Source: Psammoneis japonica
Lineage: Eukaryota
Assembly: GCA_008632985.1 (NCBI GenBank)
Contig: QPGO01000070.1
Coordinates: forward strand, 124,001 to 188,000
Direction: 5' to 3'
Length of the DNA: 64,000 bases
How positions within the stretch are numbered: the stretch's first letter is position 1; each line of letters opens with the position of its first letter. The translations under genes were made by a program, and so were the position numbers. This document shows positions 1 through 64,000 of the stretch, piece by piece. The notes under the pieces were generated by a model. The model worked only from the letters and a program-made list of their open reading frames with translations, did no database searches and had not been told where the DNA came from.

Positions 1-1440
1 CAAGCACATGTTTGGACTGACCCAGGATGGTGTGTCTTCCAGCAGGAAAGTGCAGTGGCCAATGAGACAAAAGAAGCGTTTTGCAGTGGTGCCACCAGAG
101 ACTGTTTTGTCATGGATCCAGGTGCACACTTTGATGCATGTCCACGAAACAAAAAATGAGTGTGGGGAGAGAAGAAGGAAACCAAAAAGTTAAACTCTGT
201 TCTCAGTGTCTGTCCGGGCTGGTTCTGGACTGTCCCCATTTTCATTTGCACAAGGGTGGTGGAGTTGTTGTGCTGATGAATTGGACTGATGGGGGGTGGA
301 ACAAGAGGAGTGTCAAAAAGGTTTGCCCGCAATTGTTTGGCAAACAAAGGTTGCGCAGCACATTGTGTGTGCCTGCTGCAACATTGGCAAGCAACAAACA
401 CAAAAAGCACAGCCATTGCTGTTGCCAACCCAACTGCAAGGCCATCCACAACAACTGCCCCATGTGGGGAGAGCCACAAGGATTCCATCACCAACTTTGT
501 GGAGTTGATGACCCAACACCACCATCGGTGCCCCACTTGCCAGTTTCACAAAACACCTGTGTCACAAAATGCACACACACACACACACACATGCATCAAG
601 GCTGAGAAAGTGCACACAAGCAAACTCCTGAGAAAAATCCAACACTGCACTGTGGCCTTCAGTCCACAAGGAATTGGTTGTTGTGTGCACAGTCAAGTCT
701 GCCAACAAATGGGCTGTTTCCCAAACCTTGCCATCTGGCCCATGCTTTCCAAACAAATTGCACAAATTTGCAAAATCACCAAACACAACAACTGCTGCAA
801 AAACACCAATGACAAGGTTTTGGTTTGTCCATTGATCCCACCACAATCAGGTTGGCACTGATTGCCATTTCATCTAATTTGCAGGCACAATGCAAAATGG
901 AAACTTGCGCCACATGCAATTTCTACATTGCCATTTTTCCACAATTGCCACCCAACCCCAACACTTGGCCTGGGCTCCCATGTGATTGTCTGATTTCTCC
1001 ATCAAATCTTGAGCACATCATTTTGTTTTATCTTTCATGACAGATGATTGCAGCGCCGTTGTGGCCCTTGAAAAGACATCATCCTTGTTGCCGTTGTTGT
1101 GGTCATTTCACAAAAATGTTCTAGAAAACCTGCCACATTTCTTGAAGATTGAGGCCAGAGCAAAACTGGCATTGTCACATTCCTTTGCATCATCATGAGA
1201 AAATGCACTGCCACCTCGCTCCATGATTGCAAGGAAAAAGATGAAACCATTGTGAGTCAGATGCACCGTGCAGGGGCCACCCTGCTCTCTTTTTCTGCAC
1301 AGAAGTTGAACAACATGATGCACCTTGGGATTGTCAGCTGAGGAGCATGACAAAAGTCTCTGTCCTGAAGTGCATTTCTGGACCCACTGCATGAGCCCAA
1401 TGCAAGAAAAGCAAAGGTGGTTGCAAGATGCTTCATTGTG
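1..1440. pseudogene. Degenerate, internally deleted copy of 2895-4530 (3' half of the lectin-like gene plus the convergent membrane-protein gene)
   Basis: Colinear similarity, e.g. 5-30 cacatgtttggactgacccaggatgg vs 2899 tacatgtttggactcacacaagacgg, and 1431 cttcattgtg vs 4521 cttcattgtg. Frameshifted, with TA and CG converted to TG/CA. Confidence 0.92.
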
Positions 1441-2463
1441 CAAGAAGGTGCTGCAGCCAGAAAGAGCTTGCGCTGTGGCAACATTGTCGGCTGCTCAGAT
1501 CTTGCCAACATGTTGCTGCCTCAGCAATTGAGCAATGCAAATGACAAGGCAAAGTGCCACAGTTTCCACAACCAAGAAAGTGCCCCCCACACAGGAGAGG
1601 AAACCAAACCAGAGCACACCAGCCTCTTCATCACAACATTGGAAAAAAAAGACCTTCTTCATGAAAAACATGGCAAGATGTGTCAAAGCACAATGTGCCA
1701 CTTTTGACATGAAATCAGGCTGGTTCATGGAGTCTGGTCAAGCCACGCATGCCACTCTTTCTTTGCCACATGATGAAAATTGTCAGCCATCGATGCTGGG
1801 GTGGGGCCAGTTTTGAGGCCGCTCTTGGTGGCGCACTGCAAAGTTGTCGCACAAAGTTGGTGCTCAAGCACACACACTTCTTGACCTCACTCACTGACAG
1901 CACCTTTGTGGCACTTCTTGAGTTGGCACTGTGCTGCATGCTTTGGGCAACTTTGGGAGAAAAAAATTGTTGCCCCCCGTCCGCAAGCTCAGAGCCCACT
2001 CTTTTGGGGGCACTGCGCCCGTTGTCGAGGAGGAGGCATTTCGCTGGTGTTTTCAAGCAACAGAAGTCAAGTGGACAATTCACACTCATCTGTACCATCT
2101 ACTGCCAGGTGTGGCATTGGCACTCCCTGCGGCCACTGGCACAGAAGTTTCAAGTCTCAGTCGAGAAGTTGTTCTTCACAGCTGCTCAGAAGATGACAGA
2201 TGATGAAAAGTTTTAGTCACATGAGTCGACGATTTGATGACGTGCAAATTTTCAAAATTCCAAAAATTGAAAAAAGGAAACGCGAAACGCGAACGCAGTG
2301 TTGATAGAGTTGACATCTTCTCCCTTCTCCCATGGCATCGCAGTCTTCTCTCACTTCTTCGTTGCTTCCTCTTATTACAAAGCGTATCCAACATAAACTT
2401 TACCATACGTAACAATATCAAGTAAGGAAGAAAAGCTTCCGCAAATCGCTCAAGTTTGAATAG

Positions 2464-3228
2464 ATGAAGAGTCTCGAGTACGAGTACACGAGTGTGGCAC
2501 CCTCAGCATCAAGCAATGATGGACCGCGTCAATATCCTCGGAGAAGACGTGTATTGATACAGCTCACTCGAAGGCAACGTCAGCTCTTGTATGTGATTGG
2601 TTTGATCCTTGTCGTGTGCATCTTGGTGGTGATTCAAAAGCGAAAAGCATCCTCCTCTTCTTCTTTGCCCTCGTCGGAACAGTCCAAAACCGCGGGCAGC
2701 AATAAGAACGACAACAACAACATAGCAACAACAACCGATGCTCCCACAGTTATTTTGCCTGCTACGCAAAAGCCTGCAAAACCTACTCCGTCACCGAAAC
2801 CAAAGCCAAAACCATCACAAAAGCCGTTTGAATGCCAGACAGATCGGCTCGGCCATGCGACACGATTGGAATCCGGTCACGCCATTTGCAACCACGAGTA
2901 CATGTTTGGACTCACACAAGACGGCGTGTTTCAGTGGAAAAACACAATAACCAACGAGACAAAAGTATTTTACAATGGTACCGCGGGAGACTATTTCGTC
3001 ATGGATCCAGATGCGTCCTTTAATGTATATCTACAAAACGAAACGCGTGTTTGGCGAGAAGAATGCAACCTAAACGTCAAATTCTATTCCCAGTGTCTAT
3101 CCAGGCCAGTCCTGGACTGTCCCTATCTTCATTTGCACAAGGGTGGAATTGTTGTACTGAATTGGATTGATGGGGGGTGGAACGCAAGGAATATCAAAAA
3201 GGTTTTCCCACAATTGTTTGGCAAATAA
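2464..3228 (+). CDS. Type II membrane protein with Pro/Lys-rich stalk and possible bulb-type (B-)lectin-like C-terminal domain
   Basis: 254-aa ORF with N-terminal TM (LLYVIGLILVVCILVVI), PKPKPKP linker and repeats FGLTQDG / FVMDPDASFNVY..VW / LHLHKGGIVVL resembling beta-prism lectin subdomains. The domain call is tentative. Confidence 0.7.
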   Translation: MKSLEYEYTSVAPSASSNDGPRQYPRRRRVLIQLTRRQRQLLYVIGLILVVCILVVIQKRKASSSSSLPSSEQSKTAGSNKNDNNNIATTTDAPTVILPATQKPAKPTPSPKPKPKPSQKPFECQTDRLGHATRLESGHAICNHEYMFGLTQDGVFQWKNTITNETKVFYNGTAGDYFVMDPDASFNVYLQNETRVWREECNLNVKFYSQCLSRPVLDCPYLHLHKGGIVVLNWIDGGWNARNIKKVFPQLFGK

Positions 3229-3299
3229 AGGTTGCACGGCACTGTGTATGCCTGTTTTGGCGAGTCAAACTGAGTTTACCCCGAGTATCCCTTTTAATT

Positions 3300-4526
3300 T
3301 TAGTAATTATCGTAATACAAGGATACTACAACATCTGCGATAAACACAAAAAGTGCAGTTATTGTTGCCAACCCGACCGCAATGCCGTCTGCGACAACTA
3401 CTCCATGTGCGTAGAGAGCCGCAAGGATGCCAGCACCAACTTTGCGGAGTTGACCCGACATTACCATCAACAACACACTTGCCAGTTCCACAGCGCCTAT
3501 CACAAGAAAAACACACATAAGGCTGAGAATATGCACGCAGGAAACTCGTAAGAATAATCCTGCATCACACGACGGCCCTCTTACCCGCAAGGAATTGCTT
3601 ATTTCGCACAGTCAAGTCTCCCAACAAATGGGTTCTTTCCCATACCGCATAATCTGGTCCATGCTTTCCAAATAAATTACACAAACTCGCAAAAACGCCA
3701 AACAAAACAAGTGCTACAGAAACGCCATCGACAAGCTGTGCATTCTCATAAAAGAACTTGACCACCGGTGGTTTTGGTTTATCCATCGATCCCGTCGTAA
3801 TGAGGTTGGTTACCTTTTCATCCAACTCGTAGGCACGTTGTAAAATCGAATCTTGTACCACTTGTAATTTCTCTCGTGCCATTTCTTCCACGCTCGCCGA
3901 TAGTTCCATGGCTCGTTGTCGTGCCACCTCTTCTGCCAGCGCTGCCTTTTGGAGTGCCATTTTTTGTATTTCGGACGTTGTGTTTTGTGCCGCGTTTTCC
4001 ACTTCTTGACGATAATCCAAAATTAACTTTTCCAAATTGGCCTGTTCGGCACGGGCGACCCGTAACGCTTGGGCCGCCATGCGATCGGCCGAATTTTCCA
4101 TCAAATCTCGAGCACGTTGTTTCGTTTCGTCCGTCATGACGACGGATGATTCCAATGCCGTTGTGGCTCTTGAAAAGACATTGTCATTGTTGTTGTTGCT
4201 CCGTTCTTTTTTGCGTGAAAATATTCTGGAAAACCTGCCGCGTTTCTCTGGTGTTGTTGGGGTTAGAGTAAAACTAGTATTGTCACGACGTTCCTTTGCC
4301 TCGCCGCGAGAAAATATGCCGCCACCTCTATGAATAGAAACAAAAGAAGAAAAAAAACGGTTTAGATTCACCAGAGAAAAATCAAACAGCTCTTTCTGCA
4401 CAGGATACTTAAAAACACGCACCTTGGGATTGTCAGGCGAGGAGCACGTCGAGAGTCTCCGTCCTGAAGCGCATTGCCACTGCATAAGTTTAACGTAAGA
4501 ATAAAGATGCATACAAGAGACTTCAT
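3300..4526 (-). CDS. Signal-peptide protein with coiled coil and C-terminal TM helices; predicted exons 4526-4423, 4327-3585, 3496-3300
   Basis: MKSLVCIFILTLNLCSG signal peptide. GT-AG introns of about 95 and 88 nt join the reading frames as IPR^GGG and FLAG^AVELASV. Confidence 0.75.
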
Positions 4527-5042
4527 TGTGTGTGTTGAAGTGCAATCAATATAACATAATAATATGATTAGCAAGGCCAACAAAAGTCAAACAATCAATG
4601 GGATTGCGATGATGTTGAAAAATAAAAAATGACAGGTGGAACGCACGCACGAACGCTGAAAATCATTCCCGCGTAAGATCCATTCCCGAACCGATGATTC
4701 ATTCGATCAAATAGGCCATATTGCCCTCTTTTTTGGATCTGCCTGCCAAGCAACATTACATTTATATAGATACGAGCTTATGCATATCATTTATATTTAG
4801 CGGGTATATACTTTATATATTGAGAAGGGCAATAATGTTTTTCCGTTGGAAATCAAATCTGAGTTGATCGTGTTTGTTTCGTTTTCGCGGTTGCTTGTGC
4901 GTGCGGCTTCCCATTTCTCGTTTTTCAAGTTAGTCGCAGCCGGAGTGAACCTGGTTATGCACAACAAAAGAGAAGGGATCTTTTCAACGATTGACTCTAT
5001 TTCAGTGCCCTGGTATTTACCTTTTTTTGCATTTGAAGCAAC

Positions 5043-7197
5043 ATGATGGAAACTAGCCCCGAAAATGGAACCGAAGCCACGAGCGGTGGAAGCTTTGATG
5101 ACATTGAGAGCAGCGGTAGAGTACCGCCGCGAGAGCTTCCCGTAGAGGGGGAGCACTCGCAAATGTCGGTGATTCCACCCGAAACCAAGAAGCGCAAATG
5201 GTTAATTGTTGGCCTAGTATTGGCCTTGGTGGTTTTGGTGGCGACCGTGATTGGACTGGCGGTGGGATTGTCAACGAACAATGGTGGAGGAAGCAGCGAG
5301 ACGGACAAGGCGACGCAAGGAAAGGGTGTTAGTACTCCTAGCCCAGCTCCTCCTCCTCCTCCTCCTGTGGATGAGACGAGACTCGGCGAGATCAAACAGT
5401 GGATTGTGGACAATCAGTACTCGACCGCTTCGTCTCTGGAAGATCCCAACAGTCCACAGAGTCAAGCGGCTCTATTCATGGAGACTGGTATTCTGGACGT
5501 GCCTACCGAAACTGTGTCGGCGTTTGCCATGGAATGGGTGGAGCGTTATGCCTTGGCCGTCTTTTTTTATGCCACGTCGGGCGATACCTGGAGAGGAAGG
5601 TTCAACTTTATGGATCAAAGTATCGGTAGTTGTCTTTGGTTCAATCTTGTCGAAGTATTACCGACTGTGTATTGGCCGTTTGGTGCCTATTGTGACCAGG
5701 GTCGTGTGCAACGCATCATTTTGCGTAAGTATAATACAATGTCCTTTTTGCTCGTGAATTTTCTTGGGAAAAAAGCTTACAACCATTGGCTACACTTGTT
5801 TTTCTCTGACTCGCAGCCAATAACAGACTTGCTGGTAGTCTTCCTTCAGAATTGGGTCTTTTGGAGGAATTGAAAATCTTGTTTGTTACTGTGAATCGGA
5901 ATTTAACTGGCGTGATTCCAGAAGAAATGCGTTCCTGTAAAAACATGGTCCTCTTTGAGGTGGATCGCTGTTCCATTACGGGAAGCATTCCCGAATGGAT
6001 GGGTGAGGAATGGACGGAGCTAGAGTCGCTTGCACTGACGGATAATCAAATGACTGGCACGCTTCCAACGACGCTGGCGGGTATGACCAAGTTGCGGCTT
6101 CTCTCCGTGGATGAAAACAAGTTCACTGGTGACTTGTCTGCTGTCGAAGCTATTACAAGTTTGGGATATTTGTACGCTGAAGAAAATAGCTTTGTACAAA
6201 CGATTGATGATACCTTTCTGAGTGGCCTGACCAATTTGAAGCAGTTGGATATCTCCGACAATGCTTTTGCGGGACAAGTTCCCGTTCATCTCATGTCCAA
6301 TCTTGCCGTGTTGGATGTGCATGATAACGAATTGACCGAATTCCCAGACTCAATTCCTGTCAATTCAACGCTTGAGTTCTTGGCAGTCCACAATAATTCC
6401 TTCACGGGCGCTTTTCCCAGATCCACCATTTTGAATTTGAAGGAGTTGGAGCATTTGGACTTGACCTCGACCAGCTTTACCGGAGATATGCCGACGGTTT
6501 TGGGAAATTTGACAAACCTCCGTTATCTATTCATGGCTGATACAGAGTTCGAGCCTGGTCCCATCCCGGACGAGTATCAGCGCTTGTTTGCGCTCAAGGA
6601 CTTGAGCCTGAAACATTCGAGGCGAAATGGTGTCATTCCAACCTGGATCGGTGATTTGGATCGGTTGGTCTTGCTCGATTTGCATTCTAATGATTTGAGT
6701 GGTCCCATACCGGGGGAGCAGATCGGGAACATGGGCAGCCTAGAATTTTTGCTCTTGAATCATAACAATTTCAACGGTACCATCTCGCCAGAGTTGGGTA
6801 TGGCGCTGTCTTTGCGTAAGTACTTAAGAAGGCAAGACTTGATTTGCGAGTTAAATTCTGAGACTCACCAAGCCCTTCTCTCTACCGCAATAACTTCTGC
6901 GGCACAGAACTCGTCTTATTGGATCACAACAACATCACAGGAAGCGTGGATCCCATTTGCGAGGAAGCTCAGAATCTAAATTTTGCAGCTGCTGATTGTG
7001 GAAGGGATGATCTTAATTGCACCTGCTGCGATGTGTGCTGCGGCGGAGACGCTGAGGAGCCATGCAATGATGGAGATTATTTGGCCCAGTATGATCCACA
7101 ATGGAAAGACACTTACAATCGACGAGGCATCTATGGGTTTGTGGATTTAAACATCACCCGCAGGCTTCTCATGGATGGGCGTCCTTGGAACATTTAA
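5043..7197 (+). CDS. Membrane-anchored leucine-rich-repeat protein (diatom LRR receptor-like family); exons about 5043-5724, 5817-6815, 6908-7197
   Basis: N-terminal TM, ERYALAVFFYATSG cap motif, many LxxLxLxxNxLtGxIP repeats, Cys-rich C-terminus (ADC..CTCCDVCC), gtaag donors at 5725 and 6816. Confidence 0.9.
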
Positions 7198-7550
7198 TCG
7201 TTGTGTGGCACGTGCACGTAATATATTTCTGTTTCGCATCGGTTTGAAGTAATCTACTCTCTCAGTAGAGCTAAGTTTTCTTAAGTTACTTACGGTACGG
7301 TAGTGCTTTACCCTACTGTACGATGCTACCCGTGTTCTTCTCACATTCTTCACAGGGATAATCCGACGAACGCCTCTCTGTTTTCCCCGATGCAATCGAA
7401 GCGTCGAACGCTGAAACAGTTCACACGGCACGGCCGCTGAATCGAAACGAATAGTATCTTATGTACCGCTGTTCGGTAGTTGCGCAGCAACGCAGTCCAG
7501 CAGAACATCTACTGTGTACCGGCAAGAACATGCTCTTCCAGGATAGCACC

Positions 7551-8560
7551 CTAACTTTCAGTATCCACCTCCTTCTCTACCATGAATGGTGGATGCACTT
7601 CCCGCACCCAGGGGACGATATCGAACAAGTGCAATGACTCGTAAGCATCATCAGGACCAGCCGCGTTCACTGCTGCAAAAATAGAACGGGGAAACATTTT
7701 CGGAGCCTGATAACCGGCCGTGCGGTACATCTCCCGTTCCTTGTTATAGTTGGTGCCTCCGAAGTCTTGAAGAATATAATCAGCGTTGACCGGTTCATCG
7801 TCGGCTTCATTTGCTTCATCACCTGAGTCATTAGGGATGCGGATGGCGATCTTTCTTATGTCTCTCCAGCGCTTCAACAGGTACTTGTCCAGAGGTCTGA
7901 CGTAGCACAGCGGGAGATCTTCGTCATACTCTATAGCACAGTGTCATTGTCATTCGTACTCAATTCTATTCGACCAAGAGGCATGTTCCAAATAGACAAT
8001 TCGTACTTTGTACTGACAAGGAGCGTATGAGCATCAATGCTGAGACTAACTGGTGAGCGTTCTTGTGATCTTAGTGTGCACACATCGTAGAACTGATCGC
8101 GAACCTTTTGTCCTTCTTCGTCACTCAAGTTCTCGGCAAAGGAGGTAAGCCGTTCGTATTCGAAGACGAAGTCTGACGTGCCGAGGCCCTGAAAATCAAA
8201 TGTTTCACTTGCTGTCGCGAGCCACCATCTTGTATAAACCACGTCACATTGCACTCCCAAAGTCCGTTCCACCTTGAACAGGCATCTGCATACTATTCAT
8301 TGTTTTTACGATCATAATCCACGTCTTCTCTTTCTCGAAGGTGGCAGAAGGGGTCTGCATCTATCACCACGGAATTTCCCACACTGCCATGTGGGGTCCG
8401 CTCCACGTCCCGTGGGGATTGTTTGGGTTCCTACAGCTAGGAGTCATCCCTGCACTCAGCAATCCATGTCTTCCATCGCAAAATCATCAAGCAACAGACG
8501 AATCCGATGATCTGGTGTATTAACATAATCCTTGTTTGGGCCGCCTTCCATGTACCGATA
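7551..8560 (-). pseudogene. Fragmented hypothetical coding sequence
   Basis: Consecutive protein-like ORFs 7931-8272 and 7551-7877 separated by stops. No family recognised. Confidence 0.35.
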
Positions 8561-8981
8561 AAACGGCAAAGAATCACCCGTAGGGGATAATAAGTTTCTC
8601 TTTCAAACGGCCATTGTGCTGCTTCGCCGATGAAGATAATATATATGACAAGCTACGCATGCCTCCGACGAAGGCTGTCGCTGACACAATGACAGATACG
8701 AGTGGACCCTCTTTTACCTTCTCATATTTTTGGTGCTCTTGTTAGTGGCGGCGTCATTGGCAGCAATTGTCGAATATGTGTCTTGTGTTTTGCTACCGCA
8801 TGGACGATGGGACCCTTGTTGTTAAATGTACGTAGACATCATCTTGAATGCACGTAATAGCAAAAAGAAGCATTTGCAGTGCATGATATTCCCTGTCCTA
8901 GTGGTAAGCTATAGCTCCAATGGCGATTCTTTCTTTTCAATCGCCATCGATTCCTCTCGTATGTATTTTCGGAGCTTCTAG

Positions 8982-9830
8982 CTAGCTACGCAGCATCGCT
9001 ACAGCATCGCACCGTCCATCCTTTTCCGATTGCTTCTTCTCCTCCACCACAGCCGAAGCCTTCGTTGTCAAAGTAGATTCCAACATCTGTTCCCACTCAC
9101 AACCTCGGCATGTGCATCCCTCGTCATGAGAAGAAATGGAGTCTTCGTCGTCGCTGCTGTCGTCAGCGCGGCTCGCATCAGAGCTACTTTCGGCCCTATC
9201 GCCGCCACCACCCTCTTTACCACCGACTTGATCATCATCTTCCTCCTTCCTTGCAGCAATCGACAATATACCACCTCCTCCAAATCGTGTCAATGCAGCT
9301 CGAGCTGCCAATTCCCTCGCTGGAATTGTCGCTTGCTGCGCCATTGTCGCTTTTCCCTCCTTTGTTCGCTTATCAATCATCTTGGCGCCCTTGAGGAGCG
9401 GGCGACGCTTTTCCTGTTGTTGCAGTGCCCTTGTTCCCATTGCCTGATCAGCGCTACGTTTCCTACTGCCACCTTTCCTCCAACGACGACGACGACGTCG
9501 TTTCTTGGCACCACATTTTTCATTGGAATCAAACAATGGAATCTCGCCATGTTGTGGCACAATCCCACTTGCCGCTTATTGTCCCACCGTAGAAACATGT
9601 CCCGATTGTGTCACAAACGCATTATCACATCCATACGTATCCGTTTTCTTTTTCAACCTCTCCATTCTTGAGCAAAGTCGAGTATTGAATTCGAATTTCA
9701 TCGAGCAATTCATAAAAGGCTGGTGGATGTATATCCTCCAATCCAATGGACGTGTGGGTAATTTCATGAAACATGACTCCCATGACTTGTGTTCCAATGT
9801 CCGAAACTGCCGACGCAGTGCTTGTTGGGT
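8982..9830 (-). pseudogene. WLM (Wss1-like) zinc metalloprotease, 5'-truncated by a LINE and frameshifted
   Basis: Joining frames gives RQFRTLE/QVMGVMFHEITH...IHPPAFYELLDEIRIQY, the WLM HExxH..H..FY pattern, followed by a basic/acidic low-complexity tail. Confidence 0.7.
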
Positions 9831-9849
9831 TCTTGTCGAAGATTGAGTT

Positions 9850-11720
9850 GAATATTGGTGGACATGCCGCATCGGCATATCTCCGCGACCAAAAAGCTCT
9901 AACAACAAGTTTCTTAAGAACAGGCAGAAATGAACAACTGCCATTGAGAAGACCGCTGGGGAAGTGGACAGGCGAACCCACTACGAATTGGTGGTTTTCG
10001 GAACGCTTCGACAGGTTGTACCGTCAGCTGGAAGGATATGTGGAGATGTACTCAAAAACTCAAAAACTCCCCAACGAAGAAGTAACAGAAGAGCCAGTTA
10101 CCAATTAAACGGAAAGGAGGACACTGTGCCGCGCGACGCCAAACCGACTCAGGTCACAAGGAGAGGGATTAAGATGAACCCTACAGGTACTTCGGAGGTA
10201 CTATGGACAGGAGACCCAGAGAGACCTCTGGACAATGTCGAATGGTCCTTTATCCCCTACGGACACCAACCGAATTTGGAAGCTCTTGTTTGAGGCATCG
10301 AAGCAGGCACATCGATTTGCGTAACGGACGGATCCTATAAGGATGGCTTAGCAACCGCAGGAATGATTCTTGTTCCGAGTGAGGGACACTCACACAGATA
10401 TCGTGGAGTTAATCAAACACCTGGAGCAGAGGATGATCTGACACCGTGCCGGGGAGAATTGGGAGGCACATTTGGCACAGTTGCATTTATTCTTCGTCTG
10501 TGTAGACAATTCAACATCAGCTCCGGAAAAGTGTCATTGGCTTGCGACTGTGACCTGGGACTTCGGACATGCTTCTACAATTCATGTGATCCAATCAGGG
10601 GAATGATTCAAGAATTGCCAGTGGTTGTGGAGGCGGCAGATGTAGAAGGACACAAGGACAAACACACTCCTCTCCAAGAGTTGTCTCACTTAGAACAACT
10701 GAACGTCGAAATGGATCTTTTAGCCAAGGCGCACTGGGAAGCACTCCGACAACACGACGACACTGCACCCTGCGAAATCAAGCAACCAACATGGTCGGTG
10801 CAGCTCCGAGGTAGGACCTTTACATCGTGGCGAGAGCAAAGTGTCCTGGATCACATGTGCGGACCCCCCGCAGAAGAGCACTGGCACAAGAAACTAAGAG
10901 CGGAACACTCTCCGGTGGAAATTGATTGGCAATCCCTTGGGAAAGCGATGAAACGCTGCCCCACCTTCAGACAACTCTGGCAACCTGAGTGGAGCGTGCT
11001 TTTTTGCTGGAAGAAGGTGGAGAGCCTGGCATGTCCAAGATGTGGGGAGGATGAAGAAGGCATTGATCACATGCTACGATGCAGGGCGTTTGCAGCTCAA
11101 GAACTGTGGAGGAAAAAGACATCCAACCTGGAAAAGTGGTTGACTGACAACCTCACACACAACCCGACATCCGGAAAGGCATGCTCAGCAGCATTGCGTC
11201 CTGGTGTGAAGACCTTCCCAGCCCCACCCCACGCTCGGATTACCCACACATGCAGGAAGCCTTCGAGGCACAAGAGAACCCAGGTGGAAGCTTGTCAGTC
11301 CGGGGTTTTTTGGCAAGTGAATGGGCTGCAGCACAACAAGCTCGCTGTGACTTCATCAGACGCAGGCACACAGGCGAAAGATGGGTGGCAGGCTCAATGC
11401 AACAGTTGTGGAACACAGCATGGGACATGTGGCAGCAACGCATGTGAGCGTCTGTGTCTCCTGCCTCTGAAGCACGACTCACCACACATGGCATTTTAGA
11501 TGGGGAGATTGAAGAAGAGCATGGTTTGTTCTTCAGTTGTCACTCGGATTCACCTCAGTGTGCCAGGTGGTTTGCAAGGACAATGGAGGAAGTGCAAGCA
11601 AAAGACGTTGACTTTAAATGACATTGGCTGCAGGCAGTGAGGGTGGGAAAATGCACTGCACTCTGTCCATCGACGGACCAATGTTCAGAGCAACAGTCTC
11701 AATCAAGAAGCACTCCACAA
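9850..11720 (+). mobile_element. 5'-truncated non-LTR retrotransposon: RNase H domain plus C-terminal CCHC zinc knuckle
   Basis: TDGSYKDG, RGELGG, CD, VEGHKD and LNVEMDLLAK RNase H motifs; CPRCGEDEEGIDHMLRC knuckle; stops and frameshifts. Ends are approximate. Confidence 0.85.
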
Positions 11721-12405
11721 CTCTGCACGCTGTTGCATTTGTTTTGCAGTTGACGCTCTGACTCCATTCCATGGTTGTTGATTGAAAGGAAAAATCAGGC
11801 GCAACTGAGCCTTGGGTGGCCACTGTGAGAAGCGGTGCAAATTTTTAGATTGAACTGAATTGAGTGCTTGACATGCCACCCACGTTCGCACAATGCAGGG
11901 TTGACATGACAGGCAACTCTCAAGCTCTGGGAGTGCTCTCGCCACTTCGGGACAATCACCATCCTCGAAAACTTCAATGCCCCACATGCAACAACACTGT
12001 CGATCCAACAAGTTGTTGACGGAAGCGACAAACTGAGGAGGCAAGCAAATTTCATTGTTGTTTGTGTTGTTCATGTTGGCAATGGAATTTTCAGAGCCAG
12101 CTTCTTGTTGTTTTGGCTTTGCTTCCGCAGTGACGGGATTTGCTTTCGCAGCAACAATGGAAACGTTGTTCTTGGCATTGCTCAGACTTGCTTCCAAGAT
12201 TGCCCCAACATTTCAATTGATTTCCTGAGAAGTTGACATTTGAGTGTGGAAGGGCAGACAGACTGACAACAATTGTTTCTGGCTGAGTGCTCTTCCACAC
12301 AACATCCATGCATTGACTCTGACAGCCGCAATGATTCCTGTTGACCACAGGTGTTGATGGCATCCAAAAGCACTCAGCCCCCACTTCTTTTGCACAGTGC
12401 ATGGC

Positions 12406-12802
12406 GACGCGTTCCAGCCCCAGGTGGGAGCTCGCAGCACTGACGTGTGACAACAACAACTTTTGTCATCTGTCGCATGTTTCGCACGTAGATTTCCATG
12501 TGTGACATTTAAAAAAAAATTGTCCAGACTCGCTGTTTTGCGAAGCCCCAGACGTTTTATGTGACAAATTTATAGAAACAACAATGCGCCAGTTACATTC
12601 TTCAATGTCTGAAGAATGTAACTGGCTGAGTAAAAAATGATGTGCTTCAATCATGTGCGAGTTTGTGCGTTCGCAAAATTGCCTCATTTTCTGTTGGCGA
12701 TCATTGACATTTTAATTGCCATGTGATTTTGCTGCGGAGCTCGCACGTAGAAGTCTACGGGCCCAATGTCACACGGATTCCCACCTGCATCTGGAACGCG
12801 TC
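12406..12802. mobile_element. MITE, about 397 bp, TIR GACGCGTTCCAG, 4-bp TSD TGGC
   Basis: tggc|gacgcgttccagccccaggtggga ... tcccacctgcatctggaacgcgtc|tggc, with an internal 17-bp perfect hairpin at 12588-12626. Confidence 0.85.
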
Positions 12803-12867
12803 TGGCACACCATGCACAACCTTTGGAGTGGTTTGCAAATTGTGCCCAAGACATTTCATTTGGTGAA

Positions 12868-13871
12868 GACGCGTTCCAGGTCCAGGTGGGTGGGACCTCG
12901 CACCACTGAACTGTGACATCGACAGTTTCATTGACCACTCAGTGGTTGGTGATTGCAGACTTTTTCGTGTCGGTCCGGCAGTCGGGCAGTCGGGGGGTCG
13001 GGCAGTCGGGGGGTCGGGCAGTCGGGTTGTCCGTCTGAATTTGAAAGTGTGTCCCTAGGATTTTAGAACGGGATGGGTTGTTTGGCACAGATGAATTCTT
13101 CGGATTCACAGAATGATCATTGAGGACATGAGAGGTCGTGGGGACATCCTTAAAAATCGACAAATTCCCTACGACGGGTGCGTGGCACGGTTTTTCAGGA
13201 GAGCTCGAAAGTGCTGTAAAATTGGGATTGCCGGCGTGGCATGTTCAAAAATGCACTCAGTTGTGAACAAAGACAATTGATCGTGAATTCTACATGAAAC
13301 AGTCACACTTGGGAAAACATGTCGAACAACAAGTGAGTTTGTGCGATGCGCCATTGTGGCGATAAATTGGAAAAAAAGAGTGTCTGTGCACCTCGCTGCA
13401 GCCCCAAAAAATGGCATGAGACATCAAACACAACGGTCATCCGTGTCACCGGTGCGGTGGCCACGCCACTCAGCCGCCACAACACCGGCCCCGGCGGCAG
13501 GGCCCTGCGTACGTACAGACAACACAGCATGCAACGGCACACACCCACCCACAAAAGCGAAAGACAAGTGGTCAATGCTCCCCGCAGGCCTGGTTTTGAA
13601 TCGCGTCGTATGTCGCGCACGTGCATTTCTACGTGATTTTGGCAAAATTTTGTATGATTTTATAGTGCAATTATCAGTCGATCCATTGAACAACTTTTAA
13701 TGTTTTTTTCTTCTGCGCCATTCTCGAGTGTCTTAAGAATGGCGTAGGGCAGGCGCATCATCCAAAACTTCGAGTACGAACAGGGACAGATGTGCCACAA
13801 ACTTGGCCGTTTTTTTTATGTCAAAGATAAATGTGTCCATTGACCAGAGTACGAACTACAGAGCTCGCACG
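12868..13871. mobile_element. Second MITE-family copy, split by a nested insertion at 12929-13577 (11-bp TIR cattgaccact/agtggtcaatg)
   Basis: Starts gacgcgttccagg. 12868-12928 plus 13593-13871 is colinear with the reverse complement of 46990-47324. Confidence 0.75.
12970..13027 (+). repeat. G-rich short tandem repeat (GTCGGGCA/GTCGGGGG units)
   Basis: gtcgggcagtcggggggtcgggcagtcggggggtcgggcagtcggg. Confidence 0.85.
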
Positions 13872-14959
13872 TTGTCAGTTGTCCTGCTGCAAACAGGACA
13901 GTCTTTGGTTTCATGGCTGAGTCAGTTGTCAAGAACATGGAAGTTGGTCAATTTTTGCTCCTTTTTCGATGCAGAATTCTGCACCAGTGCACGGTGTGTG
14001 CCGTGCACCAGCTGACACTCTTCAATCACTCCCAAAGAAATGCCACACGAGACTTCACATGACAAAGACAGAGATTGACGACACTGATTCAACACTTGAC
14101 ACTCTGTGTGAGGAACAAAGGATGATCACAAGGCTGCATCATTTGTGATGACTCCTCAAGTTGGGGAGTCATTTGGTGATTCAATGAACAGTTTCCTCCT
14201 GAATGTGTGTTTTGCATTCAATGGAAATGTGAGTCTAAAATCACACAAGAAAATCATGCTTTTGTGTGGGCATGAGTCTCCCACTCAATTGGCCCGTCTC
14301 ATCAATGACTGTGCCCATGAGCTGTCACATGCTTTGTTGTTGTCTCTTGTTGCTCTGCACATGCAGCAGACATTGTTTCTTCATCTCAGATGATTCATCA
14401 TTTAGGATGTGGACACCACCAGCCTCCTTGTTCATTCCCCTGAATGTTGGCAAAAACTGGCAGGCAATGGATGGACCAAAATGTGTGGAGCTGCATGCAG
14501 ATGACCAATTTCGGTGACAACTTTGCCCCTGTTTAATTTCTGTCAAAACAGTTGCCTTCCACAGCCATGGGCTGTTCTGCAGGATCAATCAGGTTCTGAC
14601 CCTGCTGTTTGACACTGGTGGCATGACCCCACATCCACATGTCTGATGTGTCCACCGCCCAAGCCAAACAATGTTGTTTTGCATTAATTTGGACATGCTT
14701 CAATGCAAAATTGATCTTCTAAGAAACATGTCTTTGAACAATGACTGCATGCTTTGTGTGCACACAATGTCAAAATTAAATGCAAAATGCAGTCATTTGC
14801 AGTCACTTGGGAGGAAACAGTCAAGTGGAATTTTACGTGGAACATGCCACTGGCATTTGCCTGCACATTTTCTGTGTTGTTCTTGGAATCTGGCTGCACA
14901 CCCTGGACCCAAATCAACCACAGAAAAGTGAGACAGGAAGGTTGTGTCATGAGATGCTT

Positions 14960-15730
14960 GACGATGAGCTCCAGCTCTGGGTGGGATCTCACACTGCTGA
15001 GCTGACGTGTCCAGCTCTGGGTGGGACCTTGCACTGCTGCTGAACTGTGGCATGGACAGTTTTTTGGATCGTGCTGCATGTCGCATGTCGCACACATGGA
15101 AAGGTGCATGACTTTGTGAAATTTTGGGTCATTTTGTGGCACACTTGTTGAGTGATCAATCCAACAACTTTTGACATTTTTTGTTGCAGTGCAAGTCTGT
15201 GATGTCTTAAAAATTGTGCAGGCACACAATTGCACCACAAACTTGGTTGTTTGTTTGATGTTGAAGACAAATGTGACCATTGATTAAATTCTTGCACTGC
15301 GGAGCTTGCACACAGATTTCTGTGGGCCCAATGTCACATGGAGTCCCACCCAGGACTGGAACCCATCAACTGTGACATCAACAGTTTTTTGGGTTGCACC
15401 GCATGTCGCACACACAGGCAGCAGCTGCACAACTTTGGTGGTGGAATTTTGCATCATTTTTTGCAGCACAATTGTTGGGCTGTCCATTCAACAACTTTTG
15501 ACATTTTTTCTTCTGCGCCACTCTGAAATGTCTTAAGAATGGTGCAGGGCAGGTGCTTTTTCAAAAACTTTGAGTGTGGACAGGTGCATGTGCACTGCAA
15601 ACTTGGTCGTTTGTTTGACGTTGAAGACAAATGTGTCCATCTGTTAAATTCTCGCACTGCGCAGCTTGCATGCAGAGTTCTGCGGGCCCAATGTCATCAC
15701 ATGGAGTCCCACCCAGGACTGGAACCCATC
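14960..15730. mobile_element. Two tandem, heavily mutated copies of the same MITE family
   Basis: Left end gacgtgtccagctctgggtgggac at 15004. Right ends cccacccaggactggaacccatc at about 15367 and 15730. Shared internal aaacttgg..tttgtttga.gttgaagacaaatgtg. Confidence 0.75.
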
Positions 15731-15806
15731 TGACATGTTTTGATTCATTCTTGTGCTTCAAGTTGGTGATTCGGGCGAGTGGCAAAAATTGGCAAAAATG
15801 GGCAAA

Positions 15807-15950
15807 GCATGGCGCCAGCCGTGCACCAGCACAATGGACCATTTTGCGCGGAAGATGACAGATGGAAAATCTGAAAAACAGCATGGCCAGCCATGCATCA
15901 GCATGATGGACCATTTTGTGTGGAAGATGACAGATGGAAAATCTGAAAAA
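15807..15950 (+). repeat. Two-copy tandem repeat of about 72 bp
   Basis: atggaccattttgYgYggaagatgacagatggaaaatctgaaaaa occurs twice. Confidence 0.85.
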
Positions 15951-16558
15951 TGGGATGTGCAGGAGATTTCCACCGTGCTTCTCCCTTGTGATTCAACACT
16001 TGTGATGGCGAGCGACAATCAGACACTGCGAAGCCGCAAAGCACATGTGCCAAAGCTGTCTGCCATCAAACAAAGTTCTGGAAAAGCCTTTTCCTTTCAA
16101 CAAGTGCCATTGAACACCATTGCTCATCTTCACAAGCACAGCGTTTTCTCTCGAGACGGGAAATCGTGGTGCAAATTTTATGCAGAAATTGCGCAGAAAG
16201 GAAGGGATGTGTCAGAACTCAATGAACGGGCCAAGATGACACACATCAGTGGCTAGAACTTGTCTTTAGCACGTAAAGAGCACATGGCATGTTCGTATGA
16301 CTTGCTCGGAATGTGTTGGGGGGCGGCAGTAGGAGACACTGAATTACACGTGGCTTGGGCGGGGAAATCTTTACTTTCGTGCATCCCATTTCGTCTGGCC
16401 ATCTTCCGTGTAAATTGGTCTATTTTCAACGGAAGCGGGGTTTTAGCTCACGCGCAATGCGGTAAGGCTAATGCAAAAATGCAATAAATTCGCAACAAGC
16501 ATCGGCAACAACAGAACACCATTCGAATCAGTTCACGCACAATAATTGTGTACGCCAT

Positions 16559-17434
16559 ATGAGCACAGTGGTACAACTCCACACGAAGGAGGAGGAGGCG
16601 AAGATGAAGAAGAAAGTGTCGTGGGGGAAGCAGTGGGCTTGGAGAGAAGGAGAGGAGGAGAAGACACGAACGAAAAGGTTGGCGTGGAAGAAGAAACGTA
16701 AGGGATCAAAATCTGCCAAAATGAATCGGACCGAAGAGGAAAACAAGGAGTATGTGATAATACAGACTAAGTGGATATTCGGCATTCTGAAGGCAAAAGG
16801 TTGCGCAAAGTATATTATATATGCCTGCTTGAATGACCAACTCGCCCTGGGCCAGCTGCAATTATTCTTGAAGTTTGTAGAGATCTCACTGGAAGACAGC
16901 GGCAGCCTTCCAGAGGCGCTCGAGTCGTTTCGAGATAATGACGCTATTACTTTGGAAAGCATTATGGAAAAGGATAATAAGAAGGACGCTCTCTACCATT
17001 TTTGGCGGGTGAAGGCCATTCGAGAGAACTTTTTCAGACCGCAAGATGTCTCGTCTACGGATACCGACGAAGAGCGGCGCGGCAAAGATGCTGCCCGGGC
17101 CGTGGAGGATCCAGGAGTGGTAGAAGGATATGCCGGGTTGCCTGTCGAGCTTCAAAAGCTTGTTGCGAATTACACAAACCGCCATGATCCCCAAGATTCA
17201 GATGCTGCTCCTCATGCCCTAAACGAAAATTGGGGCCTCGGCGCCCCGGGTGAGTCCGAAGAAGACACGGTTCTGCCAGCTTCCAGCCACGAAGAACAGG
17301 GAGCAAGCAAAGATGAGGGTAATGAGGATCAGAAGAGTGGATCGGAGGAGTCGGAAAGCGAAGAGCCAAGGGCGCAGAAGCGCCCTAAGGTCAACGTGAA
17401 ATTATTGTATTCAGAAAGGTACAGTAGGGAGTGA
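16559..17434 (+). CDS. Hypothetical protein, basic N-terminus and acidic C-terminus
   Basis: 291-aa ORF with normal TA/CG content. No family recognised and the start is uncertain. Confidence 0.5.
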   Translation: MSTVVQLHTKEEEAKMKKKVSWGKQWAWREGEEEKTRTKRLAWKKKRKGSKSAKMNRTEEENKEYVIIQTKWIFGILKAKGCAKYIIYACLNDQLALGQLQLFLKFVEISLEDSGSLPEALESFRDNDAITLESIMEKDNKKDALYHFWRVKAIRENFFRPQDVSSTDTDEERRGKDAARAVEDPGVVEGYAGLPVELQKLVANYTNRHDPQDSDAAPHALNENWGLGAPGESEEDTVLPASSHEEQGASKDEGNEDQKSGSEESESEEPRAQKRPKVNVKLLYSERYSRE

Positions 17435-17643
17435 TCAAAAATGGGTGAAAATACGGGACAGTGCTCACTGGGTTACCGGTCTGGGTTACCAGTGGCATAA
17501 ACTATAGCAAATATATGGTCGGGAAACTTACCTTGTGCTCAGATCATCATCAAATGAAAATGAGGCCCACCCCTCTCTCCAATCGCTATCTCTCATTTGG
17601 ACACACACTCTTGTCACCAAACAGCTCAAGAAACTCAAGAAAA

Positions 17644-17843
17644 ATGTCCATTGACGATGAAAAGTATCAAGCAACGGATCTTGCTCTTGCCGGAAAAAGT
17701 CGACTACGAATGGAATGGGCCGAATCACCCATGCCCGTGTTCATGAAACTTCGAGACGAATGCGCCAAACGTCAGGCACTATACTCAGGGGAATGCGCAT
17801 TGTAGGATGTCTGCTGTGACACACGTTGCCAAGGAGACGGGAG
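17644..17843 (+). pseudogene. ahcY: N-terminal fragment of adenosylhomocysteinase (SAH hydrolase), prokaryote-type
   Basis: KYQATDLALAGKSRLRMEWAESPMPVFMKLR, then frameshifted GMRIVGCL..HVAKETG, matching the EWA..MPVL...GxRIxxCLHVTxET pattern. Confidence 0.7.
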
Positions 17844-17849
17844 ACGGCT

Positions 17850-19010
17850 GTCATCGTGAGAACTCATGCGCTCATTCTTGCAAAGTAGAGTCTTGCTCAT
17901 TGGAAAGGTTTGCAATGGTTGCATTTTGGTGATTGCTTTTCTTGACATGGAACAGACTCTGACTTCCACAGTGTCCATGTGTGGTGAACATGTCAAACAC
18001 AGAGAGTGGGGTTGTCATCGGTGCGGTGGTGTGCTTGACGACTCTGGTGTCATCATCGACATGCTCCACAGCCACAGATGTTGACCAGTCTGCTTCATTT
18101 GGATCATTGTCCATGAATTGAACCCAATTGCGAGGATCAATCTCAAGGAGAGAATGTGTTGGGTTCTCCAAAATGAGGCCTGTTCAATTCTCATTGAGAG
18201 TGAAAACACAATGTTCAGATTCAAGTTCATCAAGTTGCTTGGTGTCACAAAGGCTGGTGTTGAAATGTTCAGATGCGGTTTTCAATTTTCATTGGTTTAC
18301 AAAAGATTGTGGCATCATTGCTTGCTTGTGAGAAATGAGCCAGAGTTGTGTGTGACAGGCAGGCCAACTTGGAGCCAGTGGTCATCTGCGTGCCTGGAAG
18401 GGCGCTGTGACACCTTTGATCACATCATCAAGGACTTGATTGACAGTGCTGCCCACCACATGTTTGTCTGATGAGATTTGATTGAACACCAACTCTTCAA
18501 GCACTCATGGCTTGGTGGAAAGCGGGAAGTTGACCCATTTTTCCATGTTGTGCTGGTGAAGCGAATGTTGTAGAAACGCACATGAGAAAAAACAGCAAAC
18601 ATCATCAAAATGCACGCAACAAGGAGATTGGCTTGGCAAAAGAGGCCCATGCTTTTGTGATGCCCTTTGTGATTTCATTGAAGCACAAGGGATTGAATTT
18701 ATGAAGAGAAAGAGCTCAACAACGTTTTTCATGAGACCAAAGCAGAGCGGGTGTGCTGATGCCAGCATTTCTGGCAAATTTCTTGCAGCGCTGCTCCCCC
18801 TTTCCACATCTGGTCATGAGCAGCACCATGCCATGTGCCTTGGAAAAGGCTGCATGGAAACATCAGTTCCCTGTCAAGGATGTTTCCAGTGCCGCTGCAG
18901 GACTTCAGGGAGAGCACTCAACAAGCCGGCATTTTTCGGCATCTTCTTTAAAATCTGATCTTGGCTGGTGTCACAACACTTGGAAACTTCGGCGTGCTTT
19001 GTGAAAACTA
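17850..19010. other. TA/CG-depleted degenerate block, probable TE or gene remnant
   Basis: Near absence of TA, with Cys/His-rich junk ORFs. Confidence 0.6.
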
Positions 19011-19398
19011 AAGGAGGGACACATGAAGGAGCCAAGAGACAGGGAGGGTTGGGGGGTAGACGGGAAAGGGGGCAAGTTTCTCTTTCAAACGGCCATTGTG
19101 CTTCGCGTTTTTTGCTGCGGCAGTTTGGAGTTGGCCATCGTTTTTCTACTTCCGTCTGTCACTGCCACCACCATCCCGATTGGAAAGTAAAGATTTTACG
19201 TTGATGCTACTGTATGTAAAGTATATACTAAGTCTCTGCGTAGCGAAAATCCAAAAAATCGCAGAAAAATCGAGAAAAAATAGCTCCGCGCCGATGCCGG
19301 CATGCGATCATGCGACGCAACACACAACGACAAGTCTATCGTCTTCGCAACAGCAGCCTTACCAAGCACCTACATCCTACATCATACACGAAAAAACA

Positions 19399-20181
19399 AT
19401 GACAACCGAAGTGACACCCGATAAGGGTGGCTACTGGTCGGGAACGGATAATGCTGTTCAAAATTCCCAAGTGTTGGCGTCTTCGGTGCAACGTCGACAG
19501 AGCATTGTCCAAGTACAGAATTCCAATGGCAAGGAGGTTCAGGCCATGCAAGAGCGTTTTCCTGGGGCGGATTTACACACATTGATTAAATTTCTAAAGG
19601 CGCGTGACTTTAACATTGAAAAGGCGTCAGCCATGTATCAAGCCCATTTGGATTGGAGGAAAGAAACTCTGCCAATTCCTGAAGACGAGGTGAAGGCCAC
19701 TCTAGCCACCAAAAAGTTTTATCTCTTGGACAGCCCCGACAATCAGGGACGACCGGTCATTTTTTATTGTTTTCATCGTTTTCTAGAAATGGACTATGTC
19801 GTCGAGGACGAAATCAAAGCACTCGTGTACTTGCTTGAAGAAAAAGTCATTCCCCGTTTTGGGCCGTCCTTTGAGACGCAACAGTTTTCGGTACTGATTG
19901 ACATCTCGGGCATTCGGTCTCCGCCGCTATCGTTTCTGCAAAAGATGAATACCGTCATGGAGGCAAACTATCCCGAGTCGCTGTTTCGTGTCACAATGTT
20001 TCCGGTCCCTTATTGGCTGCAAAAGATTATTCAAGGCTTTCTGACGTTTGTGGCGGAAGAGACGCGCAACAAATTTGCCTATGTCAATGACGTCAAGTCC
20101 TTGGAGGCGTTTGCCAATATGCCTTTGGATCAAATGGGACCGGACGTAGCTGAGCTGGCCAAGAAAAAGCAGTTAAAGTAA
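19399..20181 (+). CDS. CRAL-TRIO (Sec14-like) lipid-binding protein
   Basis: LIKFLKARDFNIEKA, WRKE, DNQGRPVI, LIDISG and ANYPESL motifs. Confidence 0.9.
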   Translation: MTTEVTPDKGGYWSGTDNAVQNSQVLASSVQRRQSIVQVQNSNGKEVQAMQERFPGADLHTLIKFLKARDFNIEKASAMYQAHLDWRKETLPIPEDEVKATLATKKFYLLDSPDNQGRPVIFYCFHRFLEMDYVVEDEIKALVYLLEEKVIPRFGPSFETQQFSVLIDISGIRSPPLSFLQKMNTVMEANYPESLFRVTMFPVPYWLQKIIQGFLTFVAEETRNKFAYVNDVKSLEAFANMPLDQMGPDVAELAKKKQLK

Positions 20182-20353
20182 ACAAAAAGTACAACATGAT
20201 TTCGTCGTTTCTGCGCACTATTTTCGTTTTCTGTTACTCGTTGCAAGTTCCACCTCGTATGGCAAATCCCCGAAATTCTTCGTTGCTCATTTTGCACGGA
20301 TCAACCAGATCGATTTTGTTCCCTGGGCCCTTTAATCTGCCCTCCTTCAGCCT

Positions 20354-20830
20354 TTACTCGACTTCAGCGTCTTTCGAAGCTGGTGGGACTTGTTCCATAG
20401 GCTTGGCATTGCGCGATCTAGCTTCCATTTCACCCTCTTCCACGCCCTTTTTGAACTCTTGGGGTATTTCTTTGAATTCTTCCTTTAATCCGCCCGTGAT
20501 TTCGCCCGTCGATTTGGCAAGACTGGCCAGTCCTTGAGGTCCAATCACAAAAGCTCCGGCAATGAGAATGACAATCAATTCCGGAGCACCCAAACCAAAC
20601 AGTCCTTGGAGTCGTACAGATGTTCTCGCTCGACGTTGGTTAACGACATGGATTCCAACATGCTTCTCTCGAAAGGACTTTGGCCGAACCGAAAACGATG
20701 GTTTCTCATGTTGTGGTGGCACGCGCACCAATGGCGGTGACAAGACAAAAGCACAGCACGAAGGAAATGATTGAGCAACCACACAGACCGTTGCAACGAG
20801 CGCAATGAAATTTCTGTAAATCTGCATCAT
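20354..20830 (-). CDS. Plastid-targeted twin-arginine translocase TatA/B-family subunit
   Basis: Signal peptide ending CCA-F, transit peptide, then [22 protein letters not shown] and an amphipathic helix. Confidence 0.85.
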
Positions 20831-21335
20831 TTTCTCAGGACACAGTCTCTTCTCTCTTCAGTTACTATTGTAAGATGTCAGCAAACCGGACGTCGTGATT
20901 GATGGCTTTACTACGGATTCGATGAGTCTTGAAGCTTGCAGTTGATGTGGGTGTAAAAGTGTGGCGGGGCGGCCGCCCGGGGCGACGTGATCATCCTGCT
21001 CGGTCGGCGGAGTCGTTTCAAAATTTCAATTATCGGCTATGTAAAGATTTATGTTTATTTAACCTTTAATAAATTTATTATTTCTTGATACCCTTAATTC
21101 TGAATACAACTATATATATTTTTAGCATTCGTCTTTCTACATCACTCAAAGGAAAATTCATTGGTCAGGCGCTGTGCGATGCTTTCAAAAATTCGATTCC
21201 AAACCCGTCACTGAACACCCCACAAAAACAGCATGTTGTTGTTGCTGTTTCTATCGGACTCGTTCTTCAAACACGAGTCGTCGCGTTATACACTTGAAAG
21301 CTTCCATTCTTTTCACAATTGATAAGACGGCCAAC

Positions 21336-23988
21336 ATGAAACGAAACTATGGCTTCCTTTTCTTTCTATTGTGGGGAGCCGGATTTGCTTTGATGCCACC
21401 CCATCCCGATTTTTTACAACATGAGGAATACCAGTCCCATCATTTCGAATGGCAGAGACGATTATCTGCGGAAGAGGACGTGTACGATGACCTTGAGCTG
21501 CTTCATCCTAACATGTGCCAACATGTATCGGTCAAAGATTGCCTGGAAGCCGATGAATTCACAAGAAAACAAGCGCAAGCCACTCGAAAATTAGTTGAAA
21601 GTACGGGCAAGCTTCGTTCTCTTGTCCTGTTGATGCAATTCGCCAACCATCAAAATCGAACTCTCCCCACCATAAGTGATGTTAGAAAAGCATTAACTGG
21701 AAGAGGCACTGATCCAGTTTTGTATCCGACAGGTAGTGTCGCAGGTTTCTTTAAAACCAACTCCTTTGGTAAACTCGACATCCAAATGGACATTATGGAT
21801 TGGCGTGTTACGCCTGAACCCGAGGCATTCTACGCTAGAAATAGATCTGGTCTGCTGCCCGGGTATATGAGATCATTTAATTCTATCCTGGATCAGGTGG
21901 ACGGGACAGTTAATTGGTCCGACTATGACCAAGATGGCGATGGAATAATTGATTCCCTCATTGTCTTGCATTCAGGATATGGTGCGGAACGTAGTGGTGG
22001 TAATTGTGACGATGAACGAGATAGTAAGCAGCGCATTTGGTCTCACGCGGTAGGTTGGGTTCGTGCAAATACGTGGAAAAGTAAAGATGGACGCATCCGA
22101 GCAGGAACCTACATGACGACATCAGTTCTGAATGAGAGATGTACAAGTGAGATATTTCGTCTCGGCACTGCCACGCATGAATTAACACACACGGTAAGGT
22201 CGATGGGGCGTCACTTGTATCTCAACGTCATCATCCAAGGATTCTCTTGTCGTGTTTGCTCATGACAACGCCCCTTTTGTGCGTTCGTGTATTGTGACAA
22301 CACAGTGGGGATTGCCTGATCTTTACGACACGTCGTGGACAGGAAAGGGGACTGGTGCTTACGACATAATGAGCCACCCATACGGTCGTGACAGAAGCAG
22401 CTTGTTTCCAGCCTATTTGGGTGCCTGGTGTCGCGTTGACTTGGGATGGATAACACCTACAGTTATCACTCATGATGGCAAATACTCTTTGACAGCAAGC
22501 CAAACTTCAGGACAAGTTTATCGCATAGACGAAGGCTTCCCCGACGGTGAATATCTGTTGATAGAGAACCGCCAACCTATTCTATGGGATAGTTTGTTGT
22601 GGAATGGCGGGATTCTGATTTGGCATGTGGACAAAAAGGCGAAAAGGCAAAAACAAAGAGGGTATCCAGGCCAAGAAGGATGGCCCGGCAATGGGCTGCA
22701 TTACCATGTTGCCGTCGTGCAAGCAGATCGTAGCTACCATTTGGAACGAGGAGAAAACGTTGGCTCTTTAGACGACTTCTTTTACACAGGCAAAGAGTTA
22801 GGACCAGGTCCCGGTGTTGACGTTGCAGTAGACGCGAGTCTATATCCCAACACAGACTCATATCAGAGTGGTGTCATCAATGTCACTGGTATTCGAATCT
22901 TCGACTTTTCTGAATCACAAGATACAATGGCGTTTTCAGTCTCGGGTCTTGCACCGGCGGTACCAACCCCACCACCCACACTGGCAACCCCATTTCCTAC
23001 TCCCTCACCCGAGCCTACTAACCCGCCATCATTGCGACCCACGGCTGAACCAACGTTGCCTCCGACGTTGACCCCCTCTCCAACTACGGTCCCCTTACCA
23101 ACACAGGAACCGACGACTAATCCTTCTATCACAATGCCGCCAACATCTTCCGATGACTCAAGTAGCACCAATGTCGGCTTGGCGATAGGATTGACCTTGT
23201 TCTTTGCATGCTTCTTCGCGATTGTGGGGTACTATTTGTGGCGGTACTATTCGCTCCGTGCTCCATCAGCACCGGTTATTATCGAACCGGTACCCGAGTA
23301 TCCAGGTGACGAGTGCGGATCGGTTGAAGTAGCCATCAATGCAAGAGGTGCAGACGAAGACGTCAATTCGGACGAACTCTCCTCGTCACTGCTTGAGAAA
23401 CAATCGTCTGTAGCGTCCACAGAAACAGGCAATTCATCCACTGGGACACCCGACAGTGCAGACATGAGCATTGAATTGAACCCTTCCGGTGCCGAGCACG
23501 AGTCGCTTTATTTGCCAGGAGCCACTGGATACGTACTTTGTAAGACTACTTATTCAATTCCCAATATTAACGCTGGTGAAACTTTGGGGACGCTTGATCG
23601 AGAAGAGAGTGGTAAGGAGCACGTCGCTGCACCTTGCGCGCCACCTAGTGCGGGTACTGCCGACACGAGCAGTGCATCAGGTTCAAGACGGCTTTCTTCT
23701 CACCTCAAACGCATTACGACAAAAAGAAAGAGCAAGCAGGAGAGTGAATCAATGTTAAGTGATTCAAGTTCCTCAACCAAGCTCTATGACGTCGAAAGCA
23801 GAAAAGCACCTCTAGATTCATCTCTATCTTACATGGACCTTGCGCTACGTCCAACAAGATCAACTGATTCAGGAGGATCTATGGATGGTGACGAACCAAA
23901 TGGCGAATCTGCCATGGTTTATTGGTTTTCAAGATACACGATTGAACGGCAAAATTCAACGGATTCTGTGGCATCGTCCCCATGTTGA
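21336..23988 (+). CDS. M6-family (immune inhibitor A-like) metalloprotease with Pro/Thr stalk and TM anchor; intron 22194-22305
   Basis: Signal peptide, YDQDGDGIID, HSGYGAE, IWSH, HELTHT^WGLPDLYD, YLLIENRQ, GILIWHVD. Confidence 0.9.
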
Positions 23989-24036
23989 TTTTCTACTACA
24001 CTTTCCTGGCCAGGCTCTCAAATATCAAATAAGAAC

Positions 24037-24150
24037 GAGCAATGTTCACGTTCCGTGCTTCCCGGAACCAACTTAGATTTGATCGAATCTGCAGAGCAAT
24101 GTTCACGTTCCGAAATATCCTGGAACCCACTTAGTTTTGATCGAATCTGC
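24037..24150 (+). repeat. Two-copy tandem repeat of about 57 bp between convergent genes
   Basis: gagcaatgttcacgttccg...ttgatcgaatctgc occurs twice. Confidence 0.8.
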
Positions 24151-24360
24151 CGAAACAGCTGTACTGGACAAATGCATGCTGTCGACTGCTCATGCAAAAA
24201 TTTCATCTTGATGTATCTTTTGCATAGGAAACTCATCCGACATAAAAATGAGGTTACAAATTAAAGCTACAAGTAGCCAGACAGCCTCTCTAGTAGAATG
24301 CTAAGGCGCCTCAGAAGAGAAATGTTACAGTAATATCGTTGCTAGATCCTCCCGCTTGCG

Positions 24361-25101
24361 TCAAGACGCTAGCTTATCAAGAGGGTGAACTCTATCCTCC
24401 AATGAAGCGTTAAACGTTACGTCAAAATCGCACGGTGGCGGGCAACACTTGACTATGGATGCTTCCGTGCCTGGCTCTGCTCCAAGAAGATTGTTCATTC
24501 GAGCCATGGCCACCAATTGTTGCTGAAAGCCTTCGTTGCACAGTGCCACATTTCCTCGTTGCTTTCGGACATGCTTTACAGTTGCCAGTACTGGAGTCTG
24601 TGTCGTAATCATGTAGTAGGCTGCGGCAATCAGACCAGACCGATTCATTCCCGCCATGCAATGAATGACGCACTTTCCTTTGCCTTTTCTTGTGGATGAC
24701 TTTATAAAATCAAAAGCTTCCTTCCAGTGATTCTCCAATAGGGGATAAAACGGTTCATCTTCGGAAGTAATGCGATGGTATGAGATGCCATTCTCTTTAT
24801 ACGCCTTGACTACAGTTCTTTTCAGAGCAAGCGGTCCAGCCATGTTCAGAACAGCCGTGATTTCCAGAGCCTTTAAAAGTGCAATAGATTCCACGCTACG
24901 AGCGTTTCCCAAATAGACATGTTCAGTTATTTGGACCGGCAAATCGTTCTGTCGCAATGCTTGGGCTTGAATTTCGTCGTCCGACAATCCCTGTTTCCAG
25001 TCCAGACATTCGGCATCTCGGATTGCCCACACCCAAGACCAATCTTCCTCAATGGATTCATATGCCAGTGATGCCTCACTCTTTGAAGAGTTGGCTCCCA
25101 T
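24361..25101 (-). CDS. Dual-specificity protein phosphatase with possible N-myristoylation site
   Basis: MGANSS start, ITEHVYLGN, IHCMAGMNRS active-site loop, NEGFQQQL. Confidence 0.92.
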   Translation of the reverse strand: MGANSSKSEASLAYESIEEDWSWVWAIRDAECLDWKQGLSDDEIQAQALRQNDLPVQITEHVYLGNARSVESIALLKALEITAVLNMAGPLALKRTVVKAYKENGISYHRITSEDEPFYPLLENHWKEAFDFIKSSTRKGKGKCVIHCMAGMNRSGLIAAAYYMITTQTPVLATVKHVRKQRGNVALCNEGFQQQLVAMARMNNLLGAEPGTEASIVKCCPPPCDFDVTFNASLEDRVHPLDKLAS

Positions 25102-25644
25102 GGTGGAGAATAATAAGCACTTCGGAATGGATTGAGAATCAATCAGCAAATCCAGAATGAGACAACGACAAAGGCAACAAAATACATGCCGACCTCGTAA
25201 AAGTCCTTGGTGAAATCTTGAGTCGTGCGAGTGCAGCAATCCGCGAACGATCAAGTCGTGTTTGAACAGTTCGACTCATGTCCATGTTATCGTAGTAACT
25301 TGAAACTTGGAGGAACACTCCACGTAGAGTAGAGAGATGGTAGAGAGGAGTGCTACCGTAGCAGTCTAAACCTTAACCATCAACGCAGCAATAAAGGCAG
25401 AGAAATAGATGAAACACAAATCCAGGTTTGACGATGCTTTCTTCATCACGCATCGTTTCATCATAGACATTGATCACTGAAAACGTCGGAGACATATGTG
25501 ACTTTACCTGTGTAAGTATTTCCGCGTTATTCAACCAGAAAAATGCGAGGATGCAGTTGTTACTTATAATGTTTTATTCAACTTTGCTTTCAATTGGAGC
25601 GCACTTGTTAAACTTGCACTCGAATCAAGAATGCATCCACCCTT

Positions 25645-26816
25645 TTAATTGTTTTGATAGGTTGCATTGTACCACTCCACGGTTTGGCCAATTCCCTGTT
25701 CCAATGATACGGTTGGATTGTATCCAAGGAGACAATACGCCTTGGTAACGTTCGAGCACGTGTATGGCACATCGCCCGGTTGTTCTTGCTTAACGACAAT
25801 ATTGGCTCGCTTGCCCGTGGCGTTTTCAACCGTTTGTATAAAGTCTCGCAACGAATTCGGCACGCCCTTGCCCAGATTCAAAACCTCAAAGGCGGGTTGC
25901 GGCCGATCCATGGCGCGTACAATGCCCTGTACAATGTCGGAAATGTACGTGTAATCCCGCATCGAATCGCCGTGCCCGTATTGCTCTATTTGCAGTCCTC
26001 GACTAATGCGGTCGATAAACTTGAAGGGTGCCATGTCAGGACGACCGCGGGGTCCGTACACGGTGAAGAATCGAAGGCCCGTGACGTTCAAGTCATACAA
26101 ATGATGAAAGGTATACGAAAGCAATTCGGTTGCCTTCTTTGTTGCTGCATACGGACTAATGGGACGATCATCTACAGACGTTGCTTCATCAAAGACTCTG
26201 GAACTCGATTCGCCATAAACAGAGGACGACGATGCAAAGACAAAATTCTTGACCTTGTATTGACGAGAAATTCAAGCAGCCGCGTTGTGCCCTCCACGTT
26301 GGAATGAATGTAGACAAACGGTTCATCGATACTGGGTCGAACCCCGGCTCTTGCTGCCATGTGACAGATCCATTCAGGTCGCTCCTTTTCAAACACGTCC
26401 TTCATAAATATCTCGTCTGCCACATCGCCCTTGTAGATACTCAATTGTTTCTTGTCTTTTGCTTTTCTTCTGAGAATTTCTAGATTCGCCTCTTTTATGC
26501 TCACATTATAATACGAATTCATTTCATCCACAACAATTACAGTGTCGCCTCTCTCCAACAGAAATTCAGAAACATGACTACCGATAAAGCCAGCACCACC
26601 CGTCACCAAGACTCGCTTATGCCCCATGTGTGGTTCATTTTGTGATGGTGGACATGATTGTTGTTGGGAAGTAGTAGAAACTGCTTTTTGGCGTAGGAGC
26701 GCTTGACCCGGATTGTGAAAATTGCAATTTAGATGAAACCCAAAAAACTGAAGCATAAGCAAAAGAGAAATTGACAAGACAACAATAACTGTTGCATTGT
26801 TGATGAACGCCGTCAT
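25645..26816 (-). CDS. UDP-glucuronate 4-epimerase-like extended SDR with membrane anchor; 1-nt frameshift near 26268
   Basis: VLVTGGAGFIGSH, HMAARAGVRPSI, FASSSSVYG, SPYAATKK, LRFFTVYGPRGRPDMA. Confidence 0.9.
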
Positions 26817-27323
26817 GGTGACGACTCTCGCCGTGTAGAGGGAGTGAAGTACTCTTGCGATGTAGTGACAAGTGACCGACTGCGCGGGGCATCTTCGCTT
26901 CATCAATTGCCTCTGCCGTCACAGAAGAAAGCGATTTCCAACTTGCGTTGAAAACCATTTTGGTGGCATATTGAGTCCCGAGAACTTATCTACATGTCCT
27001 GCACTATAAATACATCATATCAACTTTCAAATTTTTGATCCTAATTATTCATTGCTTATATGCACGATTCATTTAAAAAATGGGAACTAACGGACCATAG
27101 ATTATATATATTTAATTCACATTCAACTACTAATAAAAAGAATACATATGAATTTTTGAGCAAGCAAGCCGAACGTTGAGAATCATCAGTCATCATCTGC
27201 ACCGAAGCCACAGCAAAGACACAGAAAAAACCGTCGGAATGAATGAAGTACCGGTTGGTTAGGTACCGGTGCGATAGTGTTATTTTGTGAACCCACAATA
27301 CAAGAAAAGAAAGCAACAACACC

Positions 27324-29937
27324 ATGGCAATGAACGCAACCCGTTTAGTCCGCTCGAGACTAACAAGAATTGCCGTGCTGGCCTTGTTTCCGATCTTGAA
27401 CCAGTTCTTTGTATGCGTCTTTCTGCTCGATCCATCACTGGAACAACATGCACATCATTTTCTGTCTCGTTGGAACTTTTATGAAAAAAAAGTTCCTTGG
27501 TTACAACGACCACGAACCATGTATGTAGAAGGCATGCCAATACGGCATGCTACTGCCAAACATCGAACGATTGATTCAGAAGAGTCAAAGAAACAAATAC
27601 AGTACGCCATTCCGACCGCACTTTGTGGGAACGAAGAGGAGGATTGTTTTGTCCCCGGAAGGTGGCAAGAAACCAACAATATGACGTGCAATTATCTTCA
27701 TGAAGTTGATTTACTGAATGCCAACGACCTCAACATTATCGGCAAGGGGGGCAAACGATTGGTGCTTTCCAAGGAAGATGTAAACGGCACAGCAATAGCT
27801 CTAAAATTGTTCAAGTTTCGAGCGGATCGCGACGACGATTTTGGACCCATGACGATTGAATTGCAGCGGCGTGATGCCTTGGTGCACGAACAATTGTCGT
27901 CGTCGCCGTACATTGTCGACCTTTATGGGTATTGTGGTACGTCTGCCATTTACGCCTTTGGCGACGGTGGTCAGTTGGGAGAAAACATTGAACGAGACGG
28001 ACCGATCCGAAAAGCGGAAGTGTTGCAACTGCGCATCAAATAGCTGCATCTGTGGCGGATTTGCATCATCCAGATGACGAGACGGGTCAACCCACTATTA
28101 TCCATTCGGATATTCACGGTGAACAATGGATCAAGGTGAATGGCAAGTACCAGTTGACTGATTTCAATCTTGCAAAGCTTGTAAAGCGATCTAAAACAAC
28201 AAATAAGAATATGCCGATTCGACGAGATGTGGTTGATAATGTGAGTGACTTTGCTGTACAAAGTGATATGTTATCTCTTACTTTGCGATCCTGACCGTTC
28301 TTCTTCGTATCCATTCTTTTTCCCAGTGGTTCTCTCCGGAGGTACACCTTCAACAGTACCATGCCGAAAATATTGGAACAGAAAAGATGGACGTTTGGAA
28401 CATGGGCAACATCCTTTACTTGATTCTAGTGGGCACTCCACCCTTTGACGGTCTGGGTCGCCAAGAGGGACATGCCTTGATAAAAGAGCACGAGCGTCCC
28501 GAAATTCCATCACAACTACGCAACAGCAAGGGTTTTGTAGTTCAAACCATGATTTTCGTGATCGACTGGTGCCTTCAAGAAGACCAAACCAAACGACCAT
28601 CTGCTCGCGAGGTTGCGGACTATTTGCGTACATCTATCAAGGTCCCCTTTGACTACAGAAGGGAAGCCTTCAACCGACCGAGACGTTTTCCGTCCGTTGA
28701 GGAGAGGGTCAAACGATACATGTCCAATTGGTATGTTCCACCTTGCGACTCTACTGCAACAATACAATATCAAATGTTGCACAGCGACGAAGACCAGCGG
28801 CCACGCGTATTGGTGAGAGAACTTGCCACGAATTACAAGCGTACCCATATTGTCGAAATTGACTCGGAGGTACAACAAGACACCATCATGATGGTGAACC
28901 CAACAATCTTGTCAAACGACAAGAAGGTTCCACACGCAGGCTACCAAGCCGATGTCATCCAGACCGCCTTGCCACTCTTGGATTCGTTGCAGGACAAACC
29001 ACTCTTGATGCAGTGGGGTGACCGAGTGTCGCTGCACTTGGATGAAGCAGAACCGTACGATTCGACACTTGCCATTCCCCACATGAAAAAGTGCCGGCCC
29101 ATCATTTCCAAAGTAGAACTCGAACGCATGACAGCAGCCACGTGTTATAGAGCAAACGACCGTCCACAGTCTAACACCGTTTATCGTCCTGGAGCTACAC
29201 ACGAACCTATTCTGTGGAAATTGGATAGTCATCGACTTATGGGTCCCATTGCTGATGCGATCGTTGCGGATAAGCCCTGGAGCGAGAAGCAAGCAAAAGC
29301 TGTCTTTCGAGGAAAGCTTACGGGACACGCCATGGATGCCAAACGCAACAAGCTCTTTGCGAAAGGCCCAATGAATAATGAAGAATATTGCAATGCCATT
29401 GAGCGCTGCCGTTTCGTTCTCGCGCATCACGATTCAAGTCTAATTGATGCGCGCCTCACGGATTTGCTCGGCAAGCCTCTGGATCCAAACATGATTGGCG
29501 TCGACTTGTTGGGTGAAAAGATGGAGCTCTACGAGTTGCTGGACTACAAAGTAATCATTATTCTGGAAGGCAATGATGTTGCGTCGGGTCTGCGTTGGGC
29601 CCTTCGGAGCGAATCGGTCGTCATGATGCCACCGCCAACCTTTTCGTCATGGGTTATGGAAGAGTTACTCGAACCATGGGTGCATTACATTCCATTGATA
29701 GATCCCAATTTCAATGATGTGGAGGAAAAGATGCAGTGGGTCTTGGCGAATGATGCAGAGGCGCAGCGAATCGCCCACCGTGGAAGTTTATGGATCAAAG
29801 ATCTTTTGGAGCACCCCGATTCAGAACGAGATAGTATGGAGATCAACAAGCAAATACTGGAGCGCTACCAGAAGCTCCTGGAACCCTCGGATCAGCTTGA
29901 GTCAATGATTGACGACTCCTCCGATCAATTTTTCTAG
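27324..29937 (+). CDS. Protein-kinase-like domain fused to a glycosyltransferase family 90 (CAP10/KDELC-like) domain; frameshift near 28032, intron 28241-28326
   Basis: Kinase motifs IGKGGKR, ALK, HSDI, LTDFN, SPE, DVWNMG and RPSA run in frame into the GT90 motifs PWSEKQAKAVFRGKLTG, LEGNDVASGLRW and LEPWVHYIP. Confidence 0.85.
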
Positions 29938-30139
29938 CAGGTATGCTACTCACTGACCACTATAGACATTGGTTAGAATGTTAACTACTCATGCTATACA
30001 TGCCGAATCCCTAGAGCTGTTCAAATGGTGGAAGGATGTTGCCACAGGTTTCAACTCTCTAGAGCTAGAGTAGAAAAGTAAAGAGAGGCTGTGGCAGGTG
30101 TGTGTGTGCAGTCTAAGTAAACGAGTTAGTCATAGAGTA

Positions 30140-31760
30140 GAGATGTTTGATTCGGATGCTGTTGTGGCCCACTTTGCATGGAATTGCCATGTAAGAAGAT
30201 GGAGATTGTGGCTGTTTTCTGTTCTGTTGACTCAAAGCTCCTGATGATTGCCATCATCCTTCTGTGTGGAAACTTGCAAAACACACCAAAGTCAGGTCGC
30301 TCCAAGGGGGGCTTTGCAACAAAGAAGGCTGTCGCAGCCAAAGAAACAGAGAAAGGGGGTGGGGGGGTTGGATCCTCATGGCATGCCGTGAAGCAGTGCT
30401 GGCTGCTCCTTCAATTCCTCCCAGAGTGCAGAAGCACCCCTTTGCACCCATGCCAACATTGAAAGGTGTTGGCAGGAAAGCAGAACCTTTGCCTGCTTGG
30501 TGTGTGGGAGATGTGATGACTGCCTCTGCTCAAACATGAGCTGCCAGTCCACCATGTGTGGCAAAGACCTTGAGTGCACCAAGAAGCTGGACAAACATGT
30601 TGCACTGACAACAACAAGCTGTGGTGCAGCACCAAGTGTTGAGGCACTCTGTTGTTGGCTGTTCATGCTGTCTGGAAGTGGCGCTGCATGCTGTGCAGTG
30701 CACATGGTTTTTTTGACATGACAAAACAAAAAAAGAGCAAGCAACACCTCAACTTTGTTGGGAGTGTCATCATCATCACCTTCTGACTTGCCTCTTTTCA
30801 ATTGAGGAGGACAACAGCACAGCAGCGGAAAGGGCCACAATTGGAGCTCAAAAAGCTCTGCTTGCAATGACAAATCTCATGACAAACAAAACTCTCTTGA
30901 ACCATCTGTTGTGCTGGCATCATTGTTGGGCAGGCTTAAATGAGAATCTGCCCATTTCTTGAGTGTGAGTGTCTGACGCGCACTTTGTGAATTGTTGACA
31001 GTCCAAGCACAGCAGCACTCGCTGCCATTGGAGTCAATGGCAGATGATCTTTTGATGCTGCAGAGTTCAGCCACAAAGCAACAACAGAGCCCAGTGGCAG
31101 AGTGGGGTAAAAAGCAGAGTTTTTGGAAACTCTGCTGTCAGCGCATCTTGCGACATTGTCAAGAGACGGAAATCACAGCTTGGCTGTGCTGAGAGAATGT
31201 TTTGGGCTGCACTGTCTCTGAGTGAGCATCAGCTCAGAGAGCCTCTACAAGCTGCTTCATTCTTGATTTTATGGCAACATTTTGTGCCAGCATGTTTGGG
31301 CACTTTCAGAGCCAAACAGACTTTTCATGACAAAAAGCACCACACAAAGTTGTCTGTCAAAAGTCAAAAGTGTGCCCAGAGTCTGCTGCAAGCAAAGTGC
31401 TGGTTCTCATCCTGACTCTGGAGGCTGTTGCTGGTGCCAACATTTCCAGTCCAGAAAGGCAGCAAGCATCTAACTAAAGCAGATGTCTGATGCTGGCTTC
31501 ACACTGCCAAGCGAAGCCCATTGTTGTGTTCTGTCTCAAAAATGAGTGTGGGGAGTGACTTCAAAAGTCACGCAAGTTGAGGTGACACTGGCAGTTGAGA
31601 GTGTGCAGCAACTGCATGTTTTCTTCAACACTCTCAGACCCTTCGGGGTTTTGCACCATGGCAAAATTGTTTTCCTGCTGTTTGTGCAGGATGTGATGGA
31701 CAAGAAAGATCTCGATGGTGTTGTTTGTGTTTTTTTAGATGACATCATCAGGTTATTGTT
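30140..31760. other. TA/CG-depleted degenerate block
   Basis: Abrupt loss of TA and CG relative to the flanks. No intact ORF. Confidence 0.6.
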
Positions 31761-32053
31761 TCTGTTCGGTAACGCGCCTGGAAAGTGGAAAGAAACGTTG
31801 ACTTTTTCTGACGTCACATACTTGATAGTATACCCAAAATAGTAGCCATAAGGTATTACGGATTGAATATATTTCAGAACGTTTTTATTGTTTTGGTGTA
31901 ACGATGACGTATGTGTCTCCGTCGTTAGCGACGATCGTCGCTGGAAGATCGATCGAGAAAAGAGAGCCATCAACTCGCATCACAAAATCCGTTCGATCCC
32001 AAAGAACATTATTTGCAGTTGCTATCACCGTATCTAGCTAGTATCCGTTCACA

Positions 32054-32426
32054 ATGGCTCCCCTCAAGATCGCTCTTCTCTCCGCTCTCGTTGCAAGTGC
32101 TTCGGCATTCAACATCATGCCCGCGTTCAACGCAAAGGTCGCAGCTCTCAGTGGTGCCTACGAAGACTACATGAACGCCCGTGCGAAAGAAAACGCCCCT
32201 CCCGCTCCGGCACCCGCGCCTGCTGCCCCTGCTGGTGGATCACTCTTTGAGGAATACATGGCATCCCGTGGTCATGATAGCTTCGGCGCCCGCTGCCCCT
32301 GCAGCAGCTGCTCCTGCCGCCGCTTCGTACTCTCCTCCCGCCGGTGGACCCAAGAGTGCCAAGCCACTTCCCAAGGTTGGCAAGGAACACCCTGCTTCTT
32401 CTTCGAACTACCTCGGAAGCTTGTAA
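32054..32426 (+). CDS. Small plastid-targeted Ala/Pro-rich protein; frameshift near 32278
   Basis: MAPLKIALLSALVASASA-F presequence and two (Y/F)E(D/E)YMxxR repeats. A second frame continues the APAA repeats to SNYLGSL-stop. Confidence 0.75.
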
Positions 32427-33042
32427 GGCGTACTTGGATAGCCAATAATTGGCATTCTACGGTTCTCATGAGGTCAGAATCCGCCTCTCAATTCATATCT
32501 GGGACGATAAGAACCATGCTTAGCGTAACGGTTTTCGAGCCGTTGTAAAATAGTTTATCAAGTGATTTGCGTACCAGGGTATACGTTATTCCCTAAGAGT
32601 CATGCATTTAAACCGCGCTTGAGTTCGCTTGTTGTTGTTACTGCTTTTGCTGTCGTTTCGAACTCTTTCGTCATCTGCCCCAGCGTTGGAACTATGCGAA
32701 CCCACGCGCGACAAAGCTAAAGGCGAGCGGTGATGGCGTGTGGCGTGGTGGGTCCTATCTAGTAGAAGTAGCTAGAGTTTCGACTCTAAAAAGCTATCTA
32801 GTAGGAACCTTTGCGGCAATCAGTCACTTCAGTTGCTCAAAAGATCTGTGTCCATTGGCAACCCAAACTTGAACGCCACAGTGTACTCTATTCTTCTTTT
32901 GCAACTAGGGTTTGGACTAATTGCAGCTTGATCTAATCAAAGACTGCGGATGATTTCCTATATTGACAAGGGACCTGCTACACTACTCTACATGTATTCA
33001 ACTGCAGTTTGTGATTAGCTTAAGTTAGAGGTGAAATCTCCA

Positions 33043-33827
33043 TCAAAACAAATCTTGAAGAAATCCACCTAGCATCTTTTTCTTGTGTTTCTTGGCCAGA
33101 GCCGCCTCAGTCTTGGCCATTTTCTTGGCATACTTTTGCGACTCCTTGACTTTGCTCTTTACTTCGGATTGAGCATCCTTGGCCATACTTTTTGCTTCCT
33201 CCAGCGCCGCCTTGGCCTTGTCAATAGCCTCCTGACTAGCGTGTTGCTCCTTGAGATTTGTCAGTTCTTCCAATTTCTCTGTTTCTTCCTTTGCAAGCTT
33301 ATCCACTTGTGTTTGAGCCTTGTTGGTTTGCTTTTCCAAGTCTTCCTTGTGTTTGGCAATTCGGCGTTCTACCGTTTCATTGTGCAAACGCGCGCGGTAC
33401 TTGTCGGCCACTTTGCGATTCACGGCAATTTGTTTCTTGGATTCGGCCGACAATTCAAATCGTGCAGCTTGCTTTCTCTTTAGCATATCCAGATATTCCT
33501 GATTTTGCTTTGATTCCTCCTTGCTCTTCTTGTCGTCGCCTCCTCCTCTGCTCGTTTAAATGGTAAGTCATACCAGCATAGTTGCGTTTTGCGTGTATGT
33601 GTGTGCAGAATTGTGGAAGCGTTCAAAACCAATCAGATATAGCTTTTTTCCTGAAAAACAATAAGACACAGATACAAAAAAGTCTCGTACCTTGGAACGT
33701 TGATCCGATCCACAACAAAAGTGCGCTGTGCCGCAGCAATTGCAGCAAACGAGGAGACGGCATCAGCACGACACGAAGCGACGCTTGCAAACACCAGCAG
33801 TAGCGCCATGGTTGTGGAGGCATACAT
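33043..33827 (-). CDS. Signal-peptide, Lys/Glu-rich coiled-coil protein; exons 33827-33691 and 33547-33043
   Basis: MYASTTMALLLVFASVASCRA. Intron gtacga...cag joins VPR^GGGDDKK in frame with ORF 33043-33486. Confidence 0.75.
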
Positions 33828-34913
33828 TATTATTGTGTTGAAAGAAACGTAAACTTTTGTTTCCAGAAAAAATGAATGGACACAGTGAAGAAAAAACTTG
33901 AGGTTGAAGGTGACAAGAATGGCAAAGGCTTTCAATGTAGTACGGTAGCAACAACTTCAGGATGAAAGTGAGACCGCAGTGTGACACGTGACGCGATGCG
34001 TGATGGTGAGATGCGTGACAGCGAAGATCTTTCAGCGATCGGCAGGGATTTGCATCATAAAATTTCTTCGTTAATTAAAATTATTTTGAACATGCCGGTT
34101 TGACTAGAGCAACCACCCAGAGCAGATTGCAAGATGACCGATTGCAAGGTCTTTGATGCAGGCTTCGATGTCTGAGACTTGGACAGATAAAATTCAGGCA
34201 ATGTCATGTCAAACATTGCCTTGTTCATGACTTGAACTGCGTTGTGAAGGCTTTTCACTTAAAAGCAGAAATTAGAAGCTTGAGAAATGACAAGAATTTT
34301 TTCAAGTGCTTTGCATGATTTGATGCAGCTCTGGTTGGCTCCACAATTGAGGAGGCCAAGCAGTTGCTCTGCATGTGAGGCAGAGGCAAGTCACACTTGC
34401 ACATCTGTGCTGATGCTTTCTTGAGATTCTTGAGCATTCTGACATTCAATTTCTCATTGATTTTGTCATGGATTTTTTGCAAATCTCTCCAACGGGCCAT
34501 CTGGGACGCCAACAATCTGGGTCTGACCGTCCGCCACAATCTGGGCATTTCTTGACTTTAATGCCAGATTGTTGTCAACTTGTGAGCCAATTCTCTCCTT
34601 GAACACAATGTGAGAACTGCACAAGTTTACAAGCTTCTAAAACCCAAATCGCTTCTCACTTTTAAGCATGGTCATTCTTTTCACACAATGCTGACCTGCG
34701 CCCCAATTGACATTTGCTGTTTCTCGTTCTTTTAACACAAATGTTGCTGCTTGCAATCCACCCTCATTTTCTCCCAACTCATCCTACATTTTATCTCTTT
34801 GCCATGTCTTTTCAAATCCAAATTCCCAATTGCCACACGTTCCTGCATCCAAACCGCATTTCAGAATGTTTTTTTTTATTTTCGCTTGTCCAGATTTTGT
34901 TGTTTGTTTCAAA

Positions 34914-36044
34914 TTACGTTTGCACACCAGTTTGGTTGGTGGCCATTGTGGCATTTGCTGCCGCTCTGTTGCCTGCAGCCACCACCTGCAATGGCAGGTC
35001 CTCTCCCATCGGCGCCGCCCATCCTTCCTCTCTCTCCTTTCTTTTTTCCTCTCTCTTGCGTTTCTTGTTTTCCTCCTGAGACAAGTTCGTCTTCTCTTGC
35101 CTTCTCTCCTTGAACCATGCACAGAATCCCTGGTTGTTCTCTCTGTCTTTCACCACCCACTGATGCAGATCATTGTGCTTCTTGATCCCCTCCTTGCTCC
35201 ATCCTTGGTGCCTCTTTGCCGATTCCCCCGCCACCTGCACTGTGCACTTTGCAGGAGCAGCGTCTTTCACAGTTGGCTTTCTTCTCCTTGCAACATTTTC
35301 TTCCTTTTCCAATTTCTCTGCCGTGTCCTTCACCTTGTTGCAGTGGTTCAAGTGCGCTGGCAGAGCAAACGCCTCTGACAAAATGGAAAGCCACTCCTGA
35401 AGCATGTCGGTTGTGCTTCTGCCAAACTGCGCTTGTCCCACCACCGTCGGCACCACAGTTTCCAAGAACCATGTGCATGTGTCCTTGTCATTTCTTCCCT
35501 TTGTCAAATCTTTGCAATCCACCAGCGATCCCTCTAAAGCAGCAACTGCACAGACAAAAGCAAAGGAAGCGACACTCATCCCGTTGGACAATCGCCTCCA
35601 ACACAATCAACGGCACGCACACATCTGCTCACCTGTCATTCTCCTCCCAATGTTGTCCTGCACATTGTTCCTCTTTCAGTTGAGTTTGGTCCTGAACACC
35701 TCTTTGCACTCTCCCCAGAATGCCTCCGGTGAAGACGCCATGCTCCTCAACTCCTGCAGAACCAACTTCATGTGATCTCCTCCTGCAGCGAGTTCATGAT
35801 CGAAGATTGTGAACTTGCGACATGGCCAAACACTCTCATTGACAACCTTTGTCAACATTGATGCTGTCAATTTCTCGCCCACTGCCGGTGCATGATCCAA
35901 CACAAGACATCCCTCTGTGGGAGTCACCACCGAACTTGAATCCCCACCTGCACACTGGAATCTGTTCAATTCCCCATGTTCGTTTCTTTGTGCATGCAAC
36001 AAGGCCACCACCGCAGGACTCATGGTGACTTCATGTGACACCAC
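34914..36044 (-). pseudogene. Degenerate TE-associated ORF (SEAFAL...KxT...GWSKEGI...VxxDR type)
   Basis: The motif order is recognisable in ORF 34914-35606, with presumed Tyr codons read as Cys/His. Confidence 0.5.
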
Positions 36045-36789
36045 ACAGACAAATCCAAGAACTCTGTCAGTTCATCAGCCACTCTTTGTCATGTCCTTTC
36101 TCAACCTCACTCACCGCTGGAAGTTGCACTTCCTCCCTCCGTCACTCCTGTGAGAACTGCACCCTCCATCTTTTTTACCTTCCCAATGGCTTCCTCTTGT
36201 TTGGAACTTCCGTCCTTTCCTGTCGCTTTGTGAAAGGCAAGTTGCGAAACGAACGCACTTTGCATGTGATTTTCTCGGTTTTGTTGTTGCTCGCGTGTCC
36301 TCTCTTGATTCAAACAGGTCTTTGTGTCATTTTTGAGTGCTCATTCCCAACCCCATGTTTGAATTTCTGTCAACGTTCCACTGTTTTGAATTGTGCGCCT
36401 TTGTTGGCCAATCCAGTGCACCAATGAAGATTGCAACATCATTTGGATCAATGCCAAACAACACATTGTATCTCCTTGTGTTGGTGCATGCATTGCGCCT
36501 GCTTCCTGATGCAACATCTGTTTCATTTGGTTTGTCAAGTCGTGTCAAACCTCCTGTTTGTTTGTGCAAATCCATGTCGCTCATTGTCTCATGTTAATTT
36601 GTCCCTGTCTTGACAGGTCATTCTCTCCACTTCCCCGACACCACATCTCTCCAATTGCTCTCTCCATTGCCCAAATTATCCAATCCACTTTCAATGGCTG
36701 CCAAAGGGTGTCATTGTCACTGAGACATGGCTGTTGTGAGTCGTTCCCGTTGTGGGAATGCGCGTTCCCTCCATTGCAATCACGTGCCA

Positions 36790-37485
36790 CCAATTGATGA
36801 TCAAATTGGTCATTTTGCTGGCGGTGGTGTGGAATCACATGGTGGTGCGGCAAGCTTTGCCTTCTTTGCCGAGGTCATTTGTAACCCCGCTCTCCCTGCG
36901 GCCCAAATTCAAAGCCCTTTTAATTTCCTCGACGTTGGTGGTGGTGTTGGTGGTTTTGCGATTGCCTGTCGTTTGCTTGTTCCTGCCTGTGATGCCTGCA
37001 GCATCGAGTTCCACCGCCCCCGTCATGATTTGGGCTCTCAGTGGTGTGGTGCCATCTGGCATGACCACACCAGTTGCTGTCCTGCCCTGATCAATCAGGG
37101 CTTCCTCTCTGAAGATGATGCTGTGCATCGGTTGCACCGTCTGAACAACTTAAAGATTTTCTTCAACAACTGCAATGGGCGAATGCTTTTTGACAACAAT
37201 GCGACACAGAACCAACTCAAGGAGATGCTGTCCAATGAGTGTCCTGAAGGCACTGTCGTTGTTTCACTGGACATGATGTTTTGTCTGTCTGCCCAAAAAT
37301 GGAGGCACGGAGCATTCTTTGTTCCTGCCTGTCCAGACAATCTATCGTGGGGAGGTGGTGTCGATGGGCACCTGCTTCACAAGCACACCAAGAAAAGAGA
37401 TGATGCCATGGAGCCAAGGCATTCCACTGGGAACAACCCAGGGTCTGACATCAAACAAAAATTCAAGCCTGCCAAAAGTGGGTGA
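36790..37485 (+). pseudogene. Class I SAM-dependent methyltransferase, DOT1-like, hypermutated
   Basis: S[H]GG, FLDVGGGVG, SIE, KIFFNN, CPEGTVVVSLD follow the DOT1 order YGE / DLGSGVG / GxE / FxNN / GxxIVS. Confidence 0.55.
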
Positions 37486-37640
37486 CTTTGCAGTTCCCCT
37501 TTGTTTGCAATGTAACTTTCTTCCATGCAAGCAATGCATTGTTAATTGGCCCTTTACACAAACCTGCTTTTTGCCTCTACCAACTTGCCACTTCACCAGT
37601 TTTGCATTCCAACAACTGCTTGTTCACACGCTTGCTGTGT

Positions 37641-38093
37641 TCACATGCTTGGTGTGTCGAAATTGTGGACCAGACATGCCATGTTCCTGCGATCCGAGTT
37701 CGTTTTGTTGGGCAAAGCTCGGTGCAACATTCTTGCATAAAAAACAAATGCAGTGCCTGCTTCTCCAACCAGTGATTGTTTTTCCAAACCCAACCCAACC
37801 AAGTGTCTTTCGCGTTCCTTCTCATTCAATGTCACCTCACAACTGTCCGGCCATGTCTCAACTGCACCATTGTGCTCCGTTGTGTCATTGAGGAACAGAA
37901 ACATGGTGAAAATTTTGTTGCCAGGTGATGATTTTGTTTCCACATAATCGCGATGAATTTCCCCCTTTGACCAGAAGTTTGATCTTGAACTTGAAGCAGG
38001 AGCATTTGCTGCTGTGTGCCGGGATGTCTTTCTGCATGAATCACCTGCCAGGGGAAAGCCAGGAATTGACTCCAACATTTTTTCTGCCAACAC
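37641..38093 (-). pseudogene. 2-oxoglutarate/Fe(II) dioxygenase, PhyH-like
   Basis: IHRD...FTMFLFLNDTTEHNGAVETWPDS...GEAGTAFVFYARMLHRALPNKTNSDRR gives the HxD..H..R motif. Confidence 0.75.
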
Positions 38094-40589
38094 AATGCCT
38101 TCCGCCTTGTCCTTTTTGTCAATGGTGAACTCACTGACAAAACGGTGTCCTTCCTTCTCTCACTTGCTGCTTGGTGCCTTGTTTGCCAGTGTTGTTGTCT
38201 GGTTGAGCAGGGGCAGTGGTGTTTTGAATTTTTGCAAGCAGCCTTTTTTTCCTTCCTGGTGCACTCTTTCTTTGGACCCGGCCATCTCACTCTTGACGAC
38301 ATGAGATTTCATTTCACCCGGTTGTGTCAGCAACAACTTGCCATGTTTCTGACACAACATTGTTGGCCAATGGGCAAATTTCCGGCATCCGTTCACAGAA
38401 CACTTCCGCACCATTCTCTGAAAATGCCTGTTCCACCAAATCAAATGGTGCCCAGTCTTTTTTTTTAAGTGGAGCAGACCCAATCCAGCGAAAGTCCACA
38501 TCCATTGCTGCACAACGAAAATGCCTTTCTCACCAAATGTGTGTTGCCAATGGCAGTCTGTCTGTTGGGTGCACCACAGACATTTTTTTCGTAAATGGTC
38601 CCGTGTGATGTGTTGCCAACCGCAGTCCATCTGTCGGGTGCACCACAGACGTTTTTTTCCTAAACAGTCCCGTGTGATGTGATCTTCGTCGATCCTGTTC
38701 ACTGCATGATCTCATTAAATGGGTCATCCCAGCCATCTCAAAAGTGCAGAAAACAATTTTGTTGCACACTGTCCTGCCATTGCTTTTGTGAGACATTTTC
38801 ACATCGCCGCCGTGGCAGACACAAAGGAACAGCTGCCATCCACTGTTCATTGCGCACCACAAACAAACTCTTTTGGAAGAAAGCACATGATGAACAATTG
38901 CACATGATGGGCATCACTTTTTTGTCAATGCACCTGTCTGTCAACAGAGCAATTTGGGGTCACTTTTTTGTTGTTGCAGCTGTGTGTTGACAAAGCAATT
39001 TGGTGTCACTTTTCCATCATTGCACACATTTGTCAACAGAAGAATTTGGTGTCAGGTTTTTGTCAATGCATGTGTCTGCCAATGCATGCCTTTGGCATCA
39101 CTTTTTTGTTCACACACTTGATGCTAGCCTGCACATTGTCGTGGCACAAAGTGCATCTCCCGCAGCAAACCACATTCTCCCAAATCTTGTCCAAGTCGCT
39201 GACCAACTCATGTTGGCAGCGAACAGATGATGTTTGGGCAACTCTGTCTCTTGTCCTCCACAGCCTTGTCATTCCCTTTGCAAAACAACAACCTCAAAAT
39301 GACTCCACCCCAAAGAATGCCACCCAGCCCCTTTCCTGTTACGCCACATCACCGAAATGGAACCGACGAATCTCTTTTTCGTCTGACACATCGTGCTTCT
39401 TTCCCGATGACATTCCACTTGACTCAACCTGCAGCGTTGGCCAATGATCCATCTGGCCGTTGTCCCCCGCTGGTGCATCTGGCCACGTTTGGCACAGAAA
39501 ACAGCCTTGACACCAAATTGAGGCTGTGTCATTCTCCCACACGTTGGGCAAACAAACGCGGTCATGTTCATTCGTCACTCAAAAAAGGGGTTTGACAGAT
39601 CACTCAATCCGCGGCATTGTGCTGATGATGTTTGATGCAAAAATCTTTACGTTCGAGAGCAGTGGGAAGAACAATGTGTGCAACCCAAACCACCTTGGTG
39701 AATTTGCAAAATGGCCGGCACACCCAAGCTGCGTTAGATTGGCTTTGAAGGAGGCAGCCCTCCTGGAGCTGGCTCAACGAAAGAAAAAAGGCATGCAAAA
39801 AAATCATTGATGCTTGCTGCTTCCAAACCAAAAATTTCAAAAGATCTGCAGCGGCACAGGTGAGGGATTGCATCTTGTGCACCACTTCAAATTCCCATCT
39901 GTTTCTCACCTGACAAAATCATTGTTGATGTTTCCTAGAATGAAAGCCATGCTGCCAAAACTCCAACGATTGCAGCTGGTGTTGACTCCGGTGTGGAGGT
40001 TGCCAATGATGACAACAATGACACAACATGGGTGGAGATGGATGTCATGGATGACGAACATCAAATTTTGACTGTTGCAGACAGTGAAGAAGTTTTGCCG
40101 GCAAGGAATTTCATCTGTCACACTGCTTCCATTTCCCATCTGTTCCCTGCCTCGATGGTCAGCCCCAATGAACTCAGGAACATCCACAGGACTGTCCTCT
40201 CCAAGGGCGGATGCACCATCATCTGCAAACAAAACAAATTGGCGGGCGTTTTGGGAGGCTGCGCTGGCGGCAGCAATGTTGGCGGCTGAACGCAATCGAC
40301 CAGAGCATCTGACGGAGGGTGGGCGCAGTCCATTTCCGGCAGAGGGAGGACAAGCTGGAGAAGAACTGTCCACTGGTGTGGGAGGAGATGGAGCTGGATT
40401 CCAAAGGACTTCGGGGAGGGGAGGAGGGGGTTTGTCGTCGGAGAAACCAAACCAGCAGGATCATCATGGTCGTCCAGTGATGCATCGTCTGGAGGGGGAA
40501 AGTGCACTGGCAGCAGCAGAAGATGCGGCATGCAGGCAAAGGGACATTTCCTCCTTTTCACGGCAGGGCAAGTGCTTCTGTAGATGAAG

Positions 40590-40965
40590 GGCGATGTTGG
40601 AAAAGGGGGCACGGCAATGGGGGCATTTGGGTTTGTTGGTGTTGGATCCAAGGGAGCCAATGGAGGCGGAATCCAGAGGATGAGAGGAAAGAGATGTTCC
40701 GCCAGATGAAGAAGACAATTGGGCTGTGCAGCGCAACTGTGTCAATGGGGGAAGGAGACCAGATGCTGCAGTGCAGTGCCAAGATGGGTGACACTGCACA
40801 TTGTTTTCGGAGTCAAATCCACGTTGTCTGCAATGAGGACAACCAAAAGACTTGGTGGAAACGGCGGAATGGAGGCAGTTAGTTGCGATGTGCCTGCTGA
40901 GACCATGCTCGGAAAAGAAACCAGCTCGTTTGCACCATGGACAAACAAGGCCATCAGACGACATG
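40590..40965 (-). pseudogene. Tandem C2H2/C2HC zinc fingers at the start of a degenerate TE ORF
   Basis: CPWCKRAGFFSEHGLSRHIATNC, CPHCRQRGFDSENNVQCH, CPHCRAPFSNIALHLQKH. Confidence 0.65.
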
Positions 40966-42289
40966 GCCGATGTGCAGAGACGAAGGAGTTGAGAAGAGAA
41001 TCGAAAGGGAACAGTGTGTGCAGCAACAATCACTTGGGGACACAGTGAGGGCAGAAACACAGAGAAACAACGTGCGATCGACATGGAAGGTGTCATGGAT
41101 GGATGGGAAGGAAGGATGGAATGGGCAGGGAGAGAAAATTGAGAAGACAGTTAGAGTCCACATTGATGGATGCAGGCGGCGATTTTGATCCAGAAAGTTG
41201 AATGACACACAATCCAGAAACCAAGGTGGAATCAAATGTGCACATGAGGCTTGTCGGATGGGGGGGGGGGCAAACAGCCAAATTGAGGAAAATGGATGTT
41301 TGTTGTTGAACATTTCAGAAAAGCTGACTTGACAAATCAGCACGAGATCTTGGATTGAAGGGAGAGAATATTGGGTTCTATTTCAAGAAATCTTGACAGC
41401 TGGTGCGACACCTGGATCATTGGCGTCCCAGATGCGGCGTGCTTCTAAGATCATCTGAATGATTGTTGCAGGTGCTGGGAGTGTCTTCCATCATGTTGTG
41501 TGGCTGATTCTGCTGCAAAGGTTTTGGCAATGGCTGGGCCACTTTTGCAACTGGCTCTGAGCTTGGTTCTTGTCTGGGCTGCTGGCCTTGTCCCTGCTGT
41601 TGGCTGGATGAGGGCTGGACTTGTTGAAATCACAGTTGACGGTTTTCTTGCTCATGGTGAATTGCGCTGCACTCTTGTCCATTTAAATGGACTGTCTCAG
41701 GTTTGGACACAAGTTGTTGGTTTGGGAACTCAAGCTGGAGTTGGGCTTGGGATGCAAGGCTTGCTGACCCCTTGATGCTTGACCTCATTTCTGGCTGCTG
41801 TGCAGTTGCATTGCAGTTTTGACAAGGTGGCAAAGACAAATCTGAATGGTCGATGTGGTGCAGACTCTTGCAGCATTGGACTTGATTGCTGAGACAGAGC
41901 CCACGTGGGTCATTTGATTTGACTTGGAAATTTCTCCATGATTTGCGACATCATGCTTTTTTGGACAATGACAGCCAGCTCCAATTCTGTGAACTTGGCA
42001 ACAGTCTGAGCATTGTCTTCTTCCAATGGCAATGGCGTGCAACCAATTGGATCATTGAGCTGATGGGTGCATTGCAAAAAAGGTTGGACAGCATCGTTCT
42101 GAGGCTTTTTGAGTGACTCTGCAACAACAGCCTTTTTTGGCATCTGCTGCAATGTCTTGGGACATTTTCATCAATGACACGACCTCTTCACATGCCACTT
42201 TGAAGGTGTCTTGGCTGCAATCTTTACACTGTTCAAGTGCAGCACACCTGGCAGTCACTTTTTGGCATGCCTGACAGGAGGCAGCCAAC

Positions 42290-45200
42290 ATCAGAGGTGG
42301 CAACACAGTGGTTTCCACTTTCCTTTGTAAAATTTTGAGTGTGCATTGTCAAAATTGTCAGCAAGCAACTTAAAAAATGCCAGCAAAAGTGCTTGACAAA
42401 ATGAAGCTGTTTTTTGCATTTCATCTGATGTCTCATTAACTTTTCTTGCACAAGCTTCAATCAAATGCATGCAATGTTCAAGTCAATCAGGAACAAAATC
42501 TGTTTTTTGTCATGCATGGTTTGGTTTCCTTTTGATCGCAATCAATTTGAACTTGGTTTTCACTTCGTCCTCCTCACTCACGTGTGTGTGTCTTTGCACG
42601 TGTGCAGCCTGCAGCAGCACTTCACACACGCACGTGACCCACCTTCATTTTTCTTCACTTTTGTGCAGCCCGTTGGGTCTGCGGCGTTTTCTGCATGTGT
42701 TTTGCACGCGCAATTTTCCACACATTTCACAACAGCACACGCTCTCCCCAAAGTTTGAAAAATGAGAGCGTGCGCTGTTGTGACTCACGTGGATCCTGCG
42801 TGTGGTCGCAAATCTGCAAATCGACAACCGGCCATGGCAGTGAAAGACTTTGCCCCATTGGCCGATGACAGCAGCTCAACGCATGGTGACACCTGCCATC
42901 CTTCTAGTTGGTCAAGATGGGGTTTTATTTGGGCGCAGCTTGAATTTTGTGATCCTGAGTGTGCTGTCATGCACACATGGCCGTTGCTGGTCACAGAATT
43001 GACCATGTTGTGCAGCCACACTTTCAGCCACAGAAGTTGCAGAGGTGCTTTCATTCACAAGAGTTGGGAGCTGCTCCCCAAAACATGTGATGCAGCATGC
43101 ACAATGACAGAGACAATGACAAACACCACACATTTCATGTGTTGGCATGCCCTGCTGTCTTTCACAGCTTTGAAATGTCAAGTGTGGACACTTGTGATCA
43201 ATGCTTTTGTTGTGCATCCTCATGAGCTTTGACAGTTGTGCAGAATTTTCTCAAAGAAAACAACCACCTGTGCTGCTGCTGCAGCTTTCAATGCACTCCT
43301 GGACAAGAGCCCCAGCACCTCAAACAGAGCAGCTGCACAAGGCAGCTGGATCAAGAATCAAGAAGATGGCTCCAACAAAGAGATCACACAGACAAAAAAG
43401 TGATGAAAAAAGTGCTGCACTGTTGGGTTGTGAGACTCGACTTTGCCAAACAGTCAGCACTGACCTCATGCATGAATCCCCAGCCAATGATGTCCTGCTC
43501 CTTGGAAGAGGCAGCCCCCCATGCCACAACACAATTGCTGGGGAGCATGCAGACAATGTGCACACAAGAACACATCATGCACCACCTGCAATGCCCACCT
43601 GACTCTGCACCTCCCGACACACCCTGGATCACTGCATCAGAGCATGCAATGTGGTGATCATCACACATTTTTCATTGTGATTTTTGTTCCTTTCACAGAC
43701 AATTTTTTTGTGGTTTCAAACCTCACCAGTTGTGCAGCTGGCAATGACATGTCAACTGTGATGGATTGACATTTTTGTGCTGTGGGATCAGAACCCCCTC
43801 CCCATGAGAAAAAATGTTTCACCATGAAAAAGGGACACGTTTTCCCCATGAGAGTGCCCACCCTCCATCCCTGCAAAACCTGTAAATTAAAATCATTTGC
43901 ATTGCACCATGAACATTCCATTTTGTTGTTCACAACATTCAAATTAAATGACGCCGACGGAGACAACACCCCAGAGTCTGCAGCAATTGCAGCTCACTTT
44001 CTTCAAGTGCCGCTGCTTGCAGCCACCTTGTTCATTGCCAAAAAAGTGCAAAATGCGTTGTGAGAGCACAATGTGGATGAACTGACACCACCAACAGGAA
44101 CAGCAACACAGACTTGCCGGTGCATCCGGCGCCGCCGATTCTGGAGCAGGTGAGTTTGTAGCAGCTGCTGCAGTTCTCTTTCTTGAAGAGCCACTGCCAG
44201 TGCCAGCAGCCACCTTGTTCATTGTCGAACGGTGCAGAAAACGTTGTGAGAGCACAACAAAGATGAGCCAACCACAACCAATGGAGACGTCAATGCACAG
44301 ACTTGCCTGTGCACCCAGCGCCGCTGATTCTGGACCAGGTGAAGCAACACTGCTCTGATCCACCTCATTCATTGCAAAGAAGTGCAAAATGCTTTGTGAG
44401 AGCACACAGGACAACAACAGCAATCAATTGAAACCGCAACACAGACTTGCTGGTGCATCCACCGTGGCCAATTCAGTCGCTTCTGCCGCCGGTTCCCGAC
44501 CCCTTGAAGCCGATTCAGGACCATGTGAAGCAACATTGCTCTGATCCACCTCATTCATTGCAAAGAAATGTGGGGTGCTTTGTGAGAGTGCACGGGACAA
44601 CAACAGCAACCAATTGAAACCTCAACGTAGACTTGCAGGTGCACCCGCCACCGCCGCCGATTTGGGAGCTTCTGCCACCGGTTCCCGACCCATCGACATG
44701 GAATTGGCAGCTGCCGTGGTTGTTGCAGTCGACCCCCCCTGCTGCTCTTGATCACAAACAGTGGAGAGACTTGGGAAGCCTTTAAAAATGAGCCCAACAA
44801 CTCAGGCAACTTCCAATGGGTTGCCTCCCCACTCTCTGCCTCTGCAGTCTTTCTGGATCTGGGTGCAGAAATTGGAGAAGACGGGTGCAACGTAAGTGAA
44901 CACATCAAAAACAAGTGAAGCTTCTCTTTTTGTGCATGCCTTTTTTGAAGAGTGTCACACATGGCAAAGAACTTTTCACATGTGTGATTCTGAGAGCTGC
45001 AGGAACAAGCACCGCCTGCAGTCTTTCTGGGTCTGGACACAGAAATTGGAGAAGACGGATGTGTTGTCAGCGAATGCATCAAAAACCAACGAACCTCTTT
45101 TTGTACATGCCTTGTTTGGACAGTGCAATTCATGGCAACTTGTGATGATTCTGGATGCAAAACTCTGACATGCGTGATTGCAACAATGCTGCAGAAAAGT

Positions 45201-45955
45201 GAGTTTGTGACATGCATGCACACAACACACAACAACATGCCAGCAGCTCAGCATTCTGGATGCGGCAGATTCGTGACAGCACACTCGCGATCACAAAATT
45301 CAAGCTGCGCCCGAATGAAACCCCATCTTGACCAACCAGAAGGATGGAAGGCATCACCACACATTGAGCTGCTGTCATCGGCCAATGGGGCAAAGTCTTT
45401 CACCACCATGGCCGGTTGTCGATTTGCAGATTTGCGACCACACGTGGGATCCACGTGAATCACAACAGCACGCGCTCTCGTTTTTCAAACTTTGGGGAGG
45501 AGAGGGTGTGCTGTTGTGAAATGTGCAGAAAATTGCACATGCAAAACACATGCTGAAAACACCGTAGACCAACAGGCTGTGCAAAAGTGAAGAAAAATGA
45601 AGGTGGGTCACGTGCGTGCGTGAAGTGCTGCAGACTGCACACGTGCAAAGACACACACACGTGAGTGAGGAGGACAAAGTTAAAACCAAGTTCAAATTGA
45701 TTACGATCAAAAGGAAACCAAACCATGCACAACAAAAAATGGATTTTGATCCCAGCTGAACCAAACATTGCATGCATTTGATTGAAGCTTGTGCAAGAAA
45801 AGTTAATGAGACATCAGACAAAATGCAAAAAACAGCTTCATTTTGTCAAGCACTTTTGCTGGCATTTTTTAAGTTCTGCTTGTTGACAATTTTAACAATG
45901 CACACTCAAAATTTTACAAAGGAAAGTGGGGGCCACTGCATTGTCGCCTCTGATG
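42290..45955. mobile_element. Element bounded by inverted arms of about 680 bp (42290-42970 and 45275-45955)
   Basis: cactttcctttgtaaaattttgagtgtgcattg at 42316 vs its reverse complement near 45895-45928. Similarity is continuous across the arms. Confidence 0.75.
44020..44640. repeat. Internal degenerate tandem repeat, about 4 units of 150-190 bp (mirrored at about 48480-49090)
   Basis: Recurring ttcattgc..a...tgtgagagcaca...cagacttgc..gtgca.cc. Confidence 0.75.
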
Positions 45956-46941
45956 TGCTGAAGCACGTGCGCACTTCTTGCTCCTGGGACCAAGCCAAAG
46001 ACAAGATCAGACGTGTTCCAGCCGCACGTGAACCAAATCGTGCACAAAAACGACATTTGCGCGATTTTTGCGCGGTCCCTAACTTCCGATCGAACTTTCA
46101 CCACCAAAAGTATAGATTTATACAAATGTGGATGTTTTGAAACACTAACAAGACTCGTGTGAGTGTTGCAATATCATTGTTATTGTGGTATCTATGTTTT
46201 TCATTGCGTTAAGAGATTCGTAACACAACGGATGATTTTCGGCGAAAATATTGCCGTTATTCGCATGTTACCTAAATATATATTTCTACAATGCTACTTG
46301 GTAGGTTTTCTACCTACAAAGAAATCTCAGTATAAATATACTGACGAACAATCAGTATTGAGTCTACTGAGGAAGTTTATGATATTTACCCATGAAGACT
46401 TGAATACCCCTCAAAAAACTATTTAAATGCTCATACTCTAGAAGCCTATAAAAGTCAATCCGTCTAAGTATTTTATATGAAAATGATTCATACACTAAAA
46501 GATATATAAATTATGTTCAAAATCGATTGTCGTTTTGTGCGTCACCTGGGACTGGAACACGTCATCAGTGCTGGGCTCTCAGGGCAGAGCCCTGCACACT
46601 TTGAGTTGGCCAAATTTGACAAGACACTGGCAAACTTTCCCTTTTTGTTGCTGGCTGCTTCCCAAATGTTGGCAACAGGGGGCAGATCTTCTTGCTCCAA
46701 AGACCAAAGAAAAAAAGTTTTGGGAAGGAAAATGGCGTGCAGTGCTGGGGCTCAGATTTGGATTGCAAGGGACATCAGAGGCAGCAACATGGTGGTTTTC
46801 ACTTTCCTTTGTAAAATTTTGAGTGTGCATTGTCAAAATTGTCAACAAGCAGAACTTGACAAATGCCAGCAAAAGTGCTTGACAAAATGAAGCTGTTTTT
46901 TGCATTTTGTCTGATGTCTCATTGACTTTTCTTGCACAAGC

Positions 46942-47324
46942 GACAGGTTCTGGGTGGGACTTTTTGTGACATTTGCCCCGTAGAATGCTGCGTGTGAGCT
47001 CTGCAGTTTGTGCTCTGGTCAATGGACATGTTTGTCTTCGACACAAAAAAAACGGCCAAGTTTGCAGTGCATGTGTCCCTGTTCGCACTCGAGGTTTTGG
47101 ACAATGCGCCTGCCCTGCGCCATTCTTAAGACACTCGAGAATGGCGTAGAAGAAAAAAATGTTAAAAGTTGTTCAATGGACAGCCTGACAATTGTGCTAT
47201 AAAATCATACAAAATTTTGCCAAAATCACGTAGAAATGTACGTGCGCGACATGCGGCGCGATTCAAAAAACTGTCGATGTCACAGTTCAGCAGTGCAAGG
47301 TCCCACCCAGACCTGGAATGCGTC
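46942..47324. mobile_element. MITE-family copy inserted in the right IR arm, TSD AAGC
   Basis: Empty site cacaagcttcaa at 42449. Filled site cacaagc|gac...gcgtc|aagcttcaa. Confidence 0.88.
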
Positions 47325-50164
47325 AAGCTTCAATCAAATGCATGCAATGTTTGGTTCAACTAGGATCAAAATCCATTTTTTGTTGTGCATGGTTTGGTTT
47401 CCTTTTGATCGCAATCAATTTGAACTTGGTTTTAACTTTGTCCTCCTCACTCACGTGTGTGTGTCTTTGCACGTGTGCAGTCTGCAGCACTTCACGCACG
47501 CACGTGACCCACCTTCATTTTTCTTCACTTTTGCACAGCCTGTTGGTCTACGGTGTTTTCAGCATGTGTTTTGCATGCGCAATTTTCTGCACATTTCACA
47601 ACAGCACACCCTCTCCTCCCCAAAGTTTGAAAAACGAGAGCGCGTGCTGTTGTGATTCACACGTGGATCCCACGTGTGGTCGCAAATCTGCAAATCGACA
47701 ACCGGCCATGGCGGTGAAAGACTTTGCCCCATTGGCCGATGACAGCAGCTCAATGTGTGGTTGTGCCTGCCATCCTTCTGGTTGGTCAAGATGGGGTTTC
47801 ATTCGGGCGCAGCTTGAATTTTGTGATCGCCAGTGTGCTGTCACGAATCTGCCGCATCCAGAATGCTGAGCTGCTGGCATGTTGTTGTGTGTTGTGTGCA
47901 CGCACATCACAAACTCACTTTTCTGCAGCGTTGTTGCAATCACGCATGTCAGAGTTTTGCATCCAGAATCATCACAAGTTGCCATGAATTGCACTGTCTC
48001 CAAACAAGGCATGTGCAAAAAGAGGTTCGTTGGTTTTTGATGCATTCGCTGACAACACATCCGTCTTCTCCAATTTCTGTGTCCAGACCCAGAAAGACTG
48101 CAGGCGGTGCTTGTTCCTGCAGCTCTCAGAATCACACATGTGAAAAGTTCTTTGCCACATGTGACACTCTTCAAAAAAGGCATGCACAAAAAGAGCTTCA
48201 TTTGTTTTTGATGTGTTCACTTACGTTGCATCCGTCTTCTCCAATTTCTACATCCAGATCCAGAAAGACTGCAGAGGTGGAGAGTGGGGAGGCAACCCAT
48301 TGGAGGTTGCCTGAGTTGTTGGGCTCATTTTTAAAGGCTTCCCAAGTCTCTCCGCTGTTTGTGGTCAAGAGCAGCAGGGGGGGTCGACTGCAACAACCGC
48401 AGCAGCTGCCAATTCCATGTCGATGGGTCGGGAACCGGTGGCAGAAGCTCCCAAATCGGTGGCGGCGGATGCACCTGCAAGTCCACATTGAGGTTTCAAT
48501 TGGTTGCTGTTGTTGTCCTGTGCACTCTTACAAAGCATTTTGCATTTCTTTGCAATGAATGAGGTGGGTCAGAGCAATGTTGCTTCACATGGTCCTGAAT
48601 CGGCTTCGCGGGGTCGGGAACCGGCGGCAGAAGCAACCGAATTGGCCATGGCAGATGCACCAGCAAGTCCATGTTGCAGTTTCAATTGGTTGCTGTTGTT
48701 GTCCCATGCACTCTCACAAAGTGTTTTGCACTTCTTTGCAATGAATGAGGTGGATCAGAGCAGCGTCACTTCACCTGGTCCAGAGTCAGTGGCGCTGAAC
48801 ACACAGGCAATTCTGTGCATTGATGTCTCCATTGGTTGTGGTTGGCTCATCTTTGTCATGCTCTCACAATGTTTTCCACACCATTCGGCAATGAACAAGG
48901 TGGCTGCCAGTGCTGGCAGCGGCTCTTTAAGAAAGAGAGCTGCAGCAGCTGCTGCAAACTCGCCTGCTCCAGAATCGGTGGTGCCGGATGCACCAGTGAG
49001 TCCATGTTGCTGTTCCTGTTGGTGGTGTCAGTTCATCCACATTGCACTCTCACAACACATTCTGCACTTTTTTGGCAATGAACAAGGTGGCTGCAAGCAG
49101 TGGCACTCAAAGAAAGTGAGCTGCAACTGCTGCTGCAGACTCCAGGGTGTTGTCTCCATTGGCATCATTCAATTTAAATGCAAACAACAAAATAGAATGT
49201 TCATGGTGCAACGCAAATGATTTCAATTTACAGGTTTTGCAGGGACAGAGGGCGGGCACTCTCACAGGGAAAACGTGCCCCTGTTTCATGGTGAAACATT
49301 TTTTCTCATGGGGAGGGGGGGTCTGATCCCACAGCACAAAATGTCAATCTGTCACAGTTGACATGTCATTGCCAGCTACACAACTGATGAGGTTTGAAAC
49401 CACAAAAAAATTGTCTGTGAAAGGAGTGAAAATCACAATGAAAAGATGTGTGATGATCACTGTGTTGCGCGCTCTGATGAACAAGACGGAAATGTGACAC
49501 ACACCAGGAGCCCTTCACCGACATCCAGACACAGGGTGTTGACATTTTCATCAAATGACTTGTCTGAGCACTCTGGGTGAACAACGCCCCCGCAAGGGCA
49601 GTTTTGTGCTGACATGGCCGTTCAGAACAAAATTCACAGAACCAGAAGATGTCAGATGGGTGGCTTCATGTGCAGAAGCTGCTGAGGTCAAGGCAGACAG
49701 ATGGATAGAATCGATGGGGAGCAAATTTACCATGCCCTGTGGCGCCAGATGACAGTTACAAAGTGGTTGAAAAGAAGTTGACTGACAATCGAATTCTTGA
49801 GCCAAAGTGAGAGATGAGCTTTAGAACCGCGTTCTCAAAGGTCCACGTAGGGAACACGTAGACGACCTATTGAGAGATCTTGAAATGACTTATGGATGAC
49901 CCTTTATCAGTACTGTACATACTGTAGGTTGCAGTCAATGCATGGAGATCGCACTGTACTGCACCTACTACTTAAGAGCAATGAGAACCTTGGACAGAAT
50001 CGAATCCGAGCCATAAGAAGCCATAAGTCATTGGTAACAATTATGGCGTTGATGTTAACAAACACAGGGATAATAGGCCAGGTGGTGAGTCACACGGCAA
50101 AAACTCCAAAACACCAATTCCAAATTTTCAATACAAGGAAAGCATCAGCCAAGCAGAACACACC

Positions 50165-51410
50165 ATGACGACGCCGACGAAACTCAGCACTGCCTTCGTA
50201 ATCCTTTCAATATTGTCAGGTGCATTCTTTTACCTCCACCATGAGAGAGAACTTTGGCAAGCTAAAGACGAATCATCCCTCACCCTTGTACACGACGATG
50301 CGAACCACTCGACATCGAACTTCTCGTACCTCCTCGATACCGTCGACCAATCCACACTCGCAGAGCTGCAAGAAAAGTTGCTGCATCCCAAGCCTCTACT
50401 GGTTTACGCTGGGGTCAATTCATCCAAAGTCGATTTCGTACCAAATCAATTTCTGCATTTGCGTCACATGAAGACGGGGGGAACATCCTTGGAAAAGTTG
50501 ATTCGGTGCGGAATCAAACGCTTACAGCCAACAGCACCCCCAATGAAGACACTGCATGCTTGTCACGAGACTGAATATCGTCCATGTTGGACTGGACAAG
50601 ACGAGGTATGCCTCAATTCCGTAAGACAGGCGGCCGTTATGAGTTTCTGTGCTCCCTTGTGTGATTTACAAAATCCTTTCCAGTGGCTAAAGAACGGTAC
50701 TACACCCAGCAGAGATGATGTCTTGACATTGTCGAATAATAAGGCTTCCCCACCATATGCTGCCGTGACGGTTCTGAGACACCCCATTGATCGTGTCTGG
50801 AGTATGTATCGATACCAAACTCAAAAATGCTATCAATGTCGAACGCTAAAAGAGGTATACGAAACATCGACAGAAACAAAAGCAGCAACGTGACAATGAT
50901 GAGTAATAGCATTGACAATGACATTTGCAGTGTTCAGCTCGTAAATCATCAGACACAGAATCTGCTGTTGCTTGATGAAAATGTTGTCAGGGGTAATGAC
51001 TTGCAATTGCAACAAGCTGTACAGAATCTGAAATCCTTCTTTACCATTGCAGGACTCACGGAAGAGCTAGCAGTGACGGCGCAAATGATTGGTAAAGTAT
51101 TTCCTTGGCTTGCGGAACGCGTTTCAATTGACAATATCACCGACATGATGCGCGCCGTTGACGACAATGGAAGCATCAACACTCTACCACCATCATCATC
51201 ATTATTCTCCTCGAAGCGCAACAAGAAGCTGAGAGAATGTCCCTTGACGCACGCCAACAAGTCACCTCGCCACAATCCTGTGGCAAACTACCACCAAAGC
51301 CAGATGCGGAAACTGAAAAATTAATTCTTGAGCACAATCAACTTGATTTACAACTCTACAATGCAGCCGTTCAGCACTTTGAACTCCAACGAGCCGTGTC
51401 GGGCATATAA
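50165..51410 (+). CDS. Golgi-type sulfotransferase-like protein; frameshifts near 50862 and 51275
   Basis: N-terminal TM, HMKTGGTS (5'-PSB), TVLRHPIDRVWSMY (3'-PB), GLTEEL, HNQLDLQLY. Confidence 0.82.
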
Positions 51411-51754
51411 CGATTCCTTATTTAAGCGCGAGCTTGATCACGACGAAAAAAGTCGTTGGTCTGGAATTTAACGTCGTCCTTGTCAACAGATAGCTACATG
51501 TACTCTACCGTATTGATAGAGAGTAGCTACCGGTACTTCTAGATAGCTAGCTAGAGCAAAACTGACGTGGGCTACCCAAGAAGCGACTTTCTGCTACGTA
51601 CGACTATGTTGTCTAGAGTAGACCATGACAAACGACACTATGTGCTCGGGAACAGCAAATAACTTGTAGTCCTACAAACGCCAACTCCCTCTCTGCTAGA
51701 CTATTACTCGCGTTTGAGCTCAATCCATCCGTGACCCGCAGACGAGTCTTCTCT

Positions 51755-52591
51755 TTAATACATGACAAAGCTCAAAACGATAAACATGACTGCAATAAGA
51801 TACACTCCCATTTGTGCCACAACATCAAGCCGAACATTACCAACCCGTACAGCTTCGTCCGACAATACGATTCCAACCACTTGCTTGGCTACATTCACAA
51901 CTTGACCAAGCTTGTCGTCTAGTTTCAAGTCATCCAAATCCACTGGTACTTTGGTTGCTTTTTTGTTCGTCGTTGTCGTCTTGGTGGAAGCGGCGACACG
52001 TTTTCGTTCACTCTTGGCAGCCTTTTCTGCAACTCGCGCATTTTGCACCACTTGTTGTCGTGCCAATTTTTCCGATTGCATCCTGGCCAATTCCAATTTT
52101 CGTTTTCGTAATTCAGCCTTTTCTTGTTTCAAATCTTGTTCGGTAGTTTTCTTTTGAGACATGCTCTTGACAACCATGGAGGGAATCGAGAGCGCAAGAC
52201 TGCCCGATACCGTGCCGCCTCCGTTGTTGTTATTATTTGCTTCTAGTTGCTCAAGGCGTTTCTCACGGTGTCGTTCGCGTTGCTTTTCATTAATTTCACG
52301 TCGTAACTCACGTTGACGATTACCCAAGGCATAATCCAAGCCATCACGATCGTCCAAAGAGCCTCCTCTATAAACGTGGAAGGTGTTTTGTGTGTTGATG
52401 GGTATAATAAGAAAACATTGAAAAAAACACATCACACATCATAGGTACAGAGAGATACCCAAGAAACTATTGTATAATACATACCTCGGAACCGCAGTCG
52501 AGAACGAATGAGTATAGTGGTTGGGCGTGGCTGCGGTAATCTTATTGCCAACAAGAAGCACTAGCCCAACGACACAAGTTTTCATCATCAT
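51755..52591 (-). CDS. Signal-peptide coiled-coil protein with C-terminal TM; exons 52591-52485 and 52367-51755
   Basis: MMMKTCVVGLVLLVG. Intron gtatgt...tag joins AVPR^GGSLDD in frame with ORF 51755-52435. Confidence 0.75.
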
Positions 52592-52898
52592 CGTGTCTCT
52601 TCACAAAAAAGTGCGTTTGATTTGATGGGTGGTGAATTTAAATTATCCACATGCATGAAGGACGTATTGACGTCATTTGACATTTAATTCCTCAAAGCTG
52701 AAGTATAAATAAAAATGATTGTCGGTCAGCACGTTTGTCTGTGTTAAAAATGCCACTGGTGCTCAGCCCAACTCTTATCGGCTCTTTGGCGTTCGATTTT
52801 TTCACGGACACCTTCAAAAAAATAACAAGAACAACAACACGAAGGATCGCATTGCCTGTTGTACCTCTATTCCTTTCAACAACAGCACACAAGAAGAC

Positions 52899-54277
52899 AT
52901 GAGTAATCAACAAGATGGAGAGATTAATGTGACGTTGGCGTCAACGTTTACGGGTCAATCGGATACAATTTCCGTTCATGCAACCGGTACGACTCTTCAA
53001 GATTTAACTGGTTGGGCCAAGGCTTTGTTGGGTCTCGACGGTCAGGATAATTTGCAGCTCTTCAAAGACGGAAAGGCCATTCAGGCTCCACCAAGTTCGA
53101 ATCTACAGCAAGCTGGTATTGTGAATGGTGATTTGATTGCCGTACAAGCCAAACAAGCACCGGCTCCAGCGGCCGCCGCCGCAGCGAGTGGTGGTCTTGA
53201 TTTCTCGGCATTGCTCAATTCTGCTGGATCTTCTGCGAACTCATCACGACATTCACAACAGAATGGTGGAATTCCTCCTCCAACATATTATCCTGGTATG
53301 CACTTGGACGATGCCATGGATATGAATCCTCATCCTCAAAACTTTTGCAGCCTCTTGTTGCAACACGAGCATTTATGGAAGGAACTCAACTATCACAATC
53401 CGACAATTGCTCAAAAAATCAAAGCCACCAATAACAATTTAGATGCCGCCACGGCTCTTTGGAGAGAGGAATTGGTCAAGGGTAGTATTCGTGTCGCACA
53501 CGCCAAGACGCAGGCCTTTCAAAAGCGCCAAACCATGACGACGAGACTACAGCAAGACCCCAACGATGCACAAGCCAAGGCGTTTTTTGAAAAGGAAAAC
53601 AACGAAAAACTTGTAGAGGCGCAATACCGACAAGCCATGCAAGAGTATCCCGAATCCATGGGACGGGTCTTGATGCTTTACATTCAAGCCAAGGTGAACA
53701 ATGTGGAACTTCAAGCCTTTGTCGATAGCGGTGCACAGTAAGTAGACTCTAGCGCGCCTGAAAGTGCATGGATGCTCTACTTGTTGTTTTATCCGGAGCA
53801 ATACTCACTCATAATCACCTCTTCTTGTTTGTTTGTTTCTTCAGAAACACAATCATGTCGAAAAAGTGCGCCGAACGCTGTGGCGTTTCTCACTTGATTG
53901 ATACCCGCTTTGCCGGAACCGCCGTCGGAGTCGGCACGGGCAAGATTCTTGGACGCATCCATATCGTGTCTTTACAGATTGGTGACACCCATCACTTTCC
54001 CTGTTCGGTGACCGTCATGGATGATTCGCAGGGTTTGGGCGATAAGAATATGGATTTCTTGTTGGGACTCGACATGCTCAAGCGACACTTGTGCAAAATC
54101 GATTTGGCCAAGGGCTGTCTGGAGTTTCAATTGCCTCATGGACCCGTCCTGGAGGCGCCCTTTTTGCATGAAAAGGATTTGGACCAAAGCAAGGGTGGGA
54201 CCAAGGGATTTGATGCCGACAAGGCTAATCAAGAATTGGAAGAGTTGAGGAAAAAGGCAAAGATGGATGAAGAGTAG
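52899..54277 (+). CDS. DDI1: DNA damage-inducible protein 1 (ubiquitin-like domain plus retroviral-type aspartyl protease); intron 53738-53844
   Basis: PESMGRVLMLYI, AFVDSGAQ^NTIMS, LIDTRFAGTAVGVG, FLLGLDMLKRH. Confidence 0.95.
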
Positions 54278-54826
54278 AAGGTGCGATGGTTTAGAACTGG
54301 TACAGTACAATAAACTAGAGATGGCTGACTAGTTTATAAGTACCAGAGATCACAAATTTCCTAATTTCATTATTTTACAGCAAAGTAAGTGAGAGATTGA
54401 AACGGTTGGAAAGGAAACTTTCGTCGCCTTTAGTTCTCCCCTCCGGTGGTTCCAGTTTATTTCCAGCGGTAACTTTGATGGGACGGCAGCCACACTAGAG
54501 TCCACACTACCATTTTCTAGATAGTAGAGACTACTAACAACTAGAGTAGTAAGTAGAAGTACGAAGTAGAGGTAGTGGGCAATCGTAACTCGTGTAAGGT
54601 TAGCGCGACGACGACTCGAGCGCGGGGTGGCAGAAGCCACGCTTTTTGTTGGTCGCATCTCGGGACTGAAAACGAAGTTTGCGTGACTGAATCATCATCT
54701 GGCGGCGGCCTGCTCCTCGCGCGATCTTTTGGAATTTTGGATTTTGATCGCGTGTTCAGTGTGTTGTTGCGTTGCGTTCTCTACATCCGGACTGGGACAA
54801 CGGAAGAATAAAAGGCAGCAGACACA

Positions 54827-55376
54827 ATGTTTAAAGAGCTTGGATCTTCTGACGAGCTTGTCAGCTTTATAAATGAGAACGAAGTCTGCTTGGTGAGTCA
54901 CACTAGTGCGAAAGGAAGCCACATTACGGATGGTTGCTTGCCAAAAGCCGCTGTTTTCGGGATCTTGAAGCTTGCGTGTGTCTACCTCAAAGCCAGAAGC
55001 AGCACCACCCCCGACGTAGAGCCTCGATGACATTTTGTCCATTTCTGTGCAGTTTTGTGGTGCACAAATGATAGTATGGATAGTTTCAACGACGTACTCA
55101 CAATTTCCTCGTCTTCTTCAGGTTACCTTTTCCGCGACTTGGTGCATGCCGTGCAAAGCCACCAAGCCTCGACTAGAATCGGTTGCCAAGGAATCTACCA
55201 TTAATTTTGGATACGTGTACGAAAGCGATCTAGATGATGATTTCTTCAATGTATTTGTGGAGATTAAAGCTTTTCCTACCTATGTGATTTTCAAAAATGG
55301 TCAAGAAGTCGAACGAGTGCAAGGAGCAGACTTTGATGCTCTGCAAAAGATGCTTGCTGCACACTCTAGTAGTTAA
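54827..55376 (+). CDS. Thioredoxin with WCMPC active site; intron 54893-55121
   Basis: ENEVCL^VTFSATWCMPCK...IKAFPTY..FKNGQEVERVQGAD. Confidence 0.9.
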
Positions 55377-55477
55377 CTTCGTTTATGATATCTACTCGTT
55401 GTCGTGATGCTGTTTGAGTCATTCCCTTAAATCTTTCTTTAGCTGAACATAGCTGCATCTTAAAGCACCCCTTATCG

Positions 55478-57031
55478 TTATGAAGGTATTCTGACATCAT
55501 GGTAGAATTTGAAGATGCAAATGACCAAGGCGCCCACCATGCAAGCGACAATCAAGGTGGTAATGACAAAGCTTCCATTGAATACATCCGCCAATATCCC
55601 GGTCAGTAGCGCTCCGACCGCATAACCCGAGTCTCTCCACAATTTGTAGATACCAATCGCAGATGCTCGATCAATCGCTGGTGTGTGATCACTAATGGCT
55701 CCCGCCATGACGCAATAAACACTGCCAATTCCACAACCAATCACAATTCCTCCAATCAACAAAAAGATGTAGACTTGACTGATTTCATCAGCAGCATGGT
55801 GGTGCATGTCGGCCAAGGCAGTAATGATGAGTCCGACAATAGCAGTCAGGAATCCCCCAATCAAAATGGGCTTGCGCGTTTGCCTATAATCGCTCATGCG
55901 ACTGGCCAAGATCATCATGGCAGCTTTGGAAAAGGTAAATGTGGATCCAATGTTGGCCACTTGAAATTTGTCGAGTGCTTGTTGTCGTGCCCAAATCAAC
56001 ACCAGTCCCCATGCCAAGGACGTGACCAGGTTGGTCATGAGTCCAGCCACCAAGAGGATGGCAGTGCTTGGATTGTGCCAAGAAGTTTGTAACAGCACCG
56101 ATCCAAAGGATGAAGGGGTTATTATAGGTGTGGGTGTTTGGACGCTTGAAGAGGATTTTGGCTGTGCCGTGGACGATGAGAATCCCACCAACTCGTATTC
56201 TGATCCAGGCCTTGCTATTCGGGTAGGACATTGTGGAGTTGAAGGATCGCTGCATTCTCCTTCTTTCGTATGTCGAATTAAATCCGATCCGTCCTTATCA
56301 TTGTTAGAGATACGAATTTCTTTGTCCTCTGCCTCATCATCGGCAGCATCGAATATCGAATTATCATGTTGTGTAGATGACGATGACTCCAACAAGACAA
56401 ATTCGGTTGTATCCTTCATCCCAACTACGGATACAACAAGGCCCAATAGAGAGCTTGCCAAAACAACCGAAAACGCTCCCTCAGTAGACAAGGCAGCCGC
56501 AAGATAGGTCGTGATGGCTGACGAGAGGTAGCCGGTACTGTTCGAAATCCCCGAGGCCAAGGCACGATTGTCGGGTCCGAGAATGTCAATAAACATGAAA
56601 ATATTCGTTGTCCAAGTCAATCCCTGCTGCGCTCCCAAAAATACATTGGCAACCACATACCAAGTCCAACTACTATCATTGTTCTTGTCGTTATGAGAAG
56701 AGGTTGTGTCGGTAGAAAAGGCAATCGCGAGGAGTAAAGCCCCCAAGACAATCCCTGCCATCCATCCAACGCAGTGAGGCAACTTACGCCCATGTAGATC
56801 CGACATGCGTCCCACGAGGAGATTGGAAAAGGCTTTTGTAAATCCAAAAGACACCAAAAACGCTGTTTGAAGTGTGTGAGAGCTATCCGTCGATGATGCA
56901 GCCAACAGGGCATCTGTAAAAGTTGTCAGTTTGAGTGTAACGCCAATCAAAATGGCCATGACAAAGTGGAAAAACAACTGACAGCCATTGCCGCGGAACC
57001 CAAAAGATACTGCTTTGCCTTCAGGCATCAT
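55478..57031 (-). CDS. Major facilitator superfamily transporter
   Basis: 517 aa with about 12 hydrophobic helices, motif A GRMSDLHGRK, and GIYKLWRDSGY. Confidence 0.9.
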   Translation of the reverse strand: MMPEGKAVSFGFRGNGCQLFFHFVMAILIGVTLKLTTFTDALLAASSTDSSHTLQTAFLVSFGFTKAFSNLLVGRMSDLHGRKLPHCVGWMAGIVLGALLLAIAFSTDTTSSHNDKNNDSSWTWYVVANVFLGAQQGLTWTTNIFMFIDILGPDNRALASGISNSTGYLSSAITTYLAAALSTEGAFSVVLASSLLGLVVSVVGMKDTTEFVLLESSSSTQHDNSIFDAADDEAEDKEIRISNNDKDGSDLIRHTKEGECSDPSTPQCPTRIARPGSEYELVGFSSSTAQPKSSSSVQTPTPIITPSSFGSVLLQTSWHNPSTAILLVAGLMTNLVTSLAWGLVLIWARQQALDKFQVANIGSTFTFSKAAMMILASRMSDYRQTRKPILIGGFLTAIVGLIITALADMHHHAADEISQVYIFLLIGGIVIGCGIGSVYCVMAGAISDHTPAIDRASAIGIYKLWRDSGYAVGALLTGILADVFNGSFVITTLIVACMVGALVICIFKFYHDVRIPS

Positions 57032-57349
57032 TGTTTGATCATCGTTGTTAGCACATACAACGCAGCTGTCTGGCGACTACAAATAATTTGTTGAACTTTT
57101 GTAGGACGGGAAACTTGCGGAACGGGTTGCTGCGAAAGCGAGGTTCCAACATGCGCTGCTCACTCCTTCCCTTTTGTCTGTTGATGCAGGGTCGTTGTTC
57201 CTTCCCGCAAGCTTGTCGGCATAAGAAACTTCTTTGTTGACTGTTACAGTAACGGTACGTTGCGCCTTCATTTTTCTCATTGCGGCCGAGTCGTCGTCGT
57301 CAAGTCTCGCACCGACATCGCGCGATCGCACGCCAAGTCATCGCACCGG

Positions 57350-58200
57350 GTGTGCATGATGTCTCAATCTGAAATGCCACCCTCCTTGCTTGTGCATGCA
57401 TGTGGGAGGAGCTTCATTTGGGTCAGTTTGTTGGAGCCCAGATCTTGGCCTCGTGGATTAGGGGTTCCCAACAATCAAGCAGCAGTGAAGCAAAAGCAGG
57501 GTGCTGCGGCGGCTCTTAATTTGGATTTTTTGCTCGCTCCCTTTTTGCAAGAAGGGCTGTGCTTTTTGGCATTTTGTGTGTGTGGGTGTGTGTGTGTGGG
57601 TGTGGGGCTGTGACATGGAGGCTGCAGCTTCATGCCAGCCATTTTTCGAGCTTTTGCCACAAAGTTTGTGGGGGCAAAAAAGACAAGGCCGCGTCTCTGG
57701 GACGATGAGAGAGAGCTCGCCCCGGCGCTGGCGGCCGCCTCGTCCTTTTGCAGGTTGCCCACTTCTCAAAAAGCAGTGCAGCCATGTCTCTGGGGGATCA
57801 TGCCACCTCACAGCCTGGGGGCACTTTGCCCATGTCAAAGCCCCTCTGGCTTTTCAAAAAGTGGCGGCACACAAAAAGCCAGCCGGGAGCTTCTCTTTTC
57901 TGCTCATTCTTCGCGGGCTTCTGTGTGATTGTGTGTCACTTCATGGCGCTGATGGCCAAAGGGCAAGGGGCAGGGAGGAGGGCAGAGCAGCACGCCAAAA
58001 AGCTCTGTTGTGTTGCGCTGCCAGCTGGCACCTCTCTTGTGAGTGCTCCAGCTGTCATGTCCAAAAAAGACTCCCCTCCTTTTGCTTTTGATCTTGATCA
58101 AAGCACCTCCTTTGCGAACTAGAAAAGGTCAAAAATTAGACTTTGGTCGCACAAAGCCAGGACAAAAAAGAGTTGACTCATCACAACAACAACGAAGCCA
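57350..58200. other. TA-depleted degenerate block with a (TG)n tract
   Basis: Almost no TA between the MFS upstream region and the tRNA. Confidence 0.6.
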
Positions 58201-58214
58201 AACATCATCAAAAG

Positions 58215-58289
58215 TACAAAGAGGGGAGAATCGAACTCCCGACCTCAGCTGTGTTAAAGCCGCGTCATAACCAACTAGACCATCTCTGC
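58215..58289 (-). tRNA. tRNA-Val (anticodon AAC), acceptor stem slightly irregular
   Basis: GCAGAGA TG GTCTAGTTGGTTATGAC G CGGCT TTAACAC AGCTG AGGTC GGGAG TTCGATT CTCCC CTCTTTGTA, followed by a TTTT run. Confidence 0.85.
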
Positions 58290-58653
58290 ATGCCCCCCCT
58301 GGCGGGCATCAAAGAATATGAAGTGTAATAGTGCTTATCAATCCATGGTTGTCCTGCATTGCAACACATTTCGTCGTCCGCAATTGCTTTCGTCTTCCTA
58401 GTTACTTTTGTTATATCGTTTTTCTTGTTGTGAGATGGTCGGTCGGGTTCTTCAGTCCAAAGAGGGCCAAAACATTGCGCAATGTGTTGAGAATTTTTTT
58501 TGAGATAGATTCGCGAGAGGTGCGTCGTCTGTCCTTTACACGTCTTGCCGTAGGATATCCGTAGGATCGTACGAAGTGTTGAAGTGAATCTTGTGCCGAA
58601 CGCTTTTTCACTCACTTGTTCGCGTTTTTGCAGGTTTTTGATCTTCTTTCACC

Positions 58654-59142
58654 ATGGCGTCGTTAGCGAAACGGATACTTGTGGCAGTCATTAGCTTGGC
58701 CATCGCTTCTCAGCAATGCATGTCATTTAGTAGCATCCATCGAAATACTGCGATATCGCAAGCGTTTATACCCAACAAATCTTCCACAATCCGCTCAAGA
58801 ACACCGCCAGTTGCTTCGTCGCCACTCTTTGGAGGGTCGAGGCAAAAGACGCAATGGATTTCATCACACCAAATATTTATGGCGTCAACAGGAGAGGAAG
58901 AGTCGCAAGAAATAATACAAGCCGATAATGAGGAGGAAGAAGAAAAAATGGGTTTTACACGAGCCCTATTCTTGGCAGTTCCGCTGTTTTGCAAGTTTTG
59001 TATCGTTTTGATAATCAAGTTCCTGACGGATTTGGTTGTTTACCCCATATTAATTTTATTTCGATTGGCGAGATTGGCAAAACGACGAGTGTTGAAATTG
59101 TTCGGAAAGGAGCCAGACAACAACAAGAAACCGGTTCCGTAA
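58654..59142 (+). CDS. Probable plastid-targeted membrane protein of unknown function
   Basis: Signal peptide ending CMS-F, Ser/Arg-rich transit peptide, acidic patch and hydrophobic C-terminal segment. Confidence 0.75.
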   Translation: MASLAKRILVAVISLAIASQQCMSFSSIHRNTAISQAFIPNKSSTIRSRTPPVASSPLFGGSRQKTQWISSHQIFMASTGEEESQEIIQADNEEEEEKMGFTRALFLAVPLFCKFCIVLIIKFLTDLVVYPILILFRLARLAKRRVLKLFGKEPDNNKKPVP

Positions 59143-59307
59143 CGATGATATTGTCGTTTTGAACCGTGCTCGATACACTCCCTACACACAAGGACGCGAC
59201 TACAAAAGAGTTGCGTTTGTACCCATCAGGCTGTCACACATTAAATATAGATCATCTTATTAGCCATTCATTTGCTTGATCGGTACCATAAAGCAAAACG
59301 TCGTTGA

Positions 59308-60636
59308 CTATGGTGCCACATAAGGAAATTTCGCGTGCATCCACAGACTAACGGATGCAATGATACCTCCTACCACCTGCTCGGCTGTCACCCCACCATC
59401 GTCTCCACTTCCTTCTTTACTTGCAAGCTTGGACTGCAAAATTCCAGATAGCAACAACCCAAAGATAAGAGCAAATCCTTTGCGGACGGCACCGGCATGT
59501 TTGGTAACGAGTCCTACAATCACACCGCCACTCGCATTCAGCAATACTGGCAACCACGTTCGAGCAGTCCATCCATCTCGTATGCCATTTTCTTTTATTT
59601 TCTTTGTATCAGGCGATCCCAACAGTAGTGATCCCATGAGCATGAGAATCGAAGCAGCGCTGAGTTCCATGGTGAACAAGTACGAGTTGCGCGATCCAAA
59701 CTGCAAGCTCCGTTGCGTTAGAGCACCCGCCAAACCGGAAATGAAACTAGCAATCATGATTGGGATCACGCCACTGAACCAATGACTCTTTTTCGCTTCA
59801 TCCGACCGAGTGTCGGTCGTGGTTGTCGAAACAAAGGGCAGGGGCACAATCTTTTCAATGACAAGGGCGGCCAATAGAAGCATGACTAGCGATACGATTT
59901 GAAGTGGGGACTGGCGACGGCCCATGACAAGATAGCAGCAAAGAGCTGCACTTAACGTCTTTGTCTGATTCAAGACGTTGAAAGTCACGGGTGCAAGATT
60001 TTGATATGCCATGAGAGTGCAGTAGTTCTGACGACGTAAAGCGCTGCAGGAATCCCAGCAATGATCCACCAGGAACTAACCGACCAACCTAGAGCATGTA
60101 GAAACAAGCAAATCATGCAATCAGTGCCTGTATGAAAATACAGTAGTCTAGTTCTTTTTTTTAAGCATAGTGTCGATAATGTCACGTACCTGCCACAGAG
60201 CCTTCCAACTGCCACTAATGCGCAACAGCGATCCTGCAATCACCAACTTGGAAACCTCTTGTGCTAGCACAACCGTACTGCGGCAAATATTCTTGGGAGC
60301 ATACTTCTTTGTAAGAATGGGTTGTGTACCAAACTGCAATGCTAGAAGAGTCAGATACCACCACGCAATGGCTGGTGAAGAAGATGCGGCCGCAGCGGCC
60401 GTACTACTCATTTGCAACGGAGCAACAGCCTTATCTGGTGCAGCAATAAGAGGAGTCCCCGACATTGTTTTTATAGGTTTCATCGTTCGACTTGACGAGA
60501 CTACGCTTGATCGGGGATTAAAAGGCTTGGCCACTCGGCGAGCAAATTGAACAGGTTGCACACCTGATTGGAAAGCACCGGCGGCAATGATCGAGCTTGC
60601 CGCTGCAAAACCAACGAACACGAATCGAACAAACAT
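59308..60636 (-). CDS. Nucleotide-sugar transporter (SLC35A / UDP-galactose type); intron about 60189-60089, two apparent frameshifts
   Basis: LLALQFGTQPIL, VVLAQEVSK, IPAALY, QN, LNQTKTLSAA, NASGGVIVGLVTKHAGAVRKGFA. Confidence 0.88.
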
Positions 60637-60660
60637 TTTTCTCGAGCAAAAGGAAATATG

Positions 60661-61012
60661 NNNNNNNNNNNNNNNNNNNNNNNNNNNNNNNNNNNNNNNN
60701 NNNNNNNNNNNNNNNNNNNNNNNNNNNNNNNNNNNNNNNNNNNNNNNNNNNNNNNNNNNNNNNNNNNNNNNNNNNNNNNNNNNNNNNNNNNNNNNNNNNN
60801 NNNNNNNNNNNNNNNNNNNNNNNNNNNNNNNNNNNNNNNNNNNNNNNNNNNNNNNNNNNNNNNNNNNNNNNNNNNNNNNNNNNNNNNNNNNNNNNNNNNN
60901 NNNNNNNNNNNNNNNNNNNNNNNNNNNNNNNNNNNNNNNNNNNNNNNNNNNNNNNNNNNNNNNNNNNNNNNNNNNNNNNNNNNNNNNNNNNNNNNNNNNN
61001 NNNNNNNNNNNN
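60661..61012. other. Assembly gap of 352 N
   Basis: Run of N. Confidence 1.
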
Positions 61013-61137
61013 GTCGAACAACTTGACGGACTGGACATAAAGAAATCCGGTGAGCTTCAACTGCCTAAAGCCGACATCGCATTCACGATGTTTCTACGAG
61101 AAACTGCATGAAGATCTCTCACACTCTACTACATATT

Positions 61138-64000
61138 TTATTGGCTGACATTCCAGCACAAATCTCCTACTCCAGGTTTGAAAGAAAGAACTACCAACAA
61201 CAGATACTGCCCTTCCATCCAAAACTCTGCAACACAAACGACCGCTGCGTTTCCGGAACGAGGCCGCATATTCTTTTTCGAGCCATCTGACGGAGTCGAA
61301 TCAATTCTCTGCTGAAATGTCCACACCCCTCGGTCTCCGTAGTTGTCATCAGCCCCTCTAAGTCGATGCAATGGCCCGCCTTCTGCGATTGGCAAATCCT
61401 CGCACAGTAGGTATCGTCTCGTGGCTTTGTTGACAAGCGTCCACCCATGGTGTGTGGAGAGACGCACCATTGAGATTTGCTTGGACAGACTCCGCGTTGC
61501 CTTCGTGATTCAAAGTCTCAATGACGGGAGCATGATCTGCTCCTTTTCTGCCCCACGTTGGTGCTGGATCAGATGCCCAGGGCAGGAAAGCTTCATGTTC
61601 TTTTTTTGTTCGCACGAAATGACCCAACAACCTTCGCTTGTCCTGTTCATGACAAAATAGGCTCCTTTGCCTTGTGTCGGGACTGCGAACACCTCGAAGC
61701 CTTCTGACACGGACAGGTACAAGCTGCGGCTAGACGTTTTTTGCATCAGCGTTACTCTTTTCCCCTCGAAATCAAAGGAATCTCTTGGCTCCGGCGGTGG
61801 TAGAGGAGCAAGCTTCACAATCCTCCAGCTCGCTCGTTCTTCGTAATTTTCGTCAGCATCATGACAGGTTTGTAACTTGGGATAATATTGTAGCCTGCGC
61901 CTTTGCAACGAAACTCAAACGTACATTCAAACTGATCACCTTGATCAGAGAGGTCGAAAGTGCTCCATCATAACGCAAATACGAGCCTTTGAAGCGCCGA
62001 ATGAATCTTGTACCTCATCCCACCCATCCACACAAGATGCCATTTCTCCCAAGCCTCGTCCCATTTGACACCACCCACCGTCGTGCTACCTCGCGCGCTG
62101 AGGTATATCCCATAGTTTCGTTGCTTGAAACTGCACAAACCGTTTGGGTGTCTGATAAGGGTCCATCCAGCAATATACTTCACGCCATCAACGTTGGAAA
62201 AAACTTCTCCCTTACCCTTTACATCCAGCATCATTTGGGATGATCTCGCTGCTAGCGGGTGGATAAAAAAGTAGCCGCTAATAAGTATTTCCCCGAGTTC
62301 AAGTCTACGTTCCTCTCTTCCGCTGGAAAGTCGCGTTTGCCGTCGGCGGCTAAGACCGACCCTCCGGATGAGATGTATCGTTGAGTCAACTTGTTCACGA
62401 AAGTGAACACGTTATCATTTTTTCTAGAATCTGACTTTTGTGCGTACCATAGCTCGCTACCGTCGTTTACGTCCCGTCAGTCTCCTTGCACGCCTTCGGA
62501 GTCATTTGCTGCGACCTTTCAAACCCTCGCTCTTCCGCAGGTGCGCTGTTTGAGACGACAATACGCTTGTTTTCTATGTTTTTGATGACATAGCTATCAT
62601 CTTTTTCATCAATGGTGAACAGCGCTGTCCCGCAAAAGTTGTATTGCGACCCTTGCAAATCCTTCTGTGGCTTCTAGTAGCATTCTGAAAATTGGAAAAG
62701 TTGCCAGCAAGATAAAGGTTGGTCTTTACATTCACGAAAAAGACAGGAACTCCCAATAGCTCCTTTGGGATCTCCAAGCGTTTGGAAGGCTCATCGAGAA
62801 GACGTTTCCTGACGTAAATATTCGATCCGTCGGGCAGGTATTGAAATTTGTCCCCTGTCTGCACGTAAACAACGCTCGTATTTTTCTTAAACATGTACTG
62901 ATAAAACCCTTTCTTGCTCGGATCTTTCTCTAACTTCTTGACGTCGATCTTGGGGGCTATAGCTATTCCCACCCCGAATGTGTCGTCCTGTAACCACTGG
63001 ACTTCGTATGGTTGATAGGAAAGAGAAGAACAATTGATTCTACTCAACGCACCGGTCGTCCTTCTTCCCGAAACTTGCGACCGAAAAGACTCGAGCCATC
63101 GATCTCCTTTGATCGTGGTAATTCTAAACTCGTTGTAACCAGGAACAGCGTCGCTGAAAGGAATGCTCCAGTGACTAGAATCGTCCCATTTGCTAGATTC
63201 GTCGTCTTTAGTTCCATACTCGAGTTCTCCCTTTAAGTAGTCAAAACCATGCGGGGCGAATTCGTCACTGCCAGGCGGAACATGTCTCACCTTTGTCCAG
63301 TTCTTTTCTTTCGGATCCAATAGCAAAGCTGCTCGCATGCAAGGCCAACCAATCCACCTGTATGGAACGATTCGAACATATCTCGCAACTATCTCCCCAA
63401 AGAGGATTCTGAACTTCGAACCATTGTGCGGGCGAGCTCGGCAGTTCGTCGCAAAAACTTTATCATCATGATCACCCACAGTAACATATTTCCAATCAGC
63501 ATCACTTGCACCATTCGCTTTGGTCTGGATGGTGACATGCGTTGCACGATCCGGGCTGTCGTTAGCGGACCCTTGAACAACAATACCCACCAGCTTGACA
63601 TCTCTTTCGGCATCTATCTGGATCCAGCTCCCAACAGCTTGCTTTGGATTGAAAGTCAAATCAAAGTCAACCATTGATCCGTTCTGTACATCGCTTCTGG
63701 GCTCCCCGTACTGCCGAAAGGTTTCATCGGGATTATGTTCGACACTGTCATGAGGCTCAAAATATCGCAAGGCATTGTCAGGGATAAGAAGATCGGCTCG
63801 TAGAGCTAGACGACGGGCCTTGCTCTTGGATCCCGAGGATTCAGTCGGGATGACCAGCCGAACAACAGTTGCTTCACAAGGTTGCTTAAAAAACACATAC
63901 TCGCGTTGTCCCGGCCGAGTGTGTGTGACGATAATCCGTTCTCAATCGTTTTAAAGTCTTTTTCGCCGGCCTCTTCTTTGATTTGTACCTCGATCTTTGT
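61138..64000 (-). CDS. 3' part of a large multidomain protein (F5/8 type C discoidin domain plus possible beta-trefoil repeats), broken by several frameshifts; starts outside the window
   Basis: SWIQID...GIVVQG...ARYVRIVPYRWIGWPCMRAAL discoidin signature. Downstream ORFs repeat an NxxTxxYL / W pattern. Confidence 0.6.

Follow-up and report, generated by a model that had tools for sequence, protein, structure and literature searches.

So far, only one study has described a mutator that removes TA dinucleotides, a 2026 preprint by Mettrop et al. on a rhizarian alga, Bigelowiella natans (bioRxiv 10.64898/2026.01.13.699255). In mutation-accumulation lines of this alga, silent viruses integrated in the genome undergo A>G/T>C hypermutation at TpA only. 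As reported in that preprint, two silent viral inserts collected 231 single-nucleotide mutations, 230 of them A>G or T>C, all at TpA, with a rate roughly 1000-fold that of the genome. The B. natans genome further carries 124 TpA-poor, CpA+TpG-rich clusters, mostly unannotated (10.64898/2026.01.13.699255). TpA-specific hypermutation of silent DNA is therefore no longer unprecedented. For adenine deaminases, the table of one review gives the context of TadA/ADAT2 as 5′ACG and that of ADARs as 5′UAG, the natural TadA/ADAT2 target A34 lying between U33 and C35 (PMC10661471); an engineered TadA variant acts on DNA at the A of YAC (PMC13109818). The only natural enzyme given as acting on chromosomal DNA in vivo is amphioxus ADAT2, as cited in the B. 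natans preprint (10.64898/2026.01.13.699255). Diatoms have DNMT4 enzymes that are related to RID, a factor of RIP (PMC9998398).

We consider it likely that DNA of the raphid pennate diatom Psammoneis japonica undergoes regional, TpA-specific mutation. Our evidence is a footprint, read in one assembly and in the reads of one sample; the mutations were not seen occurring. The footprint is polarised, saturated and regionally confined, it obeys a flank rule and it went on forming after a recent duplication. It lies in the window, by which we mean the whole stretch of 64,000 bp that was analysed. An earlier note on this DNA had interpreted a duplicated gene copy as the product of directional hypermutation of TA to TG/CA, an interpretation that as a whole is supported here. 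It knew of no description of the process in diatoms, and our literature searches found no diatom report.

A dead tandem copy and its intact parent genes

At positions 1-1440 lies a tandem duplicate, now a pseudogene, that takes in the 3′ end of gene A together with most of gene B. The duplicate spans these two convergent genes and the spacer between them, collinear with the parent. The features are as follows.

3-1440: degenerate tandem copy of 2897-4530, found by blastn as three collinear blocks
3..375, + strand: degenerate copy of the 3′ part of gene A (2897-3254), its stop TAA now CAA
396..1440, − strand: degenerate copy of gene B (3342-3891 and 4067-4530), with internal deletions
1441..2205, no strand: hypermutated DNA beyond detectable homology, 765 bp, TA-free
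2464..3228, + strand: intact gene A, an ORF of 254 aa
3565..4545, − strand: intact gene B, convergent with gene A, 326 aa from TTG or 315 aa from ATG

In the blastn comparison 3-375 matches 2897-3254 with 77% identity, 396-942 matches 3342-3891 with 69% and 968-1440 matches 4067-4530 with 69%. When the alphabet is reduced to purine and pyrimidine, the identities of the three blocks rise to 92%, 86% and 86%, thus the differences between duplicate and parent are mostly transitions. The degenerate gene B copy also has a (CA)n run inserted at around 562-601. The protein of intact gene A has a membrane anchor at its N-terminus, a Cys-rich domain and the invariant motif DCPYLHLH; 21 homologues were found, with identities of 34-50%. 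A Pfam scan matched no family to this protein or to that of gene B. Within the window no parent of 1441-2205 was found, either by nucleotide search of 1-2300 against the rest or by self-comparison of the whole window, and a purine/pyrimidine blast of the plus strand gave nothing above the reversed-sequence control of 92 bits.

Substitutions were counted in the reliable part of the alignment between duplicate and intact copy (1177 columns). None of the 47 TA dinucleotides of the intact copy is kept in the duplicate; 39 have become TG (22) or CA (17), confirming that both strands are affected about equally. The chance of at least 39 of 47 being changed at the background rate is 7e-20, and per site the TA rate exceeds that of background transitions more than 17-fold. 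A single CG out of 58 is kept, 24 now reading CA and 23 TG (47/58). TG is retained at 56 of 72 positions and CA at 78 of 97; only 2 of the 97 CA have changed to TA. Transitions have occurred at 46 of 93 bases in TA versus 52 of 482 other A/T (Fisher p 5e-16), and at 49 of 114 bases in CG versus 36 of 363 other G/C (Fisher p 7e-14). Elsewhere in the alignment there are around 0.10 transitions and 0.04 transversions per site. In this alignment change at TA exceeds other A/T transitions, a comparison on which the earlier note had staked its claim beforehand. Its hand count over 2895-3229 was matched exactly, the 17 TA giving 10 TG, 5 CA, 1 CG and 1 AA, and the accompanying loss of CG to TG/CA is found both there (10 of 14) and over the whole alignment. 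The direction is indeed opposite to that of RIP, since TA is destroyed and not created. As the earlier note had also said, the adjacent intact copy is spared: it lies around 700 bp away and still has its 47 TA, the non-coding spacer included. This spacer (3229-3564) holds 21 TA in the intact copy; its counterpart in the duplicate holds none.

Polarity was set with the 21 homologues of gene A as protein outgroups. At the 14 codons altered in a TA context, 119 of 290 outgroup residues equal that of the intact copy and 5 equal that of the duplicate. Six Tyr codons (Tyr146, 170, 177, 189, 208 and 221) have changed to His or Cys in the duplicate, whose residue at these positions occurs in none of the 21 outgroups. 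The codon of the invariant Tyr221 is TAT in the intact copy and CAT in the duplicate. With these outgroups TA and CG are ancestral and TG/CA derived, as had been proposed.

The pattern is present in read-derived contigs and not only in the assembly. Contigs from the public run X1, possibly the same sample as the assembly source, span 1-2372 with 9 differences at a depth of 56-64, the flanking genes standing at 55.9. One of these contigs (record 3, 1607-2372) crosses the border at 2205. The contigs overlap by 30 bases, which is typical of k=31 unitigs. Because their letters agree with the assembly and their depth with that of the neighbouring genes, the pattern is unlikely to have arisen in assembly. 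Run X2 is RNA-like, with spliced joints, and is not recorded as RNA; it covers 2306-4167 and nothing on 1-2136, a gap in cover that we do not count as evidence.

TA-free blocks across the window

Two-state HMM segmentation of the window delimited eleven TA-free blocks, which make up 24,643 of the 64,000 bp (38%). Observed/expected TA in the blocks is 0.0-0.08 and observed/expected CG is 0.16-0.54, the loss of TA being both more complete and more uniform than that of CG. The blocks, which have no strand, include the following.

1..2205: TA-free block with the dead duplicate; 7 TA (observed/expected 0.047), 27 CG (0.21), 236 TG, 276 CA
10916..12472: TA-free block; 5 TA, 44 CG
12764..12957: short TA-free block, 194 bp; 0 TA (observed/expected 0.0), 7 CG (0.535), 22 TG, 24 CA
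13873..16140: TA-free block with mutated repeat copies; 11 TA, 34 CG
17894..18923: TA-free block; 3 TA, 16 CG; ends 281 bp upstream of a CRAL_TRIO gene
30157..31729: TA-free block; 7 TA, 15 CG; begins 220 bp past the stop of ORF 28387-29937
34110..46009: largest TA-free block, 11.9 kb, with the other arm of the inverted duplication listed below; 64 TA, 299 CG, 1268 TG, 1250 CA
46543..47081: TA-free block, 539 bp; 2 TA (observed/expected 0.052), 7 CG (0.247), 64 TG, 50 CA
47278..49703: TA-free block with the second arm of an inverted duplication (47324-49479 versus 43635-45791)
57351..58114: TA-free block; 2 TA, 21 CG; starts 320 bp upstream of an MFS transporter gene (− strand)

When the DNA is taken in pieces of 1 kb, affected pieces have observed/expected TA of 0.02-0.18 and TG or CA of 1.46-2.21. 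The GC content of hypermutated DNA stays at around 0.48. Block borders are step-like and sharp within about 40 bp, as at the left of 46543..47081, a block flanked by a TA-rich island (46012-46541) and a short normal segment (47084-47276). The blocks fill intergenic DNA, their borders lying 220-320 bp from the ends of ORFs; block 1..2205 stops 259 bp upstream of the ATG of intact gene A. In six frames, the stop codons of TA-free DNA are TAA 121 and TAG 45 versus TGA 1133. Being nearly without TAA and TAG, such DNA yields long false ORFs, a trap for annotation.

In the one case with proven polarity, what has been hit is a duplicate of two host genes and not viral DNA. Among 58 stop-free frames of at least 120 aa in the blocks, there were 0 matches to viral or transposon Pfam domains; a match to a rhabdovirus glycoprotein domain (E 0.005), which at 18 bits fell short of the cut-off of 22, was taken as chance. 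The largest block contains the remnant of a PhyH/2OG-Fe(II) oxygenase at 37644-38159 on the − strand (Pfam PhyH, E 2.5e-07). As a second replicate for polarity the remnant has 100 homologues, of which 24 were aligned at 26-37% identity, with a single conserved Tyr column, too little to be informative. We note sub-threshold Pfam matches to zinc-finger/RING and DUF7385 at 40467-41150 (− strand).

The repeat found in mutated form in block 13873..16140 has an unmutated copy at around 13254-13871. Of 17 TA in this copy, 14 read TG/CA in 15000-15760, in an alignment that is only 54% identical and is to be taken with caution. A third pair of copies was dropped as a replicate, the alignment at 48% identity not being credible. 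Between the blocks, a very high-copy non-coding repeat at around 12474-13871 is normal in both TA and CG; either it is young or copy number is not the targeting cue. The earlier note had suspected a repeat- or heterochromatin-directed mutator. Targeting of repeats is not supported, as the high-copy repeat is normal and the sharply bounded block outruns the duplicated part; "silent-domain-directed" fits better. Among 11 gene-A-family loci of environmental relatives (around 72 kb), no 500-bp interval falls below 0.2 observed/expected TA, which says little because their contigs are short and gene-rich.

The two arms of the inverted duplication, 47324-49479 and 43635-45791, are 93% identical and differ by 124 transitions and 7 transversions. 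No fewer than 101 of the 124 transitions fall in pyrimidine-purine (YR) steps, at a frequency of 9.2% at YR-step sites versus 2.2% elsewhere. The discordances comprise 26 CA-versus-TG, 34 CG-versus-TG/CA and 13 TA-versus-TG/CA; around 12 of the CA-versus-TG class would be expected from cycling through TA/CG, a margin so small that the copies may or may not have been mutated already when they duplicated. These young copies diverge mainly at YR steps, thus the process continued after their duplication.

Flanking bases and possible mechanisms

The few TA that survive in the blocks are a biased set. YTAR accounts for 57 of 113 survivors versus 269 of 1638 TA in normal DNA, and RTAY for 4 of 113 versus 476 of 1638 (chi-square 95, p 2e-20). 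The ratio of density in hypermutated DNA to that in normal DNA is 0.007 for ATAC, 0.013 for ATAT, 0.027 for GTAC, 0.25 for CTAA and 0.63 for TTAA; RTAY is lost 40- to 140-fold and TTAA is nearly spared. The polarised alignment provides a second line of evidence, independent of the block survivors. There, TA with a 3′ pyrimidine changes to TG over CA by 17:6 and TA with a 3′ purine to CA over TG by 11:5 (p 0.011). The order of the 3′ base in erased TA is T, C > G >> A, and TAT is erased as strongly as TAC.

We propose that silent DNA domains such as 1-2205 would undergo two context-specific transition processes, acting on the DNA itself and assumed to be separate for CG and TA. One would be ordinary methyl-CpG decay, CG to TG/CA. 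The other would be TpA-specific A:T to G:C hypermutation, converting TA to TG or CA on either strand; it would be self-limiting, ending when TA is gone, and it would be confined by sharp domain borders, genes and around 200-300 bp of their flank being spared. On each strand the target would be 5′-T-A-N, where N is T or C about equally, G less and A strongly disfavoured, and with this preference RTAY would be erased first and TTAA last. The domains are presumably methylated or heterochromatic and the blocks would be transcriptionally silent; we read the silent DNA that is targeted as including duplicates of host genes. The attacked base is probably A rather than T. Our leading guess for the chemistry, a tentative one, is that a TadA/ADAT2-like deaminase comes to silent chromatin by recruitment and there deaminates adenine to hypoxanthine. 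TadA/ADAT2 converts A to I, which is read as G, like the A to G change proposed for P. japonica. The original adenine base editor reportedly prefers YAC. Whereas TadA/ADAT2 favours C after A, in P. japonica TAT is as good a target as TAC, a wider context than the strict ACG of TadA.

As TA is palindromic, A to G on one strand cannot be told by sequence from T to C on the other, and thymine might be the base attacked. A TET/JBP-type oxygenase or some other thymine-modifying activity of silent chromatin would then convert T in 5′-R-T-A to 5-hydroxymethyl- or 5-formyluracil, and mispairing of that base with G would result in T to C. A preference for R-T-A over Y-T-A describes the flank rule equally well, with T to C seen at 19 of 25 GTA and 17 of 31 ATA versus 3 of 12 CTA and 7 of 25 TTA. 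This chemistry would also suit the mispairing of 5-formyluracil with G and the enrichment of hydroxymethyluracil at TpA in dinoflagellates. To our knowledge, however, no thymine-modifying enzyme or modified base is known in diatoms. Adenine deamination is favoured by the B. natans authors in their preprint (10.64898/2026.01.13.699255), and overall we regard attack on thymine as unlikely. Biased mismatch repair is less likely again; here a Vsr-like T:G glycosylase guarding methylated DNA would turn T:G at TpA, arising from replication errors, into C:G, so that TA would become CA/TG in methylated domains alone. Such repair would yield transitions only and would tie TA loss to the domains that lose CpG, as observed. 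It has precedents in the depletion of CTAG in E. coli through Vsr and in thymine DNA glycosylase, for which TpA is the second-best context. Its rate, though, would be limited by the supply of misincorporations, while the B. natans process as reported in the preprint reaches around 6e-7 per site per generation and occurs in some lines only, which to us looks like induction. The depletions of CG (0.16-0.54) and TA (0.0-0.08) are moreover not proportional across the blocks.

A genome-wide neutral mutation bias would make the blocks old, unconstrained DNA at equilibrium, with selection retaining TA and CG where DNA is functional. The position of the blocks between genes, ending 220-320 bp from ORF ends, would suit this. 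We nevertheless judge it highly improbable: observed/expected TA of 0.53-0.88 and CG of 0.65-1.47 are retained by two introns, three spacers and the codon 3|1 junctions of normal segments, the borders are steps, the high-copy repeat is non-coding with normal TA, and the non-coding spacer 3229-3564 keeps the 21 TA that its copy has lost. An artefact of sequencing or assembly, in which modified bases of silent DNA would be read wrongly (6mA as G or 5mC as T, for instance), merits still less weight. Miscalls of modified bases exist in nanopore data, and the library type is not on record for the runs or the assembly. The X1 contigs, with their 9 differences over 1-2372 and the depth of the neighbouring genes, speak against it, as do the indels, the roughly 4% transversions and the microsatellite insertion of the duplicate, which mark it as a truly diverged paralogue. 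The least probable account of all is that double-stranded transcripts were hyper-edited in an ADAR-like manner and the edited copy was then reverse-transcribed and inserted. The ADAR signature, A to G with a 5′ U preference (PMC10661471; 10.64898/2026.01.13.699255), agrees with the 5′ T seen here, but the 3′ preference of T, C > G is not the G of ADAR. The duplicate covers two convergent genes plus their spacer, collinear with the parent, the TA-free state continues for 765 bp past the homology, the inverted copies are still diverging in place, and CG is lost from the same DNA too.

Relation to known systems

The diatom footprint indicates that TpA erasure is peculiar neither to one species nor to viral inserts, and that the process is able to reshape a large share of a genome. 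The flank rule is a constraint that any candidate enzyme must reproduce. It is possible, although we hold the idea as doubtful, that a DNA-editing defence of old origin, targeted to chromatin, is common to diatoms and chlorarachniophytes and permanently kills silent DNA (viruses and host gene duplicates) through TpA erasure at 5′-TA(T/C>G>>A). If this were true, erasure would remove TATA-type promoters, AATAAA signals, Tyr codons and two of the three stop codons, and it would have run to saturation over about a third of the P. japonica region. TA-free blocks that retain TTAA could in that case serve as a simple genomic marker for mapping the system across eukaryotes, and the enzyme could be found by phylogenetic profiling of the footprint. 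Diatoms include transformable model species; should one bear the footprint, the enzyme and its targeting would be directly testable.

The process in P. japonica may well be of the same kind as the TpA hypermutation of B. natans. Common to both are A to G/T to C at TpA, giving TpG/CpA on both strands, a regional rate far above that of the rest of the genome and a long-term footprint of clusters that are poor in TpA, rich in CpA+TpG and for the most part without annotation. The large viral (NCLDV) target in B. natans is reported to be transcriptionally silent; the blocks of P. japonica are presumably silent as well. The lineages differ, B. natans being a rhizarian and P. japonica a stramenopile (diatom). 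In B. natans the mutations were seen de novo; P. japonica is known from the footprint alone. Proven targets are viral in B. natans, whereas in P. japonica two host genes, duplicated as a pair, were hit, and the Pfam scan of the blocks gave no viral domain. Depletion goes further in P. japonica, with TpA at 0.0-0.08 over 38% of the window compared to a TpA rho of 0.45 in the best-studied B. natans target, as given in the preprint. B. natans shows no excess of GC to AT and CpG goes unmentioned in the main text of the preprint, whereas in P. japonica CpG is lost and equally saturated. The TAT, TAC > TAG >> TAA rule is likewise absent from that main text.

Methyl-CpG decay, which in methylated transposons and repeats of vertebrates, plants and diatoms converts CG to TG/CA within part of a mosaic genome, would account for the same change in the P. 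japonica blocks. It is unable to remove TA, however, and the blocks lose TA more completely than CG. With RIP the P. japonica process shares irreversible inactivation, aimed at duplicated or silent DNA, by dense, context-specific transitions on both strands. The two run in different directions: RIP converts CpA to TpA, making TA and lowering GC, whereas in P. japonica TA is destroyed and GC stands at about 0.48. RIP mutates both duplicates, whereas the parent in P. japonica retains 47 TA, 58 CG and an open, conserved frame. The unit of action is the repeat in RIP and a domain in P. japonica.

The duplicate and its parent genes

Positions 1–1440 of the window are a degraded, direct-orientation copy of 2897–4530, which comprises the 3′ third of gene A, a spacer and most of gene B.

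2464–3228, + strand: gene A, parent copy
3565–4545, − strand: gene B, convergent with gene A

Blastn located three collinear blocks between duplicate and parent, with identities of 77%, 69% and 69%. In a purine/pyrimidine alphabet the same blocks rise to 92%, 86% and 86%; the differences are therefore mostly transitions. Deletions and small insertions further set the duplicate apart, together with a (CA)n run absent from the parent. This expanded microsatellite (562–601) faces only a short ACACACA run in the parent; CA/TG enrichment may seed such microsatellites.

Over 2895–3229 we recovered exactly the tally of the earlier note, 17 parental TA giving ten TG, five CA, one CG and one AA. Across all 1177 reliably aligned columns the duplicate kept none of 47 TA (22 became TG and 17 CA), which confirms the reported loss, and one of 58 CG (24 to CA, 23 to TG); TG was retained at 56 of 72 sites and CA at 78 of 97. 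Transitions affect 46/93 bases at TA and 49/114 at CG, about one hit per dinucleotide, against 52/482 at other A/T and 36/363 at other G/C (Fisher, 5e-16 for TA bases and 7e-14 for CG bases); transversions are at about 4%. The probability of at least 39 of 47 TA being hit at the background rate is 7e-20; relative to background transitions, TA changes are at least 17-fold faster. TG/CA steps switched to the other form in 12 of 169 cases, which is what cycling via short-lived TA or CG would give.

The direction of change was determined at 14 gene A codons whose residue is altered by a TA-context change, using 21 outgroup homologues. Of 290 outgroup residues, 119 match the intact copy and five the duplicate. 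Six Tyr codons are among those changed; each now encodes His or Cys, and at none of the six is the duplicate's residue found in an outgroup. This makes TA the ancestral state and TG/CA the derived one.

The 21 gene A homologues (P0001–P0021) are 34–50% identical and share a membrane anchor at the N terminus and a Cys-rich domain, the latter doubled in P0001–P0003. The motif DCPYLHLH is invariant, as are W197, C124, C142, C211 and C219; gene A had no match in Pfam. For the CRAL_TRIO protein in the window, the nearest named homologues come from Seminavis robusta, at 58%, and from a Bacillariaceae MAG, at 54%. Genes in the window are of eukaryotic type, and the DNA belongs to a raphid pennate diatom.

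Contigs derived from reads of public run X1 span 1–982, 985–1636 and 1607–2372, with the same letters as the window bar nine differences over 1–2372; X1 is possibly the same sample as the assembly source, and the agreement is not proof of independence. Their depth is 56–64 (55.9 at neighbouring genes), and one contig bridges the border of the TA-free block. An assembly or polishing artefact is excluded by these contigs. All eight listed differences are G>A or C>T (window to contig) and several bring back the parental base, a pattern resembling a second haplotype of the dead duplicate at roughly 0.4% divergence. A second run, X2, joins the LRR gene cleanly across two GT..AG intervals of 92 bases (5725–5816 and 6816–6907); X2 is therefore RNA-derived and both introns are confirmed.

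TA-free blocks across the window

A two-state model on pyrimidine-purine steps divided the whole window into normal DNA and 11 TA-free blocks, summing to 24,643 bp.

1–2205: contains the duplicate
10916–12472
13873–16140
17894–18923
30157–31729
34110–46009: largest
46543–47081
47278–49703
57351–58114
Two further short blocks, one being 55903–56089 (187 bp), inside the MFS gene and possibly a false call

In ten blocks (the 187-bp block was left unscored) TA observed/expected is 0.0–0.08 and CG 0.16–0.54, thus TA loss is the more complete and more uniform. Block borders take the form of steps no wider than about 40 bp, 220–320 bp away from neighbouring ORF ends. The footprint is saturated across 38% of the 64-kb region, and host gene copies are among its targets.

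The earlier note envisaged a repeat- or heterochromatin-directed mutator. The repeat part is not borne out: the block with the duplicate reaches 765 bp past detectable homology, and one copy of a high-copy repeat (~12474–13871) keeps normal TA and CG. The targeting unit looks like a domain rather than a repeat as such. That repeat (12283–13884 and 14953–16000; summed X1 depth 17,000–96,000, about 56 in single-copy DNA) is non-coding and of very high copy number; related copies at 15000–15760 and 46900–47083 are TA-free.

Inverted copies at 43635–45791 and 47324–49479 are 93–94% identical and differ by 124 transitions and just seven transversions. Pyrimidine-purine steps hold 101 of the 124 transitions (9.2% of such sites, 2.2% of others), with 26 CA-versus-TG, 34 CG-versus-TG/CA and 13 TA-versus-TG/CA discordances. 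This pattern shows that the process remained active after a recent duplication. The pair belongs to a large palindrome-like array (42288–49479) of inverted and direct duplicates, 90–93% identical, with 180–190-bp tandem units. At its centre is an AT- and TA-rich island (46012–46541; 530 bp, GC 0.35, 50 TA) with knife-sharp borders on TA-free DNA.

Six-frame counts in TA-free DNA are 121 TAA, 45 TAG and 1133 TGA; the scarcity of TAA and TAG thus yields many long, overlapping false ORFs. A 378-aa ORF (10363–11499) spans the normal-to-TA-free border at 10916. In the largest block, 37644–38159 (− strand) is a PhyH/2OG-Fe(II) oxygenase remnant with a Pfam match at E 2.5e-07 and 100 homologues, the best at E 1e-17. 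It is the second gene of host type to turn up within TA-free DNA. An assembly gap of 352 N lies at 60661–61012.

Flanking bases and mechanism

Among 113 TA surviving in blocks, 57 are YTAR and four RTAY; the corresponding counts in normal DNA are 269 and 476 of 1638 (chi-square 95, p 2e-20).

Density of each 4-mer in TA-free blocks divided by that in normal DNA
ATAC 0.007
ATAT 0.013
GTAC 0.027
ATAG 0.027
ATAA 0.059
CTAC 0.10
CTAG 0.11
GTAA 0.19
CTAA 0.25
TTAA 0.63

An additive per-strand model fits all ten ratios; in it the nucleotide immediately after the target A, on its 3′ side, weighs about 2.2 (T), 1.8 (C), 1.1 (G) and 0.2 (A). The polarised duplicate alignment independently agrees: a 3′ pyrimidine favours TG (17 versus 6) and a 3′ purine CA (11 versus 5; p 0.011). 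T-to-C rates in that alignment are 0.76 (GTA), 0.55 (ATA), 0.25 (CTA) and 0.28 (TTA). This flank rule is a yardstick for testing candidate enzymes.

CG loss would be ordinary methyl-cytosine decay in methylated DNA, and TA loss a separate, faster process, of the kind seen in Bigelowiella natans, acting on the same silent domains. Deamination of adenine agrees with the transitions seen and with the preceding T. The attacked base is possibly instead the thymine of R-T-A, with which the sequence is compatible as TA is palindromic; biased T:G repair is another possible cause. We disfavour a genome-wide mutation bias masked by selection. Two introns, three spacers and codon 3|1 junctions of normal segments are undepleted (TA observed/expected 0.53–0.88, CG 0.65–1.47), thus the process is regional. 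A sequencing or assembly artefact sits badly with X1 contigs carrying the duplicate at neighbouring-gene depth, and with the indels and transversions that mark the copy as a truly diverged paralogue; an RNA-editing retrocopy is likewise disfavoured, given a copy that takes in two convergent genes with their spacer, and inverted copies that went on diverging where they lie. The TpA-directed mutator proposed in the earlier note is supported in substance.

Comparison with known systems

A full-text literature search for TpA or TpG/CpA hypermutation or RIP in diatoms found no description. The novelty claimed therefore stands for diatoms; the process itself has a precedent, and ours is the first sign of TpA-specific hypermutation in a stramenopile. 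The closest precedent is in mutation-accumulation lines of the chlorarachniophyte B. natans (Mettrop et al., bioRxiv 10.64898/2026.01.13.699255). Two integrated viral regions there take 231 of 302 nuclear single-nucleotide mutations. Of these 231, 230 are A>G or T>C and every one of the 230 sits at TpA; the rate is close to 6e-7 per site per generation, and only some lines show them. That genome has 124 TpA-poor, CpA+TpG-rich clusters. An ADAT2-like DNA adenine deaminase is what the study proposes as the agent; CpG, diatoms and flanking bases go unmentioned in its abstract, Results and Discussion. Diatoms possess DNMT4 enzymes, relatives of the RIP factor RID (PMC9998398). A review table gives 5′ACG for TadA/ADAT2 and 5′UAG for ADARs (PMC10661471), and a TadA variant edits A within YAC on DNA (PMC13109818). 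The 3′ order in the blocks (T, C > G >> A) resembles the TadA type more than ADAR without being identical to it.

Follow-up and report, generated by a model that had tools for sequence, protein, structure and literature searches.

Composition and contents of the depleted blocks

Old repeats, together with a dead gene copy, make up about 40% of the window (the whole 64-kb stretch of Psammoneis japonica DNA analyzed here), and almost every TA and most CG dinucleotides in them are rewritten to TG or CA. The best protein matches, to Cylindrotheca and Bacillariaceae, agree with the assignment to a diatom in the original prediction. The contents of the blocks are unrelated to each other, as had been proposed, comprising a pseudo-copy of host genes, the tail of a LINE ORF2, MITE copies, high-copy repeats and a PhyH-like fragment (Table 1). 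Low-TA DNA includes repeats, as anticipated, and also the host-gene copy.

Table 1. Features of the window; "hypermutated" denotes the reading of the depleted blocks that is argued for in the text.
Feature	Position	Strand	Evidence or remarks
Hypermutated block 1	1..2214		HMM TA o/e 0.05, CG 0.21, 7 TA
Unmutated paralogue of block 1	2897..4530		Normal TA and CG; in-window reference state
LINE ORF2 tail (RNase H + zf-RVT zinc knuckle)	10294..11496	+	1253 homologues
Hypermutated block 2a, 3' part of LINE fragment	10915..12472		TA o/e 0.05, CG 0.45, 5 TA
Unmutated TIR-bounded MITE nested in block 2	12406..12802		Terminal motif, TA density
Unmutated short MITE-like repeat copy	13560..13900		14 TA + 19 CG in 341 bp
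Hypermutated block 2b	13873..16142		TA 0.07, CG 0.28
Hypermutated block 3	17893..19056		HMM; end 40 bp short of CRAL-TRIO gene ORF (19096-20181)
Hypermutated block 4	30158..31736		TA 0.07, CG 0.17
Hypermutated block 5a, high-copy repeats	34109..46005		TA 0.08, CG 0.44
PhyH / 2OG-Fe(II) oxygenase-like ORF fragment in block 5a	37644..38159	-	PF05721 E 2.5e-7, PF13640 E 2.1e-6
Inverted repeat left arm, 2.15 kb	43635..45791	+	Partner 47324-49479, 93.1% identity
Unmutated high-copy MITE, 554 bp, nested in block 5	46010..46563		22-nt terminal inverted repeats
Hypermutated block 5b	46534..49704		HMM; includes right arm 47324-49479
Hypermutated block 6	57349..58115		TA 0.05, CG 0.38, 2 TA

Over the whole window, o/e ratios were 0.40 for TA, 0.76 for CG, 1.41 for TG and 1.40 for CA. 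A two-state first-order Markov HMM run over the 64 kb assigned 24,460 of 64,000 bases to the depleted state, with the segments listed as blocks in Table 1, block 5b being called as 46534-47118 and 47279-49704. These segments had TA o/e of 0.05-0.08, CG o/e of 0.17-0.46 and TG/CA of 1.4-2.0, whereas normal segments showed the ordinary values expected for neighbouring DNA (TA 0.56-0.64, with 0.58 outside the blocks; CG 0.92-1.04); TA density was 4.8 per kb within blocks and 41.7 per kb outside. The distribution of TA o/e in 250-bp windows was bimodal, with modes at 0.07 and 0.56, and the mixture fit favoured two components over one (BIC 13 versus 116), contrary to what a unimodal distribution would give. 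Separate HMMs, given either T-to-A steps only or C-to-G steps only, yielded segmentations with a Jaccard index of 0.897, a value reached in none of 2000 circular shifts (maximum 0.46), and the Spearman correlation of TA with CG was 0.70. Region 9000-10000 showed TA of 0.36-0.42 with normal CG. Coupling of TA and CG is not strict, because both this region and block 6 lose TA with little CG loss.

The six predicted TA/CG-depleted, TG/CA-rich blocks were recovered with HMM borders within ~100 bp of those proposed, except for the left edge of block 2 (10450 originally, 10915 by HMM), where the change is gradual. Blocks 2 and 5 did not prove continuous, being interrupted at 12473-13872 and at 46006-46533 and 47119-47278, respectively; at 12406-12802 and 46010-46563, the interrupting DNA is a TIR-bounded MITE with normal TA. 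Block 6, upstream of an MFS transporter gene (55478-57031, minus strand), displays the strong TA loss expected of it but a weaker CG loss, and was called by the TA-only HMM and missed by the CG-only HMM. Block edges were sharp to ~50 bp. As foreseen, stop-to-stop ORFs in the blocks were nearly devoid of Tyr (~0-1.6%), with 2-12% Cys, and stop triplets on both strands amounted to 124 TAA, 46 TAG and 1129 TGA.

The ORF at 10294-11496 produced no Pfam match, and the profile of its family no PDB match, its identity as LINE being established by homology to an ORF2 with APE endonuclease, RT, RNase H and zf-RVT. Its homologues match at residues ~1350-1700 of proteins of 1600-1900 aa, so that the fragment is probably 5'-truncated; 20 long homologues carried RVT_1 (9), Exo_endo_phos (7), zf-RVT (5) and RNase_H (1), and its Atlas neighbours carried RVT_1, Exo_endo_phos and RNase_H. 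Tyr makes up 0.7% of this ORF, compared with a median of 2.6% and a minimum of 1.24% in 150 homologues, and two of the three well-aligned conserved Tyr columns read Cys (TGC) or His (CAC). Depletion deepens gradually along the fragment, from 5' to 3'. Block 2b holds mutated MITE-like repeat copies at 14990-15100 and 15340-15670, the latter retaining 2 TA and 7 CG in 331 bp.

Summed contig depth in block 5a ranged from ~900 to >14,000, versus ~55 for unique DNA, and depth reached ~40,000 at 47176-47842 in block 5b. A search restricted to longer proteins found no longer homologue of the PhyH-like fragment. Block 4, conversely, was single-copy in the read data (88% threshold), with the same depth as flanking genes (~55). 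A contig from the listed run differed from the window at 21 positions, 16 of them in block 4, including three TG/CA doublets, one TA/CA and two CA/CG; differences were five times denser in block 4 (16/1579 bases) than in its flanks (8/4186; Fisher p 6.6e-5).

Direction, context and strand of the changes

Block 1 extends past the start of the window, and over bases 3-1440 it reproduces normal region 2897-4530 collinearly, in degraded form, with BLAST aligning three pieces of 69-77% identity. The paralogue spans the 3' part of an ORF at 2464-3228 (plus strand) and an ORF at 3565-4545 (minus strand), for which we found no homologue at E <= 1e-5. The 52 TA of the normal copy correspond in block 1 to 0 TA, 26 TG, 16 CA and 10 other dinucleotides, and its 67 CG to 1 CG, 26 TG and 26 CA; conversion to TG/CA therefore reached ~80% in each case (42/52 and 52/67), while 71/89 TG and 88/109 CA were retained. 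Since this pair lacks an outgroup, its polarity was read from composition and from the LINE outgroups. These comparisons indicate that the depletion is caused by directional mutation.

Modified bases can give systematic miscalls on some platforms, and the platform of the run is unrecorded, so base-calling or assembly errors at such bases, or else horizontally acquired DNA of odd composition, might be invoked. We regard this as extremely improbable: the two copies also differ by indels and ~10% background transitions, as in real divergence; the blocks derive from native genes, LINE and MITEs that are also present unmutated; and the signature consists of true mutations in Illumina-sequenced lines of Bigelowiella natans (see below). 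Moreover, Logan contigs match 41340-42318 exactly (one contig with 0 differences, depth 66), although they are not fully independent, as the run may be the window's own sample.

In the paralogue alignment, A-to-G changes depended on the 5' base (T 47/102, A 25/251, C 21/193, G 15/153), and C-to-T changes on the 3' base (G 56/134, A 16/195, C 9/125, T 7/117). Changes at TA varied with the 3' base, affecting 20/30 TAC, 16/31 TAT, 4/13 TAG and 7/28 TAA. Accordingly biased were the 115 TA surviving in blocks (YTAR 59, YTAY 33, RTAR 19, RTAY 4) as compared with 1634 TA of normal DNA (YTAR 265, YTAY 452, RTAR 441, RTAY 476), with TTAA found 36 times in blocks versus 88 outside, and ATAC 0 versus 113; one surviving TA of the MITE-like family also lies in TTAA. 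The 3' base predicted the strand struck at 19/26 informative sites, and TG approximately equalled CA in 9/10 sub-blocks, i.e., both strands were struck. The original prediction described the depletion and left its process unnamed; we propose that this process is A-to-G at TpA, the putative target being the A in TAY > TAG >> TAA on both strands.

TA is palindromic, and A-to-G on one strand is thus indistinguishable from T-to-C on the other. 5hmU or 5fU mispairs with G and gives T-to-C, which reads as TpA-to-TpG on the opposite strand; a TET/JBP-type dioxygenase oxidizing the T in R-T-A would therefore leave the same trace, and the TAY preference is equally an RTA preference on the thymine strand. 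We found no sign of such a base or enzyme here. Near-complete conversion would, however, demand very efficient mispairing, and the sole 2OG-oxygenase signal in the window, the PhyH-like fragment, falls outside the TET/JBP family, making thymine modification quite unlikely.

The arms of the inverted repeat in block 5 differ at 131 positions, of which 124 are transitions and 99 are exchanges among TA, CG, TG and CA. Aligned dinucleotides comprised 5 TA/TA, 13 TA versus TG/CA, 43 CG/CG, 34 CG versus TG/CA and 26 TG/CA doublets. Arithmetic on these counts gives a post-duplication loss per copy of ~0.57 for TA and ~0.28 for CG, versus ~0.0075 per base elsewhere. After the internal duplication, TA decayed more rapidly than CG, and other sites changed far more slowly than either. 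Direction, context, the striking of both strands and persistence of the process beyond the internal duplication are shown by these data.

These data bear on two other routes. Phase II of immunoglobulin somatic hypermutation involves error-prone patch resynthesis by Pol eta, with A-to-G at WA motifs. If T:G mismatches from 5mC deamination entered non-canonical mismatch repair with Pol eta-type resynthesis, the by-product would account directly for TA and CG loss over the same DNA and for equal strikes on both strands. Yet AA was spared, and on the above 5'-base counts we rejected Pol eta mutagenesis at WA; besides, TA loss in the arms outpaces its supposed CG trigger, block 6 and the 9-10 kb region lose TA with little CG loss, and all B. 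natans hypermutations occur at TpA. Such a repair by-product is consequently unlikely. Editing before integration, by an ADAR-like activity on RNA or on single-stranded cDNA or DNA, would explain the sharp edges, and many blocks are transposon-derived. Nevertheless, block 1 duplicates two genes on opposite strands, with their spacer, at the DNA level and is no retrocopy, which, together with the similar numbers of TG and CA, argues against ADAR-type RNA editing followed by retro-insertion. Independent changes separate the inverted-repeat arms, as well as the listed-run contig and the window; the LINE fragment shows a gradient and no step; and a 3' G is disfavoured (TAG), while ADAR favours it. 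Overall, we consider editing prior to insertion very improbable.

Unmutated elements within the blocks

Several MITEs inside the blocks escaped mutation. The element at 12406-12802 displays terminal motif GACGYGTTCCAG on the plus strand at 12406 and on the minus strand ending at 12802, is TA-dense at 12489-12756 and makes up the beginning of the "intermediate" zone 12473-13872. The short MITE-like copy at 13560-13900 shows 88.8% identity to 47268-46991, within a largely unmutated copy at 46960-47340 of block 5b, in which 47119-47278 is HMM-normal. The 554-bp element in block 5 has arms at 46010-46031 and 46542-46563 that are 86% complementary, with ATCA at both flanks; its depth was ~14,000, 13 contigs had a loose end at 46010, and o/e values for 46006-46533 were 0.89 for TA and 1.46 for CG.

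Location inside a block is not by itself enough for mutation, because these unmutated, CG-rich MITEs lie in blocks. The process would then be either episodic or slow to start, or else aimed at individual elements. One MITE-like family occurs in both states (14 TA/19 CG and 9 TA/19 CG versus 2 TA/7 CG) and the relatives of the LINE are not Tyr-poor, consistent with the proposal that the signature is independent of sequence family. The further proposal that it follows a chromatin domain does not hold for a present-day domain, in view of the ~50-bp edges and the unmutated MITEs; rather, the signal tracks individual old DNA segments and time. The sharpness of these edges is finer than expected of spreading chromatin. 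Because unmutated MITEs sit in blocks, the signature is a record of past exposure and not of the present chromatin state. TpA o/e, suggested originally as a map of silenced chromatin, would accordingly reveal where DNA was exposed in the past, and young silenced insertions would escape it.

Proposed mechanism and relation to known systems

We favour, with a probability of about 0.7, a TpA-specific A-to-G mutator acting on resident DNA that has long been silenced and is probably CpG-methylated, together with CpG decay. On this view the blocks are inactive sequences of long standing, namely the LINE fragment, the MITE copies, further high-copy repeats and the dead duplicate of the two host genes, which two dinucleotide-specific transition processes would have rewritten at their chromosomal location. 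The first would be the familiar decay that heritable cytosine methylation brings, from CpG to TpG/CpA. The second, faster than the first, would convert TpA to TpG/CpA through A-to-G at adenines preceded by T, on either strand, with a 3'-base preference of T ~ C > G >> A that would let TTAA survive best. CG loss is the usual footprint of heritable 5mC, and the CG decay in block 1 (a single CG retained) and throughout the blocks suggests that they are silenced. Because the two coincide in extent and in their edges, the second is most likely aimed at stably CpG-methylated or heterochromatic DNA, where it would operate as an irreversible genome defence. Its likeliest chemistry would be enzymatic deamination of adenine on DNA, the resulting inosine being read as G, although a deaminase is purely hypothetical as the agent. 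Diatom transposons are reported to carry CpG methylation and to become de-repressed when DNMT5a is lost (PMC9998398).

The closest parallel is found in the chlorarachniophyte B. natans, whose mutation-accumulation lines show de novo hypermutation at TpA only (Mettrop et al. 2026, bioRxiv 10.64898/2026.01.13.699255). There, 230/231 mutations in two viral regions were A-to-G or T-to-C, arising at ~1000-fold the background rate and episodically between lines, and clusters poor in TpA and rich in CpA+TpG were enriched in reverse-transcriptase and DDE domains (10.64898/2026.01.13.699255). Both organisms share A/T-to-G/C changes at TpA, yielding TpG/CpA, limited to discrete regions with neighbours spared, as well as the targeting of selfish DNA, the defence reading and the hypothesis of an adenine deaminase. 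Our host is, by contrast, a diatom (a stramenopile), its blocks are a historical footprint instead of de novo mutations, and its targets are LINE, MITEs, other repeats and a host-gene duplicate, a wider range than the giant-virus/virophage insert of B. natans. TA depletion is also near saturation (o/e 0.05-0.08 versus 0.45 in the B. natans NCLDV region), and the diatom blocks add CG loss over the same DNA and the TAY rule, whereas the main text on B. natans mentions neither CpG, trinucleotide context nor diatoms.

Fungal RIP is C-to-T at CpA, thus creating TpA, and strikes both copies of a duplication. The diatom blocks resemble ascomycete RIP in that irreversible, dinucleotide-specific transitions destroy repeats and duplicated genes and leave compositionally distinct blocks; they differ in losing TpA, a mirror-image composition, with few C-to-T changes before A, and in that the paralogue at 2897-4530 remained intact while block 4, single-copy at 88%, was mutated. 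The low TA o/e, the TG/CA of 1.4-2.0 and the one intact paralogue rule RIP out. Diatoms do possess DNMT4 enzymes akin to fungal RID (PMC9998398).

As in the CpG decay of methylated transposons, CG-to-TG/CA loss is confined to repeats, at ~20-fold over background by arithmetic, and it accounts for one half of the excess of TG/CA in the blocks. This decay cannot, however, remove TA, for which a separate process would be needed, at least as complete and faster. Hyper-editing of retroelements by animal ADAR/APOBEC acts on RNA or single-stranded cDNA and leaves strand bias. It is likewise a hypermutation of selfish elements, driven by deaminases with a 5'-neighbour preference; in the diatom, resident chromosomal DNA was struck equally on both strands, including a non-retroelement segment, with a 3' preference unlike that of ADAR.

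Our evidence covers one 64-kb window. In 27.5 kb of related diatom sequence, on three metagenomic contigs, no block had TA o/e < 0.3, and a literature text search retrieved no report of a TpA-to-TpG/CpA signature in diatoms. Loss of TpA eliminates codons for Tyr, the stops TAA and TAG, and any TA-containing signal such as the TATA box. As a tentative extension, to which we give less than even credence, diatoms may possess an enzymatic DNA adenine mutator that is guided by methylation or heterochromatin, has the motif TAY and strikes both strands, belonging to the same pathway as in B. natans and mirroring RIP. If true, this would represent an old, unnoticed genome-defence system across the SAR supergroup, one that would influence how transposons decay and pseudogenes die and would make long-silenced DNA readable from sequence alone.

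Extent of the depleted blocks

Sliding windows and a first-order Markov HMM with two states, fitted by Viterbi iteration, bore out the six TA- and CG-depleted, TG/CA-rich stretches of the original prediction. Within these stretches, the TA observed/expected ratio (o/e) fell from approximately 0.4-0.9 to 0.0-0.15, while CG o/e went down to approximately 0.1-0.6 and TG/CA rose to 1.5-2.1. The depleted state comprised 24,460 of the 64,000 bases, with 4.8 TA per kb in blocks versus 41.7 elsewhere in the window. In 250-bp windows, TA o/e had modes at 0.07 and 0.56 (BIC of 13 for a two-component mixture versus 116 for one component), and thus did not show the unimodal distribution that had been named as contrary to the prediction. 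HMMs using only the T-to-A or only the C-to-G step agreed with a Jaccard index of 0.897, a value that none of 2000 circular shifts reached (maximum 0.46). At most block edges the TA and CG shifts coincided to about 50 bp; the left edge of block 2 was a gradient across approximately 1 kb, not a step, and block 6 showed weak CG loss. The odd sliding-window composition at 60.5-61.2 kb is due to an assembly gap of 352 N (60661-61012).

Positions of the depleted segments and of other features in the window
Feature	Positions	Remarks
Block 1	1-2214	
Block 2, segment	10915-12472	
Block 2, segment	13873-16142	
Block 3	17893-19056	
Block 4	30158-31736	
Block 5, segment	34109-46005	
Block 5, segment	46534-47118	
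Block 5, segment	47279-49704	
Block 6	57349-58115	
Paralogue, block 1 copy	3-1440	
Paralogue, normal copy	2897-4530	
Orphan ORF	3568-4545 (-)	326 aa
LINE-related ORF	10294-11496	
PhyH-like ORF	37644-38159 (-)	
Inverted repeat, arms	43635-45791, 47324-49479	
Unmutated MITE	46010-46563	554 bp; 22-nt terminal inverted repeats; ATCA on both flanks
Unmutated MITE	12406-12802	termini identical to those of the copy at 46010-46563
MITE-like copy	13560-13900	14 TA/19 CG
MITE-like copy	46960-47340	9 TA/19 CG
MITE-like copy, mutated	15340-15670	2 TA/7 CG

Tyrosine made up approximately 0-1.6% of residues in block ORFs, in which Cys and His were abundant. Stops in the blocks comprised 1129 TGA versus 124 TAA and 46 TAG, and therefore long empty ORFs were plentiful. 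Among these stop-to-stop ORFs, a Pfam match was obtained for two of 50 scanned (of 60) with at least 120 aa and for none of 150 scanned (of 176) with 65-119 aa; 199 of the 200 had no match above the curated cut-off, which only a PhyH/2OG-oxygenase fragment, from the longer class, exceeded. This PhyH/2OG-Fe(II) oxygenase-like ORF lies within a repeat of about 70 copies, and had no homologue among longer proteins. It is a captured piece of a gene or else an oxygenase carried by the element. The normal regions contained ordinary genes, with a family match for 11 of 26 ORFs. The best named matches of the MFS transporter gene were in Cylindrotheca closterium (62%), C. fusiformis (64%) and a Bacillariaceae MAG (61%); the host is a pennate diatom of the raphid group.

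We compared the window with Logan contigs from one DNA sequencing run, the DNA reads consisting of three runs from one sample and one study; a search for RNA runs returned none. Of 555 variant rows from this comparison, 40 were covered. Contig depth was approximately 55 over 28.5-34.5 kb, including block 4, and summed depth was approximately 900 to 40,000 over about 34.5-48.5 kb, indicating that block 5 consists of high-copy repeats. Contigs were identical to the block sequence at 41340-42318, which argues against a sequencing or assembly artefact, although the run possibly derives from the same sample as the window assembly.

Direction, context and strand of the mutations

The block 1 copy of the paralogue pair is collinear, in three pieces with 69-77% identity by self-comparison, with a normal region carrying the 3' part of one ORF and a whole ORF on the opposite strand. 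In their alignment, the 52 TA of the normal copy corresponded in the block copy to no TA, 26 TG, 16 CA and 10 others, and its 67 CG to one CG, 26 TG and 26 CA; TG and CA were retained at 71 of 89 and 88 of 109 sites, respectively. With strands folded, A-to-G changes affected 47 of 102 sites after a 5' T, but 25/251 after A, 21/193 after C and 15/153 after G, and C-to-T changes affected 56 of 134 sites before G versus 6-8% before other bases. The blocks are thus mutation products, and the direction of change is known. The low value after A also disfavors Pol eta-type repair synthesis as the source of the changes, since AA was not mutated. That the paralogue 2.9 kb away from block 1 is intact excludes a RIP-like, homology-triggered action on both copies. 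The orphan ORF of this paralogue has a normal composition beside its destroyed copy; it belongs to no Pfam family, and a search at E ≤ 1e-5 of proteins comparable in length gave no homologue, so the pair is without an outgroup.

Two controls lay outside this pair. One was a short MITE-like family, of which two copies had 14 TA/19 CG and 9 TA/19 CG and a third only 2 TA/7 CG. The other was the LINE-related ORF. Its Tyr content was 0.7% versus a median of 2.6% and a minimum of 1.24% in its 150 best homologues, and two of three well-aligned conserved Tyr columns are now Cys (TGC) or His (CAC). At E ≤ 1e-3 its family had 1253 representatives (50% identity), and 20 long homologues scanned contained the LINE ORF2 domains RVT_1 (9), Exo_endo_phos (7), zf-RVT (5) and RNase_H (1), a content matched by its Atlas neighbours; searching the PDB with a profile built from the LINE-tail alignment gave no hits. 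This large LINE ORF2 family (homologues P0121-P0270) is thinly covered by Pfam, as five of the 20 long members had no match at E ≤ 0.01. Directly upstream of the LINE tail, 9000-10000 showed a TA o/e of 0.36-0.42 with normal CG (0.9-1.1), and ORF 8982-9668 was poor in Tyr (0.9%) and rich in Cys (6.1%); this may be a lightly mutated zone, with TA lost without CG loss.

The 115 TA left in the blocks comprised 59 YTAR, 33 YTAY, 19 RTAR and 4 RTAY, versus 265, 452, 441 and 476, respectively, among the 1634 TA of normal DNA. TTAA was best kept (36 in blocks versus 88 in normal DNA), and a surviving TA of the mutated MITE-like copy sits within TTAA in the printed alignment; ATAC, ATAT, GTAT and GTAC occurred 0-2 times in blocks versus 113-127 in normal DNA. 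By our arithmetic on these residual TA, the ten four-letter classes were fitted reasonably by a model in which the strands are independent and the 3' base sets the rate, at approximately T 8 : C 7 : G 4 : A 1. The paralogue alignment agreed with this bias, with 20/30 TAC, 16/31 TAT, 4/13 TAG and 7/28 TAA mutated, and at 19 of 26 informative sites the strand mutated matched the 3' base. TG and CA counts were equal within noise in nine of ten sub-blocks, indicating that both strands are substrates. Editing ahead of integration is difficult to reconcile with mutations on both strands and with block 1 being a non-retro copy.

Timing and targets

The arms of a 2.15-kb inverted repeat in block 5 differed at 131 positions, 124 of them transitions, and 99 of the mismatches were interchanges among TA, CG, TG and CA. 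Both arms kept TA at five sites and CG at 43, versus 13 and 34 sites, respectively, at which TA or CG faced TG or CA. There were also 26 TG/CA doublets, a doublet being the mark of independent mutations on opposite strands. From the ratios of one-lost to both-kept sites, we estimated losses per copy of approximately 0.57 for TA and 0.28 for CG, with approximately 0.0075 per base at other sites (32 mismatches, 2147 columns, two copies), indicating that the TA process post-dates the duplication and outpaces CG decay. A contig spanning 28500-31773 had 21 differences from the window, 16 of them in block 4, including three TG/CA doublets, one TA/CA and two CA/CG; difference density was 16/1579 bases in block 4 versus 8/4186 in its flanks (Fisher p 6.6e-5). 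Together, these results demonstrate directional transitions specific to TpA and CpG, on both strands and in place, in varied inactive sequences, and that they went on after internal duplication.

The predicted contents of the blocks (LINE, MITEs, TIR elements and gene fragments) were largely right, except that MITEs with intact termini are unmutated; a search for TIRs or target-site duplications where blocks 3, 4 and 6 begin and end found no convincing termini. Two MITE copies lie unmutated inside hypermutated blocks; they belong to a high-copy family whose termini read GACGYGTTCCAG. TA o/e was 0.89 and CG 1.46 at 46006-46533, and the 554-bp copy had a summed depth of approximately 14,000, about 250 times the unique depth. 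This family appears to have been active later than the last round of hypermutation. Adjoining the nested MITE copies, 12966-13032 is a short, CG-rich array in which an 8-bp unit (GGGCAGTC-like) is repeated in tandem, with no TA and normal CG.

The idea that the signature follows a chromatin domain rather than a sequence family was supported in part: the mutations are not bound to a family and affect varied inactive sequences, but a simple domain model does not fit well with unmutated MITEs nested in blocks, edges sharp to 50 bp and weak CG loss in block 6. These features point to a signal that built up over time in individual segments, or to an episodic process like that of Bigelowiella natans. 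Because its footprint is common with CG decay, we infer that the TpA process probably targets DNA in a stably methylated or heterochromatic state. Adenine deamination on DNA would be a candidate chemistry; thymine oxidation in its place would leave the same signature, as TA is palindromic. The motif TAY > TAG >> TAA is a constraint that every candidate enzyme has to reproduce.

Relation to other systems

The first description of TpA-specific hypermutation dates from 2026 and concerns a single chlorarachniophyte. In mutation-accumulation lines of B. natans, 231 of 302 nuclear mutations fell in two integrated viral regions, 230 of these 231 being A-to-G or T-to-C; the GC-biased mutations of these regions were all on TpA, at approximately 1000 times the background rate and in only some lines (bioRxiv 10.64898/2026.01.13.699255). 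The same source reports 124 TpA-poor, CpA+TpG-rich clusters and proposes an ADAT2-like DNA adenine deaminase; its main text makes no mention of CpG, trinucleotide context or diatoms. Judged from one 64-kb window, ours is a diatom case of this phenomenon, to which it adds the co-extension with CpG decay, the TAY motif and host pseudogenes as targets. For diatoms, full-text literature searches turned up no account of TpA hypermutation, and a term search of Maumus et al. 2009 (PMC2806351) gave no mention of it. Diatom transposons are CpG-methylated and de-repressed on loss of DNMT5a, and fungal RID is related to diatom DNMT4 (PMC9998398).

Three related diatom metagenome loci, a small sample of 27.5 kb, contained no window with TA o/e below 0.3. 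At the end of one of these contigs (L003, 7501-8845), CG o/e was 0.11-0.29 and TG 1.8-1.95, with a mildly low TA of 0.32-0.43; this is CpG decay without strong TpA loss, so the two may not go together in every species.

For annotation, the erasure of TAA and TAG stops and of Tyr codons creates long, false Cys/His-rich ORFs, and hypermutation conceals transposons from Pfam searches. The link to CpG-losing DNA yields a targeting rule that can be tested, namely 5mC or heterochromatin, and a saturated footprint in a pennate diatom would mean that the process is not the peculiarity of one alga.

Follow-up and report, generated by a model that had tools for sequence, protein, structure and literature searches.

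Three minus-strand genes of this diatom window (the whole 64,000-nucleotide stretch of DNA that was analysed) share an (I/V)PR^GG junction behind a signal-peptide exon 1 (^ denotes a splice or cleavage position). Our preferred reading, to which we give a probability of roughly 60%, is that each gene encodes a presequence of the type that directs proteins to the periplastidial compartment (PPC) around the chloroplast, ending in (I/V)PRGG and cut after Gly-Gly, and that the genes are old local paralogues rather than carriers of a shuffled exon. As judged from sequence, genes 1–3 most likely encode helical or membrane proteins that are directed to the PPC and lose their presequence through a cut after Gly-Gly, because PPC reference sets show RGG and because a Thalassiosira homologue of one PPC protein is cut after IPRGG (see below). 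According to the mechanism proposed here, the presequence of genes 1–3, and of a dead fourth copy, would consist of an ER signal peptide, a positively charged spacer of 15–27 residues and (I/V)-P-R-G-G, the latter sitting immediately ahead of the mature protein's first long helix. This presequence would be removed after import, C-terminally of Gly-Gly; the products would be PPC-resident helical proteins, two of which may be anchored in a PPC-facing membrane, and the identical intron position (phase 2, AG^A) would have been inherited. We infer the PPC destination, the cleavage after Gly-Gly, the identity of the protease and the paralogy.

Exon 1 measures 104, 137 and 107 nt in genes 1, 2 and 3, respectively, and at each junction the codons read ATC or GTT, then CCN AG^gt..ag^A GGN GGN, i.e., a predicted phase-2 GT..AG intron that splits an AGA codon for Arg (Table 1). 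These exon lengths, like the coordinates, intron bounds and junction codons of the first-pass annotation, all proved exact on recheck. In the products, RGG occupies residues 36–38 (gene 1), 47–49 (gene 2) and 37–39 (gene 3), with I/V-P ahead of it and the first helix after it. This agrees with the xRGG-ended class of PPC reference proteins discussed below, taken as RGG at 35–95 residues from the start with a hydrophobic residue ahead and the mature part behind. Sequence comparison indicates that (I/V)PRGG is constrained at the protein level, because synonymous positions differ across genes 1/2/3 (wobble variants CCA/CCA/CCG, GGT/GGA/GGA and GGC/GGA/GGC) and because P0057, a homologue of gene 1, keeps IPRGG behind its own signal peptide. 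From residue frequencies, IPRGG is expected by chance about 1e-6 times per position. When both strands of the window were scanned, the DNA pattern CCNAGGT-N(30-400)-AGAGGNGGN gave 3 matches; when the search was relaxed to RGG on or close to a junction downstream of a signal-peptide-like start, only genes 1–3 were retrieved, and contiguous PRGG occurred in no frame of the window. The intron sizes are supported by the neighbouring DDI1 gene, which has a 107-nt phase-2 intron verified by homology. The best matches of this DDI1 gene are diatoms.

Table 1. Features of the three genes and of the decayed copy of gene 1 (positions in the window)
Feature	Coordinates	Strand	Description
Gene 1, exon 1	4423..4526	-	ATG at 4526; signal peptide and 16-residue spacer; ends ..IP plus AG of the Arg codon
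Gene 1, intron 1 (predicted)	4328..4422	-	95 nt, GTGCGT..ATAG, phase 2
Gene 1, exon 2	3585..4327	-	Starts A GGT GGC (Arg completed, then Gly-Gly)
Gene 1, intron 2 (predicted)	3497..3584	-	88 nt, G^gtaaga..gatag^GC; overlooked by the first-pass annotation
Gene 1, exon 3	3300..3496	-	Two more hydrophobic segments; TAA stop codon at 3302-3300
Decayed tandem copy of gene 1	~380..1434	-	78% identity over aligned columns
Gene 2, exon 1	33691..33827	-	ATG at 33827; signal peptide and spacer; ends ..VP plus AG of the Arg codon
Gene 2, intron (predicted)	33548..33690	-	143 nt, GTACGA..GAGCAG; tandem NAGNAG-type acceptor
Gene 2, exon 2	33043..33547	-	A GGA GGA..; Lys/Glu-rich, 167 residues, without membrane segment
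Gene 3, exon 1	52485..52591	-	ATG at 52591; signal peptide and Ser/Thr/His-rich acid-free spacer; ends ..VP plus AG
Gene 3, intron (predicted)	52368..52484	-	117 nt, GTATGT..TATAG
Gene 3, exon 2	51755..52367	-	A GGA GGC..; C-terminal membrane helix

The gene 1 model is supported by P0057, the only full-length homologue found for it, and a distant one (27% identity; E 1.2e-5 in the library search, 5e-12 pairwise and 1e-22 with all three exons). At intron 1, the counterpart of the junction in P0057 is a contiguous IPRGG, and the three-exon alignment spans the junction of intron 2. With intron 2 and exon 3 included, the product has 347 aa, not 288. Exon 2 encodes a disordered FSR-rich stretch, a long helix and the first hydrophobic segment. 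P0057 possesses its own signal peptide and a Thr/Arg-rich spacer, with IPRGG at residues 37–41, in a disordered linker immediately ahead of a 131-residue helix in the AlphaFold model. The decayed copy of gene 1 keeps the exon-1 end ..ATC CCA AG^GTGC, has lost the acceptor AG, and carries in-frame stops and two deletions. In the AlphaFold model of gene 3, the helices begin 4 residues into exon 2, with the motif 3 residues ahead of the first helix. The downstream parts had been described as coiled-coil proteins; these models do contain long helices, but a coiled coil beyond that is unsupported. No known homologue was found for gene 3, nor for gene 2, which fell outside the scope of the large-protein-library search.

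The origin of the common junction may be explained by local duplication or by the movement of an exon. Genes 1–3 are probably old, fast-diverging local paralogues: they lie on one strand, within 49 kb, agree in exon plan and in helical architecture, and include a gene (gene 1) that has indeed been duplicated locally. Old paralogy is the simpler explanation because strand, architecture and neighbourhood are all shared and, since the products have no detectable homology, only their architecture argues for it. The initial description of the three products as unrelated holds only insofar as no similarity is detectable among them. Exon shuffling, whereby one presequence exon would have spread among unrelated genes and brought RGG along, would account for the identical intron position and phase despite dissimilar downstream parts, and a gain of presequences via introns is a proposal already made for diatoms and for the PEXEL genes of Plasmodium (PMC1431722). 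We nevertheless regard shuffling as unlikely. The motif straddles the exon junction, contrary to the earlier suggestion that exon 1 carries the signal, and exon 1 moved alone cannot bring the motif because Gly-Gly is encoded in exon 2. When signal peptides, spacers and introns were compared, no nucleotide similarity of exons or introns among genes 1–3 was found beyond the motif, and the shuffled exon of the first-pass annotation finds no support on these grounds. Clustering on one strand, a common helical architecture and the demonstrable duplication of gene 1 also speak against it.

The PPC-directed reading of genes 1–3 draws on published reference sets. RGG is present within the first 100 residues of 12 of the 40 signal-peptide-bearing PPC entries (ASAFind 2.0 supplement file 4, PMC12136025), counted by eye, versus about 0.8 expected (about 0.02 per protein) from a baseline of residue frequencies rather than matched secreted proteins. 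This tally covers the Thalassiosira (5/23) and Guillardia (7/17) entries called SP by TargetP; these were retrieved by BLAST as homologues of Phaeodactylum proteins of established location, and it was the latter, not the entries, that had been localised. The Thalassiosira variants are LRGG, IRGG, ARGG and GRGG, whereas Guillardia has SLRGG and PLRGG once each and RLRGG five times, four of which extend to the whole ubiquitin tail, LRLRGG. Beyond these 12, two Thalassiosira entries with faulty N-terminal models contain FPRGG (sPUB) and IPRGG (ptDUP homologue). Across this PPC motif family, the Pro position thus varies while RGG is kept. Predicted PPC proteins account for only 0.7–1.3% of diatom proteomes.

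Published N-terminomics places the cut in the ptDUP homologue. In Table S5 of Huesgen et al. (2013; PMC3774753), the N-terminal peptide of protein 21460, the Thalassiosira homologue of the PPC deubiquitinase ptDUP, starts at residue 233, with 2 acetylated spectra. Since IPRGG occupies residues 228–232 of this protein (counted by hand), it is cut after GG. A look-up of PPC identifiers in the N-terminome yielded a peptide for only 1 of 12. In the same species, protein 24761 (residue 58) and protein 3153 (residue 40) have N-termini starting GG, and 24761 has a second one at residue 57, starting RGG; these would fit a cut before GG, if the two proteins belong to the class. They also speak for a secretory pro-peptide site with no plastid tie, cut at P-R^G-G by an Arg-specific endoprotease. 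Such a cut corresponds to a thrombin- or metacaspase-like specificity, and a signal peptide followed by a short pro-region is a classic layout. However, the sole N-terminus that can be placed beside IPRGG starts after GG, not after R, and the PPC motif family varies at Pro and keeps RGG, which makes this explanation quite improbable. An equally low probability is given to a family-specific structural feature, such as a helix cap or linker, kept by descent with neither a sorting nor a processing role. The retention of the motif in P0057 and in the decayed copy does show descent within the gene 1 family. The segment that holds the motif, however, is predicted to be disordered and to lie outside the helices; PPC proteins of two phyla with unrelated functions have the same motif, and in one of these proteins it is a true site of cleavage. 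A chance origin, helped by proto-splice-site bias (AG^GT..AG^R), is already effectively refuted. When the window was simulated 200 times with a first-order Markov model, the DNA pattern by itself was not very rare (mean 0.33 matches, 3 being reached in 2/200), and AGA makes up 21% of Arg codons. Once a hydrophobic ORF upstream and at least 150 open codons downstream were required as well, however, the pattern occurred in 0/200 versus 3 times in the window; moreover, Pro and Gly-Gly lie outside any splice consensus (about 1.8e-4 given Arg) and the homologue P0057 keeps the motif.

The presequences themselves may be compared with known PPC signals. According to a heuristic rather than a trained predictor, the signal peptides of genes 1–3 have a charge-free hydrophobic core within the first 25 residues and small residues before a plausible cut. 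Their spacers are net positive and devoid of lysine; that of gene 3, like that of P0057, has no acidic residues and is rich in Ser/Thr/Arg, whereas two Asp are present in each of the gene 1 and gene 2 spacers. At 15–27 residues they are shorter than in the Thalassiosira references, where RGG falls at residues 50–73. In Phaeodactylum, transit-peptide lysines were reported to be necessary for SELMA import (as summarised in PMC5487736), so that the lack of lysine, like the shortness of the spacers and the Asp residues of genes 1 and 2, counts against the PPC reading. In diatoms and cryptophytes, PPC bipartite signals likewise join a signal peptide to a short transit-peptide-like stretch of mostly basic or hydroxylated character (PMC3101018, PMC12136025), which many reference PPC proteins, like genes 1–3, close with xRGG. 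This stretch has been called 'not conserved and poorly characterized', and published accounts give its removing protease as unknown. In the relevant sections of PMC3101018 and PMC12136025, PPC sorting depends on the residue after the signal-peptide cut alone, which should be neither aromatic nor Leu (PMC3101018), and RGG is unmentioned; ASAFind, as described there, scores just 25 residues around this cut (PMC12136025). We found no description of this RGG end motif in the literature. With plausible heuristic cuts, the residue is Ala in gene 3, Asp or Cys in gene 2, and Asn or Leu in gene 1; a cut before Leu would predict the stroma, not the PPC, for gene 1 and P0057 by the PMC3101018 rule. The diatom stromal transit-peptide site also removes the second half of a bipartite presequence and is often followed by acidic residues, in likeness to the putative cut in the present genes, but its consensus over 63 sites (Ala/Ser at -3, Leu at -2, small or charged at -1, before Met/Ala/Ser) is without Arg-Gly-Gly (Huesgen et al., 2013; PMC3774753). 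No stromal context ([AS]-L-x^[MAS]) was found near the start of the mature part of genes 1–3, and an ASAF-like ..SS^F.. appears in gene 2 only, given an unusually long signal peptide. Classic plastid-type leaders are also present in the window, e.g., in a TatA-like gene.

The motif may be compared with other systems in which short sorting or leader sequences are cut. Double-glycine leaders, cut by papain-like cysteine peptidases (bacterial C39 peptidase domains, coronavirus PLpro acting on LxGG), are linear ..x-G-G^ sites. They resemble the motif, with its putative cut, in being cleaved after export and in lacking a ubiquitin fold, but they belong to bacteria or viruses and are not known to be tied to plastid import. 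PEXEL genes of Plasmodium falciparum, whose motif reads RxLxE/Q/D, are also dissimilar genes with a short signal-sequence exon 1, a fixed-phase intron and, where exons 1 and 2 meet, a short sorting motif cut by a protease, for which the same two models, radiation from one ancestor versus presequence acquisition, were debated in the corresponding part of Sargeant et al. (2006; PMC1431722). Their intron, however, lies ahead of the motif, instead of splitting it in phase 2, and is given there as phase 0 for 93% of 396 genes; the compartment also differs from the putative destination of genes 1–3. With (I/V)PRGG as their motif, genes 1–3 are not of the PEXEL export type, the layout being an analogy only.

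The ubiquitin tail offers another comparison. It, too, has Arg-Gly-Gly with cleavage behind the second Gly, as seen for protein 21460, and Guillardia PPC proteins carry all six of its residues. No ubiquitin fold precedes the motif of genes 1–3, where just 15–27 residues are available, predicted to be disordered in P0057, and where Pfam gave no domain match. At the position of ubiquitin's Leu73, genes 1–3 and P0057 have Pro; Leu or Ile is found there in several of the PPC references. Pro at this position makes ubiquitin resistant to many deubiquitinases. In the PUBL paper, the relevant section labels the RGG of that protein a 'potential deubiquitinase cleavage' motif and reports the upstream RGG as neither processed nor required. 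In the earlier view of RGG as a ubiquitin-tail-like, SELMA-linked compartment mark, the shuffled exon and the placing of the signal in exon 1 find no support, whereas the mark itself is favoured, unexpectedly well, by the 12/40 PPC references, by LRLRGG in Guillardia and by the in-vivo acetylated N-terminus after IPRGG. We tentatively extend this view, with well under even confidence: xRGG may generally mark the end of PPC presequences, as LRLRGG in cryptophytes and as (L/I/P)RGG in diatoms, and would then be a ubiquitin-tail mimic cut by a ubiquitin-tail-specific peptidase, the long-sought PPC 'maturase'. The obvious candidate is ptDUP, the SELMA deubiquitinase, given that cleavage behind IPRGG is seen in its Thalassiosira homologue itself.

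PPC import in diatoms, cryptophytes, haptophytes and apicomplexans relies on a recycled ERAD/ubiquitin machine, SELMA. If the preferred reading of genes 1–3 is true, a conserved ubiquitin-tail-like RGG cut site would name a candidate protease and give a reason why the PPC retains a deubiquitinase. It would also provide a second, independent feature for the prediction of a protein class that is hard to predict, and bring in three further PPC candidates, of which two would be membrane-anchored long-helix proteins. Should xRGG prove general, PPC proteomes could be predicted from the motif together with the phase-2 intron that splits its Arg codon, and presequence removal would be mechanistically tied to the ubiquitin-dependent translocation step.

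In genes 1, 2 and 3, the minus-strand genes with a signal-peptide exon 1 and an (I/V)PRGG motif interrupted by an intron, the simplest reading of the sequence is a presequence of the periplastidial compartment (PPC) type that would end in xRGG and be cut after Gly-Gly. Positions, exon lengths, introns and junction codons of the three loci, as proposed in the first-pass annotation, were all exact on re-reading of the sequence. Since the exon 1 lengths are all 2 modulo 3, each predicted intron is in phase 2, within the AGA arginine codon. Introns of this size are normal in this region, because the intron of the DDI1-type aspartyl protease gene, confirmed by homologue alignment, is 107 nt long; it is also in phase 2. 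That gene is divergent from gene 3, with start codons about 300 nt apart, and the best named matches of its product are diatom proteins with at most 52% identity. Gene 2 has an intron acceptor of the tandem NAGNAG type, and use of its upstream AG would add one Ser ahead of RGG while keeping RGG itself. In each gene, exon 1 encodes a charge-free hydrophobic core near the N-terminus and then 15-27 spacer residues, and RGG occupies residues 36-38, 47-49 and 37-39 in genes 1, 2 and 3, respectively.

Features of the window discussed in the text (window coordinates; exon/intron boundaries in junctions marked by a slash)
Feature	Position	Strand	Exon 1	Intron	Junction or sequence
Gene 1	ATG 4526	minus	104 nt	4422-4328 (95 nt), predicted	ATC CCA AG/gt..ag/A GGT GGC
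Gene 1, second intron		minus		3584-3497, predicted	
Gene 1, exon 3	3300-3496, ends 3300	minus			
Gene 2	ATG 33827	minus	137 nt	33690-33548 (143 nt), predicted	GTT CCA AG/gt..ag/A GGA GGA
Gene 2, intron acceptor	33548-33553	minus			GAG-CAG
Gene 3	ATG 52591	minus	107 nt	52484-52368 (117 nt), predicted	GTT CCG AG/gt..ag/A GGA GGC
Decayed tandem copy of gene 1	~380-1434	minus			
Downstream neighbour of gene 1	3041-3250				
Duplicate of this neighbour	154-369				
DDI1-type aspartyl protease gene	52899-54280	plus		53738-53844	
TatA/Tha4-like ORF (presumed)	20357-20830	minus			..CCA/FVLSP..
ORF with signal peptide, then Phe	32054-32548	plus			..ASASAF..
ORF with signal peptide, then Phe	58654-59142	plus			..CMSF..
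Kinase/glycosyltransferase ORF	28387-29937	plus			
Repeat-rich block	42236-49444				
Arms of its inverted duplication	~43.7-45.9 kb and 46.8-49.4 kb				
Third partial copy	42.3-43.0 kb				
Related pieces elsewhere	13.3-15.7 kb				
Run of N	60661-61012				

The motif recurs in PPC reference proteins. File 4 of the ASAFind 2.0 supplement (PMC12136025) comprises 70 sequences, both PPC references and candidates, from Thalassiosira pseudonana and Guillardia theta, and RGG occurrences were tallied by eye across all four of its parts, where truncation at 400 characters leaves the N-termini unaffected. Among the entries with a TargetP signal peptide, whose assignment to the PPC is by homology to localised Phaeodactylum proteins, 12 of 40 carried RGG within the first 100 residues, vs. 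about 0.8 expected (5/23 in T. pseudonana and 7/17 in G. theta). The T. pseudonana proteins were sCdc48-2 (GRGG, 71-73), sDer1-1 (LRGG, 58-60), sSec14 (IRGG, 71-73), TrxH (LRGG, 50-52) and sCdc48 (ARGG, 50-52), and those of G. theta were Cdc48, EF-1alpha, 14-3-3, RRM1 and CyP (RLRGG or LRLRGG), ugg-t (SLRGG) and Ubc8 (PLRGG). Two further Thalassiosira entries have over-long N-terminal models: sPUB contains FPRGG, and the homologue of ptDUP, the PPC deubiquitinase, contains IPRGG about 20 residues ahead of its catalytic Cys box. RGG was always located at the expected end of the presequence, with a hydrophobic residue before it and often an acidic start of the conserved part after it. Lysines are reported as needed for import by SELMA, the ubiquitin-related import machinery of complex plastids, in the summary found in PMC5487736; by contrast, the spacers of genes 1-3 are short and lysine-free, acidic residues being present in those of genes 1 and 2. 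TrxH and sCdc48 of the reference set have no lysine before RGG either. The motif may not be strictly limited to PPC residents, given Phatr2_43938 of Phaeodactylum, a member of the plastid scoring set (PMC12136025, supplement file 9) in which Phe follows the signal-peptide cut and ..QPRGGS comes 16-20 residues further on.

Cleavage after Gly-Gly is documented for one protein of the Thalassiosira N-terminome (Huesgen et al., 2013; PMC3774753, Table S5). Protein 21460, the ptDUP homologue, is represented there by one N-terminal peptide, acetylated and seen twice, that starts at residue 233, and its IPRGG, counted by hand on the sequence, occupies residues 228-232, so that the mature protein begins directly after Gly-Gly. 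The residue before this start is neither Met nor Arg, which excludes a translation start as well as a tryptic artefact. The same table lists native N-termini RGG.. at 57 and GG.. at 58 for protein 24761, and GG.. at residue 40 for protein 3153, which could represent related or alternative processing at RGG sites. Eleven other PPC identifiers that we looked up were absent from Table S5, and PPC proteins and ubiquitin are not discussed in that paper. A stromal transit-peptide cleavage site was dropped as a reading of the motif, which differs from the consensus of 63 mapped stromal sites.

For gene 1, the motif could be followed in a homologue. The first-pass model of this gene had halted at a read-through stop codon inside the second intron; the full product has 347 residues and three hydrophobic segments, two of which come from exon 3. 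An exhaustive HMMER search with exon 2 returned three matches (P0055, P0056 and P0057). The 305-residue P0057 is a full-length homologue (27% identity, pairwise E 5e-12), and with all three exons the E-value reached 1e-22, in an alignment that spans the exon 2/3 junction. Its N-terminus comprises a signal peptide of its own and a spacer rich in Thr and Arg, after which IPRGG (residues 37-41) leads, as in gene 1, into G-I-F; the residue after the signal-peptide cut may be Leu in both proteins. The AlphaFold model of P0057 places the motif in a disordered segment that directly precedes a 131-residue helix. P0055, which stops at the position of the second intron of gene 1, appears to cover only exon 2 of a further genomic copy. 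P0056, an 886-residue repeat protein matching only query residues 158-200, was set aside for alignments. No homologues were returned by a word-index search with exon 2 of genes 1 and 3, nor any matches by the ESM Atlas for gene 1 and P0057, by metagenome contigs for the gene 1 family alignment and P0055, or by genome and viral contigs for gene 2 and P0055. Within the window, gene 1 also has a decayed tandem copy, with 78% identity across the aligned columns. This copy retains the end of exon 1, but has lost the acceptor AG of intron 1 and contains in-frame stops as well as two deletions, one of about 150 nt in the region of the helix and another of about 35 nt. Duplication extends to the downstream neighbour of gene 1. 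Synonymous positions of the motif codons vary among genes 1-3; together with the IPRGG of P0057, this indicates constraint on the motif at the protein level.

Three such junctions in one window exceed chance. The junction DNA pattern occurred three times when both strands were scanned, whereas 200 Markov simulations yielded a mean of 0.33 matches and reached three in 2/200; with a hydrophobic upstream frame and at least 150 open codons downstream also demanded, the pattern appeared in 0/200 simulations, against three occurrences in the window. Pro and Gly-Gly belong to no splice consensus, and the probability of Pro before and Gly-Gly after, given the Arg, is about 1.8e-4. Contiguous PRGG was found in none of the six frames of the window, and a relaxed scan for any RGG at or near a GT..AG junction behind a signal-peptide-like start gave no window loci beyond genes 1-3.

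The three genes had been described as unrelated. Sequence comparison agrees, as far as it goes: BLASTP among the exon-2 products and hhalign of the gene 1 family profile against genes 2 and 3 detected no similarity, exon 1 and intron nucleotide sequences showed no alignment outside the motif, no Pfam domain passed the cut-off, and an all-against-all comparison of window ORFs detected only the duplicate of gene 1 and the repeat region. On the other hand, the genes share strand, a 49-kb neighbourhood, exon plan, similar size and architecture, namely the motif followed by long helices, two of the genes also encoding C-terminal membrane helices. By prediction, about 0.7-1.3% of diatom proteomes consists of PPC proteins, and the window holds 15 ORFs of at least 250 codons. 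Since this class is rare, the presence of three motif genes on one strand, beside the recent tandem duplicate of gene 1, points to local duplication long ago, after which the helical, low-complexity sequences would have diverged fast. Alternatively, introns may have been gained independently at the AG/A site. Plasmodium PEXEL genes offer a parallel situation, with two models, radiation from one ancestor and presequence acquisition, left open (PMC1431722). A shuffled exon 1 as carrier of the motif, as the first-pass annotation had proposed, is not supported by the gene structure: both glycines are encoded in exon 2, so that moving exon 1 alone could not have brought the motif, and the exons and introns are otherwise dissimilar. 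The dissimilarity of the three introns also excludes introner-like repeated introns.

Several other features of the window deserve mention. An ORF that we take to be TatA/Tha4-like from its ..GLFGLGAPE.. motif has a diatom plastid-type leader, with a signal peptide and then Phe, and provides an in-genome example of the classic ASAFAP signal. In two further ORFs, Phe likewise comes after a signal peptide; neither contains RGG, and both are probably plastid-targeted, judging from their predicted leaders. The repeat-rich block, possibly a transposon nest, is a large inverted duplication with arms 84-99% complementary, a third partial copy and internal tandem units of 171-186 nt. Another ORF joins the C-terminal part of a protein kinase domain to a glycosyltransferase family 90 domain, an unusual fusion, and 352 N within an apparent ORF correspond to an assembly gap or masked stretch.

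Bipartite PPC signals are already known. Our literature search turned up no account of RGG as a conserved end motif, of its cleavage after Gly-Gly or of a fixed intron inside it, and the subscription literature may hold earlier mentions. In the Toxoplasma PUBL paper (PMC5487736), RGG before the ubiquitin-like domain is a potential deubiquitinase site that is not used. From a mechanistic point of view, exon 1 and the first codons of exon 2 of genes 1-3 would together encode a PPC-type bipartite presequence, the end of which would form an xRGG site resembling the ubiquitin tail. Unlike in ubiquitin, no ubiquitin fold precedes the motif here, and Pro replaces Leu73. In ubiquitin itself, the Leu73 to Pro change blocks many deubiquitinases. 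N-myristoylation of the exposed Gly was rejected, the compartment being wrong and the residues deviating from the consensus, and a plant NPIR-type vacuolar sorting pro-peptide was considered as a possible resemblance and dropped. For the protease, the obvious candidate would be a ubiquitin-tail-specific peptidase such as ptDUP, although the missing ubiquitin fold and the Pro in place of Leu73 speak against it. Under the PPC presequence reading, the protein would cross the second plastid membrane through SELMA and then be cut after Gly-Gly, with predicted mature starts G-I-F.. (gene 1), G-D-D.. (gene 2) and S-L-D-D.. (gene 3), and the mature products would all have long helices, with a membrane anchor in two.

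Follow-up and report, generated by a model that had tools for sequence, protein, structure and literature searches.

The closest described system is that of the rhizarian alga Bigelowiella natans, for which the available text of a preprint reports two viral regions with 231 mutations, of which 230 were A>G or T>C, all of them at TpA (Mettrop et al., bioRxiv 10.64898/2026.01.13.699255). This hypermutation, measured in mutation-accumulation lines and active in only some of them, ran about 1000-fold above background; the same spectrum was described in a transcriptionally silent single-copy region, as were clusters poor in TpA and rich in CpA/TpG, including transposon domains, and ADAT2 was proposed as a candidate enzyme (bioRxiv 10.64898/2026.01.13.699255). 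Repeat-induced point mutation (RIP) of the ascomycetes, as far as the accessible part of its account goes, likewise hypermutates repeats through transitions at specific dinucleotides and spills over into single-copy DNA (PMC9453070). The diatom Phaeodactylum tricornutum is described as having DNMT5-dependent CG methylation of transposons and silent chromatin with H3K9me/H3K27me3; such methylation, on that partial account, would explain CG>TG/CA in the blocks examined here but, acting on C, cannot give TA>TG/CA (PMC9998398).

The window analysed in the present work, by which we mean the whole stretch of 64,000 nucleotides, is diatom DNA, the named homologues of the gene interrupted within it coming from Thalassiosira and Bacillariaceae. 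It is an alternation of open DNA, with a TA observed/expected ratio (o/e) of about 0.57, and blocks that are nearly free of TA: TA o/e lies below 0.2 in 44 of 126 N-free segments of 500 bp, and across these segments falling TA is accompanied by rising TG and CA with unchanged GC content. A CG o/e of at least 0.4 is retained in 26 of the 44 low-TA segments, and a TA o/e of at least 0.3 in only one of 19 CG-poor ones. Between haplotypes, 64 TA sites differ and 128 are the same in TA-poor blocks, as against 1 and 177 in open DNA; the haplotype differences in old blocks (33% of TA and 26% of CG sites) were left out of the rates because they are not polarisable.

The largest TA-free block (34000-49500) spans CG o/e values from 0.04 to 0.89 and contains a TA-rich island at 46001-46500. 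At 12400-13700, flanked by two TA-free blocks, is a repeat of very high copy number that contains direct repeats and has an intermediate TA content, and 352 N form a run within 60501-61000. Several DNA-methylase matches of the genome (L095-L097; contigs C301 and C297) lie inside TA-poor blocks with TA o/e of 0.02-0.13 and are probably transposon-borne methyltransferases.

In the features that can be read from sequence, the process matches the TpA hypermutation of Bigelowiella and may work in the same way: as far as that system is described, both consist of A>G and T>C changes that fall almost exclusively at TpA, hit either strand of the chromosome, postdate integration and lie in local blocks. 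The mutations of the rhizarian alga were measured directly, whereas those of the diatom are read from copies and alleles; and, going by the preprint's available text, saturated transposon blocks, CpG decay alongside, fronts inside elements and the conversion of broken host alleles are found only here. The words diatom, CpG, spread, boundary and flank are absent from the preprint's main text (bioRxiv 10.64898/2026.01.13.699255), and no diatom report of TpA loss was found in the literature searched, subscription journals and bioRxiv supplements lying outside that search.

The LINE fragment and the WLM gene that it interrupts

A 5'-truncated non-LTR retrotransposon fragment lies at 9890..11860 on the plus strand; the limits of 9850-11720 given to it in the original prediction give way, on alignment with its sibling, to 9890 and approximately 11860. 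It holds the 3' end of ORF2 (RNase H-like motifs and a zinc knuckle), a 3' UTR and a short-repeat tail, and carries several stops, frameshifts and deletions. Among the 22 matches that a search of its own genome returned, L002 and L003 are the closest, at 84% over 9890-11863. These two are 98.5% identical to each other, flanks included, and sit on the overlapping ends of contigs C122 and C84, which agree at 97-99.5% over about 36 kb, insertions aside; we infer that they would be two haplotypes of one locus and, so read, they amount to only one independent close sibling. More distant family members (L004-L007, 65-69%), all of them TA-poor, were left out as ancestors.

The sibling extends about 6 kb further upstream than the window copy and aligns along homologues of 1,600-1,900 amino acids. 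In a domain scan of six long homologues, P0072 exceeded the cut-off for Exo_endo_phos and RVT_1, with a weaker zf-RVT match, two others gave a single weak match each (one of these to RVT_1) and three gave none. Since the sibling aligns along long ORF2 homologues, one of them with Exo_endo_phos and RVT_1, the window copy is assigned to the non-LTR retrotransposons as a 5'-truncated member. The family has features of the APE-RT type, namely endonuclease and RT in the ORF2 of a homologue, 5' truncation and a simple 3' tail, and it resembles the diatom non-LTR retrotransposons (APE, RT, RNase H), presumably those named 'Ambal'-like, in that a long ORF2 encodes endonuclease, RT and a zinc knuckle, whereas the window copy is only a dead 2-kb 3' fragment. 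The zinc knuckle (CPRC..H..C, zf-RVT-like; 11032..11082, plus strand) has weak zf-RVT matches in the sibling and homologues. Pfam and PDB searches with the RT and endonuclease pieces of the mutated sibling returned no informative hit, and Pfam searches with the LINE, sibling and homologues returned no RNase H hit; the RNase H label of the 3' region is a provisional one, taken from its motifs.

The predicted gradient of TA inside this single LINE is real. Compared with the 84% sibling, TA is kept at 20 of 23 informative sites in the left 560 bp and at 4 of 30 in the right 960 bp. In the TA-retaining part (9890..10450, plus strand) 18 of the 20 TA of the window stand opposite TG or CA in the sibling (nine TG and nine CA in the site list) and two are TA in both; one site is the reverse, and two pair a TG of either copy with a CA of its counterpart. 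Within the converted part (10901..11860, plus strand; aligned over 10901-11862) a single TA stands opposite TG or CA, three are TA in both, three are lost here and TA in the sibling, and 23 are TG-versus-CA sites, which mark a lost palindromic step, TA or CG. At CG the same part has 10 CG/CG, 18 CG/y and 10 y/CG (window/sibling). Background divergence from the sibling is similar on the two sides, 35/322 on the left and 68/765 on the right.

By simple count TA falls from 22 in 561 bp (9890-10450) through 9 in 450 bp (10451-10900) to 5 in 962 bp (10901-11862), with P=6e-6 between the first and last parts. In the transition zone (10451..10900, plus strand) kept and lost TA are interspersed, with six kept and three lost at 10431-10730 and two kept and six lost at 10731-11000, and the midpoint of the front falls at about 10,730-10,810, that is at 10,732 in a step fit and 10,808 in a logistic fit, the two being equally good (lnL -28.2 and -28.7; flat, -46.4). 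TA had been expected to become rare from about 10450 with CG still common; the TA-free, CG-rich stretch is there, but TA is only halved over 10451-10900 and becomes rare from about 10900. The further thinning of CG towards the right is by itself a weak trend (27/561, 18/450 and 28/962 bp; P=0.087, pairwise P=0.055).

We apportioned the TG-versus-CA sites with a Poisson model under three assumptions on background transitions and with 100 bootstraps. Ancestral TA per 100 bp is estimated at 3.7-4.2 on the left and 2.4-3.6 on the right (intervals approximately 0.5-5.6), and the fraction of TA lost at 0.07-0.16 in the left, 0.42-0.57 in the middle (with wide intervals) and 0.83-0.90 in the right part, as against 0.04-0.15, 0.08-0.30 and 0.47-0.57 for CG. 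TA loss exceeds CG loss in 90-96% of bootstraps for the right part and 65-83% for the middle, where (10451-10900) the two estimates overlap; the TA and CG fronts coincide within error, and the ratio of TA to CG loss lies far below the approximately 13-fold found in a young copia family.

Evidence independent of this model comes from seven columns that are mostly Tyr among 152 homologues. The window keeps TAC at 10099 and, from 10447 on, has Tyr at none of six: four codons are one step away (TGC at 10447, CAC at 10879, TGT at 11346 and CAT at 11520), one is CGC (11343) and one an unrelated CTG (10846). Two right-side Tyr of two nearer homologues (10576 and 11241) are kept in the window. The motif TDGSYKDG (10324..10347, plus strand) does retain its Tyr codon TAT, at 10336, opposite CAC in the sibling, and PCRGEL (10444..10461, plus strand) does replace an expected Tyr, with TGC at 10447 where the sibling has CAC and 72% of 138 aligned homologues have Tyr. 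Because the homologues are mostly Tyr at the converted columns, the ancestor of the LINE was not TA-poor; a family consensus poor in TA in its 3' half is contradicted by these columns and by the 23 TG/CA-discordant sites at 10901-11862, against two at 9890-10450. Short-read contigs, possibly from the assembly's own sample, are identical to the window over 9833-10480, 10547-10984 and 11415-12045, none of them spanning the element.

The LINE interrupts one allele of a minus-strand WLM-domain gene, recognised by blastx to WLM homologues, and splits it into two fragments that are each single copy in the assembly. The 5' part (11860..12205, minus strand) has no TA in 345 bp and has changed conserved Tyr and Arg codons; the 3' part (9075..9889, minus strand), which is frameshifted, has 20 TA in 816 bp and keeps its conserved Tyr (P=2e-4 for TA in the two fragments). 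Further right lie very high-copy repeats (12206..13500), with 433 candidates for 12206-12345; read depth runs into the thousands there, and 12204 is a loose end. The empty allele is found in a read contig that joins 9862 to 11930, with 134 letters across the joint, and diverges at 12204; the eight listed of its 18 differences from the right fragment include two with TA in the allele and TG or CA in the window, and three with CG in the allele and TG in the window. TA conversion passes the right border of the LINE into unique host DNA that is boxed in by two insertions. The predicted domain boundary that crosses element borders is therefore found on the right, in the 345 bp of host DNA without TA and the two listed sites at which the empty allele has it, but not on the left, where the front lies about 0.9 kb inside the LINE.

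No target-site duplication was found at the LINE, about 14 host codons being missing at the site instead; an 8-bp duplication guessed from the flanks was dropped, as the homologues give the WLM frame and the loss of about 14 codons. The alleles differ by about 3.5% over 8820-9862. To the left of the LINE seven of 31 listed allele differences involve TA, in both directions (three and four), which is more than expected for open DNA, though these are unpolarised. Small frameshifting insertions and a premature stop occur in the 3' part of the gene (9075-9889), and the empty allele lacks one or more of the frameshifts.

Rates of loss in copia copies and in a delta carbonic anhydrase allele

The original prediction held TA conversion to be at least as fast as CpG decay, and three comparisons bear it out strongly, the LINE itself only moderately (0.83-0.90 against 0.47-0.57). 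Of the 40 copies listed (521 candidates) for a young copia family, the best 20, about 97% identical, were aligned; among them the loss of TA per copy ranges from 7 to 74% (mean 53%, 179 sites) and that of CG from 2 to 13% (mean 5.6%, 412 sites), approximately 13-fold in rate terms. The events number 1864 at TA and 405 at CG, about four to one, and other changes are rare: AA>AG 71/10660 (0.67%), GA>GG 82/15000 (0.55%) and C>T outside CpG 0.21%. Both TG and CA occur among the copies at 139 of the 179 TA sites, the copies sharing ancestry.

The LTR pairs of 18 of these copies, from which L068 and L080 were excluded as partial or nested, remove the problem of shared ancestry and were used for this reason. 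Their 5' and 3' LTRs differ at 135 of 287 TA, 24 of 369 CG and 17 of 3624 other columns, and since the two LTRs of one copy differ, the change at TA is post-insertion. One copy's two LTRs may be hit unequally (2 versus 12 TA lost, or 0 versus 9): in six copies the 3' LTR has lost 9-12 TA and the 5' LTR 0-4, and in one copy the reverse holds. The 5' LTR and leader are spared in several heavily converted copies among L066-L084, even where the flanks are TA-poor. Copia A>G is skewed approximately 60:40 towards the sense strand of the element, and CG loss is asymmetric too (144 versus 261).

The third comparison concerns a host gene for delta carbonic anhydrase (delta-CA; PF10563); on C122 two insertions, one of them a gypsy element, lie in the promoter region of its allele. 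From 24534 to 25340, the initial 807 bp, this allele has lost 18 of the 22 TA of the C84 allele (12 to TG, six to CA, none in reverse) and three of 45 CG; 18 of all 23 mismatches lie at TA, none falls in the last 288 bp, and three Tyr remain of 13, ten having been lost. Seven other copies of this multi-copy family (82-85%), the C84 allele and six paralogues, are intact with 13-15 Tyr each, and six of the seven have a TA-poor stretch 750-1500 bp upstream. The converted allele (L025:4534-5625; C122:24534-25625) keeps an open frame and would pass annotation as a normal gene. The neighbouring gypsy element (C122:19555-24454), with an open frame of 1409 codons, is TA-poor in its interior, at 3-8 TA per 300 bp, and TA-rich in the integrase end and most of both LTRs, with CG retained throughout; the LTR adjoining the converted allele retains most of its TA. 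Five of the six differences between the gypsy LTRs involve TA or TG/CA, all within the last 60 bp.

Mechanism and competing explanations

The change is specific to TpA, acts on both strands and after insertion, is cis- and allele-specific on host genes and runs several-fold above CpG decay. We consider the best explanation as a whole, at a probability of roughly 0.55, to be a conversion of TpA in silent DNA that shaped the gradient in the LINE. One WLM allele would have been broken by the LINE fragment together with another insertion at 12206, and the stretch from about 10,800 to about 12,400 would have turned silent; a host process acting on chromosomal DNA would then replace A by G in the TpA steps of one strand or the other, turning TA into TG or CA, with deamination of 5mC wearing down CpG in the same stretch more slowly. 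The gradient would arise because the left part of the LINE is not within the marked domain or joined it at a late stage.

It is probable that silencing, rather than homology or distance alone, directs the conversion. TA loss was predicted to be partly independent of CpG decay, and the absence of an effect of distance to the nearest CpG (rho -0.11, P=0.13, copia), together with TA losses of 7-74% beside CG losses of 2-13%, agrees with this, whereas the correlation of the two losses across copia copies (rho 0.70), in the same blocks, does not. Plain distance-dependent spreading is contradicted by seven of eight delta-CA copies being intact and by the sparing of copia ends, which shows no relation to the TA content of the flanks (rho -0.07, n=36; L069 lacks usable flanks and the left part of L080 is misaligned); the prediction that spared copia ends adjoin open DNA failed in this comparison. 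Fronts inside elements are common (the LINE, copia LTRs, the gypsy interior), and the pattern would suit a silent state that depends on position, taken on by DNA that is broken and not expressed, and resisted by intact genes.

Whether the chemistry is enzymatic adenine deamination by a candidate enzyme of the TadA/ADAT type, as proposed for Bigelowiella, we judge to be an even call. The A of TpA is mutated most before C (0.36) and least before A (0.17) or G (0.18) at the 179 copia sites; the target of TadA is UAC and the preference of ADAR is UAG, so the preference for A before C leans towards a TadA/ADAT-like enzyme. Genes of the TadA/ADAT type are universal, and the deaminases of this genome, of the TadA/ADAT type and ADAT1-like (five PF14437 matches, and four PF02137 matches at two loci), are ordinary housekeeping types by their motifs, with nothing linking them to DNA. 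No strand-coordinated runs of TA changes were found in copia (0.537 observed, 0.536 +/- 0.012 permuted), which argues against a processive single-strand deaminase. The change being symmetric, on both strands and in place, RNA editing before reverse transcription, a WA polymerase signature and GC-biased conversion are excluded. ADAR-type editing of retroelement RNA gives A>G on the sense strand only and before integration, and was rejected on the two outcomes seen on one strand, the LTR-LTR differences and the host gene converted in place; GC-biased conversion was rejected on the change of less than 1% at other A/T sites and the unchanged GC content of the blocks.

Sequence does not distinguish A>G on one strand from T>C on its complement, nor deamination of adenine from miscoding by a modified T or A, and the same targeting might act through a modified base in silent TpA (5hmU/5fU, O4-methyl-T or 6mA), or an alkylation by-product of methyltransferases, that miscodes as 5mC does in CpG decay. 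The symmetric dinucleotide specificity, the lack of strand-coordinated runs and the correlation with CG loss fit such a passive mark, 27 DNA-methylase matches are present in the genome, and 5hmU on dinoflagellate transposons is described in the accessible part of one report (PMC11572971). We nevertheless hold a modified base to be rather unlikely: a rate several-fold above 5mC deamination would be high for a passive mark, a mark of TpA context was not found in the literature searched, and the genome search gave no Tet_JBP match, although a control search was equally blank. An improbable alternative is a RIP-like process triggered by homology, in which paired repeats are mutated, their ends under-mutated and neighbouring single-copy DNA affected by leakage. 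The targets are indeed mostly repeats, delta-CA is a multi-copy family (82-85%), and leakage of RIP into single-copy DNA is documented in the available account (PMC9453070); yet the sibling matches the spared 9890-10450 no less closely than the converted part (35/322 and 68/765), a single copy can have its identical 5' and 3' LTRs hit unequally, the seven homologous delta-CA copies are untouched, and the target described in the text available for Bigelowiella is single-copy (bioRxiv 10.64898/2026.01.13.699255). The direction of change is also opposite: here TpA is consumed and A:T becomes G:C, as fixed by the Tyr codons, and homology dependence is not supported, though a homology trigger modified by position effects may act. 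RIP itself is C>T and creates TpA.

A mosaic of an unconverted and a converted copy, made by recombination or gene conversion, or an assembly chimera, might also give a gradient, and the step model does fit as well as the logistic and no read contig spans the whole element. This we consider very unlikely, in view of the interleaving of kept and lost sites over 10431-11000, the similar background divergence to left and right, the short-read contigs without a difference (possibly of the same sample), the lack of an unconverted donor among the 22 matches and the continuation of TA loss into the host gene. Least credible is that TA changes are collateral of CpG decay, left by error-prone repair around deaminated 5mC. 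TA and CG are lost in the same blocks (rho 0.70), and CG loss is slightly higher beside lost TA (180/3112 versus 98/2568). The WA signature of polymerase eta, however, raises A>G at AA as well as at TA, and here AA>AG (0.67%) is not above GA>GG (0.55%); TA events outnumber those at CG about four to one, and distance to CpG has no effect on TA loss.

Returning to silent-DNA conversion, a more far-reaching version of it, which we put forward tentatively and as the less probable outcome, is a host DNA adenine deaminase that would be recruited to silenced chromatin with no need of individual 5mC in both Rhizaria and diatoms. It could form an SAR-wide anti-transposon system, approximately tenfold over CpG decay, that finishes promoter-cut host alleles, most Tyr codons being replaced while the haplotypes diverge by less than 1%.

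Consequences for diatom genomes

The conversion of TA removes stop codons and makes none; dead elements and alleles therefore retain open frames of great length and may be taken for genes in annotation. Ages based on LTRs are inflated in such genomes, because 135 of the 176 LTR differences counted here lie at TA. Published until now from a single rhizarian alga, the process is here extended to diatoms, and what is added to the preprint, as far as its available text goes, is the rate relative to CpG decay, fronts that halt inside elements, and damage confined to one allele of host genes that adjoin insertions. Since diatoms can be transformed, the mechanism is open to experiment, and, if enzymatic, it would be a natural A-to-G editor of DNA serving genome defence.

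Follow-up and report, generated by a model that had tools for sequence, protein, structure and literature searches.

A decayed, high-copy element with inverted ends in Psammoneis japonica that may carry its own chromatin-modifying enzymes

Introduction

DNA transposons that encode a TET/JBP dioxygenase are said to have been described by Iyer et al. 2014. In fungi, TET/JBP genes are carried by DNA transposons of the KDZ, hAT, Harbinger, IS3EU, EnSpm, Plavaka and Helitron lineages, and the gain proposed for this cargo is escape from epigenetic silencing (Kojima 2025, PMC12730594). Fusions of SET, PHD and Chromo domains with transposons, as well as the presence of DOT1 in Mimiviridae, feature in a further study (Grau-Bove et al., bioRxiv 10.1101/2021.11.30.470311). 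Literature searches returned no paper in which a DNA transposon carries a DOT1-type gene.

The window analysed here is a stretch of 64,000 nucleotides from a contig of Psammoneis japonica. It contains an element (Table 1) that is probably one decayed copy of an abundant DNA element bounded by terminal inverted repeats (TIRs), most likely a class II transposon of the cut-and-paste kind. The element resembles the TET/JBP transposons in being TIR-type and in carrying a 2OG/Fe(II) dioxygenase beside, or instead of, a transposase. It differs from them in four respects: its dioxygenase is a PhyH-clan enzyme with an N-terminal zinc ribbon, a putative lysine-methyltransferase-type gene accompanies it, no transposase has been identified, and the host, judged by gene content, is apparently non-fungal.

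Table 1. Positions of the element and its features in the window.
Feature	Position	Strand	Details and basis
Whole element	34498..41434	.	6,937 bp; contig depth of public DNA run
Left terminal inverted repeat	34498..34522	+	pair 21/25; loose contig ends at 34498
Right terminal inverted repeat	41410..41434	-	pairs with left arm; depth falls nearby
Three direct subterminal ATCTGGG copies	34499..34545 (34499, 34515, 34539)	+	motif search of window
Second conserved end block ATTTCTTGA	34547..34555	+	inverted partner 41383-41391; 9/9 after 6-nt gap
Orphan ORF P0001	34914..36071	-	385 codons, two in-frame TGA
Class I SAM-methyltransferase-like ORF, DOT1-like features	36724..37485	+	253 codons, first ATG 36727
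Zinc-ribbon and PhyH-type 2OG/Fe(II) dioxygenase	37641..38414	-	257 codons; Pfam, alignment, model
Tandem repeat 69 nt x 2.1	38540..38681	.	upstream of dioxygenase start
Tandem repeat 46 nt x 3.7	38914..39082	.	repeat detection
ORF with three CPxC..H zinc-finger-like strings	40464..41150	-	zf-C2H2_4 below cut-off

Ends and copies of the element

The two TIR arms, each of 25 nt, pair at 21/25 positions (84% complementarity) and include an exact core of 15 nt. All four mismatches are accounted for by two CA/TG swaps. The first-pass annotation attributed these to reciprocal CpG decay; the swaps themselves stand, though CG need not be their sole ancestor, as TA converted to CA/TG fits equally. The likelihood of such pairs arising by chance was judged by block-wise dinucleotide shuffles of the window. 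For exact inverted 15-mers no more than 12 kb apart, the expectation is 1.27 per window, and they turned up at least once in 70 of 100 shuffles, while an inverted pair of at least 21/25 with a 12-mer seed has an expectation of 0.18 per window and occurred at least once in 18% of 60 shuffles. Taken alone, the TIR match is mildly unusual and carries no significance.

Contigs assembled from a public DNA run place the boundaries more firmly. Summed contig depth, a quantity distinct from copy number, is 62-85 in the left flank (33500-34402) and 66-80 in the right flank (41627-42228), as against 1,069-6,203 inside the element (bins 34403 to 41626). The element region is matched at >=80% likeness by 3,647 contigs, comprising 663 at >=99%, 880 at 95-99%, 1,310 at 90-95% and 794 below 90%. 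Ten contigs depart from the element exactly at 34498, where the left arm begins; their flanks are dissimilar, and a flank consensus agreement of 0.41 indicates that the flanks vary among copies. At the right edge the resolution is that of a 300-nt bin, with depth dropping between bins 41326-41626 and 41627-41927. Together, the depth step and the exact breaks at 34498 indicate a high-copy family bounded by these inverted ends. Internally deleted forms also exist, as one contig fuses 36860 to 40614 (a 3,753-nt deletion), and depth in the middle of the element (38316-40121) is 1,332-2,427, lower than near the ends.

Both ends hold further conserved sequence. ATCTGGG has nine matches in the window, four of which lie at the two ends of the element, the fourth of them at 41427-41433 (-); these subterminal copies are possible transposase-binding sites. 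With the second end block, ATTTCTTGA, the arms and the edge seen in contigs, they confirm that the inverted ends first annotated from the letters are real. No exact target-site duplication of 2-12 nt was found at the element edges. The best candidates are the 8-mers CAACGGGC and CGGCGTGC, a blurred pair that is 5/8 identical and 7/8 of the same purine/pyrimidine class (post-hoc chance ~0.017).

The dioxygenase gene and its relatives

The start codon and zinc ribbon of the dioxygenase were placed by alignment with homologues. Its reading frame is interrupted by a single premature in-frame TGA (38160-38162) and is convergent with the methyltransferase ORF, with 155 nt between the two stops. Pfam recognizes both PhyH (31.7 bits, cut-off 22, E 2.5e-7) and 2OG-FeII_Oxy_3 (29.1 bits, cut-off 27). 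There are 86 homologues at E <= 1e-3 and 31 at E <= 1e-10, all of which align to the dioxygenase part; they are stand-alone proteins of ~250 aa with a common N-terminal C..GC..C..H motif. Residues H154, D156 and H231 do not vary among 44 aligned sequences and are kept in the window copy, which has lost a near-invariant Asp five residues ahead of the distal His. The HxD..H..R dioxygenase proposed earlier is therefore upheld by Pfam scores above the cut-offs and by a retained iron-binding triad.

The structure model of the enzyme (pLDDT 84.4) has the double-stranded beta-helix fold of the PhyH clan, and its best Foldseek match is KanJ (E 1.2e-8, TM 0.54). The nearest solved structures (KanJ, AndA, GriE, PrhA and AviO1) are small-molecule oxygenases, and a chromatin or DNA substrate is thus not supported. 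The enzyme is of PhyH type rather than TET/JBP, JmjC or AlkB; 26/27 homologues likewise match PhyH, and the PDB matches by profile and by fold belong to the PhyH clan.

One homologue resides in a metagenomic Mutator-like element of 8.4 kb that is bounded by TIRs (locus L003, 4463-12878). This element has inverted ends of 33 nt (4463-4495 and 12846-12878), and its homology with a second insertion, L002, begins at 4462. Within it lie the dioxygenase (+), a SET-domain gene convergent with it (E 1.5e-6) and a gene for a MULE transposase (E 6.4e-13); this dioxygenase is 40% identical to that of the window over 120 aa (E 1.7e-24). L003 and the window element have in common a dioxygenase of one family with an N-terminal zinc ribbon, its convergence with a gene for a putative histone-lysine methyltransferase, inverted ends and internal tandem repeats. 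They differ in the partner gene (SET-domain in L003, DOT1-like in the window), in the MULE transposase (present in L003, none found in the window element), in their unrelated end sequences and in composition, which is normal in L003 (TpA observed/expected ratio, o/e, 0.62, as against 0.08 in the window element). The dioxygenase is the only gene common to the window element and the metagenomic elements; its partner is SET in L003 and a gene of no family in another, L005. The association of cargo with TIRs hence recurs elsewhere for the dioxygenase only, in a TIR-bounded MULE beside a SET-domain gene.

The methyltransferase-like gene

The methyltransferase ORF has no internal stop. A G-rich motif I and weak Pfam methyltransferase matches (Methyltransf_2, E 0.014, below cut-off) bear out its initial annotation as a convergent SAM-methyltransferase-like gene. 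Its further assignment is more tentative. In a protein-language-model atlas, where a match is a lead only and is uncalibrated for parts of proteins, the top match (0.95, 204/256 shared features) is to DOT1 (PF08123) clusters; 17/30 matches fall in a DOT1-only set, and the ten best family-bearing matches all share family or clan with the top one, DOT1. The nearest PF08123 clusters by these features have lengths of 160-220 aa. The ORF further resembles the DOT1/DOT1L H3K79 methyltransferases in its class I motif I and in an Asn-Asn pair (IFFNN) after the predicted fourth strand, a hallmark of DOT1.

Pfam DOT1 (PF08123) gave no match at E <= 10 with the whole ORF or two trimmed cores, in which the ORF differs from the short proteins of protists and giant viruses that consist of a DOT1 domain standing alone. 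It differs from DOT1/DOT1L also in location, as these belong to the host gene set and the window gene sits in the putative transposon. PDB phmmer, a word-index protein search and viral/phage searches returned nothing, and a single-sequence structure model of this ORF reached a pLDDT of only 33. With these methods empty, the DOT1-likeness proposed in the first-pass annotation is suggested by one language-model search and by its motifs, and is not echoed by Pfam.

Transposase search and remaining reading frames

No Pfam transposase family was found in any element ORF of >=80 aa, and the MULE/Mutator transposase domain was likewise absent from the element ORFs. Searches of the window with the two L003 transposases (tblastn) gave only E > 3, and the long minus frame has homologues only in its dioxygenase part, with none over residues 1-905. 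The first reading of this DNA had also failed to recognize a transposase core. A missing transposase would fit a non-autonomous copy; most likely the copy either lacks autonomy or has a transposase that belongs to no recognizable family.

P0001 is probably the frame initially called a 'TE-type ORF', a label for which no relative was detected in Pfam, PHROGs, NCBIfam, PDB, the protein atlas, viral contigs or the protein database. The ORF at 40464-41150 does contain the zinc-finger-like strings noted earlier, but they fall short of Pfam significance (zf-C2H2_4, E 1.2e-4, 22.9 bits vs cut-off 27). It has no homologue among 1.84 billion representatives and lies in a common frame with the dioxygenase, with ~19 stops between them. 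In the region of the Cys/Lys-rich repeats noted earlier, two tandem repeats are present in the DNA; the 46-nt one probably does not reflect a simple repeat in a protein, as its period is not a multiple of three. TpA-poor DNA has long ORFs in every frame, and its TG/CA excess inflates Cys and His, making ORF length and 'zinc fingers' weak evidence here.

Decay of the copy

Across the element, TpA o/e is 0.08 and CpG o/e is 0.48, and the domain poor in TpA and CpG reaches beyond the element, from ~34.0 to 45.75 kb. Transitions account for 746/917 listed differences between copies, and at least 13 of the 40 best-supported inter-copy differences are CpG versus TpG/CpA. Inactivation of this copy, as first proposed, is evident from the in-frame TGA in the dioxygenase, from the two in P0001 and from the long minus frame, in which 19/21 stops are TGA.

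A related signature is known from Bigelowiella natans, where foreign DNA including integrated viral DNA is reported to undergo TpA to TpG/CpA hypermutation, and TpA-poor genes are enriched for transposon domains too (Mettrop et al., bioRxiv 10.64898/2026.01.13.699255). Both cases show TpA loss with CpA and TpG gain, confined to repeat or foreign DNA. The depletion is far deeper in the window (TpA o/e 0.03-0.15 vs 0.45 in the B. natans viral region) and, unlike in B. natans as there described, is combined with CpG loss.

Alternative origins of the element and its cargo

The cargo may be of no use to a genuine TIR transposon, having been captured by chance from host or virus (Pack-MULE-type) and since reduced to pseudogenes. 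This is unlikely, though several observations suit it: neither cargo gene is tied to a chromatin substrate, the nearest folds of the dioxygenase being small-molecule enzymes; both genes of the window copy are broken or unverifiable; a source for capture exists, since diatoms, oomycetes, haptophytes and giant viruses have DOT1-domain proteins that stand alone and are comparable in size; and the depth minimum at 38.3-40.1 kb indicates many copies without the middle. However, Pack-type capture usually takes fragments, and the dioxygenase is present here in its entirety, with start codon, zinc ribbon and C-terminus. An intact dioxygenase ORF is moreover found in another TIR-bounded transposon, convergent with a lysine-methyltransferase-type gene, and depth over both window genes (2,223-6,203, 36510-38315) is no lower than near the ends.

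Transpovirons and related viral elements have inverted ends and a size of ~7 kb, as the window element does. It could derive from integrated and amplified viral or virus-satellite DNA (a transpoviron-like element, or part of a polinton-like or giant virus), an origin that is quite improbable. In its favour, several of the DOT1 clusters nearest the methyltransferase come from Nucleocytoviricota, giant viruses and phages commonly encode 2OG oxygenases, and the B. natans preprint reports the TpA to TpG/CpA signature in integrated viral DNA, though it records an enrichment of transposon domains in TpA-poor genes as well (bioRxiv 10.64898/2026.01.13.699255). Against a viral source, no Pfam domain for a capsid, packaging ATPase, polymerase, helicase or integrase, nor for a helicase-polymerase fusion, occurs in the element ORFs of >=80 aa. 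Viral contigs gave no match in three scans with proteins and one with the end pattern, viral structure matches were generic (TM 0.4-0.54), and the sole informative relative resides in a MULE transposon.

Finally, chance inverted ends on a non-mobile duplicated segment, compatible with the shuffle expectations and the lack of a clean target-site duplication, are very improbable given that the depth step and the breaks in ten unlike-flank contigs fall just where the left arm starts, that ATCTGGG clusters and the ATTTCTTGA block mark both ends, and that thousands of diverged contigs match the element.

Proposed role and significance

As a class II transposon, the element may be a jumping gene with its own chromatin-modifying enzymes. 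A transposase supplied in trans would bind the ATCTGGG repeats and move it, and the lysine-methyltransferase-type enzyme and the dioxygenase would form a cargo pair acting on chromatin or another nuclear substrate, to the benefit of the element. DOT1-type methylation counters silencing in yeast, and one possible benefit would hence be that the chromatin of the element is kept permissive; we infer an anti-silencing role for the cargo on this basis. This copy would later have been disabled by point mutation, in a domain bearing the signatures of both TpA and CpG conversion to TpG/CpA.

More speculatively, unrelated protist DNA transposons could each have captured a two-gene module independently, made up of a PhyH-type dioxygenase with a zinc ribbon and, convergent with it, a histone-lysine methyltransferase of DOT1 type here and SET type in the MULE. 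The module would serve as a counter-defence by rewriting a chromatin or DNA mark at the element. This broader proposal is doubtful at present. If true, the module would weaken either silencing by the host or the TpA/CpG hypermutation, directed at repeats, that would eventually have killed this copy, in a genome whose repeats carry a rare adenine-directed hypermutation signature.

The known transposons with their own epigenetic enzymes are mainly the fungal TET/JBP elements, together with a few retrotransposons with DNA methyltransferases. The window element would extend this concept to a histone-methyltransferase-type gene and a different class of dioxygenase, and the recurrence in a Mutator-like element, with SET replacing DOT1, points to a reusable cargo module that is open to direct biochemical testing.

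Ends and abundance of the element

The element at 34498-41434 (6,937 bp) belongs to a high-copy family that is delimited by its proposed inverted ends. Contigs of one public DNA run were aligned on 33500-42500 at 80% likeness or more (n = 3,647), and their summed depth was 62-85 left of the element (to 34402), 3,856 in the bin 34403-34703, 1,332-6,203 from there as far as 41325, 1,069 in the bin 41326-41626 and 66-80 at 41627-42228; summed contig depth does not equate to copy number, and only bin resolution is available for the right edge. Ten contigs have matches that end exactly at 34498, and agreement among their onward sequences is only 0.41, indicating that they derive from other copies at other places. 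Likeness to the window copy is at least 99% in 663 contigs, 95-99% in 880, 90-95% in 1,310 and below 90% in 794. One contig links 36860 to 40614, an internal deletion form missing 3,753 nt, and summed depth is lower in the middle of the element than near the ends. Six contigs depart from the window copy left of 39216 with a mutual agreement of 0.97, and sub-families with a different middle therefore exist. A separate high-copy repeat begins at 42289, where 17 loose contig ends were counted.

Aligned in inverted orientation, the two arms (34498-34522 and 41410-41434) agree at 21 of their 25 positions and include an exact core of 15 nt. Taken alone, this match is weak evidence. Exact inverted 15-mers within 12 kb arise by chance at 1.27 per window (at least one in 70 of 100 block-wise dinucleotide shuffles) and pairs of at least 21/25 with a 12-mer seed at 0.18 per window (60 shuffles); leaving aside the large duplication (42-49.6 kb), the real window contains one other such pair. 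Two further features raise the odds that the ends are real. ATCTGGG occurs nine times in the 64 kb (6.9 expected), four times at the element ends, with three direct copies within 34499-34545 and one on the opposite strand at 41427-41433; in an alignment of the ends, the block ATTTCTTGA is common to both at equal distance, beyond a 6-nt indel. With the depth step and the ten contigs of unlike flanks breaking at 34498, the first-pass annotation was right to propose a TIR-bounded element, and a unique or coincidental match is very unlikely given a high-copy family that ends at these arms. The four end mismatches, which it had attributed to CpG decay, are indeed two CA/TG swaps, but an ancestral CG is not the sole reading, as an ancestral TA yields the same pairs and is an equal option.

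No exact target-site duplication of 2-12 nt is present at the flanks. The flanking 8-mers, CAACGGGC and CGGCGTGC, are identical at five of eight positions and share purine/pyrimidine class at seven (post-hoc chance ~0.017). Given that transitions account for 746 of the 917 listed differences between copies, a blurred 8-bp target-site duplication is possible. The end pattern had no matches in viral_contigs.

Genomic setting and mutational decay

The window is eukaryotic DNA of ~47% G+C, with long ORFs for ordinary cellular proteins (LRR, CRAL/TRIO, dual-specificity phosphatase, GDP-mannose-dehydratase-like, MFS transporter and nucleotide-sugar transporter), and its cellular genes are broken up by patches of very odd composition. 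These patches lie at 1-2000, 10000-16000, 30000-32000, 34000-45750 and 46500-49500 beside neighbouring genes of normal composition, with observed/expected (o/e) ratios of 0.03-0.3 for TpA, 0.2-0.6 for CpG and 1.5-2.3 for TpG/CpA. The GDP-mannose-4,6-dehydratase-like/epimerase gene at 25648-26918 (minus strand) is divided between two overlapping ORFs, implying an intron or frameshift, and 352 N at 60661-61012 form an assembly gap. Within the element, TpA is at 0.08, CpG at 0.48 and TpG and CpA each at 1.63-1.64 of expectation. The odd-composition domain spans ~34.0-45.75 kb, then again 46.5-49.5 kb, and is thus wider than the proposed element. Both element flanks (34000-34497 and 41435-42288) carry the mutational signature despite their single-copy depth. 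A nested inverted duplication occupies 42288-49479, pairing 43635-45791 with 49479-47324 (93%), and 42288-42969 both with 45956-45274 (90%) and with 47324-47843; its long ORFs match no Pfam family.

Among the 40 best-supported differences between the window copy and other contigs, at least 13 set CpG against TpG/CpA, in both directions, indicating that CpG decay continued after amplification. TGA makes up 19 of the 21 in-frame stops of the minus frame 37641-41150, as expected if TAA and TAG were lost with TpA and CGA or TGG decay to TGA. The window copy is inactivated, as had been proposed, with an in-frame TGA in the dioxygenase and two in P0001, an orphan ORF at 34914-36071 (minus strand). 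A 2026 preprint on Bigelowiella natans describes hypermutation restricted to TpA (TpA to TpG/CpA) in integrated viral DNA, and transposon domains enriched in TpA-poor gene sets (bioRxiv 10.64898/2026.01.13.699255). The signature described there is also that of the window, where it is much deeper and includes CpG loss.

The dioxygenase

The minus-strand ORF 37641-38159 matches PhyH at 31.7 bits (E 2.5e-7) against a cut-off of 22, and 2OG-FeII_Oxy_3 at 29.1 bits against one of 27. When the whole minus frame 41150-37641 was translated with X at its 21 stops and scored against 1.84 billion representative proteins, 86 were found at E <= 1e-3 and 31 at E <= 1e-10, all aligning solely to residues 906-1169; the frame outside the dioxygenase had no homologue in this set. 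The homologues are stand-alone metagenomic proteins of ~240-350 aa, any names given reading 'hypothetical protein', with the N-terminus M..C...GC(R/Q)K.....C..H. Since an ATG in the window opens with this same motif, the gene was delimited from that position (see table).

The HxD motif and distal His are invariant among 44 aligned sequences and retained in the window copy, from which a near-invariant Asp preceding the distal His is missing. PhyH is matched by 26 of 27 homologues, and the family profile recovers AviO1 (4xaa, E 8.5e-9), 6ec3 and PhyH-type enzymes from the PDB. An alignment-based AlphaFold model (pLDDT 84.4) has KanJ, AndA, GriE, PrhA, AviO1 and SnoN as best Foldseek matches (E ~1e-8 to 1e-7, TM 0.5-0.57); its viral structure matches are generic. 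The protein is a zinc-ribbon enzyme of the PhyH clan, and the claim of HxD dioxygenase cargo is upheld. TET/JBP, JmjC or AlkB identity is ruled out by the PhyH-clan profile and fold matches. A protein search for longer relatives found none, nor did a scan of viral_contigs with the 27 homologues.

Coordinates of principal features in the window element and in L003, a metagenomic contig with a relative of the window dioxygenase
Sequence	Feature	Position	Strand	Details
Window	Dioxygenase	38414-37641	-	257 codons; one in-frame TGA at 38160-38162
Window	Methyltransferase ORF	36724-37485	+	Convergent with dioxygenase; stop-to-stop 155 nt
L003	Inverted repeat	4463-4495 / 12846-12878		33 nt, 82%
L003	Dioxygenase	6274-6993	+	From metagenome scan
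L003	SET-domain gene	7065-8399	-	E 1.5e-6; convergent with dioxygenase
L003	MULE transposase	9275-12121	-	E 6.4e-13

The methyltransferase

A Gly-rich motif I (FLDVGGGVGG) is present in the convergent ORF, whose matches to generic methyltransferase families in Pfam are weak and below the cut-off; the Pfam DOT1 profile was absent to E <= 10, the only rows being generic methyltransferases. Chance matches alone were obtained from the PDB (phmmer) and from phage records (two, by tblastn), nothing useful from PHROGs and NCBIfam, and no match from viral_contigs or a word-index protein search at similar lengths. In the ESM Atlas, residues 40-215 gave a top match of 0.95 with 204 shared features, a score that shuffled proteins reach about once in 100 in a calibration that did not include protein parts such as this query. 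The top cluster takes its name from the DOT1 domain, with PF08123 in 53% of members; 17 of 30 matches fall in a DOT1-only set, and the ten best family-bearing matches are all concordant. Proteins in the matched clusters are 160-220 aa long and come from diatoms, oomycetes, haptophytes and giant viruses. Motif I is followed by an acidic post-I residue and by Asn-Asn past the fourth strand (IFFNN in this ORF), an order that we take to be the DOT1 pattern. The ORF is, with good probability, DOT1-like, which is short of proven DOT1 membership. The convergent SAM-methyltransferase of the first-pass annotation stands in orientation and motif I, and its DOT1-likeness in ESM Atlas clusters but not in Pfam. 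A single-sequence AlphaFold model of the methyltransferase ORF had a pLDDT of 33.

Remaining contents of the element

Zinc fingers had also been proposed. ORF 40464-41150 does contain three CPxC..H strings, but its C2H2 match is sub-threshold and it has no homologue. The TG/CA excess raises Cys and His codons in every frame and TpA loss eliminates two of three stop codons, so that long Cys/His-rich ORFs are expected from composition alone. Neither this ORF nor the P-rich ORF matched anything in the PDB or among the 1.84 billion representative proteins. The proposed Cys/Lys-rich repeats are DNA tandem arrays with units of 69 nt (x2.1) and of 46 nt (x3.7) directly upstream of the dioxygenase start, and the 'TE-type ORF', probably P0001, has no relative in Pfam, the atlas, viral_contigs, PHROGs, NCBIfam, the protein database or the PDB. 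As in the first reading, no transposase core emerged: among element ORFs of at least 80 aa, Pfam showed neither a transposase nor an integrase, reverse transcriptase, helicase or capsid domain.

The dioxygenase family in metagenomic elements

A metagenome scan with three of the 27 aligned homologues as queries (86 homologue clusters being known) recovered five loci, representing two distinct elements. In L003, the dioxygenase is followed by a SET-domain gene, tandem repeats and a MULE transposase (see table). Another contig, L002, is 99.4% identical to L003 from 4462 on and unlike it before, indicating that the left end of the L003 element is real; no clean target-site duplication was seen at its flanks. 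Directly outside this 8.4-kb MULE, L003 bears a second, different Mutator-like transposase gene at 1135-3504 (PF20700, E 2.3e-24).

In two further contigs, L004 and L005 (1-12740), an intact dioxygenase homologue lies opposite a 365-aa ORF without a Pfam family, alongside two ORFs of more than 1,000 aa, also without one. The 365-aa ORF of L005 (10973-12070, minus strand, convergent with the dioxygenase) has no match in Pfam or the PDB; its H-x-D string and later His in a Gly-rich stretch are hints of a second cupin-type oxygenase. TpA is scarce in L005 (o/e 0.22-0.31, with TG/CA at 1.3-1.4) but not in L003 (0.62); the L005/L004 source organism may have the same mutator as the window's.

Only the dioxygenase is common to the window and the metagenomic elements (40% identity over 120 aa, E 1.7e-24). 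Beyond this match, L003 and L005 proteins searched against the window gave only E > 0.5, and the 1,241-aa ORF of L005 showed no meaningful alignment to the window methyltransferase. The expected linkage of cargo and TIRs elsewhere holds for the dioxygenase, present in the TIR-bounded MULE of L003, but not for its partner, which there is a SET-domain protein. Overall, what the first-pass annotation observed is upheld and reinforced, and its interpretation is partly supported: the element is real, abundant and inverted-ended, its cargo includes a genuine dioxygenase gene along with a DOT1-like methyltransferase ORF, and the window copy is broken.

The closest known systems are fungal DNA transposons with TET/JBP dioxygenases, as described by Kojima (2025; PMC12730594); relative to these, the window element differs in its dioxygenase class and in its methyltransferase partner. 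The dioxygenase family is carried by a transposon in at least one further organism, where it likewise lies head-on with a lysine-methyltransferase-type gene. The pairing of dioxygenase and methyltransferase now stands at two observations, not yet a rule.
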